This document shows, piece by piece, positions 1 to 64,000 of a stretch of DNA of 64,000 nucleotides (position 1 is its first letter; every line of letters starts with the position of its first letter). The notes under the pieces were generated by a model. That model was not told where the DNA came from and did no database searches. It was given only the letters and a program-made list of their open reading frames with translations. Location of the stretch: the IMG/VR virus record IMGVR_UViG_3300001525_000313, positions 1-64,000 of that record; one strand, 5' to 3'. Source of the DNA: a virus. Lineage: Duplodnaviria; Caudoviricetes. The translations under genes were made by a program, and so were the position numbers.

Positions 1-75
1 AGGCCGTCAACAACAGGCCGTCAACAACAGGCCGTCAACAACAGGCCGTCAACAACAGGCCGTCAACAACAGGCC
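1..75. repeat. 14-bp tandem repeat (AGGCCGTCAACAAC) x5.4, truncated by the window start
   Basis: Five exact copies at 1-70 plus AGGCC; no spacers; much more GC-rich than surroundings. Confidence 0.95.
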
Positions 76-126
76 ACAAACACATACCATACTCGCACCA
101 TATCGCTCTATAACAAACTTTTCATT

Positions 127-261
127 AATGCCCTATAAAAAAGTATACCTATCACAAAAGGCTTAAAATACAAGCAATATGAGCCAATATGAGCTATTGC
201 CAAAACTGCTCTGCTTGATTTTCTAAGTTTTTGTGATAGGCTTTTTTTATTTTGTAGCATT
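127..261. repeat. Long imperfect inverted repeat in non-coding DNA
   Basis: Core CCTATCACAAAA (148-159) / TTTTGTGATAGG (229-240), extendable with mismatches to about 45-bp arms (CAAGCA/TGCTTG inside, AATGC/GCATT outside). Confidence 0.7.
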
Positions 262-298
262 TATCTATGTTTTTGTTTGCATAAGTTTAATAAACTTA

Positions 299-345
299 CA
301 TATACTACTATATACTACTATATACTACATATACTACATATAGAC
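299..345. repeat. 9-10-bp tandem repeat (T)ATATACTAC x4-5
   Basis: catatactac tatatactac tatatactac atatactac atatagac. Confidence 0.85.
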
Positions 346-396
346 ATTTGTAATAATTACTATATGTAGTATACACTTTTATGTAATATAATTTAA

Positions 397-3230
397 TTAA
401 TCATCAATCTCTGTAATTTCTAATGAATTACCTTTTAGAGATTCATTAAATCTGTAATCATGTATAAATTCATCATCATTTATTTCAGTATCTGTATCTG
501 CATCATATAATTGCATATACAGATAACCTTTAAGTTCATTAGTAGTATTGAATTCATCTACATTGTATTTTATTAGCGGAAGTAGAATTGAATTGCATAC
601 TAAATAAAATGTATGTGAATCTTTTGTCATTATGATTGGAGTATTTATATTGTAACTATCTGCTCTAAATATATTATCTGATACTGTATAAAAGCTATAA
701 TTGCTTTCTTGAACAGGAATTAATATTGGATCTTGATTTGAATTATTATTAGAACCTATATCACCGCTTGTATCTTGATTATATGGATCATTATTACCGC
801 TTGTATCAGAATCTTGATTTGGATCAGTTGGATTATCAGGATCATCAATAGGTTCAACTACATCATATTGTAATTTTCTTTCAATCGCTACTATAAGTTC
901 TTCTGATGCATTTGCTGATGTTTTATTTGGTTCTCTTAATGCAACAACAAATCTTGATTTGTCATTAAAATCATTTGCTAATGAATTACAAGATTCATTT
1001 GTACCGTCTAATGCATAAAATCCTAATTTGTAATATACCTGTAATTCATTTTCATTTATTAAATCATGTATTGCAAATGTATCTGTTTTATATTTGTATT
1101 CAATATCAGCATGTTTATTTACTAATGAATAATCAACTCTGTTATTAGAATATAAATAAACAGCATTTTGATTGTCACCGGCATGATGATTTAAATTTAT
1201 ATAATCATATCTGTCATTTGGTAACTGTAATGTAACAGGAATATTCAAAGATTTTTTAGAGCTCAATTCATACAAATCATTTTTATATGGGAATCCTGAT
1301 TTGTAAATTGTCATTTCTGAATTTATTGTATCTGATGTCCGCTTACATAATGGATTTCCATAACCATCTGCATGTACTAATTCATTATTCATTGGTACAA
1401 AGTTATACACAATTTCATTAGTTGCTCTAAAGTCTAATATAAAATTAGCATGTGAACACCATGGTCTACCAATTTCAAAGTTAAGTCTTAATCCTGTATT
1501 CTCACTCGTATTCGCAAATATTGGTTCATGTGTAAGTTCATCAAAACCAATTACACGTCTAAGTAATACATTTCCAATTATACGTTGATTTAAACTATCT
1601 ATACTATTAATAACTATTATATCTTGTATTTACATTCTGCCAATAGTTATATGCCATACACGCAATATCGCTATCAGGATCGCCATTCACCTTGTTAAGT
1701 ACTAAATTCCATGATTGCAAATATAATACATCATTTTTATAAATAGAAATTTTTGCAATCAATTTATTACTGACAGCTAAATCACTCTGTAAACCATTTC
1801 CAGCTATACTATTTACTGTAATATAACCTTCACCCGTTGATATTGATCTTGTTAAAAAATCAATATAATTTGAAACTGGTGTATTGCTAATTTTATTACT
1901 AAGCGTACTTACATATATATTACCATCAACAATTTCTTCGCTGTTTACCGTAAATGTTGCTGTTGCAAGTACATTTGAATTGTTACTAACACTAATTGTA
2001 CAATCCTGATTACCGCCTGATGTTATACCCGTTAATTGTACCGTTAATGAATTATACTCATTACTCTTAGCACATACTATCGCATTTACACCAATATCTG
2101 CTGATATATAACTTGGTACACGATTTATCTTTAACTGTAAACTATCTGTATCTTTTGCATATAAATCAGTTGTATAAAATGATAATCCGCTACACTTGTC
2201 TTCAGATTCAGCATAAAAATAATTTGGCTTTATTTTCTTCGCTGATTTCTTATTAGAATATGGTACACAAATAGAATACCCTGATGTCTTTGTACTAATA
2301 TATCTCGGCACTACTGCAACATAAGCTTCATCTGCTTTTGGTAATAATACAATTGAGCTGTTAATTCCTTCATCACAATGTATATATCTATAGCCTGAAA
2401 CTTTACTCTTAATAACTAAATACAAGGCACCATCTTTATACTTTGTTTTATAAATGCCATCTTGTATTTGTAAATCTTCTAAATCACTCTCAGGTTCATT
2501 ATCAGTTAAACATGCACCAGTTAATCTACATGGCTGTCCTTTAAGAATTGCTGGCTCGCCATCATATAAATCAAATACTAATGCTTCATCTTGCAATTCA
2601 TTAATATCAAAAGGTTCACATATAAACTTTATAATTCCTGAAATCTTAAATGACGGATCTTCTACATCTGTTACATAAGTGAAATCACGATTTATTAATT
2701 CAGGTTCAAAATCATGTAACTCATCATTTTGTAATCTCTCTGCTATATCTGCATGAATACCTTCAGGATATAATCGATTTAATACCTCACTAGTCCAACG
2801 GTCTTTATTTACATAATAATTTATATATACGTTGTCATCATACTCATTTACATATTCATCATCATAAACAACAATATGTATCTTAGTTTCAGTACGACTA
2901 ATTCTCACATGTAAATAATTTCCAGCAGGATTATCATTTACACATTCAACTGTAATATTGTCGATTGTACCTGATGCATTACGCCCATCTGTTACATCAG
3001 CTAACCTAATCCAGTACTCATACAATGAATCTTTCTTACTTTTATTTACAATATCGATTTCTTTATTATAAAGATCTGCAGGTTTACCAAATAAAAAATC
3101 TTTTTCATAACCAAGATAAACTGGATTTACCCGAAATTCTGATTTCTTTCATAAAGAAATTAATGAAATTTCTTGTAGCTTTTGAAGATAAATTATATCT
3201 ATTAAACAGTATGTTTAATCTATCTTTCAT
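397..3230 (-). pseudogene. Large acidic hypothetical protein (~940 aa, possibly virion-associated), split by two +1 frameshifts into ORFs 397..1410 and 1607..3025 plus an N-terminal piece
   Basis: ATG at 3230 (MKDRLNILF...); removing one A near 3150 joins it to the open frame leading into ORF 1607..3025; removing one A near 1631 joins that to the open frame leading into ORF 397..1410. Confidence 0.6.
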
Positions 3231-3279
3231 AATCAAATCGCCATATTTGAATATACATAATTTATATTAAGGGAATACT

Positions 3280-3900
3280 ATGCAAAAAGTAAATATTGTT
3301 GTAGGTCGTTTTCAACCATTTACACGCGGTCATTATGCTTGTATAAATGCAGCTAAAAAACAAGCTGGTCTTCCAACTGTCATTTGTATGATAAATACTA
3401 CAGAAGCAAAAATTGATAAACGCCACCCATTCACAATAGATATGCTAATCGATGTATATAGTGAAGTTTTTGATTCAGATGCTAATATACTTGATATAAT
3501 TCCTGTTGTAAATGCTAACATTGTAAAGATTGGTACTTTACTTCGTGAACACGGATATGAAGTTGCTGCTTGGACATGCGGCACAGATCGTTATCCAGTA
3601 TATAGCAATATGGCTGAAAAATATCATGAACAAGCTGGATTATCTGATGATTTTCAAATGATTGAAGTTCCACGAACTGATGAATATATTAGCGCTACAA
3701 AAGCTAGAGGTTGTTTAATACGTAATGATAAATCAGGATTTTTAAGTTTAGTTCCAGCAATGCCAAAAGATAAAGCTGATTATCTATTTGATACATTATA
3801 TACACAAATTAAAAAAGTATATGTTGATGAGTCATTCAATAGATCTTTAGCATTACAATTCCGTATAGCTAAATTAGAAAGACTATTAAATATAAAATAA
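3280..3900 (+). CDS. HIGH-superfamily nucleotidyltransferase (cytidylyltransferase/NMN adenylyltransferase-like) with C-terminal LxxRIAKLE tag
   Basis: GRFQPFTRGH, CGTDR and ISATKAR motifs; ends ...VDESFNRSLALQFRIAKLERLLNIK. Confidence 0.8.
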   Translation: MQKVNIVVGRFQPFTRGHYACINAAKKQAGLPTVICMINTTEAKIDKRHPFTIDMLIDVYSEVFDSDANILDIIPVVNANIVKIGTLLREHGYEVAAWTCGTDRYPVYSNMAEKYHEQAGLSDDFQMIEVPRTDEYISATKARGCLIRNDKSGFLSLVPAMPKDKADYLFDTLYTQIKKVYVDESFNRSLALQFRIAKLERLLNIK

Positions 3901-3934
3901 TAATTAACATATAATAAGTCGCTATACAAATAAA

Positions 3935-3965
3935 GCCGTATATACAATGTATATACGGCCTTTTT
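3935..3965. terminator. Bidirectional intrinsic terminator between convergent genes
   Basis: GCCGTATATACA-A-TGTATATACGGC with T tract on the right and A tract on the left. Confidence 0.75.
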
Positions 3966-3988
3966 AGTTTTTAATAATATTTGTAAAT

Positions 3989-4789
3989 TTAATATAAAAC
4001 AACTACATTTGCATTTTGCAATGATGTTCTTGTTTGATCTAACACATTATCAAGATTTACTTTGAGACCTTCCAGTATAATTGGATAATAATTTTTCTGC
4101 TCAAAGTTTTTACAATTTGATAAAATGATGTCTGCATTAGGATCACATTGTTCAAGCTGTCTAATTAAATCTTTTACTTTTAATGAATAATGCTTTTGTG
4201 GGAAATCATCAATTGAGTTTTCAATTTCAGATATATTAAATTCAGTGTCCCATCCTAGATACTTTTGATAATGAATTATATCATGTCCATAATATACTGC
4301 ACGTTTGAAATCAGAAAGATATTCAAGTTTGTCTTTCATACATGCAGGTGCTTCATCAAGTAAATAGAAATTTGTGAATGGATTTGATTTGCCAACAATT
4401 TCAATAAGCAATCTACCAAGATCACAATTTGTTGGACGATTGTCATTTTTGAATAAGCTTGCTGTGATTGTAATATTGAATGATCTGTTATTTTCAACCA
4501 TAAATGAAAATACAAATGAAACATTCTTTATTTTTTCTAAACCGCATTCACATTCACCTGCATAATACACATAACAAGTATTAGGCGTTGCAAGCCATGG
4601 AAACTTTTCACTAAGATTTACTGTTTGCCAAATGCCTACACCTACACTATTGTTGAAATCAGTATCTGTTGCATAAGGATATACTACATCACCATAAAAG
4701 CAATGGTAATCATTTATCTGATCTTTTGCATAGCGAACGATTTGACGCTCAGGCTCAGGCAAATTATACGTTGCAATTATTTTACACAT
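3989..4789 (-). CDS. Hypothetical protein with C-terminal 'KVKDLIRQLEQ' small domain
   Basis: 266-aa ORF, GAGG RBS; C-terminus resembles neighbouring ORF 4798..4980. Confidence 0.65.
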   Translation of the reverse strand: MCKIIATYNLPEPERQIVRYAKDQINDYHCFYGDVVYPYATDTDFNNSVGVGIWQTVNLSEKFPWLATPNTCYVYYAGECECGLEKIKNVSFVFSFMVENNRSFNITITASLFKNDNRPTNCDLGRLLIEIVGKSNPFTNFYLLDEAPACMKDKLEYLSDFKRAVYYGHDIIHYQKYLGWDTEFNISEIENSIDDFPQKHYSLKVKDLIRQLEQCDPNADIILSNCKNFEQKNYYPIILEGLKVNLDNVLDQTRTSLQNANVVVLY

Positions 4790-4797
4790 TAGAACCT

Positions 4798-4980
4798 CTA
4801 CATTGAATAATCATAAAGAATACTTATATATTGTTTATACACTTTATCATACTTTTCAAGTCTTACATCGTAAATACCTAATGATGTTTCAGGCAAACCA
4901 TCTGGCGTATATGTGTCTAAGAAAACATCAAGCTCATCATCAAATAAATTTAACTTCTCAATCAATTCTTTTACTTTCAT
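4798..4980 (-). CDS. Small hypothetical protein (MKVKELIEKL... type)
   Basis: 60-aa ORF; common phage small-protein N-terminus. Confidence 0.65.
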   Translation of the reverse strand: MKVKELIEKLNLFDDELDVFLDTYTPDGLPETSLGIYDVRLEKYDKVYKQYISILYDYSM

Positions 4981-5023
4981 CTATATTTGACCTTATATTG
5001 TAAACATAGCTTTAATATAAGAC

Positions 5024-5064
5024 AAAAAATCCTCATGTATATTATTAATAATATACATGAGGAT
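5024..5064 (-). terminator. 36-bp perfect palindrome, terminator-like
   Basis: ATCCTCATGTATATTATT|AATAATATACATGAGGAT at 5029-5064 preceded by A tract (U tract on minus strand). Confidence 0.7.
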
Positions 5065-5096
5065 CTGATAAGTAATAACTAATTATTAGTCATTTT

Positions 5097-5491
5097 TTAA
5101 TGATGACCAGGTTTTATGTCAAATGATATTGCTATATTTTTAAGAGCACCTAAATCATTCTTTACTTGTGTTATTTCTCTAATTTTTCTATTAACTGCAC
5201 CCGCAATCTCATTAAGTAAATCTTCAGCAGAGTCATAACCAGCCTTCTGCATTTTATAGAAAACATTAAGATCAGAATTATATGGGTACCCTTTATCTTT
5301 TTCATCAAGCATATACTTAAATAAGTTCAATGCAGTGGCTAATCTGACATGTGCCCGGCGTCGAGTGAACCATCTGCATTCATACTTTTTAGATTATCCA
5401 TAATTCTATCAATGTCTGATCTTGATATATCCTCATTCATAATGAGACTTTCTAACTTTGCAATTCGTTTTTCTAAACTTTTGTTTGTCAT
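5097..5491 (-). pseudogene. Tagged hypothetical protein (MTNKSLEKRIAKLESLIMNE...), one-base frameshift near 5367
   Basis: ATG at 5491 overlaps upstream TGA; frame stops near 5339, while the shifted frame (RRRAHVRLATALNLFKY) continues into ORF 5097..5330. Confidence 0.7.
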
Positions 5492-5868
5492 ATTTTATAT
5501 TTCATCCGTAAAAGTGGGATAATTAATACATGGCTTATAATTAGAATTTCTACATATTTAGGATCTGGTGTCCATGGATCTTCTTCACTAACTTTATCAA
5601 GTGCACACCACCTAAGATCATCATCGCATTCTTCTAAATATAGAATATGGTGTGGTAAACATATCAGAATATCATCACGAATATAATTTGTTCCACATGT
5701 GGGATCCCAGTCTAAATCTTTTGCAGAATTTTTAAAGCATTCCCATGTAACCACTTCACCACCAATACTTACTGATATTACATCATCTTCAGTATACGGC
5801 ACATTATTATAACGTGTTAAGTGAATTGCATCTATTGTATCTTCAAGAAAGTTTGAAATATATCCCAT
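5488..5868 (-). CDS. Hypothetical acidic phage protein
   Basis: 126-aa ORF translationally coupled to both neighbours. Confidence 0.65.
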   Translation of the reverse strand: MGYISNFLEDTIDAIHLTRYNNVPYTEDDVISVSIGGEVVTWECFKNSAKDLDWDPTCGTNYIRDDILICLPHHILYLEECDDDLRWCALDKVSEEDPWTPDPKYVEILIISHVLIIPLLRMKYKI

Positions 5869-6344
5869 TATGACAATGTGACTCCATGCTCATCTAAATA
5901 TTTAAAAAATTCATTTGTTGATAATCCATATGTTCTTGATGGATCATATATTGTTGTATGAACCTCATCAGCATTATATTCATTTTTTAAAAGCTTTTCT
6001 ATATCACTAAATGATTTAACTTCATGGATTCCTTTAAATGGCTGCCAAGCACATTCAATCCATTGCATTGTACTAGGTACAATAATATATACATGTGAAG
6101 CTATCATCTCTGTAGCTTTGTGAATGCTAGTAAAAAAGCAATATGAAATAATATTATATTTAATAAGCAAGTCTTTTATAGGTCCAACAAAGTCCCAACA
6201 TATACCACCATTTAAAAAATCGAATTCTTGCTTTGTTTTAATATGATAATCTTTATTTGAGACATCACAGTCAATATATTCATATTTGCTATATTTCTCA
6301 TAAACTTTAATTACATTGTTTATTATTTGATTCATAAAATGCAT
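5868..6344 (-). CDS. Transglutaminase/papain-like fold protein
   Basis: GGICWDFV...SHVYII...WIECAW gives a Cys-His-acid triad pattern. Confidence 0.5.
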   Translation of the reverse strand: MHFMNQIINNVIKVYEKYSKYEYIDCDVSNKDYHIKTKQEFDFLNGGICWDFVGPIKDLLIKYNIISYCFFTSIHKATEMIASHVYIIVPSTMQWIECAWQPFKGIHEVKSFSDIEKLLKNEYNADEVHTTIYDPSRTYGLSTNEFFKYLDEHGVTLS

Positions 6345-7095
6345 CTCTTATTCTATCAGCAGCTATGTGATAATAATTATTATCAAGCTCAATACCAATA
6401 AAATTACGATTAGTATTTACACATGCTACACCTGTTGATCCAGAACCCATGCAATTATCCAGCACTGTCATTCCTTTATTAGTATATGTTTTTATTAAAT
6501 ATTCAAGAAGATCAACAGGCTTTTGTGTAGGATGTAATTTTGTTCCATTGCTATTTGGAACACTTTTAAAAAATTGTACAGATTCCGGATATTTACCGCG
6601 TTCTATATCAAAAGCACTTTGGCATTCATAAGTAACAGTCATATTGTTTATATTACATGGTGTAGATGATCTAGACATAATATCACCAGTTTTATAACGA
6701 TTTGTAGTTGAATCACTATATGACTGAAACTGTGGATTGTATACAGGTTGCTTATCATAAAATACACTTATTATTTCATGATATTTCATTGGTCTTGATT
6801 TTGCTGTTGCAAATCCACCACTTGAATTCTTATGCCAAATCCAATCATACTTAAACCACTTAATATTACTAAGTCTAAGATATGAGCTAAATGGCTCTGA
6901 ACCAAATAATAAAATTGCAGCATTCTTTTTACATATTCTTTTATATGATTCCCATAACTTGTCAAATGGAATAACACAATCCCACTTACATGAAGTCATA
7001 CCATAAGGCAAAACACATAATATCATATCCACAGAATTGTCTTGCAATTTATCCATTTCAATAAGACAATCACCTTCATACAAAGAATAATTCAT
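6307..7095 (-). CDS. N6A/N4C DNA methyltransferase (beta class); catalytic DLPY reads VLPY
   Basis: GDCL, ILC(V)LPYG, HPTQKPVDLLEYLI, VLDNCMGSGSTG, FIGIELD; probable start MNYSLY at 7095 after GGAG. Confidence 0.9.
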   Translation of the reverse strand: MNYSLYEGDCLIEMDKLQDNSVDMILCVLPYGMTSCKWDCVIPFDKLWESYKRICKKNAAILLFGSEPFSSYLRLSNIKWFKYDWIWHKNSSGGFATAKSRPMKYHEIISVFYDKQPVYNPQFQSYSDSTTNRYKTGDIMSRSSTPCNINNMTVTYECQSAFDIERGKYPESVQFFKSVPNSNGTKLHPTQKPVDLLEYLIKTYTNKGMTVLDNCMGSGSTGVACVNTNRNFIGIELDNNYYHIAADRIRDAFYESNNKQCN

Positions 7096-7113
7096 ACAAG
7101 CTCCAAATACAAA

Positions 7114-7150
7114 TAAACCCATGATATATTCATATACATCATGGGTTTTA
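7114..7150 (-). terminator. Intergenic hairpin, terminator-like
   Basis: AAACCCATGAT...ATCATGGGTTT flanked by A/T tracts. Confidence 0.65.
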
Positions 7151-7192
7151 TTATTTGAATCGTATTAAATTAACGATTGTTTTCTTCATAAA

Positions 7193-7477
7193 TTATTTGA
7201 ACATTTCACCAAGCACATCACATGCAGCTTTAAACTGTTTTAGAGCATTAACCTTTTCGGTATTATCATTCATAGTATCACTTTCAAGTGCCTCGATTAA
7301 ACCAGGTAATTCTTTAGAAGCTGCACTTATAATAGCTGGAAGATTTTTAATAATATTTGGTGCTATCTTTGCAAATATAGCTGGAAGAGCTTCATTTTTT
7401 GGTGTACGACGTTCGCTTACAATTCGCTCAAGTCGTGACAAACGCTCTTCTAATGTTGATTTATAATTTCTACGCAT
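7193..7477 (-). CDS. Tagged small helical hypothetical protein
   Basis: MRRNYKSTLEERLSRLERIVSERRTPKNE... Confidence 0.75.
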   Translation of the reverse strand: MRRNYKSTLEERLSRLERIVSERRTPKNEALPAIFAKIAPNIIKNLPAIISAASKELPGLIEALESDTMNDNTEKVNALKQFKAACDVLGEMFK

Positions 7478-7479
7478 CT

Positions 7480-8928
7480 TTATTCCCCATCATCAATTAG
7501 ATTAAAAAGAAATTTAGCTTTTGGTTTATCTTTTAAATAATCATATAATAATTTATTATTTATAGTAAAGTCTGTATTAGCTCCAGCTTCAATTAGCAAT
7601 TCTGCAAAATCAAAGTAACCTCTAATAATAGCGCTATATAATGGTGTATTACCAGACTCATCTGCTAAATCAACATCAGCACCATTTTCAATTAATAAGT
7701 CACCAATTATTACATCATTAAATTGTGACATAATTAATAGTGGTGGTTGTTTAGAATTAGCACCATTAACATCGGCACCAAGATCAATTAACTTTTGAAT
7801 GACATATCCATCAACAGATTGTAAACATGCATAAGTCAATGCAGTCATTTGATCTTCAATTATAATATCAGGATCAATGCCAGATTTAACAAGCTGTTCG
7901 ATTAAACGAGAATCACCATCATCAATTGCAGCTTGCATCTTTATAGCATCTATATTATCATCATTTATAACAGATTCAGGAATTTCATTTACTGTTGGCA
8001 ATATTACATTATTTTTAATATATACTTTTGCAAATGTATCACCTAAATCATTATCAGCTGAATCCCAAATAGATTGTATATGTTTATCTACATCCTGTAG
8101 TACACAATATTTTTCAGCGGCGTCATGCTTATTTATAAAGAAATAATACCCACCATCTAAGTTTTCAGATTCAATATAATTATTGAAATAATATTCACCT
8201 TTACCTTCAGATTCAGGGTATCTTCCAGTAATGCACCATTTGGTGTTTTTTCCATAAATAACAGCTGCATCATATGTTGTTATTTTATATACATTCCAAT
8301 CATCATCACTATAAATTAATTTTGCACCAGACTGTTTTGCTGATACACTGCGATCTCTATTTGATTTAAAGCCATCAATATAAGCTTTTACTTCATCAGG
8401 ATCTCTTCGTATAAGTTTATATATGTCTTTATAGTTTGAGTCTTTAATTTTATTTTTAATTAAAGTATATTTGTCATAATATTCATCACCAAGAAAATCA
8501 CGCAATACTTCTTGATCATGCTTACCTTCACATATTAGCTGCTCTAATTTTCTTAATCTATATTCAAGACCAAGCTTATGTCTATCATAATCAGCTGATC
8601 TTTTCATATATAAATTCATATCTTCTTTAATTGGATTTATGTCAACTCTAACATCATCGATATATAATGGATCATCATTTAATATACTAAAAAAGTCATC
8701 CTCACGAATATCACCATCATATTCAACAACAGCATCAAGATCAGATGCTTGTTTAGCTTGATTCCTTAATCTTGATCCATGCAACCTTATATCATTAAGT
8801 TTAATATCATCAGCTGAATGCCAACTATCCCAAATTCTATCAATGATGAAGTCATTAATTATTTTAATAACTTCATCATATGAATACTGCTCAAGACCCT
8901 GTATTTCCTTATTCATTTTACCAGCCAC
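7480..8928 (-). CDS. Multidomain protein: Pol-beta-type nucleotidyltransferase + internal tag + 'YGxxTxWC' domain + ankyrin repeats
   Basis: LHGSR...SDLDAVVEY (GS...DxD); LEYRLRKLEQLICE; AAVIYGKNTKWCITG; TALTYAC, LIDLGADVN, LIENGADVD, GNTPLYSA, LIEAGAN. Confidence 0.8.
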   Translation of the reverse strand: MAGKMNKEIQGLEQYSYDEVIKIINDFIIDRIWDSWHSADDIKLNDIRLHGSRLRNQAKQASDLDAVVEYDGDIREDDFFSILNDDPLYIDDVRVDINPIKEDMNLYMKRSADYDRHKLGLEYRLRKLEQLICEGKHDQEVLRDFLGDEYYDKYTLIKNKIKDSNYKDIYKLIRRDPDEVKAYIDGFKSNRDRSVSAKQSGAKLIYSDDDWNVYKITTYDAAVIYGKNTKWCITGRYPESEGKGEYYFNNYIESENLDGGYYFFINKHDAAEKYCVLQDVDKHIQSIWDSADNDLGDTFAKVYIKNNVILPTVNEIPESVINDDNIDAIKMQAAIDDGDSRLIEQLVKSGIDPDIIIEDQMTALTYACLQSVDGYVIQKLIDLGADVNGANSKQPPLLIMSQFNDVIIGDLLIENGADVDLADESGNTPLYSAIIRGYFDFAELLIEAGANTDFTINNKLLYDYLKDKPKAKFLFNLIDDGE

Positions 8929-9493
8929 TTGTCTCTTTCATTATATATGTAAAATCAAAGTTTACTGAATCGCCAGCGTCATAAATGTCTCCAGCATCAA
9001 TAGGTCTAAATACATTGCCCATCTCAAACTGTACTTCTTTATTTAAGTCAAACTGATTAAGATAATTGATAAGTTCTCCAACAGTTAATCTATCTTTTGA
9101 TTCATTCTTACGTTGTTTACATTTATGATTTATAGATTCATCAAAATCACCATCGCTATCAAAATAGCCTTTATCTTCCCAATCAAAGTAAATGGCCAAA
9201 TCACCAGCTACTTCAGAAGCTTCTTCAGCTATTACTGATTTTTTACTTAGAAGATAACCTCTACTAAAGTTATAATCATTTTCTATAAAATCGATAATAG
9301 TATTTATAGCCTTATCTTCTTTATGAATTATCATATCAAGAAGCTTACTTTGTCTTTCATGATTATTAATTCTGTCTATTAAGTCGTATACAGTATTATG
9401 AATAGCTTCAATAAGGCGTGATAATTCAGCATCTTCATTTGTAATAAACTTTTCTAATCTAGCAACTCTTGCTTCTAATTTATTATTATTCAT
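8918..9493 (-). CDS. Tagged hypothetical protein
   Basis: MNNNKLEARVARLEKFITNE...; C-terminal LTVGELINYLNQF domain. Confidence 0.75.
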   Translation of the reverse strand: MNNNKLEARVARLEKFITNEDAELSRLIEAIHNTVYDLIDRINNHERQSKLLDMIIHKEDKAINTIIDFIENDYNFSRGYLLSKKSVIAEEASEVAGDLAIYFDWEDKGYFDSDGDFDESINHKCKQRKNESKDRLTVGELINYLNQFDLNKEVQFEMGNVFRPIDAGDIYDAGDSVNFDFTYIMKETSGW

Positions 9494-9495
9494 TA

Positions 9496-10503
9496 TTATC
9501 TCTCAGCCTTCTTTGCATGCTTTTCAATATGATCTTTAAGCTTTGCGGGGAAATTCTTTAATTCATCAAGTGTAAATTTAGCAATGAAACCATCTTTTGA
9601 TTTCATTATATAATTTCCCTTACCGGCTTTCATAATGCCAAATGAATCTTTATTACCGTCTTTATAAACAATTTCAATAGACCATTTGGTACTTCCAACA
9701 TCGCCTTCGATAACTTCCATATCATACTTTGGAAATTCTTTTTTAATATCATAAGCGATTTCTTTTGCAAGATCAGAGTCATTATTCTTTTTATTATCTT
9801 CAATGTTCTCTTCAGCTTGCTCAATATGTTTTGCAATATGGTCAATTACTGATTGCGGTACATTTAATTCGCCATCTTCATCTGAGAATTTAACTTTAAG
9901 CTTATCTTTATCAGATGTTATAGTATAATCATGCTTATCATCATCTTGTTTAACAAGTGAAAGATCTTCTTGATTACCATCATTATACACTAAACGAAGA
10001 ATCCAAGCATCTTTTTTGTTCTTAAGATCAACATCAGAATCAATTTCTAAATCATCTTTATCAAACTTAGCTGCAATATCCATTGCTGCAACTTCACCAT
10101 CATGAGCTCGTGTATCTTCACGTTCATTTGTGACTTTTTTATTTATATTTAACTTCTCACAAATTCTATTCATTCGGCTCTCTAATGAGAGAATTCTAAG
10201 ATCTTGTTTATAATAATTCATAATAATACTAACTAATTTATTAACATCAATACAACTTAATGCAGCTAATGCTAATAACTGTAATGTATTATTTGGATCT
10301 AATATACATAAATCAGCTTTACATGTTTCAATATTATCTTCAATTTGTTGCTTAACTTGCTGTTCATAATCGTCAAGTGAGTTACAATTTGCTAGTACTG
10401 GCTTAAATGAATCAATATCCATTCTGTCCGCAAGTGCTAATGTTTGTAAATCACTCCACTGATCACAACATTCTGATACTTTTTTTGACATATTGTAACC
10501 CAC
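9496..10503 (-). CDS. Acidic hypothetical protein with degenerate internal tag and an internal duplicated domain
   Basis: LESRMNRICE...VTNE; repeats AMDIAAKF...WILRLVYNDGNQE...DHIAKH and AYDIKKEF...WSIEIVYKDGNKD...DHIEKH. Confidence 0.75.
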   Translation of the reverse strand: MGYNMSKKVSECCDQWSDLQTLALADRMDIDSFKPVLANCNSLDDYEQQVKQQIEDNIETCKADLCILDPNNTLQLLALAALSCIDVNKLVSIIMNYYKQDLRILSLESRMNRICEKLNINKKVTNEREDTRAHDGEVAAMDIAAKFDKDDLEIDSDVDLKNKKDAWILRLVYNDGNQEDLSLVKQDDDKHDYTITSDKDKLKVKFSDEDGELNVPQSVIDHIAKHIEQAEENIEDNKKNNDSDLAKEIAYDIKKEFPKYDMEVIEGDVGSTKWSIEIVYKDGNKDSFGIMKAGKGNYIMKSKDGFIAKFTLDELKNFPAKLKDHIEKHAKKAER

Positions 10504-10519
10504 TTAAAATTACTATATA

Positions 10520-11260
10520 TTAAATATATATTTTTGTAAAATGATCAATTAAAACATCAACAACGTCATTTATTGACTTTACAGTTTTAATCTTTTTATT
10601 ATTATATTCAAGATAAAACTTATCAGCATCTACAGCTATAATAGTGTATGATGTGGTATCATCATTCATAGTTAAATGTACAACTATAATGCCTTTGCCA
10701 ATATCTTTTTTATTTAATTCTATTTTGGTGTCTGATAAAATATCAGGAAGATTTTCATTAATTAAATCATGTATATATTCGCATTCACTTGCATTAAATG
10801 CAACTGATTCACTAATATACTTTTCATTTACATTATCTTCTGATATATCAGCTTTATTATTATCTAATTGTTCTAATATAAATGCAGCAACCTTATTTAA
10901 GTCTTTGTCTAAATTAAAAGACTTAAGCTTTGCAATAACATTTCTATTTGCATCTATACAAGTACAATACATTGTATTACGGTCGCCAGCTGTAGAAATT
11001 TCAAATGAAATTCCATTATGCTGATTACCCTTTGTGCTTAATATAATATAAAATGTATTGTCTGATCTATTATTCTTTGCATGTTCATTATATATAAGAT
11101 CCCTTCTTAATGAAATATACTTTGAAAATAAATCATCAATCCACGACTGTTCTTCTGAGTCTTTAGGTGCTGTAAACCCTAAAAACTCATTCTTACATGT
11201 AGCTCGACTTACTAATCTTTCAAGACGGGCTACACGTTCTTCAAGAGTGAGTTTTTTCAT
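10520..11260 (-). CDS. Tagged hypothetical protein
   Basis: MKKLTLEERVARLERLVSRATCKNE... Confidence 0.75.
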   Translation of the reverse strand: MKKLTLEERVARLERLVSRATCKNEFLGFTAPKDSEEQSWIDDLFSKYISLRRDLIYNEHAKNNRSDNTFYIILSTKGNQHNGISFEISTAGDRNTMYCTCIDANRNVIAKLKSFNLDKDLNKVAAFILEQLDNNKADISEDNVNEKYISESVAFNASECEYIHDLINENLPDILSDTKIELNKKDIGKGIIVVHLTMNDDTTSYTIIAVDADKFYLEYNNKKIKTVKSINDVVDVLIDHFTKIYI

Positions 11261-11269
11261 ATATGTCTC

Positions 11270-11867
11270 TTAACGTAGTTGGCGTTCAAGATAAAACTGT
11301 ACAAGTCCTAACGCTCTCATAACTTTATATACATAAGAATGGAGCTGCTCTCATCATTTTATCAGCTAAGAATGATACATTACGAGCACATTCCATTTGC
11401 ATATCATTTGCATTATCTAATTTTTCATTCTTAAATTTTTTCTCTAATTTTCTAATACGAGACTCTAATGAGGCTGTATAGCCATCATTATCTCTATAGC
11501 GATCTATCCAATCAGCTTTATTTTTATCGAATGCGGTCATTCCACTATCATAACCGTCTTCAATATATTCAAGTGCATCTTTTATTAATTTTTCAATATC
11601 GTATTCAACTTGATCACGATAGCCTTCCATATCTTCAGGATCAACGCCTTGTCCAACAGCTAAGTCAAGCAAGCACTCATCAGCATATTCACTAGCATCT
11701 GTATGTTTAAGTTCATATTTAATGTCTTTAATATCATTGTCATATTCATCTAAAAAATCACAACAATATTTATTAAACCAATTATATACATCGGCAGAAA
11801 TATCATAACCTTCATTCTTTAATACTTTTTCAAGTTTTGCAATTCTTGATTATAATTTCTTATCCAT
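11270..11867 (-). pseudogene. Doubly tagged acidic hypothetical protein; in-frame TAA at 11850-11852 and +1 frameshift near 11339
   Basis: MDKKL*SRIAKLEKVLKNE... in frame with ORF 11325..11672, which holds LESRIRKLEKKFKNE; shifted tail SYVYKVMRALGLVQFYLERQLR*; GAGG RBS. Confidence 0.7.
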
Positions 11868-11891
11868 TATAAAACCCTCTATATAAATAAA

Positions 11892-12889
11892 TTAGTCATA
11901 ATCCATAACATATGTTATTGTTAATGACTCTACGCCTCTAAAATCAGTATATACACTTAATGATTTTTTATCACGTGGTAAATCGTCAGTATCATATATA
12001 CCATCACCTTGCATTAGAATTTTACTTGCATCAAATATAGATATATAATGACCTTCGCCATAATCTTTTACCTTTACACTGTATAATACTTTGTATCTCT
12101 CAGTGTAACTATCGCCCCAAGCTTTTCCGCAAATAAGGACATTTGCATATAGTTTATTGTCTTCATTCCAAACCTTAACATCATCAGCGTCAAGGTCACG
12201 ATCAAGCTTCCATTCAAGTTGCTCAATGCATTTTTTAATATCTGGTAAACTATTAGTTTTAGGTATTTGATTTATATTATTTGATGCACGTCTACTTTGT
12301 TTAGGAACCGTTGGTTCAGCTACATTAGCAGGTGTATTTTTTAATGAATTCAGTAATTCTTGTGGTGGCATTCTAGGAATAACACCAACATCATCCCACT
12401 TATAATCTAAATTAGCAACTAAATTATTTCCCTGTCTTCTAATACAATCAGCTTTGAGTGCATTAGTTAATATACTAGCAATTGAAGCACGTTGAGATGG
12501 TGGAAATATATTTTTAACATCAGCTGGTGTGCTTCTAATTTACTTTCATATGTAGGTATATATTCATCCTTGCAATTCCATAATAATTCAATTTCAAAGC
12601 CTTCATCATTAAAAACTAAGAATGAATACGCATAGCCATCAATGCTGGCTGTAACTTTAAACTGTGCAATATTATCTAAGTTTGATAATAAACAGTTCTT
12701 AATATACGAAGTAGAGCGAACAGGGTAACATTTGCGTGCTATAGATGACATCCAATTCCAACCACCATTAGAATTTATAATATCCTCTACATTATTTTTA
12801 CTCACCTCCATTTGAGCAGCAAGTATTTCTCTAACAGTAGCTCTACGCTCAAATGACTGTAACTTATCTAAACTAATAAATCACTTCAT
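11892..12889 (-). pseudogene. Hypothetical protein (~330 aa) broken by TGA at codon 3 and a frameshift near 12540
   Basis: MK*FISLDKLQSFERR... in frame with ORF 12467..12811; shifted frame IRSTPADVKNIFPP... runs open into ORF 11892..12371. Confidence 0.6.
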
Positions 12890-12890
12890 A

Positions 12891-13961
12891 TTATATACCC
12901 ATAAGTAATCGCTGATATATTGAAAATAATGCAGTCTGAAATCTTATATCACTGTCAAATGAGCTCATTGAAAAGTCATCCAATGCAACTTTATATAAGT
13001 TCATTATTGAACGTACATCAAATTGCTTTACAATTGCTTCAACTATAGGCTCAACTTTATATTCAGAATTAAAGCATTTCTTTGCAAGATCTAAAAATAA
13101 ATTTTGATAATCATCTTTTAACAATGCAATTGGAATTCGCATAACACGATCGGCCAATTCCATCATTACTTCTTTATGCTTTTTAATATCTTCAGATGAA
13201 GCTCTTGTATTTTTAATTAGCCACAATACTTGTGCAAAGTACTTTGCTAAATATACATATCCTGACTCTTCAAGATTTAAGAAATCATTTTCACCAATTA
13301 ATAAATACTTTTCAAATAATTTATGGGCATCTCTCATATGCCCTTTAGATCTTAGTGCAATTAAATTTGCAGCTTGTTCTGATAATTGTACATTTTGATC
13401 TTTAGCAATTTTATATAAATTATTTATAACTTCATCTTTTGACTTTGTATTAAAATTTAATGTTAAAGATCTTGAAATAATTGTTGGTAATATAGCATCT
13501 TTATCTGTAGTACACAACAAATAATAGATATTTTTTGGAGCATCTTCAAATATTTTTAGTAAAGCAGATTGTCCAGCTTTACTAATTAAATGACACTCAT
13601 CTAATACAATAACACGTTTTTTACCACGTGGTACAAATGTTAACTCTTCTTGTAAATCACGAATGCTATCAACATTTCCAACTGCAGATGAATCTAACTC
13701 AGTATAAAATGGTGAATTATTTAAATTCATTTTACATGATTCACATTCGCCACATATATCATTAGTTAAATTTGTACAATTAACTGCTTTTGCAAAACAT
13801 CTAGCTGATGTAGTTTTTCCGCACCCGTATGAACCAGCTAATATATATGTTGATGGACCTGAATGTTTTGCAACTTCTAATAGAATTTTATTGTTTATTT
13901 CATTACCAACAATATCAGAAAATTTCTGTGGTCTATAATTATATTCAGTTAAATTACACAT
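12891..13961 (-). CDS. dnaX: DNA polymerase III gamma/tau-like clamp loader ATPase
   Basis: YRPQKFSDIVG, Walker A GSYGCGKTT, C4 zinc site (C..ICGECESC), Walker B VLDECH, TIISRS, GHMRDA. Confidence 0.9.
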   Translation of the reverse strand: MCNLTEYNYRPQKFSDIVGNEINNKILLEVAKHSGPSTYILAGSYGCGKTTSARCFAKAVNCTNLTNDICGECESCKMNLNNSPFYTELDSSAVGNVDSIRDLQEELTFVPRGKKRVIVLDECHLISKAGQSALLKIFEDAPKNIYYLLCTTDKDAILPTIISRSLTLNFNTKSKDEVINNLYKIAKDQNVQLSEQAANLIALRSKGHMRDAHKLFEKYLLIGENDFLNLEESGYVYLAKYFAQVLWLIKNTRASSEDIKKHKEVMMELADRVMRIPIALLKDDYQNLFLDLAKKCFNSEYKVEPIVEAIVKQFDVRSIMNLYKVALDDFSMSSFDSDIRFQTALFSIYQRLLMGI

Positions 13962-14037
13962 AATATTACTATAGTCCTTATAAGTGCTATAACATTAATA
14001 GTTAATATACACCATATTGACACTTATATAGACTATA

Positions 14038-14907
14038 TTAATTATTTATTTTATCAAGGTAGCTCTTAAATTGATTTAGATCATAATCATCTTGATCTGA
14101 AATAGTGTAAAGATGAAATGCAACTCGTGGTGAACCAACCTTTGATATTTTCATAACACGATATTCACTTGGTTTTTGGTTCTTATCTGATAAGTATACT
14201 ATTAAATCACCAACATTAATATATGGATTTTGAATAGTATTCTTTGTTTTTATAATTAACTGTTTTCCAATTGTTTTAGCTGATACATAATCTAATTGTT
14301 GTTTTAATGCGGCCAAAACATCATCACGAAAGCATAGTGGTAAATCCTTAGAACCATTAGGAAAATATCGTGCATAAGCACGTATTTCAAAGTATTTCAA
14401 TAGATTTCCAGGTGTATTTTTAAATATTGAAAACTTATTGTTCAAGGTTGTTATAAAAAATAATACATTCCTTTGCTTGTAGTAATTGCTTATCCATCTT
14501 GCAAATACTTTTGGACTTATATTTATTTGAACTTTGCTTGAATGCTGGGCAATAAGTTTTGAAAATTCATTAATGTTACTATTTATATAATTAAGAATCT
14601 CTAAAGCAGCATCATTATTTTCAGCAGTCTCAGAACATTCAAATGCTTTATCACTATCAGATTCTACAAGCTTAATTCCAAATCCAGTTGACTGTGCATT
14701 AATATGTTTATTCTGTCGTTCAGTCATTTTGCATTCTATATAAAATGAATCATCCACAAGAATGTCTGATACAGTTCTATTATGACCACCCTTAACAGTA
14801 AATTTATGATTTGGAAATTGTCTCTTAAGATATCGTGCACACTTTTGTTCAAATTTATCTGAGCACTTCGATTCATTTATTATATTATAATCACTTATAA
14901 ATAGCAT
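14038..14907 (-). CDS. PD-(D/E)XK restriction-endonuclease-fold nuclease
   Basis: FEQKC...SDILVDDSFYIECK...AQ. Confidence 0.6.
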   Translation of the reverse strand: MLFISDYNIINESKCSDKFEQKCARYLKRQFPNHKFTVKGGHNRTVSDILVDDSFYIECKMTERQNKHINAQSTGFGIKLVESDSDKAFECSETAENNDAALEILNYINSNINEFSKLIAQHSSKVQINISPKVFARWISNYYKQRNVLFFITTLNNKFSIFKNTPGNLLKYFEIRAYARYFPNGSKDLPLCFRDDVLAALKQQLDYVSAKTIGKQLIIKTKNTIQNPYINVGDLIVYLSDKNQKPSEYRVMKISKVGSPRVAFHLYTISDQDDYDLNQFKSYLDKINN

Positions 14908-14945
14908 ATTTAATTATCCATAATGTAAATTAAATTCCAATACAA

Positions 14946-16052
14946 CTAAATTTCATTTGTTATATCATTAGGGTCTTCATCTTCATTGTTTGGTGAAATT
15001 TCACGAACAAGATCTAATGCAGCTTTTGAATATTAAAAGTCTTTAATTGAAATACTGCTATCTGTATTATTATGAATTGCTTAAGCAAAAACATCTAAAG
15101 CTGGGATATATTCTCTACTTAAAGTAATATCACCATCGTTGAATGTTTTAAATGCACCTGAACTACCATCGCGATAACGAACACAATTATATGCTGTATA
15201 ATCTTCATAAATTATAACATGTGCTGTTGAATCACTATCATTTTCTAGATCATATATTGGTTCACATACTATTTCATAACTACCTGGAGCTATATTAGCT
15301 CTTATGTCTATATCACTATCAGGATCCATTATATCTTCTGAAAAGCATGCTTGTAATCTATTAGAAGCTGATGTTGTATATTCAAATGAAGCAATATCAA
15401 TAGTTTCATCTGATACATTCTTTATAAGTAAATCGCCAGGTGTTTTTACACCACTTTTACTACGTCTATCAAGTGTTAGCTCACCATTATTATCATGCCA
15501 TGTATCAGTTGAGTCGTACCAGCCAGTGATAGTATATAGTTTTGTTACATCATAATAAATAGCTTGTGTATGTTCTGCATTTGAATAAACAGGATATGAT
15601 GAATGATCTGGTGCTAGACTTGTAGTACCTATATATACAACATCGTGTGATGGTGTTGGTGGAATAGGTGGGTCTGACTCTTCATCACTAAGTATAGCAA
15701 TTAAATTATCGGCATAATCAATATAAGCATTAATAGCTGTCTGCTCTAAATCGCTTGCATATTCACTTAATAATTCTGTAAAAATATCTTTAGCTGATTC
15801 AATTAATGATAAAGCTTCATAATTATTAACAAAACGTTTTAAAGCTGTTCGGAATGGTATAAATGGTATTGGACAATTATGTGAATTTGCATCAACTGTT
15901 TGATCGCCAGCTGGATGTGGTGGTAAATGAAATCCATTATTAAATTCTGGAGATTTTAGTCATGCAATAAGATAATCAATATCACAGGCTATTTGTAATA
16001 ACCCCAATCTTCTAAATCTTATTGCATATTTGCGTAGTGTATCTAGTTTCAT
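14946..16052 (-). pseudogene. Hypothetical protein (368 codons) with three in-frame stops (TGA 15960, TAA 15081, TAA 15033)
   Basis: One frame from ATG 16052 (MKLDTLRKY..., coupled to upstream TGA) to TAG 14946; internal repeat IKNVSDETIDIASFEY vs IHNNTDSSISIKDF*Y suggests that stop replaced a Glu. Confidence 0.7.
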
Positions 16053-16327
16053 TTGTTTCCTCTATATATAATCATCATTATAAATAGAATAATTAAAAAT
16101 AATGTTGCAAATCCATAGTTAACAAATTGAGGCCATAATCTAAATCCTGTTGTTAAATGTATAAACGCAGCACATGCTAGATTGCCTCCAAGATCTGCAA
16201 GTAACATCCATTTTGATATTCCGGAACAGTTTTTACGTTTATAGCAATCTATTACTTGAAATAAAGATTTAAAGCCAAATAACAAATTTCCAGCAATTCC
16301 AATTAAATAAATTATGCTTTCATTCAT
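16049..16327 (-). CDS. PQ-loop/SemiSWEET-like small membrane protein
   Basis: Three hydrophobic helices; LFQVIDCYKRKNCSGIS matches the PQ-loop pattern; NY in last helix. Confidence 0.7.
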   Translation of the reverse strand: MNESIIYLIGIAGNLLFGFKSLFQVIDCYKRKNCSGISKWMLLADLGGNLACAAFIHLTTGFRLWPQFVNYGFATLFLIILFIMMIIYRGNK

Positions 16328-16486
16328 ATATAGCTCGTGTAAATTACGTAATATTTATAATAATATATGTATACAGCCTAATGCAATAATTTTTAGTTTA
16401 GCAGTTCCTATTTTTTAATATCTAATAATGTATGTTAGACTTATGTTTGTAATAAAATTAAACATGATTATGTATGTATTAAGGGT

Positions 16487-18046
16487 TTGAGTATGCTAAT
16501 TATAAATGAGCAATATACACCAGTTCAAAATATAACTAATGAAGCTACTACAGTTGTAAAGTCTCTTAAAGAAGCTCTACAAGCTGCCTATTTAGATAAA
16601 ATAGCACCGGGTTATAAATTTGTTAAATCACTTAAAGCTGGTGAAGCACTACGTGCTGCATTAGGTAAATCAAATGATGAATTTTTATCAAATGTAGACA
16701 CATTATTAAAAGCTGTTGGTATTAATAAAAATTCATATACAGTTGAAGTTACAAGAGACTCAGCAATCAGTGGCAAATTTGATACAGCACAAATATCCAT
16801 TGTTAAAGCTGTTAGTAAATACAAATTAAATGTTGGTGATATTATATATATTACAAATCAGGCAATAGTAATTGCAGATAAACAATTAACACCACAGGGT
16901 TTAGGATTAACTGGTACATTTGAAAAAGGTAATCTGCTTTCAAGTCTTAAAGATGCACTTGAAAAAGCTGATAATCTTGATGTCAATTTAAAGGACAGCT
17001 TATTATTTATTGCAGAAAAGATTGATGATAATACAGAAAAAGATGTTATTGATCTTGATGATATGATAGTTCATGGAACTAAAAAAGTATTGCAATATGA
17101 TCTACCTGATAGTGTTAACTTAGAGTTATTTACAAAGTCACTTAATACAGTTGTTAAAGATTTCGGTGAAGTTATTGGTGGAATATTCCTACTCAATTAT
17201 TTAGACAATGCAAAAGCTGTAGCATATGATGATAGCTTTACATTACCGATGATTGATTATGAGATTGTATTTAATGATGAGAACAGATTAGGAATATCTG
17301 CAAAAGCTGAATCTGGTGGCCATGCACCATCAGCTGCAAAAGCATTTAAAGCATTACAGGCGTTTGTTACAAGTGGTGAAAAAATAAATGGTTTAACATT
17401 TAATCAGTTTGTTAATGAACATGTAAAATCAAAAAAAGCTGGCACAGCTGCAAAGAGACTTTTTGAGTTACTTACAGAATTATCAAATGCTTCAGTTAGA
17501 ACGCAATATATTTCACTAGTAAATGAATATTGCTCTAAAGACAGCTTTATTAAAAAGTTCTGTAAATTATTTGGATTAGACTCATTTATTGAACTTGCAG
17601 ATATTAATGATAAACAATTTGCAGATAAATTTGATGCTTTATGTTCAAGTGATAAAAACTTTACAGCAATGTTAAGTCTATTAGATGATATTGCATCTGG
17701 TACTGGACGATCTGCAAGACAAATACCTGATACTGCAGAAAAAGCAAAATCATTAAGTAAACAACAAAAAATTGGTTTGTTTATATATCCGCTAACTGCC
17801 TATATTGTTGATTATATTAATAAGACTTTCGGTCTTAATGATGACAGCTTAGACATAATCAGTGCATTTATACGTTTGGCATTTTCACATAAGCAAGTAT
17901 ATCTTGGAATTAAGCTAAGTACAAATAACTCTATTAAGCTAACATTCTCATTTGCTGCAATGGACACTGGCAATTGGAAATTCAAATGTCCGACAAGTGC
18001 AATTGAACCATGGAAGCAAGGCTTATCAATTGCAATGACACGTTAA
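16487..18046 (+). CDS. Hypothetical protein, probable PD-(D/E)XK nuclease fold
   Basis: KDFGEVIG...PMIDY...GISAKA; one of only two clear plus-strand genes. Confidence 0.55.
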   Translation: MSMLIINEQYTPVQNITNEATTVVKSLKEALQAAYLDKIAPGYKFVKSLKAGEALRAALGKSNDEFLSNVDTLLKAVGINKNSYTVEVTRDSAISGKFDTAQISIVKAVSKYKLNVGDIIYITNQAIVIADKQLTPQGLGLTGTFEKGNLLSSLKDALEKADNLDVNLKDSLLFIAEKIDDNTEKDVIDLDDMIVHGTKKVLQYDLPDSVNLELFTKSLNTVVKDFGEVIGGIFLLNYLDNAKAVAYDDSFTLPMIDYEIVFNDENRLGISAKAESGGHAPSAAKAFKALQAFVTSGEKINGLTFNQFVNEHVKSKKAGTAAKRLFELLTELSNASVRTQYISLVNEYCSKDSFIKKFCKLFGLDSFIELADINDKQFADKFDALCSSDKNFTAMLSLLDDIASGTGRSARQIPDTAEKAKSLSKQQKIGLFIYPLTAYIVDYINKTFGLNDDSLDIISAFIRLAFSHKQVYLGIKLSTNNSIKLTFSFAAMDTGNWKFKCPTSAIEPWKQGLSIAMTR

Positions 18047-18066
18047 TTAAATAATTAATAAAATTA

Positions 18067-18094
18067 AAACTGGTATACTTAAGTATACCAGTTT
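18067..18094. terminator. 28-bp perfect palindrome; bidirectional terminator
   Basis: AAACTGGTATACTT|AAGTATACCAGTTT between convergent genes. Confidence 0.75.
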
Positions 18095-18107
18095 ATTTAT
18101 TATGTAT

Positions 18108-18264
18108 TTATACATCACCTAAAATTAGGTCTGATAAATAATCTTGAAGCTCATACTCTGATACTTCTTTAGATACTGGAGCAAAATCAGGATTTGTTTG
18201 CCTCATTATATACTAATGATTCTAGTCGTGCAATACGACTTTCTAATAAATTATAATAGCTCAT
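18108..18264 (-). pseudogene. Tiny tagged protein (~51 aa) absent from the ORF track, +1 frameshift near 18200
   Basis: MSYYNLLESRIARLESLVYNEA then stop; dropping one A gives TNPDFAPVSKEVSEYELQDYLSDLILGDV*. Confidence 0.6.
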
Positions 18265-18282
18265 GATTGACTCTATGATATA

Positions 18283-18579
18283 TTATTTGCGTAAAATAAG
18301 CTTCTCAAGTCTTTTAATACGTGACTCTAATTTAGTTCGTTTTAGTGATTCATCATAGTCTTCATCCTCATCATCTTCAGGATGAAGTATATCATCTAAG
18401 TCATATGCAACAACATCATTAACAGCTACATCTTCAGGAACTTGACCATAGAATACATCTTCAAGCATATCCCAAATAGCCTGGCGTTCACCATCAGATG
18501 CATTAATCCAATTTTCACGTGCAGGGCCCCACAAAAAGTCATCCATTTCATCAATTGTAAGTTCATGCTTTACGTACAT
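18283..18579 (-). CDS. Acidic hypothetical protein with C-terminal tag
   Basis: Probable start MYVKHEL after GGAGG; ends DYDESLKRTKLESRIKRLEKLILRK. Confidence 0.75.
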   Translation of the reverse strand: MYVKHELTIDEMDDFLWGPARENWINASDGERQAIWDMLEDVFYGQVPEDVAVNDVVAYDLDDILHPEDDEDEDYDESLKRTKLESRIKRLEKLILRK

Positions 18580-18595
18580 ATTATTACCTCCAAAA

Positions 18596-19369
18596 TTAAA
18601 ATCTATCGCGATATTTACCAATTACTTCAAATGTATATGGATTATCATTATCAATTATAACTTCTTCATCAAGATCTAATGATTTGTCATAATCATCTTC
18701 ATATGGATCAATACCAACTGAGTCAAGATATTCAGCATATGTTATAATTTGGCTTTCATCCATATCATCTGCATACTGAATATTATTCGCTTTGCATAAA
18801 TCCATAAGCTGATCAAACAATAAATCATGCTCATCTAATTCTTCATCAGATGCAGTCCATAAAGAATCAATTTCACCATTTTTCTTTCTAAGTAGACAAT
18901 ATTTTTTATTTCCATTAATATAGAAATAATATCCACCGTCTAAATCATTATCTTCTATATATTCATTAAAATAATGTTCACCTTGTTCTTCATGACCCTC
19001 ATAATGGCCTGTGATACACCACCTTGTACCTGAACCATATAGCTGTGCTGCTTTATATGTTGTAATTCTATAAACTTTCCAGTCATCTTTATTATATATT
19101 AATTTTGCACCATCTGATTTATTAGCACTACGGATGTCACGTTTTGATTGAATACCATCAATATAGCTCTTTACTTCATCAGGATCTTTTTTAATTAGCT
19201 GATAAATATCCTTATATTCAGGATCATTTATCTTATTCTTTATTGCATTGTATTTATTATAATAATCATCACCAAGAAAGTTTTACAGTAATTCTTGATC
19301 ATGTTTACTTTCTAATATATAGGTCTCAAGAATTCTAACGCGCCTTTCTAATGATTCATAATAATTCAT
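18596..19369 (-). pseudogene. Tagged paralogue of the central domain of 7480..8928; in-frame TAA at 19283-19285
   Basis: MNYYESLERRVRILETYILESKHDQELL*NFLGDDYYNKY...AAQLYGSGTRWCITG...LDGGYYFYIN, in frame with ORF 18596..18820. Confidence 0.8.
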
Positions 19370-19380
19370 ATTAAAGCCTA

Positions 19381-20634
19381 TTACATCTTAAATCGTAAAC
19401 CAAGAGCTCTATTAAGTGCAGCAAATGATCCAGTACATTTCATTAAACGATCACCATATTTAAATACAATACCTTCAGTTGCATTTATCTGATTACCAAG
19501 TTCAGCTAATCGATTTAGGTGGAATGTTAGCTCTTTATTAAGTTCATCAGATCCACTAGTTTGTACATCAGCAACAATTGTTTTTAAATCATTACTTAAT
19601 GTGTCAATAACCTGTGATTCTGCCCCTGCATTTACAAGGCCATCACATAATTTTATAATAGCATTTCCAAACTTAGAGAAAAATACATCTAATGGTTTTG
19701 AGCATTCACTTACAACATATCTATAGTCGGTACTATTTAGTGTATTAAATTCATCTATATTATCTTTATATATCTTTTTCAGCTCAGTTAGTTTTGTAGA
19801 TTTATCATCATTAAACCAACGATTATATAAAGCTTTCATACCAGTTGGATTATTTGCAATCCATGGATATTTTTTATTGCATATCTTTTCAAATCGTGCC
19901 TGCTTATATTGCTCAATTGTACTATCATCAGAACAACCATCAGCAGCAAAAACGCTTTCAATTTTATTGATATATTCTGTTTGCAATGCAGCTGATTTTT
20001 CAGTTACCCTAATTACAACGCGTGGAGTTAGTTGTGCACCATCAATATTTGCACATGCTTTTTCAAGAACTTTAATTCCATCAGTGGTTACTTCATCTTT
20101 TTCCCACTGACTATTTTCATCTTTACGTTTATAAACCCATAAATTATGAAAGTCTACTTGTGCATTTGCATATACTAAAACATTTGTTTTACCAGTTGTA
20201 ATACATTCACAATTAGCAAGAATTTTTGTATTCTTATCAGGGTTGAAAAATGCTTTACCTATATTTTTAAATACTTTTTCAATAGTATCATAAGCTGATA
20301 AATATGTATTAGCAACATGTTCTCTACCAGCCCATTTAGCAGCAACATCGTCACGAACCATTCCGCCAGCTTCAGAATTAAGATCACCTTTATTACGAAC
20401 GAATACAACTTTGCCATCATTATTTAATGTACATTGTATATTCATTCCATCAAGCTTTTCAGTAATATCTTCAACTTTTCCTGAAAATAAATTTGTAATA
20501 ATATCTTTAATATCTTTAAGTGTTAAATCAGTGTAGTCATATATATGACTCATATGACCTGATGCACCGCCTTCATTCATCAGCTTTTCAAGTCTTCGTA
20601 TACGATATTCTAATACTAAATTACGTTTCACCAT
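19381..20634 (-). CDS. Tagged ATP-grasp/ligase-like nucleotidyltransferase (KxDG) protein
   Basis: LEYRIRRLEKLMNE|GGASGHMSH; ITEKLDGMN (motif I); EGIVF...LMKCTG (motifs IV/V-like). Confidence 0.6.
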   Translation of the reverse strand: MVKRNLVLEYRIRRLEKLMNEGGASGHMSHIYDYTDLTLKDIKDIITNLFSGKVEDITEKLDGMNIQCTLNNDGKVVFVRNKGDLNSEAGGMVRDDVAAKWAGREHVANTYLSAYDTIEKVFKNIGKAFFNPDKNTKILANCECITTGKTNVLVYANAQVDFHNLWVYKRKDENSQWEKDEVTTDGIKVLEKACANIDGAQLTPRVVIRVTEKSAALQTEYINKIESVFAADGCSDDSTIEQYKQARFEKICNKKYPWIANNPTGMKALYNRWFNDDKSTKLTELKKIYKDNIDEFNTLNSTDYRYVVSECSKPLDVFFSKFGNAIIKLCDGLVNAGAESQVIDTLSNDLKTIVADVQTSGSDELNKELTFHLNRLAELGNQINATEGIVFKYGDRLMKCTGSFAALNRALGLRFKM

Positions 20635-20662
20635 AATGCGCCACCATATTATATATGAATTA

Positions 20663-21136
20663 CTATTTCCAAAAAGTATATGTAATATCTTCTAACTGTA
20701 AAGTATTATTTTTATAAAAAATATGATATAGCCTCTGATTAGTTGTTCGTGAATTTAATGGTCCTAGTTCTTTAATATATGGTCCAACTTTAATATAGTC
20801 AAAGTATCTTCCATAATATTTTAGATCTAACTCAAATTCACCGCTATACCAACCAACAAGCAAATCATAGTTTTCTTTTATATAGTTTGCTAGCTGAACT
20901 AATCTCAGTTTGTCATTATCACCACCAAGAAATAATATACATGAAATCCCATAGTTCTTTTTTATAAGATCATCTATAATTTCTGTGGTAAGTTCATCAC
21001 CGCAATCAGTCTGTAAATATGAACTATGACATCCTGGACATCGATGTGGGCAGCATGATAAATTTATACCTAAACTAATTTCATCATTAAGTTCTGCAAA
21101 ACAAACTGAAGTGTCTTCTGGAATATATTTAATCAT
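20663..21136 (-). CDS. nrdG: Anaerobic ribonucleotide reductase activating protein (radical SAM)
   Basis: CPHRCPGCHS, FLGGD, DYIKVGPY, TTNQRLY; directly downstream of nrdD; probable start MIKY at 21136. Confidence 0.93.
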   Translation of the reverse strand: MIKYIPEDTSVCFAELNDEISLGINLSCCPHRCPGCHSSYLQTDCGDELTTEIIDDLIKKNYGISCILFLGGDNDKLRLVQLANYIKENYDLLVGWYSGEFELDLKYYGRYFDYIKVGPYIKELGPLNSRTTNQRLYHIFYKNNTLQLEDITYTFWK

Positions 21137-21193
21137 ATGTTTGCTAGTTAATAAATATGGCATCAATAATTGATGCCATACTAATTTATTTAA

Positions 21194-22157
21194 TTATTTC
21201 GCTCTATACCTGTTATATTTGATATATTCATCAGACTCATTTGGCTCGTGTGAATCAAGATGATTAAATACTCTTGACTCAAACTCTTTCTTTCTACTAT
21301 CATTCCAATTTTTAATAGCAGTTAAATAGCCAATAATACGAGTATACATTTGGAGATTCTTGCTATGACATTCAGGACATTCATCAACTGGTATATTTAC
21401 TATTTTACCGCATTCTCTACATTCTGTCATTGGTATGTTAAATGTTAAATAACTACAACCAACTTTAGCAGAATATTCAAGAAGCTTTTTATATTGATTT
21501 GGTGATAAATGAGAGTCTAAATTGATATGTGCAGCTGAACCACCATCTAAATAATCGCCAATATAATCTCTGCCATGCATTTTAATTTTGTCTAATACAG
21601 AAGTCATATTGTCATTTGGTTTAAATATATAACTTGCATAAAGGTTTGTATCTTCTGGTACCCAAAATCCATCATTTTTATCCCAATTATAATTCTTTGA
21701 TGCAAGAGACTCTGCTGGAACTTGTTCAGTATTAAACATTAACTGATGTAAGCTTGTTTTATCTCTGTGAAGTTCATTTTGCTCTTTAAAGAATGAGAAT
21801 ATTTCCTGACAGAATTTTGAATACTTATCATTTACACTACACTTAATACCAAGAAATTCAGCTGCTTGATTTAATCCATTAAGACCAAGTGTTAAATATT
21901 GTTTATTTAAATCAATAAATCCTGCTCGATATGCTGGTAGTAAGTTTGCATCATACATATCCCATAATAATTCATTATAGGCATGATGATATTTATAAAC
22001 TCTATCTGTTAACTTTACAAGATATTTCTTTAATGAATTATAACATGAATCATCAAATGCAAAGCTATCTACATCACGCTTATCGCATTCTTTTCTATAC
22101 CATAGCTGAATTAAACGATTTAGATTAAATGTAATTACTGATTTACTTCCTGTTTGA
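21194..22157 (-). CDS. nrdD: NrdD C-terminal polypeptide, exon 2
   Basis: (I)QTGSKSVITFNLNRLIQ..., EQVPAESLA, LDGGSAAH, zinc ribbon CRECG/CPECH, glycyl-radical motif TRIIGYL. Confidence 0.92.
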
Positions 22158-22506
22158 CATTTTTACCTATATGTTTCCATATAGAATGGGTCATATCTTA
22201 CAAATAATTTATTTGTACACTTTTTCGGCGTTTAAAGAACTTCGTTTCCTAAAGTTCTACTGCGTATCAATAGCAGCCCTACTTCCTTGCTTATAACGAG
22301 GGAATGACCTCCACACACTTTAAATAATATTATAATAACATAATATTATTTATTTGGCTCGGTATTACCAGCTATCCATTTCTGGACCTTAGGCTTTCTT
22401 AGAAAGCGCATTCGTGCATATGCCTTATTTAACTTTTACCGACGCTATGAAATATCATAACGTTCTCTGATAAGAGAATTAAGTGTATAAGGACCCAAAT
22501 TAATTG
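22158..22506 (-). mobile_element. Group I self-splicing intron (349 nt, no ORF) in nrdD
   Basis: P1 exon GGAU pairs with GUCC (U.G at the splice site); P4 UCGGUA/UACCGA; P3 UACACUU/AAGUGUA; P7 GGUCA/UGACC with AAGAUA J8/7; P8 UACAAAUA/UAUUUGUA; P9 CUAUAUG-GAAA-CAUAUAG; terminal G; splicing restores NVG-I-QTGSKS in frame. Confidence 0.88.
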
Positions 22507-22685
22507 ATCCCGACATTACCATTCGTAAAATTAAATTCTTTTATTTGTAGTTTATTTTTAAGTCTACAATTATGGGTTATTATTCCATTAGCTGCAAAGT
22601 AATGATTTTTTTCAAGTTCTATATCATAAACAACTTTAGATGGTTCAACTTCTTTGCATGAAGAAATTTTTTCAAACTTTACCAT
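22507..22685 (-). CDS. nrdD: Split-intein C-half (39 aa, ...THN) fused to NrdD C-extein (CRLKNK...), exon 1
   Basis: MVKFEKISS...VYDIELEKNHYFAANGIITHN|CRL: intein blocks F and G with +1 Cys; GGAG upstream of ATG. Confidence 0.9.
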
Positions 22686-23754
22686 TTTCAAACTCCAGTA
22701 TACTATTTAATAAGCTCTCTTTTGTTAATGATCTATCATAAATTTCAAGAAGCTTAATACCACTAGACTTTGCAGCCTAGCGTTTTATAACATCAGTATA
22801 TGTCCAACCGTTAATAAGTCTATTGTAAATAGACTTAACCTTTGCTTTTTCTTTTACTTCATTAAGGTATTTTATGTCTTCTTGAGATTCATTATTAAAT
22901 GGATGTGGACCATGTGCCCAATACATTTGAAGCTCTATAAATAAATCTAAACTTTTTATATAAAAGTCACAGTGATATTTATGGCCATTTTCCGGATTAA
23001 CATATCGCCCATCTTTATATTGTCTTATAATATCACCAGCACCATAAATATCCTTTAACCAAATATAAGCATTTTCTTCATATGATGAAGTATTGGTAGT
23101 TTCATTCTTTTTCTTTGTCGCATCTATTTTATTAATACATTCTTCACATTTTCTATAATTATCAACACCATATTTTTCTAAACACGTCTTTTTATATTTT
23201 TCTTTTATAGCTTCTGACTGTGCAGGTACTGGTACACCGAAATGTAATATACTAGTCTGTTTACGCTTTTTAATTATTTCATCATTTACAGCAGAAATAT
23301 TTCCATATTTTTCTAAATTTGTCTTAAATCTTTTTTCTTTGTTTACATAATTAGGATTACCATAACGTTCTAATTTTGTATTTTTAATTTTTTCAACAGA
23401 CTCTTTAGGGCATCCTAAATAAGGGGTACCATATTTACTTATCATTGTTTGCTCTCTAAATTTAAGCCAGCAGTTAGTATCACCGCAAGTATCTGCAAAC
23501 AGTTTATTTAAATATTTTTTACCACGCCATTTAACTGGTTTACTACATATAGGACATATAGGTCTATTTTCAATATTAAAATATATTCTTAAAAATGTTT
23601 CTCTTAAACTTTCTGAATCATTGTAACGATTTTCTATATAATTAAGCACTTCAGGACAATTATTCATCATATATTCTCTAGTAGAATAATTACTATTAAG
23701 TCTACCATTTTTTGAAAAGAAATATTCTTTTATATATTCATCTGAAATTTCCAT
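22677..23754 (-). mobile_element. Free-standing putative homing endonuclease (CPIC zinc site, xLEKYG repeats, C-terminal PD-(D/E)XK/Vsr-like domain); premature TAG at 22777
   Basis: Repeats MISKYG/KLERYG/NLEKYG/CLEKYG; YHCDFYIKSLDLFIELQMYWAHG; frame continues past TAG as AAKSSGIKLLEIYD...ENGKV*. Confidence 0.75.
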
Positions 23755-23758
23755 AATG

Positions 23759-25111
23759 TTACTCTTCTATAGCAATTAAATAACGTTCTGGTGATTTGCA
23801 TATGAATTCCGCTGGTATATATTTAATTAAGCCGTCTTCACAGTCTTTAACCATTATTATATGATCACCAGTAACTGCTATATGCTTATCACCAACACAA
23901 ATTTCAAATAGTTTATTATCATTTTCTTTTTCTAATATACCAGTTATTTTAACTTTTTCAGAATTTATACCGTTATATGAATCTATAAAGTAGTTATTAT
24001 ATGAATGTTTATTCATATTTACAAATTCTTTAATTGTTAATGATTTTTCACTATTATCAGTACTATTATATACTTTAATAATTTCATCACCTTTAAAACA
24101 GCAAGAACTTAATGAATCGACTGAATCAGAAATGTATGTAAAGAATGAATGACCTCTTGCATATTCATCGCATACAAACTTAAACATTTCTTCATCAAGG
24201 AACTTATCATCTTTATATAATAATGTAACGGTTTCAACTGGGAATGTCAGAACAGTTCTAAGACGTTCAGCATTAAAACACTTCATAAATTCCATTTGAA
24301 TCCATTTTAATGATTCCCAATCTGGCTGTGATCCATCTGGAAAATAGAACTCTCCAAACATACCTTCAAAAAATGATTTATCAAAGTATGAAAAATTAAC
24401 AAACGCAGATTGAAAACCACGAGCTGCTGCAGGCTGATTAATTGTATAAATTATTTGCTGCCAATACTGTTGAATTTCTTGAAGTATTGTTCGCTGCTTT
24501 CCATCATATGTAGTTTCAACAATTTCATTTGCTCTTTGATAAAAATCAGGCCCCCATTCTTTTTTACAGAAATAAGTAAAATATAATAAAGTCTCACTTA
24601 CTGCAACTGCACCAGCAAACTGTGAGCTAAGTGCAAAAACCATATTACAGAATATTCCACAAAATGATTTAAGATTTTTTGGTGATGCTGATAAACCGCC
24701 TAGTCCTTTAATACCATCAATTAAGAATGGGTACATTGTTGCTGAAACACAATATGGTGATATAGCACCTGCGAATGATGACTCATCATGTTTATATATA
24801 ACATGATCTTCAAGGTCTCTAATATACCGTTTTGAATTAAATTCAGGGTAAAGCTCTTTTAATTTACCCATAACCATTGCACGTGATATACGAACATTAT
24901 CACTCTTATGCACTTCTGCATTTAAAATAGCAATATTTTTATTTGCTACATTTGAATTATCATCTATTGTACTATTTGCAGTATTTGATGCCTTCTTATA
25001 TCTGTTAATAAATTCTATTTTATTTCTTACATACTCATCCTCTGGTTCATTAGTATCTTCATTAGAGAGTACTTGATTAATCATACTATTGTCACTATTA
25101 TCTACAGGCAT
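23759..25111 (-). CDS. nrdD: NrdD N-terminal polypeptide (337 aa) fused to split-intein N-half (113 aa, from 24100)
   Basis: IYKHDES, PYCVS, SQFAGAVA, NQPAAARGFQS, TFPVET, DSLSSC then intein block A CFKGDE and block B VTGDH; no ATP-cone apparent. Confidence 0.92.
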   Translation of the reverse strand: MPVDNSDNSMINQVLSNEDTNEPEDEYVRNKIEFINRYKKASNTANSTIDDNSNVANKNIAILNAEVHKSDNVRISRAMVMGKLKELYPEFNSKRYIRDLEDHVIYKHDESSFAGAISPYCVSATMYPFLIDGIKGLGGLSASPKNLKSFCGIFCNMVFALSSQFAGAVAVSETLLYFTYFCKKEWGPDFYQRANEIVETTYDGKQRTILQEIQQYWQQIIYTINQPAAARGFQSAFVNFSYFDKSFFEGMFGEFYFPDGSQPDWESLKWIQMEFMKCFNAERLRTVLTFPVETVTLLYKDDKFLDEEMFKFVCDEYARGHSFFTYISDSVDSLSSCCFKGDEIIKVYNSTDNSEKSLTIKEFVNMNKHSYNNYFIDSYNGINSEKVKITGILEKENDNKLFEICVGDKHIAVTGDHIIMVKDCEDGLIKYIPAEFICKSPERYLIAIEE

Positions 25112-25146
25112 AAAATAAAGTTCCCCTAAGTTATATAATTAATAAG

Positions 25147-25437
25147 CTACTTGTGCCGACGTCGACCAGGTGTTTGTGTTGTATTATCTTTTGATATCTT
25201 CGGAATAGAATTATCATGTGGCCTGAGTCTATTATGTTCAACCAGTATAAGAAAATCAGCTTTAGGATTTATTTCATATAAGCCATACCAAGCTGTATCT
25301 TTATTAGTTAGTTGATGAGCATGCTGAAGTGCTTCATCTTTATCTAAAAAATCAATACTAATATGCTTATATGGAAATTGTTCAATCATAAGTCTATATG
25401 TACTTTGTTCAATTTTTGATTCTTTACGCTTAGCCAT
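25147..25437 (-). CDS. Hypothetical protein
   Basis: 96-aa ORF with AAGGA RBS. Confidence 0.65.
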   Translation of the reverse strand: MAKRKESKIEQSTYRLMIEQFPYKHISIDFLDKDEALQHAHQLTNKDTAWYGLYEINPKADFLILVEHNRLRPHDNSIPKISKDNTTQTPGRRRHK

Positions 25438-25520
25438 TGTATGTTTCCTTTAACTATATAAATAATGCACAATGATATATACACCATAAATAGACTTATC
25501 GTTAACTATATAAAAGAATA

Positions 25521-25540
25521 GGACATACAATTGTATGTCC
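25521..25540 (-). terminator. 20-bp perfect palindrome, terminator-like
   Basis: GGACATACAA|TTGTATGTCC in intergenic gap. Confidence 0.55.
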
Positions 25541-25569
25541 AATTATAGCTTATTATTTATAGTAAATAA

Positions 25570-26485
25570 TTATGGTTCATCAGGTGGATCGCCTTGCCAT
25601 GTCATTTGGTCTTGACCTATGATATATTGTGCACTAGTGCCACTGGTATTTATTGTTAAATTCAACTGTAAGCTGCCTTCACCAGTACCATTTATTATAT
25701 CTGCTATAGGCATATCTTCAATTTCAGCTTCTATATATGCACTATATGCGCCATCGTTTAATGAAACATTTACAGATTCATTAGCCGCTAATGGAGTTGG
25801 ATCATACTCATAAATTAAACTATAGTCAATGCTATTTGCGGCTGGGCCTGATGTGTCAAATACTACATTAAATGTATATGTATTATCTTGTTTCCATACA
25901 TAGCAAGCTATGATATTAAATACATCAAGTGCTGGCTGTGCTGGATCACCCCGTGCCTGAATCACCACTTCCTGTATTTGGATCACCAGATCCTGTTACA
26001 GGATCTGGTTCTATAACGTCACCACCAGGATTTAAACCAGCTTTAATTTTATTAAAATCAACTGGTTTAAGTTTAGCAATTGGTCTTGATCTAAATACAG
26101 AATGCGGAACTCGTTTTGAAAGTTCATTATATGGTGTACTAGATACTAAACATACATAAAATGTGGCAACTGCATCTTTAGCCGGAATAATTTCATTGCA
26201 TGTTGTAACTGATTCAAAAAGTTCAACATCACCCTGCATAATTTTAACTACAATAGATTCAGTAGTAACTGTATCGGTATATGATACTAATGCATTTGTT
26301 GAAGCAATTATCCAATTGTTGTCTATGTTTAAACAAGCTGTACCTGCACAAACTAGCTTTGAATTTACAAATACTTTCATTGATAAGTCTTTTGCTTTTA
26401 CAAGCTTTGAAATAAATTCTCGCATTGTAGCGCATTCAACACCATCAACTGTTTTACTTAAAAGTGTAGCATCATTTAAAATCAT
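25570..26485 (-). pseudogene. Single hypothetical (possibly virion) protein split by a +1 frameshift in a G4 run near 25950
   Basis: ...GSGDSGT GGG TGA; dropping one G reads TGDPAQPALDV..., continuing the GDP linker repeat into ORF 25570..25986. Confidence 0.65.
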
Positions 26486-26506
26486 ATTAATACCTATATT
26501 ATATAT

Positions 26507-26695
26507 TTATGAAACTTCTTCAATAGATTTTTCTACTTTTAATATTCGATAAACTTTACAATCATTACTTGATTCAAGTTCATCTAATTTCTGTTTTGCA
26601 TCACTAAATGTTGAATACGAACATATAAACATATATGTATCATCTTCTTCATCTTTTACTTCAACAGAATAATATACCTTGTGTTTATTAAACAT
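26507..26695 (-). CDS. Small hypothetical protein
   Basis: Probable start MFNKHK within ORF 26507..26743. Confidence 0.5.
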   Translation of the reverse strand: MFNKHKVYYSVEVKDEEDDTYMFICSYSTFSDAKQKLDELESSNDCKVYRILKVEKSIEEVS

Positions 26696-26718
26696 TATAA
26701 ATTCCAAATTAAATGCTT

Positions 26719-27270
26719 CTAATCTAAAAAGTGCTGATAACAAACAGCTTGGAAATTATCCCAACCTGGATCAATATTATCAGAATTATTTTTAGAATGT
26801 ACTACTTTTTTATTAAATGAGGCATGCTTCCCGCATACTTGACATATAGTTTTAACTTCTACAATTTCATCAGCAAGCTCAAATAAACGCTTTGCTGCTG
26901 GAAATAGTTTTGTATTAGAATCAGTTCGAAGTCCAAAGCATAAAATGTCAATATTATTTTTTATTGATAGATGACGTAATTCATCAATTTGTTCTTCAGA
27001 TAAAAATTGACATTCATCTACTAATATAACATCTGCATCATTAATTATACTTTTATAATCATATATGCTTTCATCTAGCTGTAAAACAATATCAGGTTTT
27101 CTTGGTGGGATATGCGCACGTGTTTCAATTAATTCACTTCTTGTATCAAGAGCAGGTTTAATTGCAACAACATTAAATCCAGCAGACTCATAGTTATGAC
27201 CAATTGCAAGAAGCATCATGGTTTTACTACTATTAACAGTTCCATAATAATATATAACTTTTGCAGCCAT
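26719..27270 (-). CDS. tdk: Thymidine kinase
   Basis: YYYGTVNSSKT, KPALDTR, ILVDECQFL, FGLRTD, CQVCG...VCYQH. Confidence 0.92.
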   Translation of the reverse strand: MAAKVIYYYGTVNSSKTMMLLAIGHNYESAGFNVVAIKPALDTRSELIETRAHIPPRKPDIVLQLDESIYDYKSIINDADVILVDECQFLSEEQIDELRHLSIKNNIDILCFGLRTDSNTKLFPAAKRLFELADEIVEVKTICQVCGKHASFNKKVVHSKNNSDNIDPGWDNFQAVCYQHFLD

Positions 27271-27287
27271 TATTTATTTCACTTTAT

Positions 27288-27719
27288 TTATAAATTAATA
27301 AAAGAGTTAAACCCAAAAAGTTGACTTAAATTATCTAAAGCTATATTTTTGCTATCACGGTGTTGCTTTGCAAAATCATGTCGCTGTTCTGTAGCTAATT
27401 TTTTAGATTCAATTTCACTTAAAATAATATCTTTACACTGATCTACATTATTTGAAATAATTCTAATAAGAGCTAACTTTTGCCATTTTTCAAGATTTGA
27501 ATCACAAATTAAACCATCAGTATAACTATTTTGCTTACCAGTAGAATCCCATTTGTAATAGTTAAATGCAATAGAAAGTTCATTACAAAATTGAAGTGCT
27601 TCATCTTTTTTGTTCTCAATAATTGCTTGTATTGCAAGTGCTTGATAACAATTTGGATTAATCATATTAAAAATGTCAAACATGGTTTTACCATGACTAA
27701 TTACATGATTACTCATCAT
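27288..27719 (-). CDS. Hypothetical protein
   Basis: 143-aa ORF, AGGA RBS. Confidence 0.6.
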   Translation of the reverse strand: MMSNHVISHGKTMFDIFNMINPNCYQALAIQAIIENKKDEALQFCNELSIAFNYYKWDSTGKQNSYTDGLICDSNLEKWQKLALIRIISNNVDQCKDIILSEIESKKLATEQRHDFAKQHRDSKNIALDNLSQLFGFNSFINL

Positions 27720-27741
27720 TTAGCATCCTATTTATATAATG

Positions 27742-28092
27742 TTAAATCTTTGTATTAATAAGCTTACGATAAGCCTTTTTTACATAGAATCTAAGTAAAC
27801 CTTTTGGATCATAATCTTCTTTTTCACCTGTTTTCATATGATCAAGTGCATTTTTCTCAGTTAACCAATAGCACTTAAATCCTTTATATTCAGGATAGTC
27901 TTTTACAAAAGATGAAACTATATGATCAAAGTTCCTATTTAACATGTGATCAAAATTAGTACCAAATTTTACATTTAAGAAAATGTACTTTATATATTCT
28001 TCAAAAGATACAATTTCATTAAATCCAAGATACTCATAAACTCTATCAAGGATCTGCTTTTGTGTAGTATTTAATAAATTATAACGATCCAT
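27742..28092 (-). CDS. Hypothetical protein
   Basis: Probable start MDRYNL after GGAG within ORF 27742..28122. Confidence 0.6.
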   Translation of the reverse strand: MDRYNLLNTTQKQILDRVYEYLGFNEIVSFEEYIKYIFLNVKFGTNFDHMLNRNFDHIVSSFVKDYPEYKGFKCYWLTEKNALDHMKTGEKEDYDPKGLLRFYVKKAYRKLINTKI

Positions 28093-28177
28093 ACTAAACT
28101 CCAAAATAAAAATGTCATACATATTTGATATACATATGACATTCTTAAATCTTAAGTGAGTATATAATACAGTGTAA

Positions 28178-29476
28178 TTAAAATCCTATAACATAACCAA
28201 TTCGATCTGCTGAATGTGCATCTCGTCGATTACCTAGTATATAATCATGCAGAATAAAATTAAATTTTCTTACAGCACAAGCTGATAGATCAGCTTCTGT
28301 TGGGTATAAAATAGTTCCCTGGTCGTTAAATTTATATGGTAATGTAAAATCTAAAATTTCATCATCAGACTGTGTATCAAAAGTCCAACTTGATGATGAT
28401 CCAATTAAATCAGCATTATCATTAATATTAAATATGTCTGTGTTATCTGTATTATATATGCTAGATGTATTACTAGGTATTTCATAATGAATTGAATCAC
28501 CAGATTTTACAGCAACATATTGTCCAAAATTAAATGCAATTTCATTAACTCTATAGTATGTTGGACCCTCAATACCTGGTTTTTTTGGAGATGTACAAAT
28601 TGCAATTTGTCTTGCACATAAATGCTGATCAAAATTCAAATCCTGCATTAAATAGCCTGGATTAACAAGCGTACTAATTAGCAAATGTGTTGGATAATTA
28701 AAATTAACTTTATCTTTTAATTGAAGTTCTGAATCAAGCCCATGCTCTTTTTCAAATTCATTATAATATGCTAAATCTGAATCAGGTACAACTTCCCAAT
28801 AACGATCACCATAATAGAATTGGTTTATACTGCCAGTATAATTTGTTTCAGAAGCACCAATATCTTTTACAAATTCAACCTTACATTTTAATGCACCTAA
28901 TAAACCTGGTGTTGTAATCCAATTATTTTCAATAGCCATTCCACGTAAATATAATTCAGCAAAATATTCACGTGAAACATCATCATTTATGCTATTATAG
29001 TTAATAATGTCTTCATCATTAGAATCTAAATTACATAATTTATAATCATTTCCATCTTTTTTAATGTAATATTTAAAATAATCATCTTTATGAAGAATTT
29101 TAGCTGTACCACCAACCTTTAGTATACCAGGCTCTTCTGCTGGATCACCATCATATTCCCACAAGCATGGAAACTTTGGAAGTATTGTATTATATTTACT
29201 AAGTGGATTTTTTACAAAGCCAGACTTTGCTAAAAAATACATTGCTAATCTATTATCAAAAAACTGATTCTCTTCTGCTGAATCTGTAAAATCTGATAAT
29301 ACATTACCACGATCTGTTATTGAACTATTATATGGTGCAATTGGTAAACTTAGTCTATTGCTATCCCAATCTGGATCACCCATACCAAGTACCATATATG
29401 TTTCATTATTATTCTCAAGATTTTCTTTAAAGTATTTAGCCTTTAAGAATCTTCCATAATTAGTATATATTGCCAT
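28178..29476 (-). CDS. Putative baseplate protein
   Basis: N-terminus MAIYTNYGR...YMVLGMGDPDW and late RQIAI resemble myophage baseplate proteins; last gene of tail cluster. Confidence 0.5.
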   Translation of the reverse strand: MAIYTNYGRFLKAKYFKENLENNNETYMVLGMGDPDWDSNRLSLPIAPYNSSITDRGNVLSDFTDSAEENQFFDNRLAMYFLAKSGFVKNPLSKYNTILPKFPCLWEYDGDPAEEPGILKVGGTAKILHKDDYFKYYIKKDGNDYKLCNLDSNDEDIINYNSINDDVSREYFAELYLRGMAIENNWITTPGLLGALKCKVEFVKDIGASETNYTGSINQFYYGDRYWEVVPDSDLAYYNEFEKEHGLDSELQLKDKVNFNYPTHLLISTLVNPGYLMQDLNFDQHLCARQIAICTSPKKPGIEGPTYYRVNEIAFNFGQYVAVKSGDSIHYEIPSNTSSIYNTDNTDIFNINDNADLIGSSSSWTFDTQSDDEILDFTLPYKFNDQGTILYPTEADLSACAVRKFNFILHDYILGNRRDAHSADRIGYVIGF

Positions 29477-29491
29477 AATTACACCATTAAT

Positions 29492-30400
29492 TTAGTTATT
29501 ATTGTTTAATTTAATAATAAAGTCATATAATAATTTTTCACTAGTTGAAAGATTATTATAATCATTATTTGTAATATTTTCTACTATATTATTAAACTCT
29601 GATTTTGATATACCGATATTTAATCCAGAAGCAAGTTGTAACTTTTCATATAATGAACTATCTGCAGTAGCTTGACTTTGCTCAGTTAAAAATGGTGAAT
29701 TTTTTGATAAATTATTCATTGAATCTATAGCAGCTGCAAATAAAGTATCTCTATCGGTATTATATGTAATACCTGAATTTACTTTAAAACGTGTAAAGCT
29801 TGCACGACGACGAAGAAGTCTATAATTAAGTGTGTTATCACCAGATGATCCGCTATCACCACCAGATGATCCACTACCAGATGAACTATTTATTAAATCT
29901 AAATAAGTTTTTCCATCAGGTAGTGTAATATTAGCAGCATTTAATATATTTCTAAACTTAGTGATAGTCAATGTATATGTAAAATAACTACTTGAATTTT
30001 CAAGTACATGTGCTGATGTTAAATCTATAAAAAATGTATTTGCACCTGAAGTGGTTACTTCTATATACATAAAAACTATATTACTTGGAAGTGTATAAGC
30101 TGGATATGTAGTACCATTATTATTACCATTAGCTATTGATGATCCAGCCGTGCAATGTGCAGATGCACATTTTATAGTCAATGCGCTTGAATCATGCCTA
30201 TAAATTAAAACATTAGAATTTAATGATTGACTAAGTGCTTTAGCCGCTGATTTTAAACTGCTAATACTATTTGTTGTTGATGCAAAAGTATCATCATTTG
30301 GCGCGGTATAAACACCTATATAAGCATCACCATTTTCTGTAAAGCATGGCCTAATAGAATTATTATTACTATTAGGGAAAGTTTTTGGTAATGTTGCCAT
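29492..30400 (-). CDS. Hypothetical virion/tail-associated protein
   Basis: Ser/Asn/Thr-rich with G/S linker; tail cluster context. Confidence 0.5.
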   Translation of the reverse strand: MATLPKTFPNSNNNSIRPCFTENGDAYIGVYTAPNDDTFASTTNSISSLKSAAKALSQSLNSNVLIYRHDSSALTIKCASAHCTAGSSIANGNNNGTTYPAYTLPSNIVFMYIEVTTSGANTFFIDLTSAHVLENSSSYFTYTLTITKFRNILNAANITLPDGKTYLDLINSSSGSGSSGGDSGSSGDNTLNYRLLRRRASFTRFKVNSGITYNTDRDTLFAAAIDSMNNLSKNSPFLTEQSQATADSSLYEKLQLASGLNIGISKSEFNNIVENITNNDYNNLSTSEKLLYDFIIKLNNNN

Positions 30401-30402
30401 TA

Positions 30403-30675
30403 TTATTCTCCACGATTAATTATCATAATTGGTATACCAGTAATAAAAGCGGCGCTTGCATTAACATTGTTTTCTATAATTGATTTTACAAGCATGCCCT
30501 CATCAAGCTTAATCGTATTAGATATTACTTTACGTGTAGCTGATTTTTCAATATTGTATAATTCATTATATGTTTTTAAAACAGCCTTTTTTTCAGAATC
30601 TGGTAAACTTTCAAATTGCTCTTTTGTAAAATTAAGATTTGTAAAATTAAGGTTTGTAAAATTAATATTTGGCAT
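30403..30675 (-). CDS. Small hypothetical protein
   Basis: 90 aa; GAGG RBS; 15-bp tandem repeat encoding NFTNL x3. Confidence 0.6.
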   Translation of the reverse strand: MPNINFTNLNFTNLNFTKEQFESLPDSEKKAVLKTYNELYNIEKSATRKVISNTIKLDEGMLVKSIIENNVNASAAFITGIPIMIINRGE

Positions 30676-30679
30676 ATTA

Positions 30680-33600
30680 TTACCTCGAAATATTTAATTC
30701 GCTTTTAAGTATAGATGCATTTGTAAAACCAAACTGTTTTAAAGTTGATGTTAAATCCTTTGCTAAATTTTCTTGTTCTACATTTAGCATATAATCACCA
30801 ACAGCTGTTTTTTCATTTTCTGTAAGTGTATTAATATTGTCATCTCTTACTTTATTAATAGCACTTACTATATTTGAATCAACAATATTACCATCATCAA
30901 TACTTTTACGTAATTTATTATACGCAAGCTTCTGTCTGACATTAACAAACTGGTTCATAACACCATGTGAAATATAATCATTTGCAGGGTCTGTATATGT
31001 AATATTTGATGGTAAAATATTTTCATTTACTTTCCAACTATTAATATAGTCTTGTGCATAACCTCTAAGTCTATTAGCAAAATCAGTACCTAAAAGATCT
31101 TTAATTCTATGAGTCGCACCAATTTCTCTAGCCCGGTCTATAGCCAATTCACGGCCAATCTCATATGCTGCTTTCTCTAAAACTTTACTAAATTCAATGT
31201 CCTTAATGAGTGAATCATTAATATCAGGAAGATCTGGGTTAGCTACACTAAAATAAGTATTATCAAATTTAAGTGTTACATCACATAATGGTGTAAATGA
31301 AACTTCAGATACATTATATATAGCTCCAAATGCATCACCACTAGTAAGCTTAACATTACCTGTTGATGGATCATTTTCAATCTGTGTGCTAAATAAATAA
31401 GCTAATACATTATATTGTTGTACACCATCAATATATAAATCATTATTATTTTTAATAGTTACAATTGTTCCAGCCGGTATATAAAGATCCTCTTGATTTG
31501 TGTTACTACTATAAAAATGCAGCGTGCTATAATTTATTGTACCATCTTCTACAGCATTTGCAGATCTAGTAAATCCACCAATATATGGTATTTCTCCATA
31601 AAAATTATTTGCATATACATTATTATATCGAGTATCATTTGCACCGATGTCAAACTGATCAGGTTTATCTGGTAATATATTTCCATGTGTAGTTATACCG
31701 TTTTTTGCATTAACTTTAATCTGTGATATATAATCGGTAATTACATTATCAGATACATCACGAATTTTAGCACATATATCGACAGTAGTATCTCCAAGCA
31801 AACTATACATAGCATCAATATATGCAGCGGTATTTTCATTTAAACTTTCAGCTGCTAATTTAACATCAGATGCACATACTGGAAATATAAGTGCAGAATC
31901 TGTTGTTGCTGTAATATAAGCTTTTGATGAATTTGTAATTCCGCCAGTATTTTCAGAGCTAGAATATAATTTAGTAATGTTTCCTATTGCTAATGGTATT
32001 TCTGAAGTACCATTAGCTGAATACAAAGTGTAAGTGTCATTATGGCTATTTATCCCAGCTAATGTATTAGATGATATACTTTGTCCGCTTGTTGTAGAAT
32101 ATGAGTAATCATATGTATTATTTAATAAAATATCTAAATTAGATTCATCTTTAAATACAACACTGGAACCACTATTAGTATTAGTGTAGTTATGATTGTC
32201 TGATAAACCATGATCTAAAGATATATGTGCAGACTTAATAAGTTTACCATCTAGCGTGCTATTATTATATGTAGTATTATATGAAATATCAGAAACCAAT
32301 TGTATCGTACTATCTGATGCGATTCTAGTAAAAGCATTATCTACATATGCTTCATGTATAACTAAGTTTGTATCATCACTATCATAGTTACCATTAGTAT
32401 GTACTCCAAAAGATGCCCGATATTCATTGTCTATATTACCAGTATATGCAACAGCATAGTTATATTCAGGATTTTTAAATACATCTGTTGGATTAAATGT
32501 TCCAGCTGACATATAAGACATATCGCCTATGTATGCAGCTTGTGACCAGCCAGCATTAATATTAACAGGTGATCTTGTAGATTTATCAAAAGATGCTACA
32601 GATAATTTAGCAGTATTGTCTACTGATTTATTTGCAACAACTTCTTCTGAATATGCTTGCCAACGTGTAGATGGCATAGCACCTCTACCAAGACGTACAT
32701 AATAATCATAATTAGATGTAGCACGACTATTATTTAAATATAAACCATTTCTAAATTGAACGGGACTATTAAATGATTTATAACCCCAGACTTCTTGATT
32801 AAATGAACCGTCTGCATTGTATGTATTCATTTTATGAGTTTTATTCTCATCAAATGATTTTTCCATATTACTTAAAGTACTATTATTTGTAATATCGCCA
32901 CGGCCATTTTCAGAGCTATTAGAACCACATGTATAAAAATGATCTCGAGATTGTATACCAACTGAATATATACCAACAGCCACTGAACTGACTAAATCAG
33001 TTAAACCATCATTACCTTTTTCCCAATTACTAGGAATATTACATGCATCATATGGAAGATCATCAGCATATGGTGACATAAATAAACCTTCAGAACTAAT
33101 ATTACCACCAACCCAATAATGGGTTGATTTATTGGTCTGACCATTTGTAGTATAGTCATCTTTATTAAGGTGAGATTCAATATAGGTTAAACTAGCACAA
33201 TCACAGAATAGTGTTTCATAGCAGTCTTCAGCTCCATTTTTTGCAACAAGAATTGGAGCATCCTCAAGGGCGGTACATCCTGAAAACATGCTAGCATAGC
33301 AGCTTTCAGCTAATGTTTGACTTGGTAATATTGGTGCTGATTTAAGATTTGAGCATTGATAAAACATCCATTTACATGCATATGGTGCTATATTTGGAAT
33401 TATTAATTTATCAGCATTAATAATTGCATCACAATGCCTAAACATGTTTATATAAGCATAATTTTTTACAATTCCATTATATGACATGGATTGTATATTA
33501 CCAGACAAATCAACATTAGCATCAGTTATTTCAAAATATACATAAGTTGAAGGTATCGGTGTATATGGTGCAATACATCTAAATTGTACAAAGTCATTTT

Positions 33601-34273
33601 TTGTTAGATTAATAATGCTATTAATATCATAATCAAACCAACCGGCATTATTTTTATTATACTGAAATAAAACTGGAGCATCCAAAGCATTAAATGTAAT
33701 ATTGCTGCCAGCTAGTATAACTTTTGCACTATTATCAGATGGATCATTTCTAGTTATAGTTAGTGGCTCACTTGCAAAATCACAGCCACCCATATGTACA
33801 TATAAAAAGTTATTCTTTAAATCTAAATAAAAATTTCGACCGTCATAACTATCATAAGTACCATCATCATTTTGTATTGGACTGCAACAATATGTAATAA
33901 TGCTATCTTTAAAAGTAATAGAAATGGTTTTTTCGTATGAGTGATATATACCGCTTGAAATAGTATTATCTACTTGTTGATCTATATAAGATAGCTCATA
34001 TTTTAAAAATAATGGATGATCATTTCCTTTATATGTTGCAACATCACAGCGAACTGTATCAGTTAATGGTCCTAATCGCCATGTAAAAGTTTTATTATTT
34101 TCAGTATCAGTTATTGATTTAAAATGTGAATCAAATCCTAAATTATATTTATCAAATATGGCATCTAATGTAAGCTTTCTAGTTTGTCCATAATAGACAT
34201 TTCCGGAAGCTTCTATTGAAGGATATAAAAGTTTTGCTAACTTCTCATAATCATCGTGTGGATTTACTGACAT
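30680..34273 (-). CDS. Tail fibre/receptor-binding-like protein with BspA-type leucine-rich repeats
   Basis: YINMFRHC, CKWMFYQCSNLKSAP, CYASMFSGCTALEDAP, CYETLFCDCASL; shares QExxGxKxF and GNILP...IG...RYNNVYA modules with 35961..38093. Confidence 0.65.
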   Translation of the reverse strand: MSVNPHDDYEKLAKLLYPSIEASGNVYYGQTRKLTLDAIFDKYNLGFDSHFKSITDTENNKTFTWRLGPLTDTVRCDVATYKGNDHPLFLKYELSYIDQQVDNTISSGIYHSYEKTISITFKDSIITYCCSPIQNDDGTYDSYDGRNFYLDLKNNFLYVHMGGCDFASEPLTITRNDPSDNSAKVILAGSNITFNALDAPVLFQYNKNNAGWFDYDINSIINLTKNDFVQFRCIAPYTPIPSTYVYFEITDANVDLSGNIQSMSYNGIVKNYAYINMFRHCDAIINADKLIIPNIAPYACKWMFYQCSNLKSAPILPSQTLAESCYASMFSGCTALEDAPILVAKNGAEDCYETLFCDCASLTYIESHLNKDDYTTNGQTNKSTHYWVGGNISSEGLFMSPYADDLPYDACNIPSNWEKGNDGLTDLVSSVAVGIYSVGIQSRDHFYTCGSNSSENGRGDITNNSTLSNMEKSFDENKTHKMNTYNADGSFNQEVWGYKSFNSPVQFRNGLYLNNSRATSNYDYYVRLGRGAMPSTRWQAYSEEVVANKSVDNTAKLSVASFDKSTRSPVNINAGWSQAAYIGDMSYMSAGTFNPTDVFKNPEYNYAVAYTGNIDNEYRASFGVHTNGNYDSDDTNLVIHEAYVDNAFTRIASDSTIQLVSDISYNTTYNNSTLDGKLIKSAHISLDHGLSDNHNYTNTNSGSSVVFKDESNLDILLNNTYDYSYSTTSGQSISSNTLAGINSHNDTYTLYSANGTSEIPLAIGNITKLYSSSENTGGITNSSKAYITATTDSALIFPVCASDVKLAAESLNENTAAYIDAMYSLLGDTTVDICAKIRDVSDNVITDYISQIKVNAKNGITTHGNILPDKPDQFDIGANDTRYNNVYANNFYGEIPYIGGFTRSANAVEDGTINYSTLHFYSSNTNQEDLYIPAGTIVTIKNNNDLYIDGVQQYNVLAYLFSTQIENDPSTGNVKLTSGDAFGAIYNVSEVSFTPLCDVTLKFDNTYFSVANPDLPDINDSLIKDIEFSKVLEKAAYEIGRELAIDRAREIGATHRIKDLLGTDFANRLRGYAQDYINSWKVNENILPSNITYTDPANDYISHGVMNQFVNVRQKLAYNKLRKSIDDGNIVDSNIVSAINKVRDDNINTLTENEKTAVGDYMLNVEQENLAKDLTSTLKQFGFTNASILKSELNISR

Positions 34274-34334
34274 ATTTAATACTCCATTGTAGAGATTAAT
34301 TGCTACTAATCGTGTTAGTATTGATATACAAATT

Positions 34335-34357
34335 AACCCAGCCGAAGTTGGGTTTTA
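34335..34357. terminator. Intergenic hairpin
   Basis: AACCCAGC-CGAA-GTTGGGTT (CUUCGG tetraloop on minus strand). Confidence 0.55.
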
Positions 34358-34379
34358 TTGTTTAAATTATTCATTATTT

Positions 34380-35036
34380 TTAATGCTTTTTGTTTAACCA
34401 AGAGCTATCATAATGATGTATTGAAATAGAATTTGACGTTAGCGTAATATCATTAGTAAACAAATTCTTTGGACAAAAATATTCTGTTGGATATATTTTA
34501 TAATCAAAAAAGTCTACAATCTTAGTATCATCAAAAGTATCACCAATAAATTCAAAGAATTGTCTTATGATTGTATTATAAATCCATCGCTTACCATATA
34601 AATTAGGAAATCTTTTAACGGTTTCATCAAACCATCGTATTGTAGCTATTATGAATCTATCATCTTTATGACACCCCCAAATACAACCATTACATACAGT
34701 TTTTTGTGGATTTATACGACTTATAAAGTTATCATTCAAAATTTCATCTGGTAAATGCTTAATAAATTCAACATCAGTGTCTACATAAATGCCGCCAAAT
34801 TGCTTTAATATATATAGCCTTGCTATATCAGAGCAAAATGCAAACTTACCATCATTATATGATTTATCATATAATTCTTTAAGTCCAGTAGTAAACTGTG
34901 ATGTGTCAATGTTAGACTCATTCCATTCAATTATTTCATAATCTGACATATATTTATGAAATGAATCTATACACTTTAAAACACTAGGTGTTTTCTCATT
35001 GCAAAGCCAAATGTAATGTAATAATTTAGGTATCAT
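34380..35036 (-). CDS. Glycosyltransferase, GT32/OCH1-like (DxD)
   Basis: MIPKLLHYIW, AFCSDIARLYIL, GGIYVDTDVE, YFCP, IHHYDSSW. Confidence 0.88.
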   Translation of the reverse strand: MIPKLLHYIWLCNEKTPSVLKCIDSFHKYMSDYEIIEWNESNIDTSQFTTGLKELYDKSYNDGKFAFCSDIARLYILKQFGGIYVDTDVEFIKHLPDEILNDNFISRINPQKTVCNGCIWGCHKDDRFIIATIRWFDETVKRFPNLYGKRWIYNTIIRQFFEFIGDTFDDTKIVDFFDYKIYPTEYFCPKNLFTNDITLTSNSISIHHYDSSWLNKKH

Positions 35037-35043
35037 GATTATA

Positions 35044-35931
35044 TTACCTATTGCTTATTCTAGGTATAAATTTAAGATCACCTGACATGTATTTATCGAA
35101 ATATTGCTGCAGTATTTCTTTTACAGTTGGATCATTTCTACTAATATCAGGATTAAAATTAAAAAATGTATTTAAGTCTTTTGAACCACAAAATTGGCCA
35201 CGTACAAAAATCTTAACACAAAATTCTTCAAAAGACTTTGTTATATAATGTCTTATATAAATTTTATCATATACAGGCGTATCAAGATCTGTTGAAAAAT
35301 CAGTTTTACACCAAGTGTAAACTTTACTTTTTGATACTGATGGAATATGCATATTACATCTTATAATTTTGCTATCCCATTTGTGCATATTAAACATCAT
35401 TTTACAAGATGCTTGGCTAGCCATTCGTTTACCAGTATAAAGTTGACATGTAGTATTATAATTTGTTTGTACATCGCTATCTGGTTTTAGTATATGACCA
35501 TTTGCATTGTAATTAAGCCATTGTAAAATAACAATATTGTAATTGTTATACTGTTTAAGTACATCAGATATATTTGAATCTTTATTTTCTAATGTAATAA
35601 ACTCATCTGAATCAATATATGCAACCCAATCTAAATTATCAGTTTTCTTAATATAATCAAGACATCGTTTAAAGAATTCTATTTGTAAACCATGTATATC
35701 TGTATGATCTTTTTTAATATTAATAACATTATTACGATCAAAAACATTATATACTGATAAAATACTTTTACATTCTACATTTGCATATTTATCACAAATG
35801 TCTTTGTGTGATAAGCTCCCAATATCTTCAAAAACATAAATCTTATCGATACCTATACTTAGGTGGTATTTAATCCATTCATCTAAGTATAGGTGTTCAT
35901 TTTTTATAATCGTTAAAATACCAGTTTTCAT
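35044..35931 (-). CDS. Glycosyltransferase, GT-A fold (family 2/92-like)
   Basis: IKNEHLYLDEWIKYHLSIG, WVAYIDSDEFI, HYITKSFEEF. Confidence 0.82.
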   Translation of the reverse strand: MKTGILTIIKNEHLYLDEWIKYHLSIGIDKIYVFEDIGSLSHKDICDKYANVECKSILSVYNVFDRNNVINIKKDHTDIHGLQIEFFKRCLDYIKKTDNLDWVAYIDSDEFITLENKDSNISDVLKQYNNYNIVILQWLNYNANGHILKPDSDVQTNYNTTCQLYTGKRMASQASCKMMFNMHKWDSKIIRCNMHIPSVSKSKVYTWCKTDFSTDLDTPVYDKIYIRHYITKSFEEFCVKIFVRGQFCGSKDLNTFFNFNPDISRNDPTVKEILQQYFDKYMSGDLKFIPRISNR

Positions 35932-35960
35932 AGCTGTAAATTATTATACACTATTATAAT

Positions 35961-38093
35961 TTAATTTACTATAGTTGCGAAACAAATACATGGAGTTCCT
36001 TTTCCTGGTTTTGCAATGTCAACACCATTATAAGTTTGTGTTTGATTATAACTATTTTGGCCAGCAGAAATCATTTTAGTAATTTTATACACAGTATTAT
36101 AAATTATATTAGTTGTGTTATGTACACAAACAGTATAATTACTGTGGTTAGTACTACCACCATGACCATATGCACCAGTACCAGTCTTAACGGTATTACC
36201 GGAACTAAATGTGATATTATAACCTGGGTTAACAACACCAGAACAATAAATGTCTATAATTTGTAAACTTATGCCAAAATATGACGCTAAATTTACTATA
36301 CCACTTTCACCAAGCTCTATATTATTTGTTACATCTATATTTTTTACAGTAAGAGTATTTGTACTTGGATTATAATAGAATTTATTTAATGTGCTGCTAT
36401 ATATTGTTTTATTACCTGGACTAAGACCGACATCAGCAGTATAACTTTCACGAAATACTAATGGATAAGCTTTATCGTCAGATATAGTATCTACATGTAT
36501 CTTAGTTGCAGAAGTAGCATTTCCTGATAATGAACCATAAAATGTTTTACAGTAACAAATATTAGTATTAGGGTTATATCTAAGAGCATTTTTAAAATCT
36601 GAATCAGTATATAAAGATTTTCTTGTATAAGTGCTAGTATCAGTACAGAATGAATCAGCAAAAATAACTGGGTATGATGAACTATTATTTTTACCACGAA
36701 TTTCAACTGATGTCACTGTAGAAAATGAACCTTCAACATCCCATGAATCACCATTATATATAAGTGGTACAACTGAATTCTCTGGTAAATCTAATCTAAG
36801 GTGATTTATACTTTTAGCACCCTTTGAACTTATATTTAATGTAGGTGATGTTGCTGAATTTCCTTTTGTAAATTTAATAAATACACGAGTACCAGCAGTT
36901 AAAGTAAAATTATCTATGGTTGCAGTTTTATTAACAGTACTTTTAGCTGTTGTACACTCAGCAATATACTGTGTAACTACATTTCCTGAAAATACTGGGC
37001 ATGTTAATTTATTAGTTGATGTATTATAATAAAATGAATTAACAGAATCAGCATATAAATTTTTAAATCCAGCTGAAAATGTTGCTCCTGCAGAAATTGA
37101 GCCACCTAATACAATATAATAGTTAGCATTAGAGTCAGAGGCATTAATATAAGGACTATAAGCTTTTTGAACTTTATCAATAGTGATAGAATTTGAATTT
37201 TTTCCACCTGCTTTAACTTGTAATGTACTACCAGCTGATGAACTTGAAGCAGTTGTCCATGTCAATTCTGGTGAAGCTTCTAAATTTGTTGCTATTGCTG
37301 CAGTTCCAGTAAAAGTAGTACCATTAAATGTAGTAGCATATACTGTATTCCACCGTCTATCATTATTACTATTATTAGCATCTAGCATACCAAGAGAATA
37401 TGCATTGTTTGCTGATGGCACAACATTATTATTGTGATAAGTTCTATCTTTAAATGTCTTTATACCATATATATCTTGAGGTTCACCAGTTGTAGTATCA
37501 TTAGCAAGATGTGTTGTTACTACACGATCAGCTAAATTTTGAACAGTTTGTGCTGATGCATAATAACTAGAAGGCGCTTGAATTGTATTTATCTGTGAAT
37601 CTTTTATAGCTAATACAAAATCAATTGTAGCAGTAAAGTCACCATCAGATTTTCTAGGAATTTCATCAACATGATGCCCTGCGTCAACCCTAGCAATTGC
37701 AACAAGTACAGCACTAGCATCAGCCTGTCCCTGTAATTTAGCAAAAACGGCTAAATTTCTTGCTAGTCCATAATATGTATCTGTATTTGATAATGCGCAT
37801 GTAAGTCTAACGGTTGGTATTTGTACCGGTTTACCTGACGAGCTATCAGCTGCATCGCATAATTCGGCTGAAGTTATATTACCAATAGATGTTTGTTTAT
37901 TACCACTACCAGTTGTTAGTGCTGTTACATCTAATGCACGCATTTGGTCTGGGTTATACCCACTAGTGTCCAAACTATATGTTCGTGCATACATCCATAC
38001 TACTGGCTTCTTTAGCTGGCTATTTGTACTAGATGTTGCTGAAGCAAATAAATTACTACCAGCTTGTGTTATAAAAGAGCTCTGAAATTGCAT
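35961..38093 (-). CDS. Tail fibre protein
   Basis: N-terminal ITQAG baseplate-attachment-like motif; Thr/Ser-rich; three repeats ending YNxxTNxL/I. Confidence 0.7.
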   Translation of the reverse strand: MQFQSSFITQAGSNLFASATSSTNSQLKKPVVWMYARTYSLDTSGYNPDQMRALDVTALTTGSGNKQTSIGNITSAELCDAADSSSGKPVQIPTVRLTCALSNTDTYYGLARNLAVFAKLQGQADASAVLVAIARVDAGHHVDEIPRKSDGDFTATIDFVLAIKDSQINTIQAPSSYYASAQTVQNLADRVVTTHLANDTTTGEPQDIYGIKTFKDRTYHNNNVVPSANNAYSLGMLDANNSNNDRRWNTVYATTFNGTTFTGTAAIATNLEASPELTWTTASSSSAGSTLQVKAGGKNSNSITIDKVQKAYSPYINASDSNANYYIVLGGSISAGATFSAGFKNLYADSVNSFYYNTSTNKLTCPVFSGNVVTQYIAECTTAKSTVNKTATIDNFTLTAGTRVFIKFTKGNSATSPTLNISSKGAKSINHLRLDLPENSVVPLIYNGDSWDVEGSFSTVTSVEIRGKNNSSSYPVIFADSFCTDTSTYTRKSLYTDSDFKNALRYNPNTNICYCKTFYGSLSGNATSATKIHVDTISDDKAYPLVFRESYTADVGLSPGNKTIYSSTLNKFYYNPSTNTLTVKNIDVTNNIELGESGIVNLASYFGISLQIIDIYCSGVVNPGYNITFSSGNTVKTGTGAYGHGGSTNHSNYTVCVHNTTNIIYNTVYKITKMISAGQNSYNQTQTYNGVDIAKPGKGTPCICFATIVN

Positions 38094-38131
38094 AATCTAC
38101 CCCAATATATATTTATATATAAAATTTATAT

Positions 38132-40768
38132 TTATTTTGCAACACCATCAACTTTACCTGAAATCATTGCTACAGTTGTACCGCTATGATTTACATTCAT
38201 ATTTGCTTCAACATCAGTTGAGTGTTGTTCATCCATTACACCTGGTACTTTCTGAACTGTAAATAATACATAAGCTGCGTTTATATTACTAATGTCGTCA
38301 ATTTCAAACTTTAACTTATATTTATAATTAAGTATCATGCAATACATATTAATATGTGATAAATCAAATTCAATTTGATTTCCAGCTTGATCATAAAGAC
38401 CAATTACATGATATTCTAAATTAATAGAATTCTCTGTGTAATAGTATAAATCCTCGGTGCCAATTTGATTGTACAATGTATTTTCATTGCTTAAAGATGT
38501 ATTTGTATGATTAGCATTAAACCATAATTTATGTACATTAGACATTTTATATGAAACATAATTATATGCACTATGAGGCGTAACAGTGTTTAACGCTTTA
38601 TTCAAATAAAATCCACCTGTGGCTGGATTCCCATATAAAAACAGATTTAAGTATTTATTTGATCCATATTCAAGTGATTGCTCATCAATGTACTGAGCTG
38701 TCCCGCTATTATAACCAAGTGATACTAAAGTATAATATACAGTTGGATCATAGTTAATTGGTGTTTGTTCATCATAGTAGTATATAGTATTTTCTAAGAA
38801 GTTATCATAAAATATTTTATTTCCACCTTGTGACTCAATAATGCCATCAGCTGGGTTTGTATCACTTCGCAAATAGCCAATATAGATTTTATCTAAATGT
38901 GATCTTGTTGGTCTGTCATATGACGTAAATGTAACTTCTGATACTGGTGGCTTATTATCTTTAACAATTCCATTTACATATTCTTTATGCTGTAGGTTAT
39001 TATGATTTTCAACTAATTCACCTTCAAGCTGAATTCTATTCTCGTTTTGTTTCAAATAAAACTGATTATATAATGAATTTTGCTGATTTTTATTATCAGT
39101 TGGTTCAAGCTCTGGTGATCGATCACGTTGCAACATGTCAACAAATGGTGCTTTTTCATTCCAAAACGGTTTATACTGTTTAAAATGATTTAAGAATAAT
39201 CTATTATATAATTCGCGTTTTAATAAAACATCATGTCTATATGGTGCAAAGTATTTTATATGTTTAATATCATTTGGATCATCAACTGAATCATTTGTAT
39301 GATAAAGCTCATCTTGTGTATAAGTATCACTAAATCTAGTAAGCTCATCGTCATTAAACATTGGACGTTTAATTAATTCAACATAGCTAGAGAGTTTATT
39401 GATAATATTATCAACAGATGTTTCATCAATATATGATTTTAATGCAATCTCAATTGGATTATCATCAGTGGAATTTTCTAAATTTGAAAGCTTATCAGCT
39501 ATAACTTTTTCTGAAAATCCAGTAAGCTCAGATGCTTTTACTATAAAGTTATCTTTATCGGTTGGAATATCCTTTATAATAATTTGATACTCGTCATATG
39601 TGCCTACTATACCAATACCAGTAGCTTTTCTATTAGGTGGTGTAAATACATAGCGAGTGTGCATATTGCATTTACTTGGAAAAACTGATTTAGTGCTTGC
39701 AAGCTCTGAACATTTATCATCAAGCACATAATCAACAGAATATTCTGGTTCTTCTACATAGCGTTCGCCATATTTATCATAGGCATAATATAAACCAAAT
39801 TCTCGTACCGGCCACCTATTCTTTTTTGTATAATGAGAATGACGCATATCATTCATATAATGATAATCAAACCAATATGGTGTATGCCATGGTGTATTTG
39901 AACCTAATGCCCAGTCATAATATGTAGATGCTGGAACAAAGCTACTATCTAAATTGAAATATTCTCTATCGCTATCATTAGCCGATGCATCAAATGTTGA
40001 TTCACAATTATCTTTATCATTACCATACTTAATAGCAGTATCTGTAATTTTACAATATTGATTATTTTCAGAATTCTCAGGGCAGTAATATACATTTTCA
40101 TAGCTTTCACCAAGATTACTTAATGAAATCCAATGATGATCACAGTCTTTCTCATATACAATTCTATCATAATCAAGCATATGTACTTGATAAAAATAAT
40201 TTGACTCATCTGGATATGTTGGACGTGGCCATGGTATGTATAAGTAAGTATAACCAGCTGGCAAACTTTGATTCATGATAATATCATTCATTAAAGCTGT
40301 TTTAGCTGAACTTAGAATCTTACCATCGGTAGATCTATGTGTATTACCACTTATATAGAAATAGCCATCTAATTCAGAACCCTGCTCATAGTGTCTTTTT
40401 ATTTGTATGTATCTGTAATTGTATGCTGATTTGTATTTAAATTCGTTTGACCATAAACCTTCAAACTGACCACCTGATTTTGCAATTGATTTTAAAGTGT
40501 TTAATCGTGTACGGTGATGATTAATAGCAGCATATATTCTGTAAAATCTACCATTTGGTAACCACTCATTAGACATATTCTCAGTCTTGATGTCCCAAAG
40601 AACAAGTTTTTCTCTAATATTATCTGCAGTTAATTCATCTATATCCAGACTTTGTATTAGCTCATAAGCATGATCTATAACTGATAATCGTAACTCTTCT
40701 ACAGCATCTTCCACGTCTGGCATATATTCAATTATATAATCTGGTAATAATTTCATAATTAATCTCAC
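38132..40768 (-). CDS. Putative baseplate wedge protein
   Basis: N-terminal KLLPDYI; lies between gp6/J-like gene and fibre gene. Confidence 0.5.
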   Translation of the reverse strand: MRLIMKLLPDYIIEYMPDVEDAVEELRLSVIDHAYELIQSLDIDELTADNIREKLVLWDIKTENMSNEWLPNGRFYRIYAAINHHRTRLNTLKSIAKSGGQFEGLWSNEFKYKSAYNYRYIQIKRHYEQGSELDGYFYISGNTHRSTDGKILSSAKTALMNDIIMNQSLPAGYTYLYIPWPRPTYPDESNYFYQVHMLDYDRIVYEKDCDHHWISLSNLGESYENVYYCPENSENNQYCKITDTAIKYGNDKDNCESTFDASANDSDREYFNLDSSFVPASTYYDWALGSNTPWHTPYWFDYHYMNDMRHSHYTKKNRWPVREFGLYYAYDKYGERYVEEPEYSVDYVLDDKCSELASTKSVFPSKCNMHTRYVFTPPNRKATGIGIVGTYDEYQIIIKDIPTDKDNFIVKASELTGFSEKVIADKLSNLENSTDDNPIEIALKSYIDETSVDNIINKLSSYVELIKRPMFNDDELTRFSDTYTQDELYHTNDSVDDPNDIKHIKYFAPYRHDVLLKRELYNRLFLNHFKQYKPFWNEKAPFVDMLQRDRSPELEPTDNKNQQNSLYNQFYLKQNENRIQLEGELVENHNNLQHKEYVNGIVKDNKPPVSEVTFTSYDRPTRSHLDKIYIGYLRSDTNPADGIIESQGGNKIFYDNFLENTIYYYDEQTPINYDPTVYYTLVSLGYNSGTAQYIDEQSLEYGSNKYLNLFLYGNPATGGFYLNKALNTVTPHSAYNYVSYKMSNVHKLWFNANHTNTSLSNENTLYNQIGTEDLYYYTENSINLEYHVIGLYDQAGNQIEFDLSHINMYCMILNYKYKLKFEIDDISNINAAYVLFTVQKVPGVMDEQHSTDVEANMNVNHSGTTVAMISGKVDGVAK

Positions 40769-40826
40769 TATAATTTATAGATGCTATATAGAATAAATTG
40801 GCTCATTACAATTTGATATATAAAAC

Positions 40827-40863
40827 AATATCCCGATAATCATATAAATGATGTCGGGATATT
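40827..40863 (-). terminator. Intergenic hairpin
   Basis: AATATCCCGAT...GTCGGGATATT. Confidence 0.55.
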
Positions 40864-40870
40864 ATTTATG

Positions 40871-43540
40871 CTATTTTGATATTGCCTTGACTAGTACAAC
40901 AACATTGTTTAAAACTGGAATCATAAAATGATGCTTAATGTAATATGGCTTTATATAACATCTTGGTGTCATAATCGTATCTGTTACATTTGAAAGTGTT
41001 ATTACTATACGTTTAGTGTCTGTAGGTGCTTCATATTCATATAAAATATCATTAGCAGTATCATCGTTATTATATAAAAATTTATATTTATATAAATTTT
41101 TATCTAGTGCATCATCTTTAAATTGACCGGTTAACTCATCATATGAATCTGGATTTATATAACCGGTTAATGTACCATAGTTTTCATTCTTACTATAATC
41201 AGTTTTAAATTCATCAGATTCATCTTCTCTTGTCTGTACTTCATAAGAATATGTACAGCATAATCTATATCCACGTTTTAATTTAATTCGTGTATCTTCA
41301 GTGGTCTCTAGCTTTATTGTAATTAAATCATTTTCATAAATTTTACTACCTGCTACTATTACAGGTATTTGTTCTATATCTGTTGATGTTATATGTACTG
41401 TTCTCCATGCAATAGAACTTTTTGCAACAAAACCTGACTCAATTTGTCCATTATATACATAATAGCAATAATGATAATTATATTTATTAGCTGGATCAAG
41501 TTCAGAATTATTTTCATCTTCTGAATTATTTTCATCTTCAGAAGAGTCTTCATTGATATAGTTGAAGCTAATTTTAAATAAGTTTTCATCTTTTAAATCG
41601 AATTCTTTTCTATCTAGTTCGCCATAATTATCCTGATATTTAACTAATATATCATAATCAAGAATCTCTTGCTCAATTGATGAATCAGGATTATCATTAT
41701 TATAGCTTATTAAATGATATATTTTTGGATAGTTGTAATTTTCTGATTTTGATTCATTCTTATATTTTTCATCATAGTCATATCTTGGATATTTATTGTA
41801 ATAATAAACTGTCCCATCAGTATCAGTAAATTCACCACGCAATGGATATACCGTATCAGTATATTTATTTCCATCACTGTCAACATGATCAACCATATAT
41901 GAATAGTTTAAACTATTGTCACCGTCCTCTAATGCAGCATATAGGTGATCAATCTCATCATTTGTAAGCGTTGCAGTATTAGCGAGTGTTGTATCAATTG
42001 TGCCAAAGGTTGTATCACGTACTAAACAGCTTTCCATGCGAATTACATGATCTGAAGCTTTATGTACTAAATAATTTATTACAGAAATTTCAGGTTTTCG
42101 TTCACCAATTGTTGAACCGTAATAATTAATTAATTCTGATTGTATTTTTGTTGCAACCTCAGATGCTGAAACACCAAGTAAATAGCAATCAGCTTTAACA
42201 ACAATTGTATATGGATCTTTTCCATAAGGAACCATTACAATACAATCTGATCTTGATGAACGTTCTTTTAAATCTTCCCACATCTGTTTTCTTGCTGAGA
42301 AATTATCATCTGTAGAAATGTAAATTACTCTTGGCAATAGCTGTGTGCCATAAGGCAATATATCTTTATAGTTATCACCATGATCAAATACAGTACAATA
42401 AGATGAATAAGCTGATTTAATATATGTTGAATAATTATCCTTTGTTAACAAAGCTGAATAATCATGCAAATACTTTTTGTATTGCTCACGAGTTACAACT
42501 GGATCTTCATAATCTCTGTAACCCTTAATACCATTTCCTAAATCAACTTTATATGAAGTTTTAATATCGAGATCATCTGCTGCAACAGCTTTTGTAATAT
42601 AATTTGACAAATCAACAGCTTCAGTATTTTCATCAGTCGGTTCTATAACATTATTCATAACCTGAATATATTCAAATGTAAATGTATCTGCTTGGTTAAA
42701 TAAAATGCTATAGTCTGTTGTGAATTCAATATTTAATACAAGTGAATTACCAATAAATTTTGGTGTTAATGAATATGAGTGTTCGCTATAACCAGTACTA
42801 ATTACATCTACAACATATTGTAATTCTTCATCAGTATATTCATTTGCTCTATGACATATAAGTCTAAATAGTCTGCGATCAATCATTGCATCAGGTAATG
42901 TTACTGTTGAATCCTGATTAATGTCTTTATATGAAAATTGAAAATCAGCTTTTTTACCTAATACTACTGGTAAATGTACTGATCTATTATAAATAGTACT
43001 AGCATACCTAGAATAGATGTCTCTATTATTTTTTAAATCATGATCATAAGGTTCTTGATCATTAAAATTTGACTCATTTACATAATTACGAATAGTTTCA
43101 ATATATTCATTATCTAGTGGTTCTTGTAATATTGAATTAATGCTTTTTGTAGCATATAAAACATCACCAGTAGATTTTACTTTAATTTCATCAAATTTAT
43201 TTATCTGTAATTGTACTTTTCCACCAGTTTCAAAGTCTTCATTTGCTGTAATAGTTAAAGTGCCAAATGATGAATTTGGTAACATAAGGTTGTAACCTTC
43301 ACGTAGAGCATAAGAATATATTGATGATGCTCGCTGTGCAGTTGAAATGTCACATTCACGTCTTATTTCATCAATTGTATAATGAAGCTGATCACCAATT
43401 CGTGCTAATGTTTCAGCATATATAACAACCGGGTCTGCTAAATTTGTATAATCCCAATCTTGTGGCAATCGTGTTCTTAAAAATTGTATAATTTCTTCAC
43501 GTAAAGTTGAATAGTCTCTACCTAAAAATCTAGAAGCCAT
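40871..43540 (-). CDS. Baseplate wedge protein (T4 gp6/P2 gpJ-like)
   Basis: RDYSTLREEI...DWDYTNLADP...TAQRASSI...GY; later LLTKDNY; follows gp25-like gene. Confidence 0.75.
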   Translation of the reverse strand: MASRFLGRDYSTLREEIIQFLRTRLPQDWDYTNLADPVVIYAETLARIGDQLHYTIDEIRRECDISTAQRASSIYSYALREGYNLMLPNSSFGTLTITANEDFETGGKVQLQINKFDEIKVKSTGDVLYATKSINSILQEPLDNEYIETIRNYVNESNFNDQEPYDHDLKNNRDIYSRYASTIYNRSVHLPVVLGKKADFQFSYKDINQDSTVTLPDAMIDRRLFRLICHRANEYTDEELQYVVDVISTGYSEHSYSLTPKFIGNSLVLNIEFTTDYSILFNQADTFTFEYIQVMNNVIEPTDENTEAVDLSNYITKAVAADDLDIKTSYKVDLGNGIKGYRDYEDPVVTREQYKKYLHDYSALLTKDNYSTYIKSAYSSYCTVFDHGDNYKDILPYGTQLLPRVIYISTDDNFSARKQMWEDLKERSSRSDCIVMVPYGKDPYTIVVKADCYLLGVSASEVATKIQSELINYYGSTIGERKPEISVINYLVHKASDHVIRMESCLVRDTTFGTIDTTLANTATLTNDEIDHLYAALEDGDNSLNYSYMVDHVDSDGNKYTDTVYPLRGEFTDTDGTVYYYNKYPRYDYDEKYKNESKSENYNYPKIYHLISYNNDNPDSSIEQEILDYDILVKYQDNYGELDRKEFDLKDENLFKISFNYINEDSSEDENNSEDENNSELDPANKYNYHYCYYVYNGQIESGFVAKSSIAWRTVHITSTDIEQIPVIVAGSKIYENDLITIKLETTEDTRIKLKRGYRLCCTYSYEVQTREDESDEFKTDYSKNENYGTLTGYINPDSYDELTGQFKDDALDKNLYKYKFLYNNDDTANDILYEYEAPTDTKRIVITLSNVTDTIMTPRCYIKPYYIKHHFMIPVLNNVVVLVKAISK

Positions 43541-43648
43541 TTAATAACCTCACTATTTATTTATATACTTAATAGGCCTACACTGTATAGCTATATAATG
43601 AATGGATAGTTAACGAACATATTTCTCATTTATATAAGAATAAAAAAT

Positions 43649-43685
43649 AAACCCAATACAATAATATACATTACGTATTGGGTTT
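43649..43685 (-). terminator. Intergenic hairpin
   Basis: AAACCCAATAC...GTATTGGGTTT preceded by A tract. Confidence 0.6.
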
Positions 43686-43705
43686 TATAAATTTTAATAG
43701 CTAAA

Positions 43706-44056
43706 TTAAGATGCAATACCATCTGAAATTTTTAAATTCAATGAAACTTTTTCAGATTGTCTATTAAGTACTATATTAAAATATAATTGATTATTTGTTA
43801 CATAATATGAAATATTCGACAATGTAACACCGCCAAGTAATGCTATAGCATTCTTAATTTCCTGACCAATCATATTTATTGTAAAATAATTTAATATGCT
43901 AAATCGGAACTTGTTTAAGTTACTTCCATATGTCGGATAATAAAATCTAGATCCAAATGGCGTATTTAATATTGAAATCAATTGTGCACGAATTGATTCT
44001 ATATCATTTGCATAAACAAAATTTTTATCATTATAATTTCCGATAAAAGTTTTCAT
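43706..44056 (-). CDS. Baseplate gp25/gpW-like sheath initiator
   Basis: SIRAQLISILNTPFGSRFYYPTYGSNL. Confidence 0.85.
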   Translation of the reverse strand: MKTFIGNYNDKNFVYANDIESIRAQLISILNTPFGSRFYYPTYGSNLNKFRFSILNYFTINMIGQEIKNAIALLGGVTLSNISYYVTNNQLYFNIVLNRQSEKVSLNLKISDGIAS

Positions 44057-44703
44057 CTTAAAATATCCACTACATATAAATTTTGTACATCATTACCAGT
44101 TGCTATACAAAGTGCCAAATCACCTGCTTTTATAAATAATTCCTCTTCATCAACTTCATCACCTTCAGAAGCGCCTTCTGACTTTACACACCAAGGAAGT
44201 TGTGCAGCTTTTTGTGATGTTAACTCAATATCGAGATTCTCACCTTCGGTAGCCATATCAATTTCAGCACCCATAGCTTGTTCTATTTTTGCCATTCCTG
44301 ATGCAGCTGATATTGTAAATGGCGTTGTTGAAGTTCCTGGTAGTGCTGGTATTGTTACAGTTGTTCCCATTAAAGGTGGGCCGCCTGCCAATGTTACATT
44401 ACTAAGCTGTGCATTTGGCATTGAAATTTTACCTTTTAATTTAGCACTACCTTTAAATGTAATTTTTGGTGGATTTTTCCATGCTATATAAGCAGCTCTA
44501 AGTGTCCATGATGCTTTTGCTTTAAGTTGAGTTGAGCCTTCTTTACCATGCTCTGGTCCATCTTCGGTACCTGCAACATCGTAAACATCAACCCATAAAT
44601 TGCCATCTTCAGCAAAGCTACTACCAACGTCTTCACATATACGTCCAATATATACTGATAATGAATTGCGTGGTATTGTAAATTTATCTGATAAATTAGC
44701 CAT
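44053..44703 (-). CDS. Putative baseplate spike/assembly protein
   Basis: Position between hub-like and gp25-like genes; probable start MANLSD after GGAG. Confidence 0.45.
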   Translation of the reverse strand: MANLSDKFTIPRNSLSVYIGRICEDVGSSFAEDGNLWVDVYDVAGTEDGPEHGKEGSTQLKAKASWTLRAAYIAWKNPPKITFKGSAKLKGKISMPNAQLSNVTLAGGPPLMGTTVTIPALPGTSTTPFTISAASGMAKIEQAMGAEIDMATEGENLDIELTSQKAAQLPWCVKSEGASEGDEVDEEELFIKAGDLALCIATGNDVQNLYVVDILR

Positions 44704-44735
44704 TAATACAAGCTCCAAATATTAAATATTATTTA

Positions 44736-47168
44736 TTATGTACAATATCCGATAATATCAGCACATCGCCTACAGAATGCTTTTTGTCGCATATAGCGTT
44801 CTTTATCATTATAATAAATTTGATATTGCTGTTGTACATTTTTACCGGCGGATGAATATATCAAACCGGTGACTGAATTTCCAGCACGTGCAATTCTAAC
44901 AGCATCTTGTATACCAATTTTATGTGAAGCTGTAGATTGTTTCTTTTTAAGAGTACTTATAGTTGGTGTCCAAAACTTCTGTACCCATAATCTAAAAAGA
45001 TATTTATTATAAATATAATCGCCACTATCTGTTCTATAATAAACTACTTTTTTAGCCCAAGCTACCCAAGCGCTATCTTGTTTTAACCCTTTATCAAACA
45101 ATCTTATTGATGGGTGCTTTTTAGAAAATACTGGCGCTACTCTATCGATTCCATTAAACTTAATCGGTTTCCAACCAGTTATGCTATTATCTGTAACAAG
45201 TAATGATTTAAAATGATCTTTTTGTGCTTGTGTTGCAACGTCTGATTTATCAAATCCAATTGTTGTATAAATATCATCTAAATTTCCACTGTCCCAATGT
45301 GCAATTCCTAAACCACCTTTTGTATGATCAAATGGCGCCTTGCCTGTATTACTTGCACAAAATGGTTTTTTCTTTTTATAATCTGGATTTAAATTAACGG
45401 CATCTAAAGACCAATTTGCTGGTGCACCTGATACGCCATAGTTTGCAACAGCAAGTAAAAGTGTTAGTAAACCATAATCACCAGATGCAATTAAATTTTG
45501 TACAAAGCTATATGATATATATCTATTTGCCCCATTAGCTGAACCATAACTTTTAAGAAATTCATTAACATGCATATCAAACTCGCCATTATTTAATAAT
45601 ATCTCTGTTCGATCTAATGATAATGATGTAACTTTTTTATCCTCAGAACATAAATATTTTTTATAATCAGTTGGATTGCTATTTGAACTATTATCTGAGC
45701 TTTGTTGTGAAGATGAACTAGAATCTGATGAACTTTGATTTTCGCTTGGTATTGACATAGATGGATCATATGACATATTTACAAATGCTGAATCATCATT
45801 TGCAGAATTAGAATAATCTTTCAACGAACTTAAAAGGTTTTCATTATATATATCATCCATAGTTACGGTAGCCTCATTGATATTAAATACATTAGTACAT
45901 TCAATGCTTGCTTTTACAACTGCGCCCGAAAAATCATATTCAACTGAACGTATTACTGCATTAACACACAATGTTGGAATCGGTAAACCTGATTCATCAT
46001 AACATTCTAATGCAATTGTTTGTTCTATATTATTTATAGAAAAACACATGGTATTATAGCATTCAATCTTTATTATAACTGGATCATTTTGTGGTTGATC
46101 AGCTGTGCTTTGATTTGATGATTCTACTTGACTAATATTGCCAGTTTGCATTGAATAGCTATTATTATATAATGTATAATGACCATTTAAGCTACCACGA
46201 ACATTACCCATTAATGAAAGATTTGTATTTGTATATTCTGTTGAAAAACTGGTTAATGGTATAACTAATTTGCCATCTTCCCGATTACGATATGGTAACC
46301 ATTTTCCATTTTGTACAAATACAAGATCAGATGTTTCAGTTTCGGGTGTTCGAGGTGCTGTTGATTTTTTTGGATTTGCATTATAAATTATAAATTTACC
46401 ATTTTCTACATAATACCCAAGTGGGTCGCCTGATTTTGTTGTTGCATGCTGAGTAAGTATTGCATAAGCACTAACAAGATAATTACCACCAATAGAGTCT
46501 AGTTTATCAGGTTCATAATAAAAATTACCATTAATTTTTAATTTACTATCTAAGTCGAAATATTCTTTACCTTCATCAACAAATACAATTGGATATGACT
46601 GTCCGGAATCGCTTTGTACTGTAGTAATAAAGCCATTAGGTGTTTGATATGTACCTGGCCTTATTTGTTCAGGTGGTGTCCAATTAGGTGCTATCACGCT
46701 CCAATTAATAGTAATAGTAGCCATAGTACCAGAATAAGACATATTCCAGCTAAGTATATTTCCTTGAAATTCAATAGTCCCTGTATAGCATGAGATCTTA
46801 ATAAGTATTGGTGGTGTTATTGAAGCATTACTATCATTATTTATTACACCATCTAGCTCACCAGATAATAAATTAAATAAAGTATGCCTATAATCAGCAA
46901 CAACAATAGTACCACTAGTACTAGATTGATCAGCATTAGCAGTTGCAGCCTGCGCATTAGTACTCGTACCAGCATTAGCATTAGCTGCTTGATCACCACC
47001 ACCGATTGATGGTCCTTTTATACTAATAGACTGCAATTGTACATTATCTATTTTTCTACCTGGAAAATTTGCTTTTTTGTTTATATTTGAGATAGTATAA
47101 TTGCCTAAACTTGTCGCTAATTTCACTTCAACAACATTATAATCTTTATATTCAGGATATAGCTGCAT
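44736..47168 (-). CDS. Putative baseplate hub protein with basic C-terminal (possibly lytic) domain
   Basis: Gene order after LysM-like gene; Ser-rich linker then GGLGIAHWD-containing domain. Confidence 0.45.
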   Translation of the reverse strand: MQLYPEYKDYNVVEVKLATSLGNYTISNINKKANFPGRKIDNVQLQSISIKGPSIGGGDQAANANAGTSTNAQAATANADQSSTSGTIVVADYRHTLFNLLSGELDGVINNDSNASITPPILIKISCYTGTIEFQGNILSWNMSYSGTMATITINWSVIAPNWTPPEQIRPGTYQTPNGFITTVQSDSGQSYPIVFVDEGKEYFDLDSKLKINGNFYYEPDKLDSIGGNYLVSAYAILTQHATTKSGDPLGYYVENGKFIIYNANPKKSTAPRTPETETSDLVFVQNGKWLPYRNREDGKLVIPLTSFSTEYTNTNLSLMGNVRGSLNGHYTLYNNSYSMQTGNISQVESSNQSTADQPQNDPVIIKIECYNTMCFSINNIEQTIALECYDESGLPIPTLCVNAVIRSVEYDFSGAVVKASIECTNVFNINEATVTMDDIYNENLLSSLKDYSNSANDDSAFVNMSYDPSMSIPSENQSSSDSSSSSQQSSDNSSNSNPTDYKKYLCSEDKKVTSLSLDRTEILLNNGEFDMHVNEFLKSYGSANGANRYISYSFVQNLIASGDYGLLTLLLAVANYGVSGAPANWSLDAVNLNPDYKKKKPFCASNTGKAPFDHTKGGLGIAHWDSGNLDDIYTTIGFDKSDVATQAQKDHFKSLLVTDNSITGWKPIKFNGIDRVAPVFSKKHPSIRLFDKGLKQDSAWVAWAKKVVYYRTDSGDYIYNKYLFRLWVQKFWTPTISTLKKKQSTASHKIGIQDAVRIARAGNSVTGLIYSSAGKNVQQQYQIYYNDKERYMRQKAFCRRCADIIGYCT

Positions 47169-47179
47169 ATAGATACCAT

Positions 47180-47434
47180 TTAAAGTCTAGGAATCTTTAA
47201 TTTATCTCCAACTGAAATATCAGTTGGATTAATTATACTATTAAATCTCGCAATTAACCACCAATTAACTGGTGTACCATATACTCTATAAGATACTAAA
47301 TCTAATCGATGATCTTCATTTGCTAAAACTGTAATAGTATCATATTGATAATTATTAGTCGTAAAGTTATTCTGTGGTATATTATTTTCATTATCTGAAT
47401 TATAGTATCTTGAATTTTGATTATACTTTAACAT
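47180..47434 (-). CDS. LysM-like baseplate protein (gp53/tail X-like)
   Basis: RLDLVSYRVYGTPVNWWLIARFNSIINP...GDKLKIP. Confidence 0.82.
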   Translation of the reverse strand: MLKYNQNSRYYNSDNENNIPQNNFTTNNYQYDTITVLANEDHRLDLVSYRVYGTPVNWWLIARFNSIINPTDISVGDKLKIPRL

Positions 47435-47435
47435 A

Positions 47436-49073
47436 CTATTCGCCCTCTACTGAAGATGTATCGGATTCAGGCTCAGATTCAGATGCAGACCACGATTTCT
47501 CTTCTTCTGTTAAATAATCTACTTCAGTCCATAATGCTTGTTCAACATCATCTTCTGTTGTTGCTTCTTGTTTTTGTTCTGATGATTTTTTACGATTTTC
47601 TTCTGCTTGTTTACGATCATCTTCCCATCTAGCAAAGTCTTCATCTGAATCATAAGACAAGTTTTTATTATCGGCTACAATTGCCCATTTAGCTTTACTA
47701 TCTGTTGTTGCCATTAATTTAATATCTTTTACAATTAATAAAGTAAATGTAATTTCTAATTGTGTATAATAATAATTAGTTGCATACTGATGATCACAAT
47801 AAGCGCCGCTACCAAATCCATTTTCCCAAGTTTGATCATAAACACCAGGTCGTGTATCAGATTTAGTAAGATCACCAGTCATGTCACCATTATATGTAAT
47901 CTGTACAGATGTCATATAACCAATTTCAGATATACCAGGCAATATTACTTTTACTAATTTTGGCGAAATAGAATTTCCGAACTCCCATGGACGCGTAAAA
48001 TTCTCAGCTATATCAGCTATTGCCTGTAATGATAATGAAGTACCACTGCTAGTAGTAGGACCTTCAACACCAGTACTAAATGTTTTAACTTCATCATTAT
48101 GCCATTTTAAAACAAATGATAAAGATATTGCATTCGCATTTGAATATAGCTGAAATGGCTGTTGTGTACCACGTGTAGGTACTGATTCATAACTAGCCTC
48201 TGCACTATATGATATACTTTCAGGCTGTTGATAACATAACAGCTGACTAATAGAATTACCATAGTCTGGATCATTACCAGGCATATCATATATCATTGCT
48301 TGTATATCATTGTATGCTGAAATTTTACTTTTATTATCTTTATTTACTTCTATATTTGAGTTTGAAACTTGTCCAGGTACATGATAATAGAAGTTACCAT
48401 TTCTAATTTCTGCTAACTTACTTTTATCAATTTCTTTTTCGTTCTCTTCATTTATATTTGAAGCTTCATCTACAAAATTATATATTCTGTATTTACCATC
48501 ATCTTTTTTAATTTGCTTATCTGTAACAGAATATACTACAGGATCACCATATTTTTCAGTTGTACTATCATCCCACATTTTTAACTTTTCATATAGTGGC
48601 ATGAAATCTAATACAACTGGTTCTGGGTTAAAATCTTTACATGCTATAATATATACAGATCCAGCGGATGTAAATATAAAATATTCATCAGTAAAATTTA
48701 CTAATTGAATCCAGCCATTAGCTGATGCAGATTTTTTATCAATTTCACCTGCAAAATTTTTATATGTTTTACCGCCTTTAAATTTACCGTACTGATACAA
48801 TGTTGCATCATTAGAATATTCAAGCTGAACTGATTTTGCTTCCGGCAGTGCCAATGCTTCATCGTATAGCTCTTTTGTAAATTCTAATGGCTGTACAGCA
48901 TCAACATTATCAGATGAATCTTGGTTATCATTATTATTTTCTGAATTAGCATTTTTATTATATTTTGCTTTTTTAACTAGTTTGTCAAAAAAGTATACAG
49001 TTGTATCTTTGACACCTAAGCATAATCTATAGCTAAATTGTCTTAATTCAGTATTACCAATTGTATCAGCCAT
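47436..49073 (-). CDS. Putative tail tube initiator (gp48/gp54-like domain)
   Basis: PESISYS...GTQQPFQLYSN...ISLSF...PKLVKV...GYMTSVQITY; directly after tape measure. Confidence 0.6.
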   Translation of the reverse strand: MADTIGNTELRQFSYRLCLGVKDTTVYFFDKLVKKAKYNKNANSENNNDNQDSSDNVDAVQPLEFTKELYDEALALPEAKSVQLEYSNDATLYQYGKFKGGKTYKNFAGEIDKKSASANGWIQLVNFTDEYFIFTSAGSVYIIACKDFNPEPVVLDFMPLYEKLKMWDDSTTEKYGDPVVYSVTDKQIKKDDGKYRIYNFVDEASNINEENEKEIDKSKLAEIRNGNFYYHVPGQVSNSNIEVNKDNKSKISAYNDIQAMIYDMPGNDPDYGNSISQLLCYQQPESISYSAEASYESVPTRGTQQPFQLYSNANAISLSFVLKWHNDEVKTFSTGVEGPTTSSGTSLSLQAIADIAENFTRPWEFGNSISPKLVKVILPGISEIGYMTSVQITYNGDMTGDLTKSDTRPGVYDQTWENGFGSGAYCDHQYATNYYYTQLEITFTLLIVKDIKLMATTDSKAKWAIVADNKNLSYDSDEDFARWEDDRKQAEENRKKSSEQKQEATTEDDVEQALWTEVDYLTEEEKSWSASESEPESDTSSVEGE

Positions 49074-49107
49074 AAGAATTTCCTAATATATTATAAATAG
49101 TTATTAA

Positions 49108-52100
49108 TTATGCAAATGAAGCATTAACTGGGCGCGATACTGGTGTTACTGCCTTTTTATTTGCAGGTGACAATGCAATATCACGTAAATATTTAATCAT
49201 TGTACTAAGTGCTTCAAGTACTTCAGGTGAAGTTCGTTTATTACCAAGTAAACTTAGTGCAGATTTACTAAATTCAAGTGCATTACGTTTTGCCTCTAAT
49301 GATGAAGAAGCTGCAATATCAGCAATCGCAGATTCATAATCAGCTACAAGTTCAGAGTACATACTGCTTGATTGTAAATTTTGATAGTCTGTACCAATAA
49401 ACTGTGAGATAAAATCATGTAAACTTGCACTATTTGTAAATATGCTCTCGTCTACTAAAGCGGCTAACTTAGAAGTTTCACTTTCAGTAGATGAATCTGA
49501 ATTATAACCTGGACCAAATTTTGCACCTTCTGGTAAATTAAATTCACCGCTTGCTTGTGCAAATAATCCTGGAAGTTCACCAATTATATATTGTTCACCA
49601 GGTTTTGGTGGTGTAACTGTTACGCCTCGACAAGGTGTTTGCAAGTCTCGTAAGAATGTGCCTTTTTCATATGAAGCTGAACCACCAGATGAATGTAATT
49701 TTTGATGACCATAATATACAAGACCAATATGACCAGGCTCTGTTTTACCCTTTGCAACTTGGAAGAATAACATACCTGGTGGTGCTGTTTGTATAGTTAA
49801 ATCATCGCGTACTCTAAAATCTGGAAATTCTTCAAGTTCACCTTTTCTATCACCGCGTTTAAGTTTTGATCTTTTGCCGGATTTTAATTTAGCAAATGTA
49901 GCTTTTACACTATGAATATGAAAATCTTTCATGTCAAATCCGGATGATCTTAATGCTGCATCTGTTAGCTCATTACATACATATCCAAGTTTACCTAAAC
50001 TTCTAAGAATATATGGTTTACCAAGCTGTGTAACACCCCAATCAAGTGCTCGCTCAGCATAAGTGCCGCGAATTAAATCGCGACCTTCTTGAATTGCTGC
50101 ATTCTGTAGTGCTTCAGCATACCATTTTTTACGTTGTTTAAATGCATTTTTATATTTACCATTTTTACCATGTAATAAAAGATTATATACAAAACCTGAC
50201 AATGGACCTGCGAAACTTAAGATTTTTCTAATTGTTGCTGGATCATCACCTGGAACATCACCACCATTTAATTGAGTTGGTACATTAGTTGTATTTATTT
50301 GAGTGCTATTTTGTGTATTATTTTGAGTATTATTTTTTGTAGTATTATTTTGTGGCTGTGCATTATTATTATATTTTACAATGCTAGCAATAAAGTCTTT
50401 AAAAGAAAAGTTTTTGCTTGATAGTAAGGACTTTAATATTATACTTCGCTCAGTTAAATTAAGTTTATTTAATATATTAAGTAATCTATCTGGTCTTGTA
50501 AGTGGCAATACAGCCTCTTTACCAGCTTCACCAACAATTGCATTAGTTGCTTGATTAAATACACCACCGACGGCAAGCTTTTTAGGTATTGCTTTTTCAG
50601 CTTCAGCCTTGCCTAATAACATTGCTATGGCTGCTCGACGACCATCATCATCTGGAAATATTGATGCCCATTCTTTATTTAGTTCATTGGCACTCATTTT
50701 CTTCCAGTCATCAATGTCTTTACCAAGAAAATCATCAAGCGTTGGATCTGTTAGCCACTCTTTATTATGTTTAATTGCATTATTAAGAATATCTAATCGA
50801 CTTTTAGCTAATTGATCTGCAGATTGGTCTTTAGTTGCTAATAGTCGACGACCGGTGACTGCATGTGTTCCAGTGAAAGCACCCTTAAGGGAATTACCAG
50901 TGCCATTAGTTGTAATGTCTTTATAAAGACTATGATAATAGTCTTCGTTTGATTCATTGTTACGTCTTTCACGTGCCTTATAATTGCTAGCTTGTGCATT
51001 AAGTACAAATTGAATTTCTCTTTCTAATTCTGTATTATTATTCTTTTTAGCATCTTCTAATGCACTATTTGCTTTATCAGCATCATCAGTTAATTCCTTC
51101 TTTTGCATTATATCAGCAATTATTTGTAGTGGTGTTGTAATTAAATCAAGCGCAAATGATATTGGTTTAAGTACAACCGCATGTATTGGTGCAATGCTCT
51201 GTAAAACTTTACCAACTACTTCTAATACTGGTGTTAAAACTTTAGCGATTATACTAAGTACTGGGCCAATTGATTTAAGCATTGTTTCTAATATAGGTGT
51301 TAATACATCAAATACTGTTTTTATAATTGGCATTACAGCATTTATTAAAGTATTAAATATTGGTAAAACAGTTTTTGCAACTGTGTCAATAATTGGAGTT
51401 AATACTTTAAATATAGAAGTTAGTATTGGCGTTAATAATTTAAATATAGAAGTCAATATTGGTGTTAATGCTTTAAATATAGAATTTAATATTGGAGTTA
51501 TAGCTTTTAATACACCATCTAAAATTGGTACCAGTGCTTTAACTAAATCACCTAAAGCAGAACCTAATGATGATACTAAATCTTGTAAAACAGGGCCTAA
51601 TGATGATAATAAATCTTTTATAACAGGACCTAATGTATTAGTAAGATCTGATAATATTGGCGCAATTGTTTTTAAAATATCGTCTAATATAGGTTTTAAA
51701 CCATCAAGTGCACCTGTCATTGCTAATAGAGCAACTGCACCACCAGCAATTCCAAGACCTTTACCAAGTTTACCCATACCGCCTAATTTAGTACCTAGGC
51801 CTTTAGGTACACCACCTAATTTACCACCTAAACCTTTAGCTACACCAAGTATACTACCACCAATACTTTTTGTGACCTAATTTATCAAATAATTTTCCTG
51901 GTAAATTAGGAAGATCAAAATTCTTAGATACAAGTGATCCTAATAAACCAATAACAATCTTAAATCCGGTGCCAACTATTTTTGTAATATCTACACCTTC
52001 ACCAAACCATTCATCAAGTGTATTAGCTAGAGGGCCTGTAACTTTACCAAGTGTATTATTAAATACATCCTCAAATAAACTAGGAAGTTTACCTTCAGCA

Positions 52101-53254
52101 GTGTTAGTCTGATTAGCTTCTCTAATCTGATCATCTGTGTATAATTCTTTTCTAATATTATGTCCATTTTCCTCAGCTTCTTTTGCACGAGCTGCAAAAT
52201 TAGGTAAAACATCTCCAGCTGCTGTTGCTAAGTTTGACTTAGCAACAATATTATCAAAAAATTTATCTATACTGTCGGCTTTCCCACCTGCGGCCCATAG
52301 GGCTTCAATTTCTTTTGGAAGCTTACCACTAGCAATTAATGCGGGGTTTTGCTGCGCAGTATATGCCATAACGATTTGTGATATTTCATCTGAATCTAAT
52401 ACACCGCCGGCTCGTTCTTCAAGTTGTTTAACCATTGGTATAAGTGTTGCGATTGCCTTATCAGTACCACCAAGTGTACGGCGCTGATTTGCATCTAATG
52501 AAGCTATAACATTACCTAATGATTTTGTAACTTGATTATCACCAAGTGAATTAGCTAGATTCTTCATTGAATCATAAGAAGCTGTCTTAGATAGTTCATA
52601 TGCTTTATCTGCATCCATATTTCTACGACGCATTGCCATATAACCAGCTAGTTCTTCTTTAGACATTCTAGTGACATCTTTACCAGCTGAGATTAAATCT
52701 GCTATATACTCTTTAGCTTGTGCATTGCTTATATTAAGATCGGCAAAATCTTTTGCTAAAATGCCTTTCATAGAAATTGCAAGATCTTGAATCTGATTCT
52801 TCTGATCATGCGACAAGTTTGCTTTACGCATAATAGTAGCTAAATCAGACTGTGTTTTAAGGGCTTTATTTAAATTTTCTTTTAAGAAGCCAGTTAATCC
52901 ATCTAATGCTGTCATGAGACCTTCACGCAACATTTTATTAAACATGTTGCCATTCTTAATCTCGCCATACATGGCTGCTTCAGTAGCACGAGATTTACGA
53001 TTTGCTGCATCAGATGCTAAATTATTTTTACGATCTTCTTTGCGATTATCAGTATTTTGTTTACTTTGTGTAGTTCTTAAAATTTCAACTTCATTTTCTA
53101 ATGATGATATAACAGAGCTTTGACGTGATATGGCTTCTAAAATATCTTTAAGTGCATTATTACCAAATGCAGATACAGTTACATCAGTACTACCTTTTGT
53201 AGCTGCTGTATCAAATTGTTTCACAACATCATTATAATTAACTGCACTAGCCAT
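49108..53254 (-). CDS. Tape measure protein (~1380 aa) with 11-residue repeats and C-terminal NlpC/P60-like hydrolase; +1 frameshift near 51873 splits it into ORFs 51854..53254 and 49108..51777
   Basis: Helical Ala/Leu-rich; (L)TPILxxIFKxL repeats; QLGKPY...VCNELT...GHIGLV...LHS; Gly-rich LGGK repeats lie across the break. Confidence 0.8.
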
Positions 53255-53280
53255 TTTAACACCTCTAAGATATAAAAATA

Positions 53281-53310
53281 AAGTCCATACATCAATTGAT
53301 ATATGGACTT
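53281..53310 (-). terminator. Near-perfect 30-bp palindrome, terminator-like
   Basis: AAGTCCATACATCAA|TTGATATATGGACTT preceded by A tract. Confidence 0.65.
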
Positions 53311-53342
53311 AGCTACTTATTATAAGTAAGATATATTATGAA

Positions 53343-54407
53343 TTATACTAAAACATCAAAGTATCTGTTTATGAATAGCTTTAAATCGTCATTAGATTTT
53401 TTGTCTACTGAATATGTTTTTAAGCATCTCAAAAACTGTATAGCAGGAATAAATGAATATTCATCTTTAATTTTCAAGAATACCTTATAATTATCATTTG
53501 TATTATCTGACGAATCAAGTACAATTAAACCAGGTCTTACAACTGAAATTAAATTGTAATCATAATCTAAAACATTATCTAATGAATCTGCAAGCTGAAT
53601 GTCTTTATTTGATTCAAAATGTGGGTTCTTAACTACAACTAAATTTGAAACCTTCTCAAACCAATCATTTAAATCTTTTTCATTGTATGGATAAGACACA
53701 TCATCAGACTTAGCGACAAAATCTGCAATACCTAAATCAGTATAAACAACAAAGTGATAATATGTATAACTGTCAACAACCTTCTGTGTAATATTTTCAG
53801 TTGCAACTTTTGTTAAATTTGGATTATTATCACTTTCAATTAGTGTTACATCTTCTAAAACAATATTATTTTTTACAGATTCATTTGAAGCAATAAATGA
53901 TCTACTATAAGAATAATCACTTGGTAACTGTCGAACACCTAATACATTATGTTTGCTTTTAAAGTATCGTAATGAACATAAAAATGTTTTATTTAATTGA
54001 AGAGTTGTAATATCTTTTACAGGTGTACTAGCTTTTACATACTTGTGTTCACCTGAAAGATCCATATAATGGAAATATTGTGTATCTGCATCATTAGGTG
54101 AAAACCATGGTAATATGTCTTCATCTACTAAATCAGAATCTTGAACATAATTATTCAAATCATTTACTGTAACACCATTGCTATTAGTATCATTTAATAG
54201 TTGTTTATATGTATTAACTAAAGTAGTGTTTGTGTTATCAGTTGACATTGCAAAGCGACTTGCAAGTGACTTACCTTTATCTGTATCAGCTGGTTTTTCA
54301 GTTTTTGCTTCGGCTTGCTTACTAGATTTATTTATTTCAGTATTACGAAGTTTTGTTAAAATATCTGTAAGTCCTTCATCTATAAGAATTCCATTTACTA
54401 TTGACAT
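53343..54407 (-). CDS. Hypothetical protein
   Basis: 354-aa ORF. Confidence 0.65.
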   Translation of the reverse strand: MSIVNGILIDEGLTDILTKLRNTEINKSSKQAEAKTEKPADTDKGKSLASRFAMSTDNTNTTLVNTYKQLLNDTNSNGVTVNDLNNYVQDSDLVDEDILPWFSPNDADTQYFHYMDLSGEHKYVKASTPVKDITTLQLNKTFLCSLRYFKSKHNVLGVRQLPSDYSYSRSFIASNESVKNNIVLEDVTLIESDNNPNLTKVATENITQKVVDSYTYYHFVVYTDLGIADFVAKSDDVSYPYNEKDLNDWFEKVSNLVVVKNPHFESNKDIQLADSLDNVLDYDYNLISVVRPGLIVLDSSDNTNDNYKVFLKIKDEYSFIPAIQFLRCLKTYSVDKKSNDDLKLFINRYFDVLV

Positions 54408-54425
54408 ACTTAAAATAAAGCTCCA

Positions 54426-54722
54426 TTACATAAGTCTAAAGAAATAAAACATTCGCTGATAGAATCTTTCTATAGTTTCATTATTTCGAATAATATCTTG
54501 TCTAACAATTTTTTCATTCTTAAGAAGATATATCTTGTAATAAGCAACTCTATTTTCTACATAAAATTGCCACGTATAGTTCTTATAAAATGATACATAT
54601 GCACTTTTATATCTTCCATCAGTGAAAATAATTTTTACACGCTTATGAAACCTAGTATGAATCATACTTTGTATACAAAGCATAATATCACTAAGTCTTG
54701 TTATAAAGTCTTTATTTGTCAT
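54426..54722 (-). CDS. Basic hypothetical protein
   Basis: 98-aa ORF, AGGTG RBS. Confidence 0.55.
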   Translation of the reverse strand: MTNKDFITRLSDIMLCIQSMIHTRFHKRVKIIFTDGRYKSAYVSFYKNYTWQFYVENRVAYYKIYLLKNEKIVRQDIIRNNETIERFYQRMFYFFRLM

Positions 54723-54805
54723 AATAACACCTACAATTAATAAATATAATTAAATATGTTATTTTGATATTCTGCAATAACTACACATAAAGACTCGAAT
54801 AATAC

Positions 54806-54840
54806 AATAAAACCCCATGCATAATATACACATGGGGCTT
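54806..54840 (-). terminator. Terminator after sheath gene
   Basis: CCCCATG...CATGGGG preceded by A tract. Confidence 0.65.
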
Positions 54841-54860
54841 TAGTTTATTTAATTAAGTTA

Positions 54861-57422
54861 TTAAAGAACGCCTTCAGCTTCAAGAGTTGTTGCTGTAGAA
54901 TATACTGCAAATGTTAAATCGAAGATTTCAACGGACTGATAGAATCTCAAATTGATTATACCATTGATTGTACGATTTGCAATCTCTTCACGAGAGGTTG
55001 TGTCTTCACCCATCTTAACACTATATTCAGCAAGTGCATTAACAGATTTATATGGCTCAAGAATATACATACTAACATAATTCTTCCACTGATCCCAAAG
55101 AATCTGGCTATTAATTAAGAATTTAAGTGTTTCAGTATATTCATCAACCTGGCTACGAATACGAACTAATGTACGTGCAATATGTGCAGCATTAAGATCT
55201 GTATAAGCAGCATTCAATGTTTCATTGCCATAAATCTGAATACCTCTTGTACCAGTATCATAAATTGGATTGATTCTGCACTGTACTAACTGATCACGTT
55301 CAGCTTTTGTCTTTGGATTTACTGTTACAGCACATGTTTCAGGAAGTGTACCATATTGATCACCAGCAACTGGAAGATGTACACCACGTTCACGATATGA
55401 AGTGAGAACATTATTAATTACTAAGTTTGCTGGAGCTGTTAAAACTTTAACAGATTTAGCAAGTCCGCTTTCAATCTTTGTACATGTCTGCATTAACCAA
55501 GAGAAGTAAATTTCAAGGTAGAAGCTCTGAATTGAATAGTCAACAGTATTTGAAACACCATATTCCCATAAATCAGAATAACGACCCTGTGAAGTTACCC
55601 AATCGCATGCATCATCAAGTGTAAATGCAGTTTGATTTTCACGATCTGGATAATAAGGTGTTGAAAGAATAACTGTACAATCCTTGCGTTCACATGCAAT
55701 CTGTTTTAGATTATAATGAAGTGCTCTACGATCATCTGAACTTGGTAAATATACTTCACCTGGTTTTAATAAATCATAATGTTTTGCTTTATATTCGTCA
55801 CTAGTATCATTATCATCTTTATCAGCATCTTCAAGATCACGTGAAACTGGTGCTGTTAAGTCTGCCATTAAGCAGCCAGCATATTTTTTAGCTTTAAACT
55901 GTTCTAATGCATCGATATAATCTTGCATTGAAACTTTAAACATTGGCTGACAGTCAATAATGTATGGTTCTAAGTCTTCAGGAACTTTTAAAGTTTTCTG
56001 TGGTATACCAACATGTTTATCCATAATGGCTTTTACAATTGAATTTGCACCACGTTCTTTCTTAATACAAGCACCTTCAGTAGATGGATCAATAAGTTCA
56101 AATCGAACAATTGTACCTAATGATGAATTTAAGTTATTAACTAATGACTGATTTGTTGTTGTATCTTCTAGTTTTACACGAGCTTTACCAAGTTTATTGG
56201 TACCATCTGCATTTAGAACTTCAACATTTAGATAATAAACATGAAGTGAATATGGTTTAGCCTGTGAAATATATGTTTTAAATGTTAAATCTTCAGCCAT
56301 TGAAGAATAGCCAATAATTGCGTGTGAGCCTCTTGTTACACCTTGAATAACAATTTCTTCAGTGCCACTAAGATCCCAATCGTCCTTGTCCCATGGATCA
56401 TCGCCATGTGTAGCAATGTGTGGTGTTGCTATTATTACAAGTTTTCTACTGTCATAAGAATATTCTATAGATACATCATCAGATTCACCTGCACCGCAGG
56501 CATATTTAAGAGTATTTTTAAGATTTTTAATTGTGTTCTCTAATAAGATATATTCGTTATTTAACTGCGTTGTGCTCTCAAGTGTAATAGCGCCGGTTTC
56601 ACTGTTTACAGCTAGTACTTTTTGTGTTTTATCATTATTATCATGATCAATTGTTGCAGGTGTTACTACAATAGGTTCTGCACCCCATGATGGATCAATT
56701 GCACCATAAGCAACTAAATCATAGTCATTTACAATTTCATCATTAACAAATGTAATGGTAAGAATAAACTCGCCTTGATGCTGAGCATCAGCAACAATAT
56801 CCCATGTATATTTATCATTTAAATCATTACCATTTTTTTCTTCTGCAGCTATACTATCAGGAATTCCTGCATTTTCTGTATCAATGCTTGTAGGTTTTTC
56901 ATTACTGTTAAATGCATTATACTTATCAGCATAAAATGAAAAACCATCAGGAATAGCAGCATTATTTTTATAGCCAATAATCTTAGTTATAACATATTTA
57001 TTTTTTAAACCAGTAATAGTAACTGTTCGTGTTCCAAGAGTTGCGTTTAATACAGCATTATCACCAAAGCTTTCATCTTTATTATAATCAGGATCAGCTA
57101 CAAATGGGAACTTATAAACACCAGCATCACCGGAATTTACTTTTGCAACATAGCAAGATGTGCCATTATCAACAACCTGCATAATGTCATAAAGATCAAC
57201 ATATTTTTCTGGATCAATACGAGGATCACCAAAGTTTGCAATTAAGCTATCAGTATCACGAATTAAAACAGGATCATATAAACCTTCATCATTTTTCTTT
57301 AATTTTGCAATCGGTGTAATTGCAGCAAATAATCCTGTAAAGGAAACTACATTTGGAACTACAGATAAATCTTTGACTCTTGAACGTAAATGTGCAGATT
57401 CACGTGTCTCATTTTTAATCAT
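54861..57422 (-). CDS. Tail sheath protein
   Basis: ANFGDP, ACERKDC, PVAGDQYG, ERDQLVQCRINPI, IYGNETL, HIARTL, LKFLIN. Confidence 0.88.
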   Translation of the reverse strand: MIKNETRESAHLRSRVKDLSVVPNVVSFTGLFAAITPIAKLKKNDEGLYDPVLIRDTDSLIANFGDPRIDPEKYVDLYDIMQVVDNGTSCYVAKVNSGDAGVYKFPFVADPDYNKDESFGDNAVLNATLGTRTVTITGLKNKYVITKIIGYKNNAAIPDGFSFYADKYNAFNSNEKPTSIDTENAGIPDSIAAEEKNGNDLNDKYTWDIVADAQHQGEFILTITFVNDEIVNDYDLVAYGAIDPSWGAEPIVVTPATIDHDNNDKTQKVLAVNSETGAITLESTTQLNNEYILLENTIKNLKNTLKYACGAGESDDVSIEYSYDSRKLVIIATPHIATHGDDPWDKDDWDLSGTEEIVIQGVTRGSHAIIGYSSMAEDLTFKTYISQAKPYSLHVYYLNVEVLNADGTNKLGKARVKLEDTTTNQSLVNNLNSSLGTIVRFELIDPSTEGACIKKERGANSIVKAIMDKHVGIPQKTLKVPEDLEPYIIDCQPMFKVSMQDYIDALEQFKAKKYAGCLMADLTAPVSRDLEDADKDDNDTSDEYKAKHYDLLKPGEVYLPSSDDRRALHYNLKQIACERKDCTVILSTPYYPDRENQTAFTLDDACDWVTSQGRYSDLWEYGVSNTVDYSIQSFYLEIYFSWLMQTCTKIESGLAKSVKVLTAPANLVINNVLTSYRERGVHLPVAGDQYGTLPETCAVTVNPKTKAERDQLVQCRINPIYDTGTRGIQIYGNETLNAAYTDLNAAHIARTLVRIRSQVDEYTETLKFLINSQILWDQWKNYVSMYILEPYKSVNALAEYSVKMGEDTTSREEIANRTINGIINLRFYQSVEIFDLTFAVYSTATTLEAEGVL

Positions 57423-57540
57423 ATTTCAACTCTCCCTTAAATTCGATTATGGGCATAGAATATCCACAAGTGTATATTTTTAAATATATAAAAGTTCTCA
57501 ATAAGAACTGCTAAGTAGTCAAATGTTTATTCATAATAAA

Positions 57541-57990
57541 TTATGAATTTTTAAGTATGTCTAGTAAATCAAAATATGACAATTTACATTTTTTATAATC
57601 AGAATAATACTTAGAAAAATCAACTTCAATCTTGTGATATTTTAAATCAGTTGAAAATATAGATTTTTCTTCATTAGATAGATTAGTCCAAATTGCAGAA
57701 AAAACATGTGATACAGTAAAAGGTACTATATTTTTTGTTAGTAAATGATGCGGTCGATACAGTTTATTTTCTGCAAAACAAAATAGATGCTCATTATGCT
57801 CTTCACAAAAGACCTTAGCAGCTCGTGTATTTATATTTTCATGAAACGGACAAAAACACGTAGATGTATAATCTGGAAAATTTATATCAGCATACTTAAG
57901 CAAATATTCAAATGTACAATAATAATCAATGACATTTAGCTCAAGCTTTGTGTTGATATTTTCATCTATGTTAGTTGACTGTAAATCCAT
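57541..57990 (-). CDS. Stand-alone CHC2-type primase zinc-finger protein
   Basis: CFCPFHENINTRAAK...LFCFAE; no TOPRIM domain. Confidence 0.6.
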   Translation of the reverse strand: MDLQSTNIDENINTKLELNVIDYYCTFEYLLKYADINFPDYTSTCFCPFHENINTRAAKVFCEEHNEHLFCFAENKLYRPHHLLTKNIVPFTVSHVFSAIWTNLSNEEKSIFSTDLKYHKIEVDFSKYYSDYKKCKLSYFDLLDILKNS

Positions 57991-58078
57991 AAATTAACAC
58001 TTAATTATATAGATATAGTTTAAATATAAATTGAATAAAATAAAATGCTATAACTATTATAGTTATTTTATATATACA

Positions 58079-59287
58079 CTAAAATGAAATAAATGCTTTA
58101 GCGCTTTTTACAGTTGCAGCATAATTTTTTACATTAGAAGCACCCTTTGCCTCTGGCATCTCTTTAAGTGTTTTATTTTTAATACATTCCTGTACAAATT
58201 TACGCACAGTCAAGAATTGCTTATACATTGAAGAGTCGCCAACACATTTAAATTGTTTATGTAACCAATCACTTAATGTTTTTGATGGATCACTACCTTC
58301 TTTACTGTCATTACCATTAAAGAAATCTTTTAACTTTCCAATCATTTCAAAACCCTCAAGTGCACCATCAGTAATATCACCAAGGATTTTATATACTGAG
58401 TGATATATAATCTTCTCGTCTGGTTTTGGAGGTTCCTTTTTACCATTAATTGGAGCAATTGCGATTTCTAATTCAGCTGAATCTTCTGGCTTATCAGAAC
58501 CAACATCAAAAGCCCATCTGCATCTACCAATAAATGGTGCATAAGCTTCAATGTTTTTATTTATCATTGTTGATACTGATAATACTTTAAGTGCATCTAT
58601 AGCTTCGCCATCTTTATTATTTGCATTTGCTAACTTATTTGCAATATCACGTGCAGTTCTAAACTTTTTAGATATTATTGCATTCTTTACTTTTTTAACA
58701 TCTGAAACATTATCTAAACGAACACGCCATTTTGTACAACCTTCATTTGGAAGATCAACTACAACAATAAATTCAGCATCAGACACATTGTCATCGCTAT
58801 GTTCTGATTCATATTCATCTGATTCATCATCAGATTTATTATCATTATTGTTATCTTCTGGTTCAGACTTATCAGATTCAGCATCAGATTTACCATCTGA
58901 TTGTGTTGTATCATTTAATTGTGTTTTATCAGCAGCACGGTTTGCATGCAAATTGTCAATGACATCATCAATATTAATGTCATCTTCGTAAAATTTAGTT
59001 CTATTTAAACGTGAAAATGCCTCAAATAATGAATAGTTATAGCTTTCACTAGAAGCTTTTTCACTATTTGCGTTATCAGATTTTTCAGCTGGTTTATCGT
59101 TATTTTGTTCTGCACTTTTTTCTTTATTCTGTGCATCATTATCAGATGTAGCATTTGTATCTTTAATAAATACATTACCGCTATTCATTACTGCTTTTGA
59201 TGGTCCATTTAAAAACATTGCTTTTAAAAGGTCTTCATTACCACTAAGAGAGAAGACTTCTTTATATGAAGAAGGTATTGTTGCCAT
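58079..59287 (-). CDS. Hypothetical protein with acidic low-complexity linkers
   Basis: 402-aa ORF, GAGG RBS. Confidence 0.7.
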   Translation of the reverse strand: MATIPSSYKEVFSLSGNEDLLKAMFLNGPSKAVMNSGNVFIKDTNATSDNDAQNKEKSAEQNNDKPAEKSDNANSEKASSESYNYSLFEAFSRLNRTKFYEDDINIDDVIDNLHANRAADKTQLNDTTQSDGKSDAESDKSEPEDNNNDNKSDDESDEYESEHSDDNVSDAEFIVVVDLPNEGCTKWRVRLDNVSDVKKVKNAIISKKFRTARDIANKLANANNKDGEAIDALKVLSVSTMINKNIEAYAPFIGRCRWAFDVGSDKPEDSAELEIAIAPINGKKEPPKPDEKIIYHSVYKILGDITDGALEGFEMIGKLKDFFNGNDSKEGSDPSKTLSDWLHKQFKCVGDSSMYKQFLTVRKFVQECIKNKTLKEMPEAKGASNVKNYAATVKSAKAFISF

Positions 59288-59386
59288 TATATTACCTCGT
59301 ATGTTTATGTAACATTGAACTAATATAATATTGATATATAAATTTACCCTAGTAATACTACTAGGGCATTATATTGATAAATATAT

Positions 59387-60904
59387 TTACTTTTTCCAAA
59401 GAAAATTCTTCTTTAATTGTTTAGTATCTGAATAGTCAATGTCAAGATAATTACACTCACAATTATCAAGAGCACCAGTTGATTCTTCACCAAGTAATAG
59501 CTTAATTAAACCAATACGTTTTTTAAGCAGTGAAGTTCTATATGTATCAATTGTATCTTTTGCAGATATAAAATAAATGTTTTGTGCACTATAAGTTGAA
59601 TCCATTCTACAAACACGACCTGCTAACTGAATTACACGACCAATTGAAAATGGTGCATTTATAACTACAATATTATTTGCTCGTTGAAGATTGCGTGACT
59701 GTGATGCAGCTTGTGAGCATAAAACAATTTCTTTAAGACCAAGATTAGCCTCAATCTTAGCACGTTGATCTTCTTTTTCTGCACCAGTAAGCTTATATAT
59801 TGATTTAAAACCAATTGAATCTTTATGCTGTAATAATATTTGTTCAGCTAATTCAAGTGACTCAGTATATTCAAAATATATTAAAGCTGATTCATTACGA
59901 GACATAATATCATGTATTGTCTGCATCATCAACTTCATCTTATTAGAAATAATATCTGGAGATGGTTCAGTACTACCAAAATCAACTACGCGTTGTAAAT
60001 CATGTAGTCTAGCACCAAAATCTTTTGCATCTTCTGCAGGATTGTTTAAATTGTCATCTTTTTTCTTTGATTTCTTTTTTACTTTTTCTGGATGATAAAG
60101 TATATCAAAAAATCCCTTTGCTGCCATTGCATATAATTTTTCGCATTCTTTATCAAGATCACAATCAAGGAAATTAAAGTTTACATTATAATGTACACAA
60201 CCCTTAATAATAAGCTTATCAAGAATGCCATTAAGCTCTTCCATATTTTGGAAACCTGTAATCTCTATAATTTTTCTTTGAATTACAGCACCAAAACGAT
60301 TTTTCATTCTTATTACACGTTCCTGTGTAATACAATAATGAGCTCTGAATTTAAACCATGATTGAAATACTCTTGGATATACAAAGTGTAAAACATTAAA
60401 TAAACCTTCAATGTCATTCAATAATGGAGTTGCAGTCATTGCAATAATTTTCTTACAATAACATCTAACTTCCCATGCAGCACTAGCGAATACAGATTTT
60501 GGATTTTGTAATGAATGTGCTTCATCAATAACAAGATGGCATGTATTTGTACTAGCAAGAGCGATTAAATCTTCAATATATTTATTTACAACTGAATTCT
60601 CTACAATAATATATCGTCTACTTGACAAATCTTCATATTTAAATGTTTTTCCAGCGGTAACAAATATGTATTCACTTGCTGGAATTTCCATCTTTGTAGA
60701 TAATTCTTTTTTAAATGCAGCCCTTGCCGATTTTGGAATAAATAGAATACATTTATCATTATTATCTTTTAATAGATCATATTTAACATGCCACAAACAT
60801 GTTATCGTTTTCCCTGTGCCCGGAGACAAAGCAAGAATACATGCAGACATTTCCTGCATTTTCTTTATTGATTCTTTTTGTAGCTCAGATAACTCAAAAT
60901 TCAT
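59387..60904 (-). CDS. SNF2-family (SF2) helicase/ATPase
   Basis: PGTGKT, VIDEAH, MTATPLLN, RNLQRAN, QLAGRVCR; probable start MNFEL. Confidence 0.88.
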   Translation of the reverse strand: MNFELSELQKESIKKMQEMSACILALSPGTGKTITCLWHVKYDLLKDNNDKCILFIPKSARAAFKKELSTKMEIPASEYIFVTAGKTFKYEDLSSRRYIIVENSVVNKYIEDLIALASTNTCHLVIDEAHSLQNPKSVFASAAWEVRCYCKKIIAMTATPLLNDIEGLFNVLHFVYPRVFQSWFKFRAHYCITQERVIRMKNRFGAVIQRKIIEITGFQNMEELNGILDKLIIKGCVHYNVNFNFLDCDLDKECEKLYAMAAKGFFDILYHPEKVKKKSKKKDDNLNNPAEDAKDFGARLHDLQRVVDFGSTEPSPDIISNKMKLMMQTIHDIMSRNESALIYFEYTESLELAEQILLQHKDSIGFKSIYKLTGAEKEDQRAKIEANLGLKEIVLCSQAASQSRNLQRANNIVVINAPFSIGRVIQLAGRVCRMDSTYSAQNIYFISAKDTIDTYRTSLLKKRIGLIKLLLGEESTGALDNCECNYLDIDYSDTKQLKKNFLWKK

Positions 60905-60923
60905 AAGTAAACCTATATAAATA

Positions 60924-60965
60924 AAACCAAGTAACAAATATTAGTATACATTGCAACTTGGTTTT
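60924..60965 (-). terminator. Intergenic hairpin
   Basis: AAAACCAAGT...ACTTGGTTTT. Confidence 0.55.
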
Positions 60966-60986
60966 ATTAAAGCTAAAATATTCTAA

Positions 60987-61262
60987 TTAGAATGTTTTAC
61001 CATTTTTCCTGTCTTCAAGAATTGAATCTAGTCTGTCATAAGCATTTTTAGAAAATTCACTCTGACAAACAGTTAGTGCCATGTCAACAGCTCTATAATC
61101 ATTAATTTCATTATAAGCTAAAGTCTTACATAAATCGTTTACAGCATCTCTTATAGTATCAACAGTTCTATAAACAGCAGATGCTACAGGATCAAGTGCT
61201 TCATTCTTGCGAGAAATTAGCTTTTCAAGTCTAGCAATTCTAGCTTCTAATTTCTTATCCAT
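60987..61262 (-). CDS. Tagged small hypothetical protein
   Basis: MDKKLEARIARLEKLISRKNE...; GAGG RBS. Confidence 0.78.
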   Translation of the reverse strand: MDKKLEARIARLEKLISRKNEALDPVASAVYRTVDTIRDAVNDLCKTLAYNEINDYRAVDMALTVCQSEFSKNAYDRLDSILEDRKNGKTF

Positions 61263-61269
61263 AATTGCC

Positions 61270-62106
61270 TCATAATGTATTTAATCTTTCGATCTTTGAT
61301 TTAAGAAAATCACTTATTGTAACAAGCTCTCTATCATATTTGCAATTAAAGTCATCTTCGATAACATTTAATTTCATAATATTAAAGTTAGTACTAAATT
61401 TGTCATAAGCATCAATAAGTTTATTGAGCCATTTCTTATCAGAATCTTTTAATAAAGATTCAACATTACATAATTGATATATTGATGGACATTCACCATT
61501 ATAATCTAGTAATTCTACAATATATGCAGCTAATTTCTTTGGAAATCTAGCAACTGGTGGATATAATGTATCACTTGTATCACCAGTAATTGCTCTAAAA
61601 ATTGGTAATTTATTAGGCTCTATTTCAAAAAATTTATCAGAATATTCAAACTTATATGATTCTTCTGTGATAATTAAATTTTTACCATTATCAATTACAA
61701 CATCACTTGATAGTGCTTGAAATATATCTTTATCACCTGATATAATCTTTTTCCTACCATCTAATGTCTTTGATAAAGTATAGATAATTTCATCAGACTC
61801 ATAATTATTATTGTAACAAACTTTTATTTTATCATTATGAAGTAAACTTACAAATGTTGGAATAGCTTCATAAACACTACGATGCATTTCTTTATTGCGG
61901 TCTTTTTTATAGCTTTCACCTAAAATTCTACGACCTTTAGTATTAAAGCCATCAAGACATAAATATAAATCTGAATCTTTTCTAGTTAGTAAAGACTCAA
62001 TTTTCTTACATAAAAAATGTATTTCAGGATATTCTGGCCACACTTTAGAACAGCTGAAAAAGCCCCTATATAAAATCCAACTTGTATCACACAAATAATG
62101 TATCAT
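61270..62106 (-). CDS. 5'-3' exonuclease/flap endonuclease (PolI N-terminal, T4 RNase H-like)
   Basis: LCDTSWILYR, CLDG...R...YKKDR, YESDEII, SGDKDIFQ, AITGDTSD. Confidence 0.88.
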   Translation of the reverse strand: MIHYLCDTSWILYRGFFSCSKVWPEYPEIHFLCKKIESLLTRKDSDLYLCLDGFNTKGRRILGESYKKDRNKEMHRSVYEAIPTFVSLLHNDKIKVCYNNNYESDEIIYTLSKTLDGRKKIISGDKDIFQALSSDVVIDNGKNLIITEESYKFEYSDKFFEIEPNKLPIFRAITGDTSDTLYPPVARFPKKLAAYIVELLDYNGECPSIYQLCNVESLLKDSDKKWLNKLIDAYDKFSTNFNIMKLNVIEDDFNCKYDRELVTISDFLKSKIERLNTL

Positions 62107-62114
62107 ATATAATC

Positions 62115-62789
62115 CTATATTTCAATTACAGATGGTTCATATGCAACACGATAATCTTCATCTAAAATAGACACATTCTTAATATTTGCAATCTTTTTAT
62201 TATTAAGAATAACTGATGTGAGATTATGATCACCTGTATGAATGTGACCACAAATGTTTAATATTATGTTTGATCTAAGAATCTCATTACGAAGATCTAC
62301 AGATCCAAGCTCTTTATTAAACTGTTTAACAAATCCAACATTACCAAATCTTGGTGGTTGATGTGTAATTAAAATATCAGTGTCATCATCGAATTCATAT
62401 ATCTGATTATATTGCTTCGAAAAAGACCATCCATTTGGTGATTCACTATTTGGATTTCCATAAAACTTTAACCCATCAATAATTACTGAGTCATGACAAA
62501 GATAATGTACCTTGTCTAGCAGTTTATGACGATCAAGAATTTTATAAAGATCATCTTTAAAAAATCTATAAGTACAAGCAAAATCATGATTTCCTGGAAT
62601 AACAATAATATGATTTGTCTTGAGTGTCTTCATCCATTGTGCAAATTTCTTATCCCACCAATTTAAAACTGACATACAATCTTGCTGGCAATATAAAGGT
62701 GACCAATCTCCAGCAATTACTACTACATCGCATGACTTTTTTATAGATTCTAAATTTCCATGCTGATCTGAAAGTGCGATGATTTTCAT
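62115..62789 (-). CDS. Calcineurin-like metallophosphoesterase
   Basis: SDQHG, IAGD, PGNHD, THQPP, CGHIH. Confidence 0.9.
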   Translation of the reverse strand: MKIIALSDQHGNLESIKKSCDVVVIAGDWSPLYCQQDCMSVLNWWDKKFAQWMKTLKTNHIIVIPGNHDFACTYRFFKDDLYKILDRHKLLDKVHYLCHDSVIIDGLKFYGNPNSESPNGWSFSKQYNQIYEFDDDTDILITHQPPRFGNVGFVKQFNKELGSVDLRNEILRSNIILNICGHIHTGDHNLTSVILNNKKIANIKNVSILDEDYRVAYEPSVIEI

Positions 62790-62804
62790 ATAAGCCTCAA
62801 ATAA

Positions 62805-62834
62805 AATAAAAGGGTATAGAATACTATACCCTTT
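62805..62834 (-). terminator. Terminator after tube gene
   Basis: AAAGGGTATAG-AATA-CTATACCCTTT preceded by A tract. Confidence 0.7.
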
Positions 62835-62862
62835 ATATACATCACATAATTTATTTTATAAA

Positions 62863-63435
62863 CTATTTTACGCGGCTTTCAAAATAACGGTCTACTGATA
62901 AGCTAAGTGTGATTGTCTGTGCTTCACTTGAATCAAATGAGAATTCACTTGCCTGACCAAAGCCTTTAGGCCATACACCCTGAAGATCCCATTTACGAAT
63001 AATAGAAGCATCTGGTGAATACATATAAAGAGTGCCGCTTGTTTTATATGCACTAACGAGACCCATTAATTTTGTATTACGATCAAATACTTTATTAAAC
63101 CAAGCCTGCATTAAATTAACCTGGTCTTGTCCAATAGTATCATATACAGTAATGTCTAAGTCTTCAAACTGTGGAGCAGCTGCAACTTTTACTGTATCAT
63201 TACCATGTTTTAACTGAATTGGCTCAGCACTTACTTTTGGTGCACCAATTGATTTAACAGATAATCTAATATGCTCGGAAGCTGTAGCACCATCAACATC
63301 TAATTGTAATTTAGCTAAGTCAAGAACAACTTCAAAATGATTTGAACGCTGAACTTCAAAGTTTCCGGAAGCGCTCGCAAAATGGGCAGCATCACCGTAT
63401 TGCTGACCTGCTAATGTACCAACATATGTTGCCAT
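62863..63435 (-). CDS. Tail tube protein (T4 gp19-like)
   Basis: RSNHFEV, ITVYD...AWFNKV, YK..GTL, WDLQGVWP, TLSLSVD; start MATYVG after GGAGG. Confidence 0.85.
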   Translation of the reverse strand: MATYVGTLAGQQYGDAAHFASASGNFEVQRSNHFEVVLDLAKLQLDVDGATASEHIRLSVKSIGAPKVSAEPIQLKHGNDTVKVAAAPQFEDLDITVYDTIGQDQVNLMQAWFNKVFDRNTKLMGLVSAYKTSGTLYMYSPDASIIRKWDLQGVWPKGFGQASEFSFDSSEAQTITLSLSVDRYFESRVK

Positions 63436-63461
63436 ATTATCCTCCAAATATAATTATATAT

Positions 63462-64000
63462 TTATATAGTAAAGTCTAAAGTAATACTTTTTGCAAATCC
63501 ATAGAATAAAAGATCAATTGTGATGTAAACCGTCTTGGTTGGTATATCTGTAGTATAATTTATATTATAATTATGCAAATTTCCACGTGTTATAAATTGA
63601 TCAAGTATCTCGCGTTTAATATAGTTTATTATTGATTCTATAACAAATACAGTATTTAAAACAAACTTTTGCGTCTCTAAGTATTCACGTATTAAACGCC
63701 GTAAATAAACAAATGTTCGTGATATATGACTGTATTGTAAATTAGGCGATCTAGATAATGATTTATTTCCGTAAACTGATGGAGCACCTGAATCAAATAA
63801 TACTACTGAATTACACCTAACATCAACTAGCTGTTCAGCTAATTCTTCATTAATTGAATCTTTAATAGTTGTATTTGCAATATTTAGCTTATCAAGACTG
63901 TTTGCAACGTACTGTACACTATTAATAAGTAGATTATAAAATGTAAGTATAGCTGTCGAGTAATAAATTTTTATCGGTCTATGATATTTAAGAGCACTTG
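63462..64000 (-). CDS. C-terminal part of a second tail-sheath-like protein (partial, absent from ORF track)
   Basis: Open frame ...AEQLVDVRCNSV...VYGNKSL...SHISRTFVYLRRLIREYLETQKFVLN...ITLDFTI* aligns by eye with the C-terminus of 54861..57422. Confidence 0.75.
   Translation of the reverse strand, partial: SALKYHRPIKIYYSTAILTFYNLLINSVQYVANSLDKLNIANTTIKDSINEELAEQLVDVRCNSVVLFDSGAPSVYGNKSLSRSPNLQYSHISRTFVYLRRLIREYLETQKFVLNTVFVIESIINYIKREILDQFITRGNLHNYNINYTTDIPTKTVYITIDLLFYGFAKSITLDFTI

What the first reader, a model, noticed from the sequence alone, without database searches (positions are those of the whole stretch)
3840..61262. Shared 'LExRIxxLE...(N)E' peptide tag on 13 accessory proteins: candidate capsid-targeting and protease-release system
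Seen: 14 copies of L-E-x-R-[IVLM]-x-[RK]-L-E in genes at 3280 (LQFRIAKLE, C-term), 5491 (LEKRIAKLESLIMNE), 7477 (LEERLSRLE...KNE), 8928 (internal LEYRLRKLEQLICE), 9493 (LEARVARLEKFITNE), 10503 (internal, degenerate LESRMNRICE...TNE), 11260 (LEERVARLE...KNE), 11867 (L*SRIAKLEKVLKNE and LESRIRKLEKKFKNE), 18264 (LESRIARLESLVYNE), 18579 (C-term LESRIKRLE), 19369 (LERRVRILETYILE), 20634 (LEYRIRRLEKLMNE) and 61262 (LEARIARLEKLISRKNE). Apart from one paralogous pair the attached bodies are unrelated. Codons vary synonymously (TTA/CTT, AGA/CGT/CGA), so conservation is at protein level. I did not see the tag in tail, nrd, tdk, dnaX, helicase or exonuclease genes. Known: T4 internal proteins carry a short N-terminal capsid-targeting sequence removed by prohead protease gp21 after Glu. 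Inference: this amphipathic two-heptad helix docks cargo on the prohead scaffold/core and the Glu site releases it, defining a portable packaging label and a set of proteins injected with the DNA.
Basis: partly seen in the sequence, partly recalled or inferred. Interest (0 to 1): 0.9.

Follow-up and report, generated by a model that had tools for sequence, protein, structure and literature searches.

The report
Coiled-coil head-loading tag on phage proteins
An uncultured T4-like phage puts one short helical peptide, usually followed by the likely cutting site of its head protease, on about 17 otherwise unrelated proteins and on its own head-assembly proteins; it most likely marks proteins to be loaded into the capsid and clipped there, as phage T4 does with a different tag, but no experiment has shown this.

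Summary
All 14 listed copies of L-E-x-R-[IVLM]-x-[RK]-L-E are in the window, and 3 more lie in the rest of the 103-kb contig. About 0.0005 are expected by chance. Codons differ between copies, and only one pair of tagged bodies is related.

The tag is family-wide: 58 copies in six related phage contigs (41 N-terminal, 10 C-terminal, 7 internal). N-E follows 28 of the 41 N-terminal tags.

The phage has a T4 gp21-type (S77/S80) head protease, a class that cuts after Glu. Its capsid protein keeps K-N-E|S at the usual propeptide boundary. A tag-like helix is near-invariant in the protease's C-terminal extension (117 of 120 homologues). A true tag ends a small acidic head protein (120 of 120) and the conserved protein encoded after the capsid gene.

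In the RNA-ligase-like cargo family, the coiled-coil leader and a 10-residue T4-CTS-like leader replace each other at the same Glu|Gly-Gly junction.

Best reading (about 0.6): a coiled-coil version of T4's capsid-targeting sequence that copies the core's own assembly helix. Packaging, cutting and injection are untested. This scan reported the same tag before on sister genomes. It is a new variant of a known kind.

The parts
3853..3897 (+). C-terminal tag (L-Q variant, followed by a basic tail) of the cytidylyltransferase-like protein 3280-3900
   Evidence: 17.7 bits. Pfam PF01467 and PHROG cytidyltransferase hits. The tag is conserved in the G002 orthologue.
5432..5476 (-). N-terminal tag ending M-N-E on the 50-aa ORF 5339-5491
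   Evidence: 21.8 bits.
7391..7453 (-). N-terminal tag with a basic linker ending K-N-E on the 94-aa ORF 7193-7477
   Evidence: In G003 this body is fused behind a nucleotidyltransferase domain through a tag.
8527..8568 (-). Internal tag ending I-C-E at the domain junction of 7480-8928 (nucleotidyltransferase, tag, W-C-I-T-G domain, ankyrin repeats)
   Evidence: The downstream domain recurs as the separate N-tagged gene at 19369.
9434..9478 (-). N-terminal tag ending T-N-E on the 191-aa ORF 8918-9493
   Evidence: 17.9 bits.
10123..10185 (-). Internal degenerate tag (ends I-C) followed by T-N-E, in the 335-aa ORF 9496-10503
   Evidence: 17.3 bits. The body is 68-76% identical in G002 and G003.
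11186..11245 (-). N-terminal tag with a linker ending K-N-E on the 246-aa ORF 10520-11260
   Evidence: Orthologues in G001, G003 and G004 keep the tag and a Glu|Phe junction.
11424..11468 (-). Second (internal, near C-terminal) tag ending K-N-E of the gene 11325-11867
   Evidence: 19.6 bits. In the G002 orthologue this tag is C-terminal.
11811..11855 (-). N-terminal tag of gene 11325-11867 with TAA (11852-11850) in place of the Glu codon: a nonsense mutation or a sequencing error
   Evidence: The G002 orthologue reads Glu here. TAA is the main stop codon, ending 77 of 104 ORFs.
18202..18246 (-). Tag ending Y-N-E in a 26-residue tag-only ORF (18184-18264); the body is missing
   Evidence: 23.1 bits, the best score. 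Absent at this place in the close relative G005.
18286..18330 (-). C-terminal tag with a basic tail on the acidic 112-aa ORF 18283-18621
   Evidence: Conserved in the G005 orthologue.
19310..19351 (-). N-terminal tag ending I-L-E on the W-C-I-T-G-domain gene 18596-19369, which is broken by an in-frame TAA at 19285-19283
   Evidence: G002 orthologues read Asn at the TAA position.
20572..20613 (-). N-terminal tag ending M-N-E on the RNA-ligase-like protein 19381-20634; the body starts G-G-A-S-G-H-M
   Evidence: 832 homologues, some with PF09414.
61200..61250 (-). N-terminal tag with a linker ending K-N-E on the 91-aa ORF 60987-61262
   Evidence: 21.2 bits. Orthologues in G001 and G003 keep the tag and K-N-E.

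Best explanation
The tag is a coiled-coil counterpart of phage T4's capsid-targeting sequence.

The phage belongs to a T4-like family and encodes a gp21-type head protease; solved members of that class cut after Glu. Three conserved head proteins carry the same helix of about 12 residues, L(d)-E(e)-x-R(g)-h(a)-x-x-L(d)-E(e). This contains the R-h-x-x-h-E motif that favours parallel three-stranded coiled coils, and a basic patch follows it. The three proteins are the protease's C-terminal extension, a small acidic protein, and the protein encoded after the capsid gene.

Inferred mechanism: these helices bundle when the prohead core assembles. Accessory proteins that carry the same helix join the bundles and are enclosed. 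The protease then cuts after the Glu that follows the tag (mostly x-N-E, often K-N-E, as at the capsid protein's own propeptide boundary) and frees the body. N-tagged bodies would lose the tag. C-tagged proteins, and the upstream halves of fused proteins, would keep it.

The cargo would then enter the host with the DNA. It includes an RNA-ligase-like enzyme, nucleotidyltransferases, ankyrin-repeat proteins and small unknown proteins.

Shown here: the motif, where it occurs, its conservation, and the protease family. Inferred: docking, cutting, packaging and injection.
For: 1. The motif is real and under selection at protein level.

2. It is family-wide: 58 tags in six related contigs, 41 of them N-terminal and 4-10 residues after Met. 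N-E follows within 16 residues in 28 of those 41. The background N-E rate is 0.47% per residue, about 7% per such stretch.

3. The protease is of the T4 gp21 type: PHROG 207 E 2.8e-35, Pfam S77 43 bits and S80 29 bits, T4 gp21 structure 5JBL. T4, phiKZ and SPN3US proteases all cut after Glu (PMC5694885).

4. The capsid protein has K-N-E|S at residues 52-55 in all four relatives. In 81 of 101 representative capsid homologues, an x-x-E|[A/S/T] site lies 28-50 residues before the conserved V-Q-P anchor. P3 is L, M or I in 55 of them, as in T4.

5. The protease extension holds F-E-S-R-I-R-x-[LI]-D-x-E in 117 of 120 homologues, with invariant columns. AlphaFold models it as helix 201-217.

6. The 153-aa acidic head-module protein has the tag at its C-terminus in 120 of 120 homologues and K-N-E|S near its N-terminus in 115 of 120. 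The 316-aa protein encoded after the capsid gene keeps a C-terminal tag and a mid-chain K-N-E in four genomes.

7. A small tagged ORF follows the portal gene, the position of T4 genes 67 and 68, in five of six genomes.

8. In the ligase-like cargo family the body always starts right after a Glu. The clade at 60% identity or more has coiled-coil leaders, some doubled. The clade at about 50% identity has a 10-13-residue leader, M-K-x-L-Y-x-Y-[IL]-x-E, the size and shape of T4's CTS.

9. AlphaFold puts the tag in a separate helix (residues 3-17) and N-E in the loop before a confident body.

10. T4 precedents: the CTS loads unrelated proteins, Alt is trimmed at both ends, and gp21's own propeptides are suspected of targeting it (PMC9026906, PMC5694885, PMC3012670).

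11. No replication or tail protein is tagged. Tagged bodies in relatives are ankyrin-repeat proteins or unknowns.
Against:
- Ten of 58 tags are C-terminal with no cut site after them. Thirteen of 41 N-terminal tags lack N-E, although another Glu follows.
- The helix is only about 1.7 heptads long. AlphaFold confidence for it is 55-70, so it probably cannot form a coiled coil on its own.
- The Glu before the ligase body is kept even in forms with almost no leader (P0079, P0116). It may therefore belong to the enzyme rather than mark a cut.
- The C-tagged cytidylyltransferase and the N-tagged ligase occur as one fused protein elsewhere (P0091, G010). That also fits a simple pairing handle.
- The tagged genes sit among nucleotide-metabolism genes. 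Only the 21-kb cluster has the candidate late-promoter motif upstream.
- The same 9-mer heads 27 or more proteins in a 312-kb phage. In that phage and three other large tag-bearing contigs the S77, S80, gp23-type capsid and portal profiles found nothing.
- The alignment of the capsid N-terminus to T4 gp23 is weak (2.7 bits).
Confidence: 0.62

Rival explanations
1. The tag is a general association handle. The short R-h-x-x-h-E helices let tagged proteins pair or trimerise with each other in the cytoplasm, for example the C-tagged cytidylyltransferase with the N-tagged ligase. This would build enzyme complexes with no link to the capsid. The N-E would be only a helix cap or linker.
For: - The motif matches the published trimerisation motif (PMC3653964).
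- The cytidylyltransferase and the ligase-like enzyme are one polypeptide in P0091 and in G010.
- Tags occur at C-termini and at domain junctions.
- Some proteins carry a tag at each end.
Against: - It does not explain why the trailing Glu motif matches the conserved capsid-protein boundary.
- It does not explain why the helix is near-invariant in the head protease and in two head-module proteins.
- It does not explain why a 10-residue leader, too short for a coiled coil, replaces it at the same junction in the ligase family.
- It does not explain why N-E follows N-terminal tags but not C-terminal ones.
Confidence: 0.2
2. The tag is an address for some other destination or partner. Candidates are a trimeric neck or whisker fibre, the membrane-bound assembly site, or a chaperone. 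The head proteins would carry it for their own assembly only.
For: - The 153-aa tagged protein lies next to the head-tail adaptor gene rather than before the capsid gene.
- The same core is used by large phages with no detectable S77 or S80 protease.
Against: - No fibre or membrane protein with a matching helix was found.
- The cargo includes cytoplasmic-type enzymes.
- The link to the protease and to the Glu site would be left unexplained.
Confidence: 0.1
3. The tag is a leftover junction helix. It would mark places where genes were fused and split by recombination, with no function of its own.
For: - Module shuffling occurs at tags. G003 joins the nucleotidyltransferase domain to the body of gene 7477 through a tag, and G000 has the W-C-I-T-G domain both fused and free.
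- A tag-only remnant ORF exists at 18184-18264.
Against: - The DNA of the tags is only 61% identical, with shared runs of at most 14 nt. That is too little for homologous recombination.
- The protein motif is under strong purifying selection across genomes that are 50-70% identical.
Confidence: 0.05

Closest known systems
Phage T4 capsid-targeting sequence (CTS) of IPI, IPII, IPIII and Alt, removed by prohead protease gp21 (Mullaney and Black 1996; reviews PMC9026906, PMC3012670, PMC5694885)
   Same: A short portable leader sits on otherwise unrelated, fast-changing proteins. It ends at a Glu, the residue after which this class of protease cuts, and the same kind of site lies in the capsid protein and core proteins. 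The protease family is the same (S77). A small core-type gene follows the portal gene. T4 Alt is also trimmed at its C-terminus.
   Different: There is no sequence likeness to the T4 leader. The tag is a 12-22-residue amphipathic coiled-coil helix with an R-h-x-x-h-E motif and a basic linker, not 10 residues. It occurs at N-termini, C-termini and domain junctions. It is also carried by the conserved protease and head proteins. The cut motif is x-N-E rather than L/I-x-E. There are 10-17 tagged proteins per contig, against a handful in T4.
Propeptide processing in giant phages phiKZ, 201phi2-1 and SPN3US (S80 proteases gp175 and gp245; PMC5694885, PMC10052503)
   Same: The head protease is Glu-specific. 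Many head and ejection proteins are processed. The protease trims its own C-terminus. Propeptides carry several cut sites.
   Different: Those phages have no single shared leader, and their cut motif is S/A/G-x-E. Here one leader is reused on many proteins.
R-h-x-x-h-E trimerisation motif of short parallel coiled coils (coronin-1, ccbeta, GCN4 variants; Kammerer 2005; PMC3653964)
   Same: The tag core R-[IVLM]-x-x-[LI]-E fits the motif, with Arg at g, hydrophobic residues at a and d, and Glu at e.
   Different: The known examples are self-contained oligomerisation domains of 17 residues or more. Here there is one motif in about 12 residues, placed as a terminal tag on many proteins. Its oligomeric state is untested.
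Cargo-loading peptides of encapsulins and the scaffold-based loading of P22 or of P1 Dar proteins (PMC9024508, PMC12810830)
   Same: Short terminal peptides, at either end of the protein, direct cargo into an HK97-fold shell.
   Different: Those peptides bind the shell or a dedicated adaptor and are not cut off. There is no sequence or motif likeness. This comparison is from my own knowledge plus the abstracts listed.

Membership tests
T4-type capsid-targeting / prohead-protease propeptide system | The genome encodes a gp21-family (S77) prohead protease next to a gp23-type capsid gene | tested here: met
   PHROG 207 E 2.8e-35 and PHROG 138 E 8e-33. PF03420 at 43-44 bits, above the 27-bit cut-off. 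PDB 5JBL and T4 gp23 chains match.
T4-type capsid-targeting / prohead-protease propeptide system | One short leader is shared by otherwise unrelated proteins | tested here: met
   Seventeen copies in this contig and 58 in six relatives. Only one pair of bodies is paralogous.
T4-type capsid-targeting / prohead-protease propeptide system | The leader ends in the protease's cut motif, which also marks the capsid-protein propeptide boundary | tested here: met
   N-E follows 28 of 41 N-terminal tags, and the rest have another Glu. The capsid protein has K-N-E|S conserved in four genomes, at the position of x-x-E|[A/S/T] in 81 of 101 capsid homologues. The cut itself is inferred.
T4-type capsid-targeting / prohead-protease propeptide system | The leader is enough to load a foreign protein into the head and is removed there | not testable with these tools
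   This needs a cultured family member, or a prohead assembly system, plus proteomics.
T4-type capsid-targeting / prohead-protease propeptide system | Sequence likeness to the T4 IPIII leader (10 residues, targeting residues 4 and 7, processing residues 8 and 10) | tested here: not met
   The tag is longer and has a different pattern. The short leader of the 50%-identity ligase clade does resemble T4's in length and pattern. So the tag is an analogue of the T4 leader, not a homologue.
R-h-x-x-h-E parallel trimeric coiled coil | Arg(g)-h(a)-x-x-h(d)-Glu(e) within a heptad register | tested here: met
   R-[IVLM]-x-x-[LI]-E is present in 15 of the 16 strong copies (one search list). The motif definition is from PMC3653964.
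R-h-x-x-h-E parallel trimeric coiled coil | Forms a stable three-stranded coiled coil | not testable with these tools
   Only monomer folding was available. The tag helices have pLDDT 55-70. The segment is about 1.7 heptads long, probably too short to stand alone.

The most novel reading that the evidence does not exclude
The R-h-x-x-h-E helix is the self-assembly code of the prohead core itself, shared by the protease, the small acidic core protein and the protein encoded after the capsid gene. Accessory proteins get into the capsid by copying that code and joining mixed three-helix bundles. Because the same 9-residue core heads dozens of proteins in unrelated 200-300-kb phages that lack a detectable S77 or S80 protease, it may be a general virion-loading code that recurs across lineages and can be read from sequence. 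If so, the injected protein set of uncultured large phages could be listed from sequence alone, and the helix could serve as a portable packaging tag.
Probability: 0.3. Interest if true: 0.78.

Novelty: new variant of a known kind. Interest (0 to 1): 0.6.

Why it matters
If the reading holds, the proteins this phage family injects with its DNA can be read directly from the genome. They include RNA-ligase-like and nucleotidyl-transfer enzymes, ankyrin-repeat proteins and many unknowns. These are prime candidates for first-minute counter-defence factors of uncultured gut and rumen phages.

It would also show how a cargo label can arise: by copying the coiled-coil helix that the head core uses to assemble. 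That is a concrete, testable docking mechanism, which T4's own CTS still lacks.

Finally, it offers a short peptide that could be tried as a packaging tag.

Tried and rejected
- Alternative genetic code for the in-frame TAA codons: rejected. TAA ends 77 of 104 ORFs, and orthologues read Glu or Asn at those positions.
- DNA repeat or recombination cassette: rejected on codon diversity.
- Cultured relatives: megablast of 18 kb of the window against 50,697 phage records found nothing, and the sheath protein found only distant hits. A tagged protein of the second lineage also found nothing.
- Naming the cargo: Pfam, PHROGs and PDB sequence searches named only the cytidylyltransferase, a weak nucleotidyltransferase, the ankyrin repeats and PF09414 (on ligase homologues). 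The ESM Atlas gave no usable lead for the W-C-I-T-G domain.
- Placing the second tag-bearing lineage (G006-G009): searches with the capsid protein and with the S77, S80, PHROG 207, 138 and 213 profiles all came back empty. Ten of its tagged proteins have no PHROG hit. Its head genes remain unidentified.
- Promoters: inspection of upstream regions was not decisive.

Full report
**Context**

The window is the first 64 kb of a single 102,922-bp contig with 30% G+C. CheckV rates the contig about 48% complete.

Almost all genes are on the minus strand. PHROGs and Pfam identify the following:
- a gp23-type major capsid protein at contig 70017-71513;
- a head-maturation protease at 71506-72531;
- a portal at 87282-88808;
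- sheath, tube and tape-measure proteins, a UvsX-like recombinase and helicases.

The capsid protein matches T4 gp23 chains. The protease matches T4 gp21 (PDB 5JBL), Pfam S77 (43 bits) and S80 (29 bits). No cultured phage is close. TAA is the usual stop codon.

**The observation**

The rest of the contig adds three more:
- an N-terminal copy on a 72-aa ORF directly after the portal gene (87240);
- a C-terminal copy on the 316-aa ORF directly after the capsid gene (68967);
- a C-terminal copy with Ala at position 7 on a 153-aa acidic ORF (67262).

A profile of the tags separates 16 hits (11-23 bits) from everything else (8.3 bits or less). The strict pattern occurs 10 times in the called ORFs. 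Composition predicts 0.0005, and 2000 shuffles gave a mean of 0.001.

The copies differ freely at synonymous positions and share no run longer than 14 nt. With tags masked, only one pair of bodies is related.

Two tagged genes carry in-frame TAA codons where orthologues read Glu or Asn. One 'gene' is a tag-only remnant.

**The tag across the family**

A portal search found relatives in IMG/VR, and I read five contigs in full. Together with this contig they hold 58 tags: 41 N-terminal (4-10 residues after Met), 10 C-terminal and 7 internal. Some of the internal ones are second copies of a doubled N-terminal tag.

After the 9-residue core come two or three hydrophobic residues and usually a basic stretch. 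In N-terminal and junction copies N-E comes next, often K-N-E. N-E occurs within 16 residues in 28 of the 41 N-terminal tags. The background rate is 0.47% per residue. The other N-terminal tags have F-E, Y-E or D-E. C-terminal tags stop in the basic stretch.

**Link to the head machinery**

1. The capsid protein reads K-N-E|S at residues 52-55 in all four relatives that hold the gene. I anchored 101 representative capsid homologues on the conserved V-Q-P segment. In 81 of them an x-x-E|[A/S/T] site lies 28-50 residues upstream, with L, M or I at P3 in 55. This is the T4-type rule, and several read N-E. So K-N-E|S sits where this family matures its capsid protein. The direct alignment to T4 at this point is weak.

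2. The protease has a 170-residue C-terminal extension. In it, F-E-S-R-I-R-x-[LI]-D-x-E is present in 117 of 120 homologues down to 46% identity. Seven of those columns are invariant in a 56-sequence alignment. AlphaFold models the protease domain well. It models the extension as four helices, and the motif is helix 201-217.

3. The 153-aa acidic protein has the tag, followed by T-E and an Arg-rich tail, in 120 of 120 homologues. It has K-N-E|S near the N-terminus in 115 of them.

4. The 316-aa protein keeps its C-terminal tag and a mid-chain K-N-E in four genomes.

5. A small tagged ORF follows the portal gene in five of six genomes. That is where T4 has core genes 67 and 68.

**Comparative test on one cargo**

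The tagged 417-aa protein has 832 homologues, some annotated PF09414 (RNA ligase).

In all 119 unfused proteins among the 120 best, the conserved body begins directly after a Glu with G-G-[A/Q/V]-[A/S]-G-[H/N]-M; the fused P0091 has the same Glu|Gly-Gly junction internally. What lies before that Glu changes by clade:
- The clade at 60% identity or more carries the coiled-coil tag, doubled in about six cases.
- The clade at about 50% identity carries a leader of 10-13 residues, M-K-x-L-Y-x-Y-[IL]-x-E.

The short leader has the length, the hydrophobic pattern and the [IL]-x-E ending of T4's CTS. In T4, residues 4 and 7 target and residues 8 and 10 govern cutting (PMC9026906). In contig G011 the gene beside the ligase starts with the same short leader.

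A leader too short for a coiled coil can thus replace the tag at the same junction. I count this as the best evidence that the tag acts as a targeting propeptide and not merely as an oligomerisation domain.

The caveat is that the Glu is also kept in two forms with almost no leader. It may therefore be part of the enzyme.

**Nature of the helix**

The core fits the published trimerisation motif Arg(g)-h(a)-x-x-h(d)-Glu(e) of short parallel three-stranded coiled coils (PMC3653964).

It spans only about 1.7 heptads. In a naturally double-tagged 147-aa protein of G002, AlphaFold gives these elements:
- an N-terminal tag helix (residues 3-17, pLDDT 62-67);
- N-E in the following loop;
- a confident helical body (pLDDT about 90);
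- a C-terminal helix (pLDDT 55-70).

I infer that the tag needs partners, and that the conserved head proteins provide them.

**Module shuffling and fusions**

- The window protein 7480-8928 reads nucleotidyltransferase, tag, W-C-I-T-G domain, ankyrin repeats. The W-C-I-T-G domain also exists as the separate N-tagged gene at 19369.
- G003 joins the nucleotidyltransferase domain through a tag to the body of gene 7477.
- The C-tagged cytidylyltransferase (3280-3900) and the ligase are a single chain in P0091 and in G010. The junction there again ends in Glu|Gly-Gly.

These facts fit polyprotein-like cutting. They fit a pairing handle equally well, which is why I keep that rival at 0.2.

**Wider spread**

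Most matches lie 4-12 residues after a Met on unrelated proteins of large contigs with 38-47% G+C. There the tag has a longer N-terminal part and is followed by [K/R]-[E/Q]-[A/S] rather than N-E.

One complete 312-kb genome has 27 or more such proteins. The capsid, portal, S77 and S80 profiles found nothing in it or in three similar large contigs.

I could not place this lineage. It shows either convergence on the same helix or a use that does not depend on this protease.

**What the scan found before**

Earlier notes e1-5665078 and e1-5932908 describe the same tag on sister genomes from rumen and gut, and reach the same reading. I reached the protease, scaffold-like-protein and cut-site results independently before reading them, and my results agree. 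The scan has also found many other shared-leader systems in large phages.

**Verdict**

The capsid-targeting reading is the best supported, at about 0.6. It is refined as follows: the tag is the head core's own coiled-coil helix, reused on cargo. Cutting, packaging and injection remain inferences.

Noticed in passing
window 1-75: The contig begins with 5.4 perfect copies of a 14-bp G+C-rich unit in a 30% G+C genome. This could be a genome end, a repeat region or an assembly artefact.
   Followed up: partly
window 11850-11852 and 19283-19285: In-frame TAA codons lie inside two tagged genes. Orthologues in G002 read Glu and Asn at these positions. They are nonsense mutations or sequencing errors, which suggests fast turnover of cargo genes.
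   Followed up: yes
window 16487-18264: A 519-aa plus-strand ORF with no family hit sits in an otherwise minus-strand region, next to the tag-only remnant ORF 18184-18264. It may be an insertion that removed the body of a tagged gene.
   Followed up: no
contig positions 21225, 34327, 40819, 53302, 54770, 58016, 59337 (window) and 67134-88873 (beyond the window): A-T-A-T-C-[A/T]-A lies 48-67 nt before 12 gene starts, nearly all structural, against about 1.4 expected. One such site precedes ORF 20663-21166, which heads the tagged cluster containing the ligase gene.
   Followed up: partly
L168-L183 (G006, 312 kb, terminal repeats); also G007-G009: A second, unplaced lineage of large phages starts 27 or more unrelated proteins with a 22-residue leader holding the same 9-residue core. 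The S77, S80, gp23-type capsid and portal profiles found nothing in these contigs.
   Followed up: partly
L186-L191 (G010, 115 kb): Another phage contig starts more than 25 small ORFs with its own leader, M-K-H-I-x-E-S-I-I-G-R-K-G. It also encodes a 617-aa cytidylyltransferase-ligase fusion.
   Followed up: no
window 35044-35931: This 295-aa ORF in the tail or baseplate region starts with a 12-residue hydrophobic leader ending K-N-E. It may be a short T4-like leader or chance.
   Followed up: no
contig 86045-86989 (L002:3123-4067): The conserved 314-aa protein after the portal gene and the small tagged ORF has a SWIM zinc-finger motif (21 bits).
   Followed up: no
contig 66693-67067 (L001:3693-4067): The 124-aa ORF next to the 153-aa tagged protein gives a weak hit (E 7.5e-4) to the PHROG family of P1 Hdf-like antirestriction head proteins.
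   Followed up: no
L018:2863-6436 and L022:11123-12823 (G002): Three of the four largest tagged proteins of the near-complete relative are ankyrin-repeat proteins, like the window's 7480-8928.
   Followed up: partly

Follow-up and report, generated by a model that had tools for sequence, protein, structure and literature searches.

Known interruptions of phage genes

Fractured genes, in which a host gene is divided by a split intein together with a free-standing GIY-YIG or Vsr-like endonuclease gene, were described by Dassa et al. (2009; PMC2677866), with phage gp41, IMPDH, DnaE, NrdA, NrdJ, ligase and terminase among the hosts. A single reductase gene can also harbor both an intron and an intein, with Bacillus prophage SPbeta nrdE and Lactococcus phage 949 nrdD cited as examples in PMC3653736. 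Of 104 genomes of Jug jumbo gut phages, 95 have an nrdD broken up by group I introns, stand-alone endonucleases, and ORFs of the Intein_splicing type (PMC12880540). One nrdD junction in these phages lacked RNA splicing (PMC12880540), as expected of a protein-level join; neither split inteins nor trans-splicing are named in that paper. Published precedents exist for gene fracturing, for an intron and an intein occurring in the same reductase gene, and for nrdD fragmentation in jumbo phages of the gut.

Here, we describe an SCCR-type class III reductase gene, nrdD, located within a 64,000-nucleotide stretch of a caudoviral genome (positions 1 to 64,000 of IMG/VR record IMGVR_UViG_3300001525_000313; hereafter “the window”). 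In all probability, three selfish elements occupy this gene over a span of 1.9 kb, and its expression would follow a route combining RNA splicing and protein trans-splicing. A previous sequence-only reading of the same DNA named no precedent for such a three-element stack in this enzyme class; given the fractured NrdA and NrdJ, SPbeta nrdE, 949 nrdD, and Jug nrdD, the arrangement is less unprecedented than that reading implied. The individual elements are all of known kinds, but the steps of split-intein origin are seen in related phages.

One nrdD gene in three coding pieces

All parts of the locus are encoded on the minus strand. The first nrdD piece, i.e., the N-extein (24101..25111), comprises 337 codons up to ...DSLSSC, with the last Cys being the first Cys of the SCCR motif; it matches Pfam NRDD positions 6–264 (E 6e-32) and aligns with T. 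maritima NrdD as far as C329. The frame continues through 113 codons of IntN (23759..24100), and the resulting NrdD-N-IntN ORF (25111..23759) ends in TAA. The next ORF (22777..23754), encoding a putative Vsr-like homing endonuclease, is read in another frame and begins 4 nt past this stop. Downstream of it, an ORF opening at ATG 22685, with a GGAG 7 nt upstream, encodes the 39 aa of IntC (22569..22685) up to GIITHN, followed by 20 extein codons (CRLKNK...NVG). This second nrdD piece, or exon 2 (22507..22568), consists of the +1 Cys, RLKNKLQIKEFNFTNGNVG, and then two bases of an Ile codon. A 349-nt ORF-less insert, the candidate group I intron (22158..22506), is preceded by a U and has a terminal G at 22158. 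Exon 3 (21194..22157) completes the Ile codon with its third base and continues with 320 codons (QTGSKS...) and the stop; it matches Pfam NRDD positions 276–560 (E 7e-47) and aligns with T. maritima NrdD including the glycyl-radical loop. Directly downstream of nrdD is a gene for an nrdG-like radical-SAM activase (20663..21166; Pfam Fer4_12 and Radical_SAM). Overall, the coordinates and order of pieces initially claimed (337 aa, 113 aa, endonuclease, 39 aa, 349 nt, remainder) were all as found, and one phage nrdD is confirmed to lie in three coding pieces, interrupted by a split intein, a nuclease gene, and an intron.

Joining these pieces yields a 678-aa NrdD. The sequence-only reading had proposed aligning such a reconstruction with uninterrupted homologues, and this alignment is gap-free over both junctions (L006, 76% identity; L007, 74%). 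The joined sequence reads SSC|CRL...NVG-I-QTGS, and removal of the intein leaves SSCCRL exactly as in intein-free homologues. The restored DSLSSC-CRL...GIQTGSKS that had been anticipated agrees with all 15 related viral loci, in each of which exon 2, one codon, and exon 3 are contiguous; the intein is absent from at least 8 of the 15. The protein has the attributes of a class III NrdD of the SCCR type, i.e., an NRDD domain, the SCCR motif, a C-terminal zinc ribbon (Cys4), a glycyl-radical motif (TRIIGYL, aligned with T. maritima MRIVGYL), and an adjacent nrdG.

A heavily interrupted gene of this kind could also be a decaying pseudogene, with the elements as relics and the functional enzyme not made. 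The endonuclease already contains a nonsense codon, and the window NrdD is missing an N-terminal extension of ~70 aa found in several relatives. However, all extein pieces are open, with 74–86% identity to intact homologues, and every junction is exact; the SCCR, zinc-ribbon, and glycyl-radical motifs are kept, nrdG is intact next door, and the intein retains its catalytic residues under purifying selection (see below). We therefore regard a pseudogene as quite improbable, and favor an nrdD that still specifies a working reductase.

A split intein between two essential cysteines

The intein is inserted between the two SCCR cysteines, and in the protein alignment its −1 Cys corresponds to T. 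maritima C329 and its +1 Cys to C330. [quoted passage not shown] With an intein between two essential cysteines, active enzyme would be impossible ahead of protein splicing. The Cys before RL had been named both as the +1 nucleophile and as the presumed thiyl-radical cysteine: its position holds, since it is equivalent to the essential C330, while the thiyl-radical role is still a presumption.

Both halves carry the expected splicing motifs: IntN starts with Cys1 and includes block A (CFKGDEII) and block B (VTGDH), while IntC includes blocks F and G, ends in ...VYDIELEKNHYFAANGIITHN, and meets the extein at GIITHN|C. The same blocks are found in three related loci (L212, L014, and L019), and the L212 IntC is 74% identical to that of the window. 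Against Pfam Intein_splicing, IntC matched the last 38 profile positions (118–155) with 30.0 bits, under the curated cut-off of 35.8, as expected at 38 residues; IntN was not reported by this profile. Between the window and L212, dN/dS was 0.17 for IntN, 0.17 for the endonuclease, and 0.06 for IntC. The catalytic residues of the intein are intact, and its parts are under purifying selection.

The two halves are in separate ORFs with unlike frames, from the IntN TAA (23761..23759) to the IntC ATG 22685 with its GGAG. With a metagenome-derived sequence and three ORFs so tightly packed (separated by 4 nt in one place and overlapping in the other), a contiguous intein with an embedded endonuclease might look split owing to frame errors in sequencing or assembly. 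Related loci offer independent evidence on this point. L212, an independent metagenome contig, displays the same arrangement up to the contig end inside the intron: the IntN stop recurs, followed by an endonuclease of full length (359 aa), IntC with exon 2, and the intron start. L014 has the split point of the window and no endonuclease. The IntN sequences of L212 and L014 are 40–60% diverged and independently assembled, yet a stop after ...YLIA(I/V)E is common to both, and both maintain the same split point and a separate IntC start. In addition, the endonuclease belongs to a free-standing family, and begins at the same Met as many stand-alone homologues. Frame errors are thus scarcely credible as an explanation, and the split intein first proposed for the window, conserved in L212 and L014, is supported as a naturally split mini-intein, with IntN fused to NrdD-N and IntC to the remainder.

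Taken together with L019, where the same intein is contiguous, related phages display three forms at one site: contiguous (L019), fractured (window and L212), and split without nuclease (L014). To judge from these sequences, the full series proposed for split-intein origin appears to be preserved in related phages, which makes the route from intein to split intein testable with natural sequences. The locus also adds a new pair of naturally split intein halves (113 + 39 aa, with Cys1 and Cys+1) for which diverged orthologues are available for comparison.

A group I intron that escapes the Rfam model

The second interruption is consistent with a group I intron in its predicted structure. A guide sequence (22499..22491) would form both P10 and P1: UUUGG (22499..22495) pairs over 5 bp with UCAAA of the 3′ exon, and GUCC (22494..22491) pairs with exon GGAU, placing a U.G at the 5′ splice site. 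Additional helices are P3 (22487..22481 with 22222..22216), P4 (22442..22438 with 22363..22359), which is present with a GGUAAUACCGA element, P7 (22309..22305 with 22193..22189), P8 (22216..22200), and P9 (22184..22167). These agree with the conserved group I core of P3-P8, P4-P6, and a P7 between R- and S-like elements. The helix order is unusual, with P1 followed by the 5′ strand of P3, two hairpins, and P4; a literature search on hairpins between P3 and P4 gave nothing useful. The G before the 3′ exon is also found in Lak phages and in family members with a placeable 3′ splice site. An exact 18-mer of the window S element had no match in viral contigs.

Covariation supports these helices. 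In L212, an A-to-G change in the exon is matched by a U-to-C change in the guide, a compensatory pair that supports P1. Across 33 sequences, 91% of cells in the 3′ half were paired, compared to ~42% in slid controls, and both sides had changed in 25 of 37 pairs. For P7, every cell was paired, and three of its five pairs had changed on both sides (GGUCA/UGACC vs GACUA/UAGUC). P3 also covaries, and as the longest-helix statistic discriminates only weakly (own mean 6.6 vs cross mean 5.4), the case for P3 rests on specific compensatory pairs. The same helices were independently recovered by RNAalifold.

The sequence-only reading had called for a search with group I models, and the outcome depended on the model. 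Rfam RF00028 had no match in the window, whether the gathering score or E 10 was applied, and nothing reached the gathering score on 20 loci of the family; below the threshold of 50, this model gave 29 bits (E 2e-5) for family member L041 and 28 bits for the phiAGATE terL intron. Conversely, a covariance model (R1) built from 27 other family members, with the window left out, scored the window intron at 125 bits (E 2e-30). R1 also recognized the core of the T4 nrdD intron (29.7 bits, E 8.8e-6), linking the window insert by homology to an experimentally self-splicing intron. The family comprises at least 106 phage loci with strong covariation, i.e., a widespread group I intron family escapes the Rfam model at threshold, which would explain why such split genes are unannotated.

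If instead the insert stayed in the RNA, the last NrdD piece would have to be translated from an internal start. An ATG at 21958 is available, which along with the Rfam result gives this scenario some basis. Yet starting there would discard 66 conserved codons (QTGSKSVITFNLNR...), and the exon 3 frame is closed by a TAA two codons upstream of the intron/exon 3 junction, while structure, covariation, and model matches favor a group I core. An unspliced insert is thus very improbable, and structure, covariation, and homology together support the initial assignment of the 349-nt insert as a group I intron, despite the lack of detection by Rfam.

A free-standing nuclease gene with a premature stop

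The ORF between the intein halves encodes 325 aa in the window, and is supported by Pfam DUF7487, PHROG 3339 (“homing endonuclease”), and >1000 stand-alone homologues, the closest at 73–77% identity. Its N-terminal region is of the DUF7487 type, with a zinc ribbon and KYG repeats. A premature TAG (22779..22777) cuts off 34 codons that are present in all 19 aligned homologues and include a core strand. These codons remain in frame past the TAG, followed by TGA (22672..22776, overlapping the IntC start), and their translation preserves the conserved strand and helix at the C-terminus of the nuclease domain.

Sequence comparison did not reveal the nuclease class: Pfam gave nothing on the catalytic domain and only DUF7487 on the whole protein, protein and profile searches of PDB did not reach Vsr or I-Bth0305I, and a single-sequence search of viral contigs returned no close relative. 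A model of the complete domain (pLDDT 95) had 1cw0 as its top Foldseek match (with a high match probability), and in a comparison to 48,161 chains its top two matches were 1cw0_A (Vsr; Z 9.1, rmsd 3.5, 113 aligned) and then 3r3p_B (I-Bth0305I; Z 8.9, rmsd 3.5, 95 aligned). The complete C-terminal domain was required, as Z fell to ~4 for a model lacking the post-TAG tail, and the whole-protein model had no Foldseek match and a Z of only ~4. Residues E226, D263, E274, H281, and D293 are invariant among 20 sequences, giving a composite E..D..H..D motif of the EDxHD type and, where Vsr has Phe62, a Glu. The D263-E274 and D263-H281 spacings, 11 and 18, are the same as those of Vsr D51-F62-H69 (PMC2677866), comparing spacings rather than superposed residues. 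The modeled domain thus points to a Vsr-like (EDxHD-type) homing-endonuclease fold, from which we infer the corresponding activity. No downstream IntC-like motif was found at 80 more distant endonuclease loci by a crude regular expression, a weak test, and the fractured context looks uncommon for this nuclease family.

The endonuclease could be intact if the TAG were read as an amino acid, through stop-codon recoding or suppression of the kind known from Lak phages, with translation running into and coupling to the IntC start. The 34 codons past the TAG form an open stretch with high conservation relative to homologues, the Lak intron ORF has in-frame TAGs inside its GIY-YIG motif, and the window shares weak DNA similarity with Lak. 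In the 103-kb record, however, TAG is the stop of 17 of 108 long ORFs, nearly all with short open stretches after it and nrdG with none, ORF coverage is nearly unchanged with TAG as sense, and no tRNA gene was found. Genome-wide TAG recoding was judged unlikely on these three grounds. The record represents ~48% of the genome, so that a suppressor tRNA could lie elsewhere, and we consider an intact, read-through endonuclease unlikely overall. The earlier description of a free-standing endonuclease is therefore upheld for the fold, with the qualification that the window ORF ends 34 codons early. Having lost these conserved codons, the window copy is probably decaying and inactive, which would represent a recent stage of the decay that homing endonucleases usually undergo once fixed.

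Proposed expression and mobility

A scan for sigma-70 promoters and terminators yielded only chance-level signals. We infer that the region is transcribed as a single unit. The intron would then excise itself from between U 22507 and position 22157, so that exons 2 and 3 become joined, and translation would provide a 450-aa NrdD-N-IntN and a 380-aa IntC-NrdD-C. The intein halves would associate and trans-splice through Cys1, the terminal Asn, and the +1 Cys to generate the 678-aa NrdD, which may then be activated by NrdG. With nrdD cut by an intein, a nuclease gene, and an intron, both RNA and protein splicing would be needed.

The three elements might conceivably be mobile as one unit, with the nuclease cutting an empty nrdD near CC|RL and co-conversion copying the split intein along with the intron 62 nt away, although we hold this view only tentatively. 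It stems from the distribution of intron ORFs: the ORF-less intron is seen only alongside this nuclease gene (window and L212), while Lak phages, without the nuclease, keep a GIY-YIG ORF in the homologous intron. If true, this would represent collaborative homing of intein and intron together.

Comparison with known systems

Like previously described fractured genes, the window locus consists of host-N with IntN, a stop, a same-strand endonuclease ORF of the Vsr-like class, and IntC with host-C, and like fractured NrdA its insertion adjoins the (here presumed) radical cysteine. Unlike these, the host is NrdD, outside the eight enzyme types reported (PMC2677866), the nuclease has a DUF7487 N-terminal region and is a truncated copy, and a group I intron follows 62 nt downstream. 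The fractured-gene arrangement is thus extended to a class III reductase. The nuclease itself resembles I-Bth0305I, the prototype EDxHD homing endonuclease (PDB 3R3P; PMC3239194), in its Vsr-like catalytic domain (95 of 98 residues aligned) and its conserved E, D, H, and D plus Glu; however, I-Bth0305I is intron-encoded with NUMOD repeats, whereas the window protein is free-standing with other N-terminal modules.

SPbeta nrdE and 949 nrdD, as cited in PMC3653736, likewise combine RNA-level and protein-level intervening elements in one reductase gene, but their inteins appear from that source to be contiguous or remnants; the window intein is split, so that two polypeptides must meet. The parallel initially drawn to T4 nrdD (sunY) holds to the extent that this is a phage nrdD with a group I intron, the T4 intron being of group IA, i.e., the two loci share host gene and broad intron class. 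It is an analogy rather than the same insertion: in T4, the intron follows an exon 1 of 181 codons, far upstream of the radical-Cys region, a site placed by exon length only, since BLAST could not align T4 NrdD with the window NrdD. The T4 intron also carries its own GIY-YIG ORF (I-TevII), while the window intron is ORF-less.

Another counterpart is nrdD of the Lak megaphages (MK250015 and MK250020, both unannotated records), which contains a homologous intron at the identical codon, with 75% identity to the window over the 3′ half and R1 scores of 116–123 bits. The Lak intein occupies the identical CC site, but is contiguous, a mini-intein of 188 aa representing another allele; the GIY-YIG ORF of the Lak intron lies in the P6 loop, and the Lak gene is without the free-standing Vsr-like gene found in the window.

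Architecture and reconstruction of the interrupted nrdD gene

All parts of the nrdD locus lie on the minus strand. The first ORF (25111..23759, 450 aa) encodes 337 NrdD residues ending in DSLSSC, then a 113-aa N-terminal intein half (IntN, opening CFKGDEII..., with VTGDH as block B) and a TAA. An endonuclease ORF of 325 aa (23754..22777) starts 4 bases past this stop in a different frame. The C-terminal half (IntC) begins at an ATG at 22685, with GGAG 7 nt upstream, and runs for 39 aa to ...GIITHN, followed by CRLKNKLQIKEFNFTNGNVG; the IntC/exon-2 frame then reads on into ATC AAT TAA. NrdD homology restarts with exon 3 at 22157, i.e., 349 nt past exon 2, where the reading frame is shut off by a TAA lying two codons before the junction. 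The first nrdD piece matches positions 6–264 of the Pfam NRDD profile and the last 276–560, and Pfam also identifies an nrdG-like radical-SAM activase downstream (21166..20663, minus strand). A perfect 11-bp palindromic hairpin (21156–21180) separates the nrdD stop from the nrdG start. The source record spans 102,922 bp with an estimated completeness of 48%, while the window has a G+C content of 30% and, at the DNA level, weakly resembles Prevotella Lak megaphages.

Joining NrdD-N, exon 2, an Ile codon (AT|T) and exon 3 yields a 678-aa protein which, as anticipated from the sequence-only reading, is the expected NrdD: its alignment is gap-free at both junctions against the related viral loci L006 (76% identity) and L007 (74%), and reads SSCCRLKNKLQ.KEFNFTNGN.G.QTGSKSVIT across them. 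Among 15 related viral contigs, all have the 20 exon-2 codons, the additional codon and exon 3 unbroken and lack an intron here, and at least 8 join NrdD-N directly to CRLKNK without an intein. The C-terminal zinc ribbon is kept, as is a glycyl-radical motif (TRIIGYL, versus MRIVGYL in T. maritima). The window NrdD begins ~70 residues later (24990–25111) than those of L006, L007 and L016, whose N-termini (V.KSDGS.EEFD..KL) look like ATP cones; the 96-aa ORF upstream (25147..25437) is not ATP-cone-like.

The intein is inserted between the residues aligned to T. maritima C329 and C330. Aurelius et al. (PMC4493059) showed that neither cysteine of this SCCR motif is dispensable, and in their crystal the motif sits at a distance from the finger-loop tip. 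The intein +1 nucleophile is therefore an essential cysteine of NrdD; that it is also the radical cysteine is presumed but not proven. Intervening elements concentrate in nrdD, which is a hot spot for them. Other large insertions occur in five relatives (L008, L009, L013, L017 and L019), around NrdD-N residues 124, 176 and 217 and exon-3 residue 150.

A split intein around a free-standing endonuclease

The window intein is genuinely split, as first read: IntN closes with a TAA, IntC has its own start, and the endonuclease ORF is out of frame, its first Met aligning with that of its many stand-alone homologues. The same layout was found in L212, an independent metagenome contig (AUXO012822708.1). 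There, an IntN fused to NrdD-N (60% identical to that of the window, ending ...YLIAVEK-stop) is followed by a 359-aa endonuclease (67%), IntC (74%) with exon 2, and the start of the same intron, inside which the contig ends. Comparison of the two loci, in which synonymous sites are saturated, gives a dN/dS of 0.17 for both IntN and the endonuclease and of 0.06 for IntC; all three have therefore been under purifying selection since these lineages diverged.

Other loci hold this site in different states. L014 carries the same intein with the same split point (...YLIAVE-stop, then a 39-aa IntC), its halves separated only by a 176-nt spacer without an endonuclease, and in L019 the same allele is a contiguous 164-aa mini-intein. 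The identical site is occupied by a different mini-intein allele in L005 and Lak, and by a LAGLIDADG intein in L010. The contiguous, fractured and nuclease-free split states match the gene-breaking steps of Dassa et al. 2009 (PMC2677866). Between the L014 halves (5645–5820), a TAG precedes 53 in-frame open codons (LKIKGFELREL...), perhaps the relic of an ORF, or else a hint that this phage reads through TAG.

The endonuclease has DUF7487 as its sole Pfam assignment, is labeled “homing endonuclease” in PHROG 3339, and has >1000 stand-alone homologues, with four or five copies apiece in several large phage contigs. Twenty aligned members share a Cys4 zinc ribbon, KYG-type helical repeats, a C-terminal block (hCDFYI..DLFIE.q.W.HG.HPF) and invariant E226, D263, E274, H281 and D293. 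All 19 homologues extend ~34 residues past the position of a TAG (22777–22779) that ends the window copy prematurely; the 34 codons behind it are open, in frame and conserved (AAKSSGIKLLEIYDR...), their closing TGA overlaps the IntC start, and L212 has a Thr codon at the TAG site. Such an intact tail might be expected of a recoded TAG. Across the rest of the 103-kb record, TAG closes 17 long ORFs, nearly all with only short open stretches beyond. Since TAG thus behaves as an ordinary stop there, and no tRNA genes were found in the record, recoding seems unlikely and the window TAG reads as a recent nonsense mutation.

Modeled in its truncated form, the protein resembles Vsr only weakly (Z 4.1). 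With the TAG read through, the complete C-terminal domain (pLDDT 95), compared with 48,161 chains, best matches Vsr endonuclease (1cw0_A, Z 9.1, rmsd 3.5 Å, 113 residues), followed by the I-Bth0305I catalytic domain (3r3p_B, Z 8.9, rmsd 3.5 Å, 95/98 residues); Foldseek likewise ranks 1cw0 first (probability 0.95). The D263–E274 and D263–H281 spacings (11 and 18) are those of Vsr D51-F62-H69. The position equivalent to Phe62 holds an invariant Glu, the feature that Dassa et al. (PMC2677866) noted for their Vsr-like family, and the composite motif agrees with how EDxHD enzymes are described (PMC3239194). Since the modeled domain places a core beta-strand in the lost tail, the window copy is probably inactive.

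A poorly detected intron family

The evidence supports the 349-nt insert as a group I intron, as proposed from sequence. At minimum free energy it folds much more stably than shuffled sequences do (z = −6.2). Judged by sequence, GGAU of the exon and GUCC form P1, which places a U.G pair at the splice site; next to GUCC, UUUGG forms P10 with UCAAA of the 3′ exon, and the last intron base is G. The 3′ half matches Lak-A and Lak-B by BLAST (75% identity, E 1e-26), as well as gaps in split DNA polymerase III and terminase genes of Enterococcus phage EF1, Bacillus phage G and phiAGATE, the phiAGATE intron scoring 28 bits with the Rfam group I model RF00028. A 28-base pattern from the P7.2 region recovered 106 stretches in viral contigs, most with a canonical GACUA/UAGUC P7 and a AAGAUAGUC element; one member without an ORF, L041, aligns to RF00028 over its full length (29 bits, E 2e-5).

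Across 33 aligned 3′ halves, a structure comprising P7, P7.1, a three-way P7.2 domain, P8 and P9 with a GAAA loop was paired in 91.4% of cells (slid controls, 32–45%), with both-side changes in 25 of 37 pairs and a covariation score reached by none of 500 shuffles. RNAalifold predicted the same helices from 27 sequences excluding the window, Lak and L212. For the Infernal check suggested from the initial reading, an Rfam search of the window gave no match; a covariance model built from these 27 sequences scored it at 125.3 bits (E 2e-30), with Lak-A1 at 123 bits and Lak-B1 at 116 bits.

In the 5′ half, compensatory changes between the window and L212 occur in P1, where an exon A-to-G is met by a guide-sequence U-to-C, in both hairpins and in the P5 hairpin. 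P3 pairs the strand right after P1 with that right before P8, and covaries across members (UACACUU/AAGUGUA, UAUAUCUU/GAGAUAUA, UAUACCUU/GAGGUAUA, AAUGGUU/AGCCAUU and CACAUCUU/GAGAUGUG). The family lacks the usual P2 ahead of P3 and has two covarying hairpins between P3 and P4, an order unlike the Rfam consensus that probably explains the missed detection and may be why at least 106 viral loci do not reach the RF00028 threshold. We found no literature description of this P1-P3-two hairpins-P4 order. It is seen at 22443–22487 and in the 5′ halves of L041, L044, L053, L074, L101, L108 and L117.

Proposed expression and comparison with known systems

The analysis shows the anatomy, exact protein restoration, conservation, RNA covariation and nuclease fold; beyond these, we propose an expression route. 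The nrdD region, in which no convincing internal terminator was found, would be co-transcribed and its intron would self-splice, giving two polypeptides of 450 and 380 aa; these would meet via the intein halves and trans-splice into the 678-aa NrdD, to be activated by NrdG. Left unspliced, the message would give just IntC and 22 further residues.

The sequence-only reading named no precedent for this three-element stack in a class III reductase. Among the papers searched, none links “split intein” to NrdD, save one review naming each separately, but the component kinds are known. Fractured genes described in 2009 comprise NrdA, NrdJ and six other enzymes, NrdD not among them (PMC2677866); an intron and an intein share one reductase gene in SPbeta nrdE and phage 949 nrdD (PMC3653736); and nrdD is fragmented in 95 of 104 Jug phage genomes by group I introns, stand-alone endonucleases and Intein_splicing ORFs, with one junction without RNA splicing and split inteins unmentioned (PMC12880540). 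Given these precedents, the window locus, which combines element kinds already known, is a further case of them; what it contributes is the natural series of intein states, together with an intron family that is poorly detected.

A homologous intron occupies the same nrdD codon in Lak phages (Lak-A1, MK250015, L021:2329–4182; Lak-B1, MK250020; genomes published without annotation). In P6, in place of the window's A+T hairpin, the Lak intron holds a GIY-YIG ORF whose in-frame TAGs (KVYIG*T) fit TAG recoding. The CC site is filled in both Lak phages too, by a contiguous mini-intein of 188 aa, and nrdD of Lak-B1 is interrupted at least three more times. In T4, the nrdD intron has been shown by experiment to self-splice. 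The parallel first drawn to it (sunY) holds for the core, which the 27-sequence model matches at 29.7 bits (E 9e-6), but not for the insertion site, T4 exon 1 closing after 181 codons.
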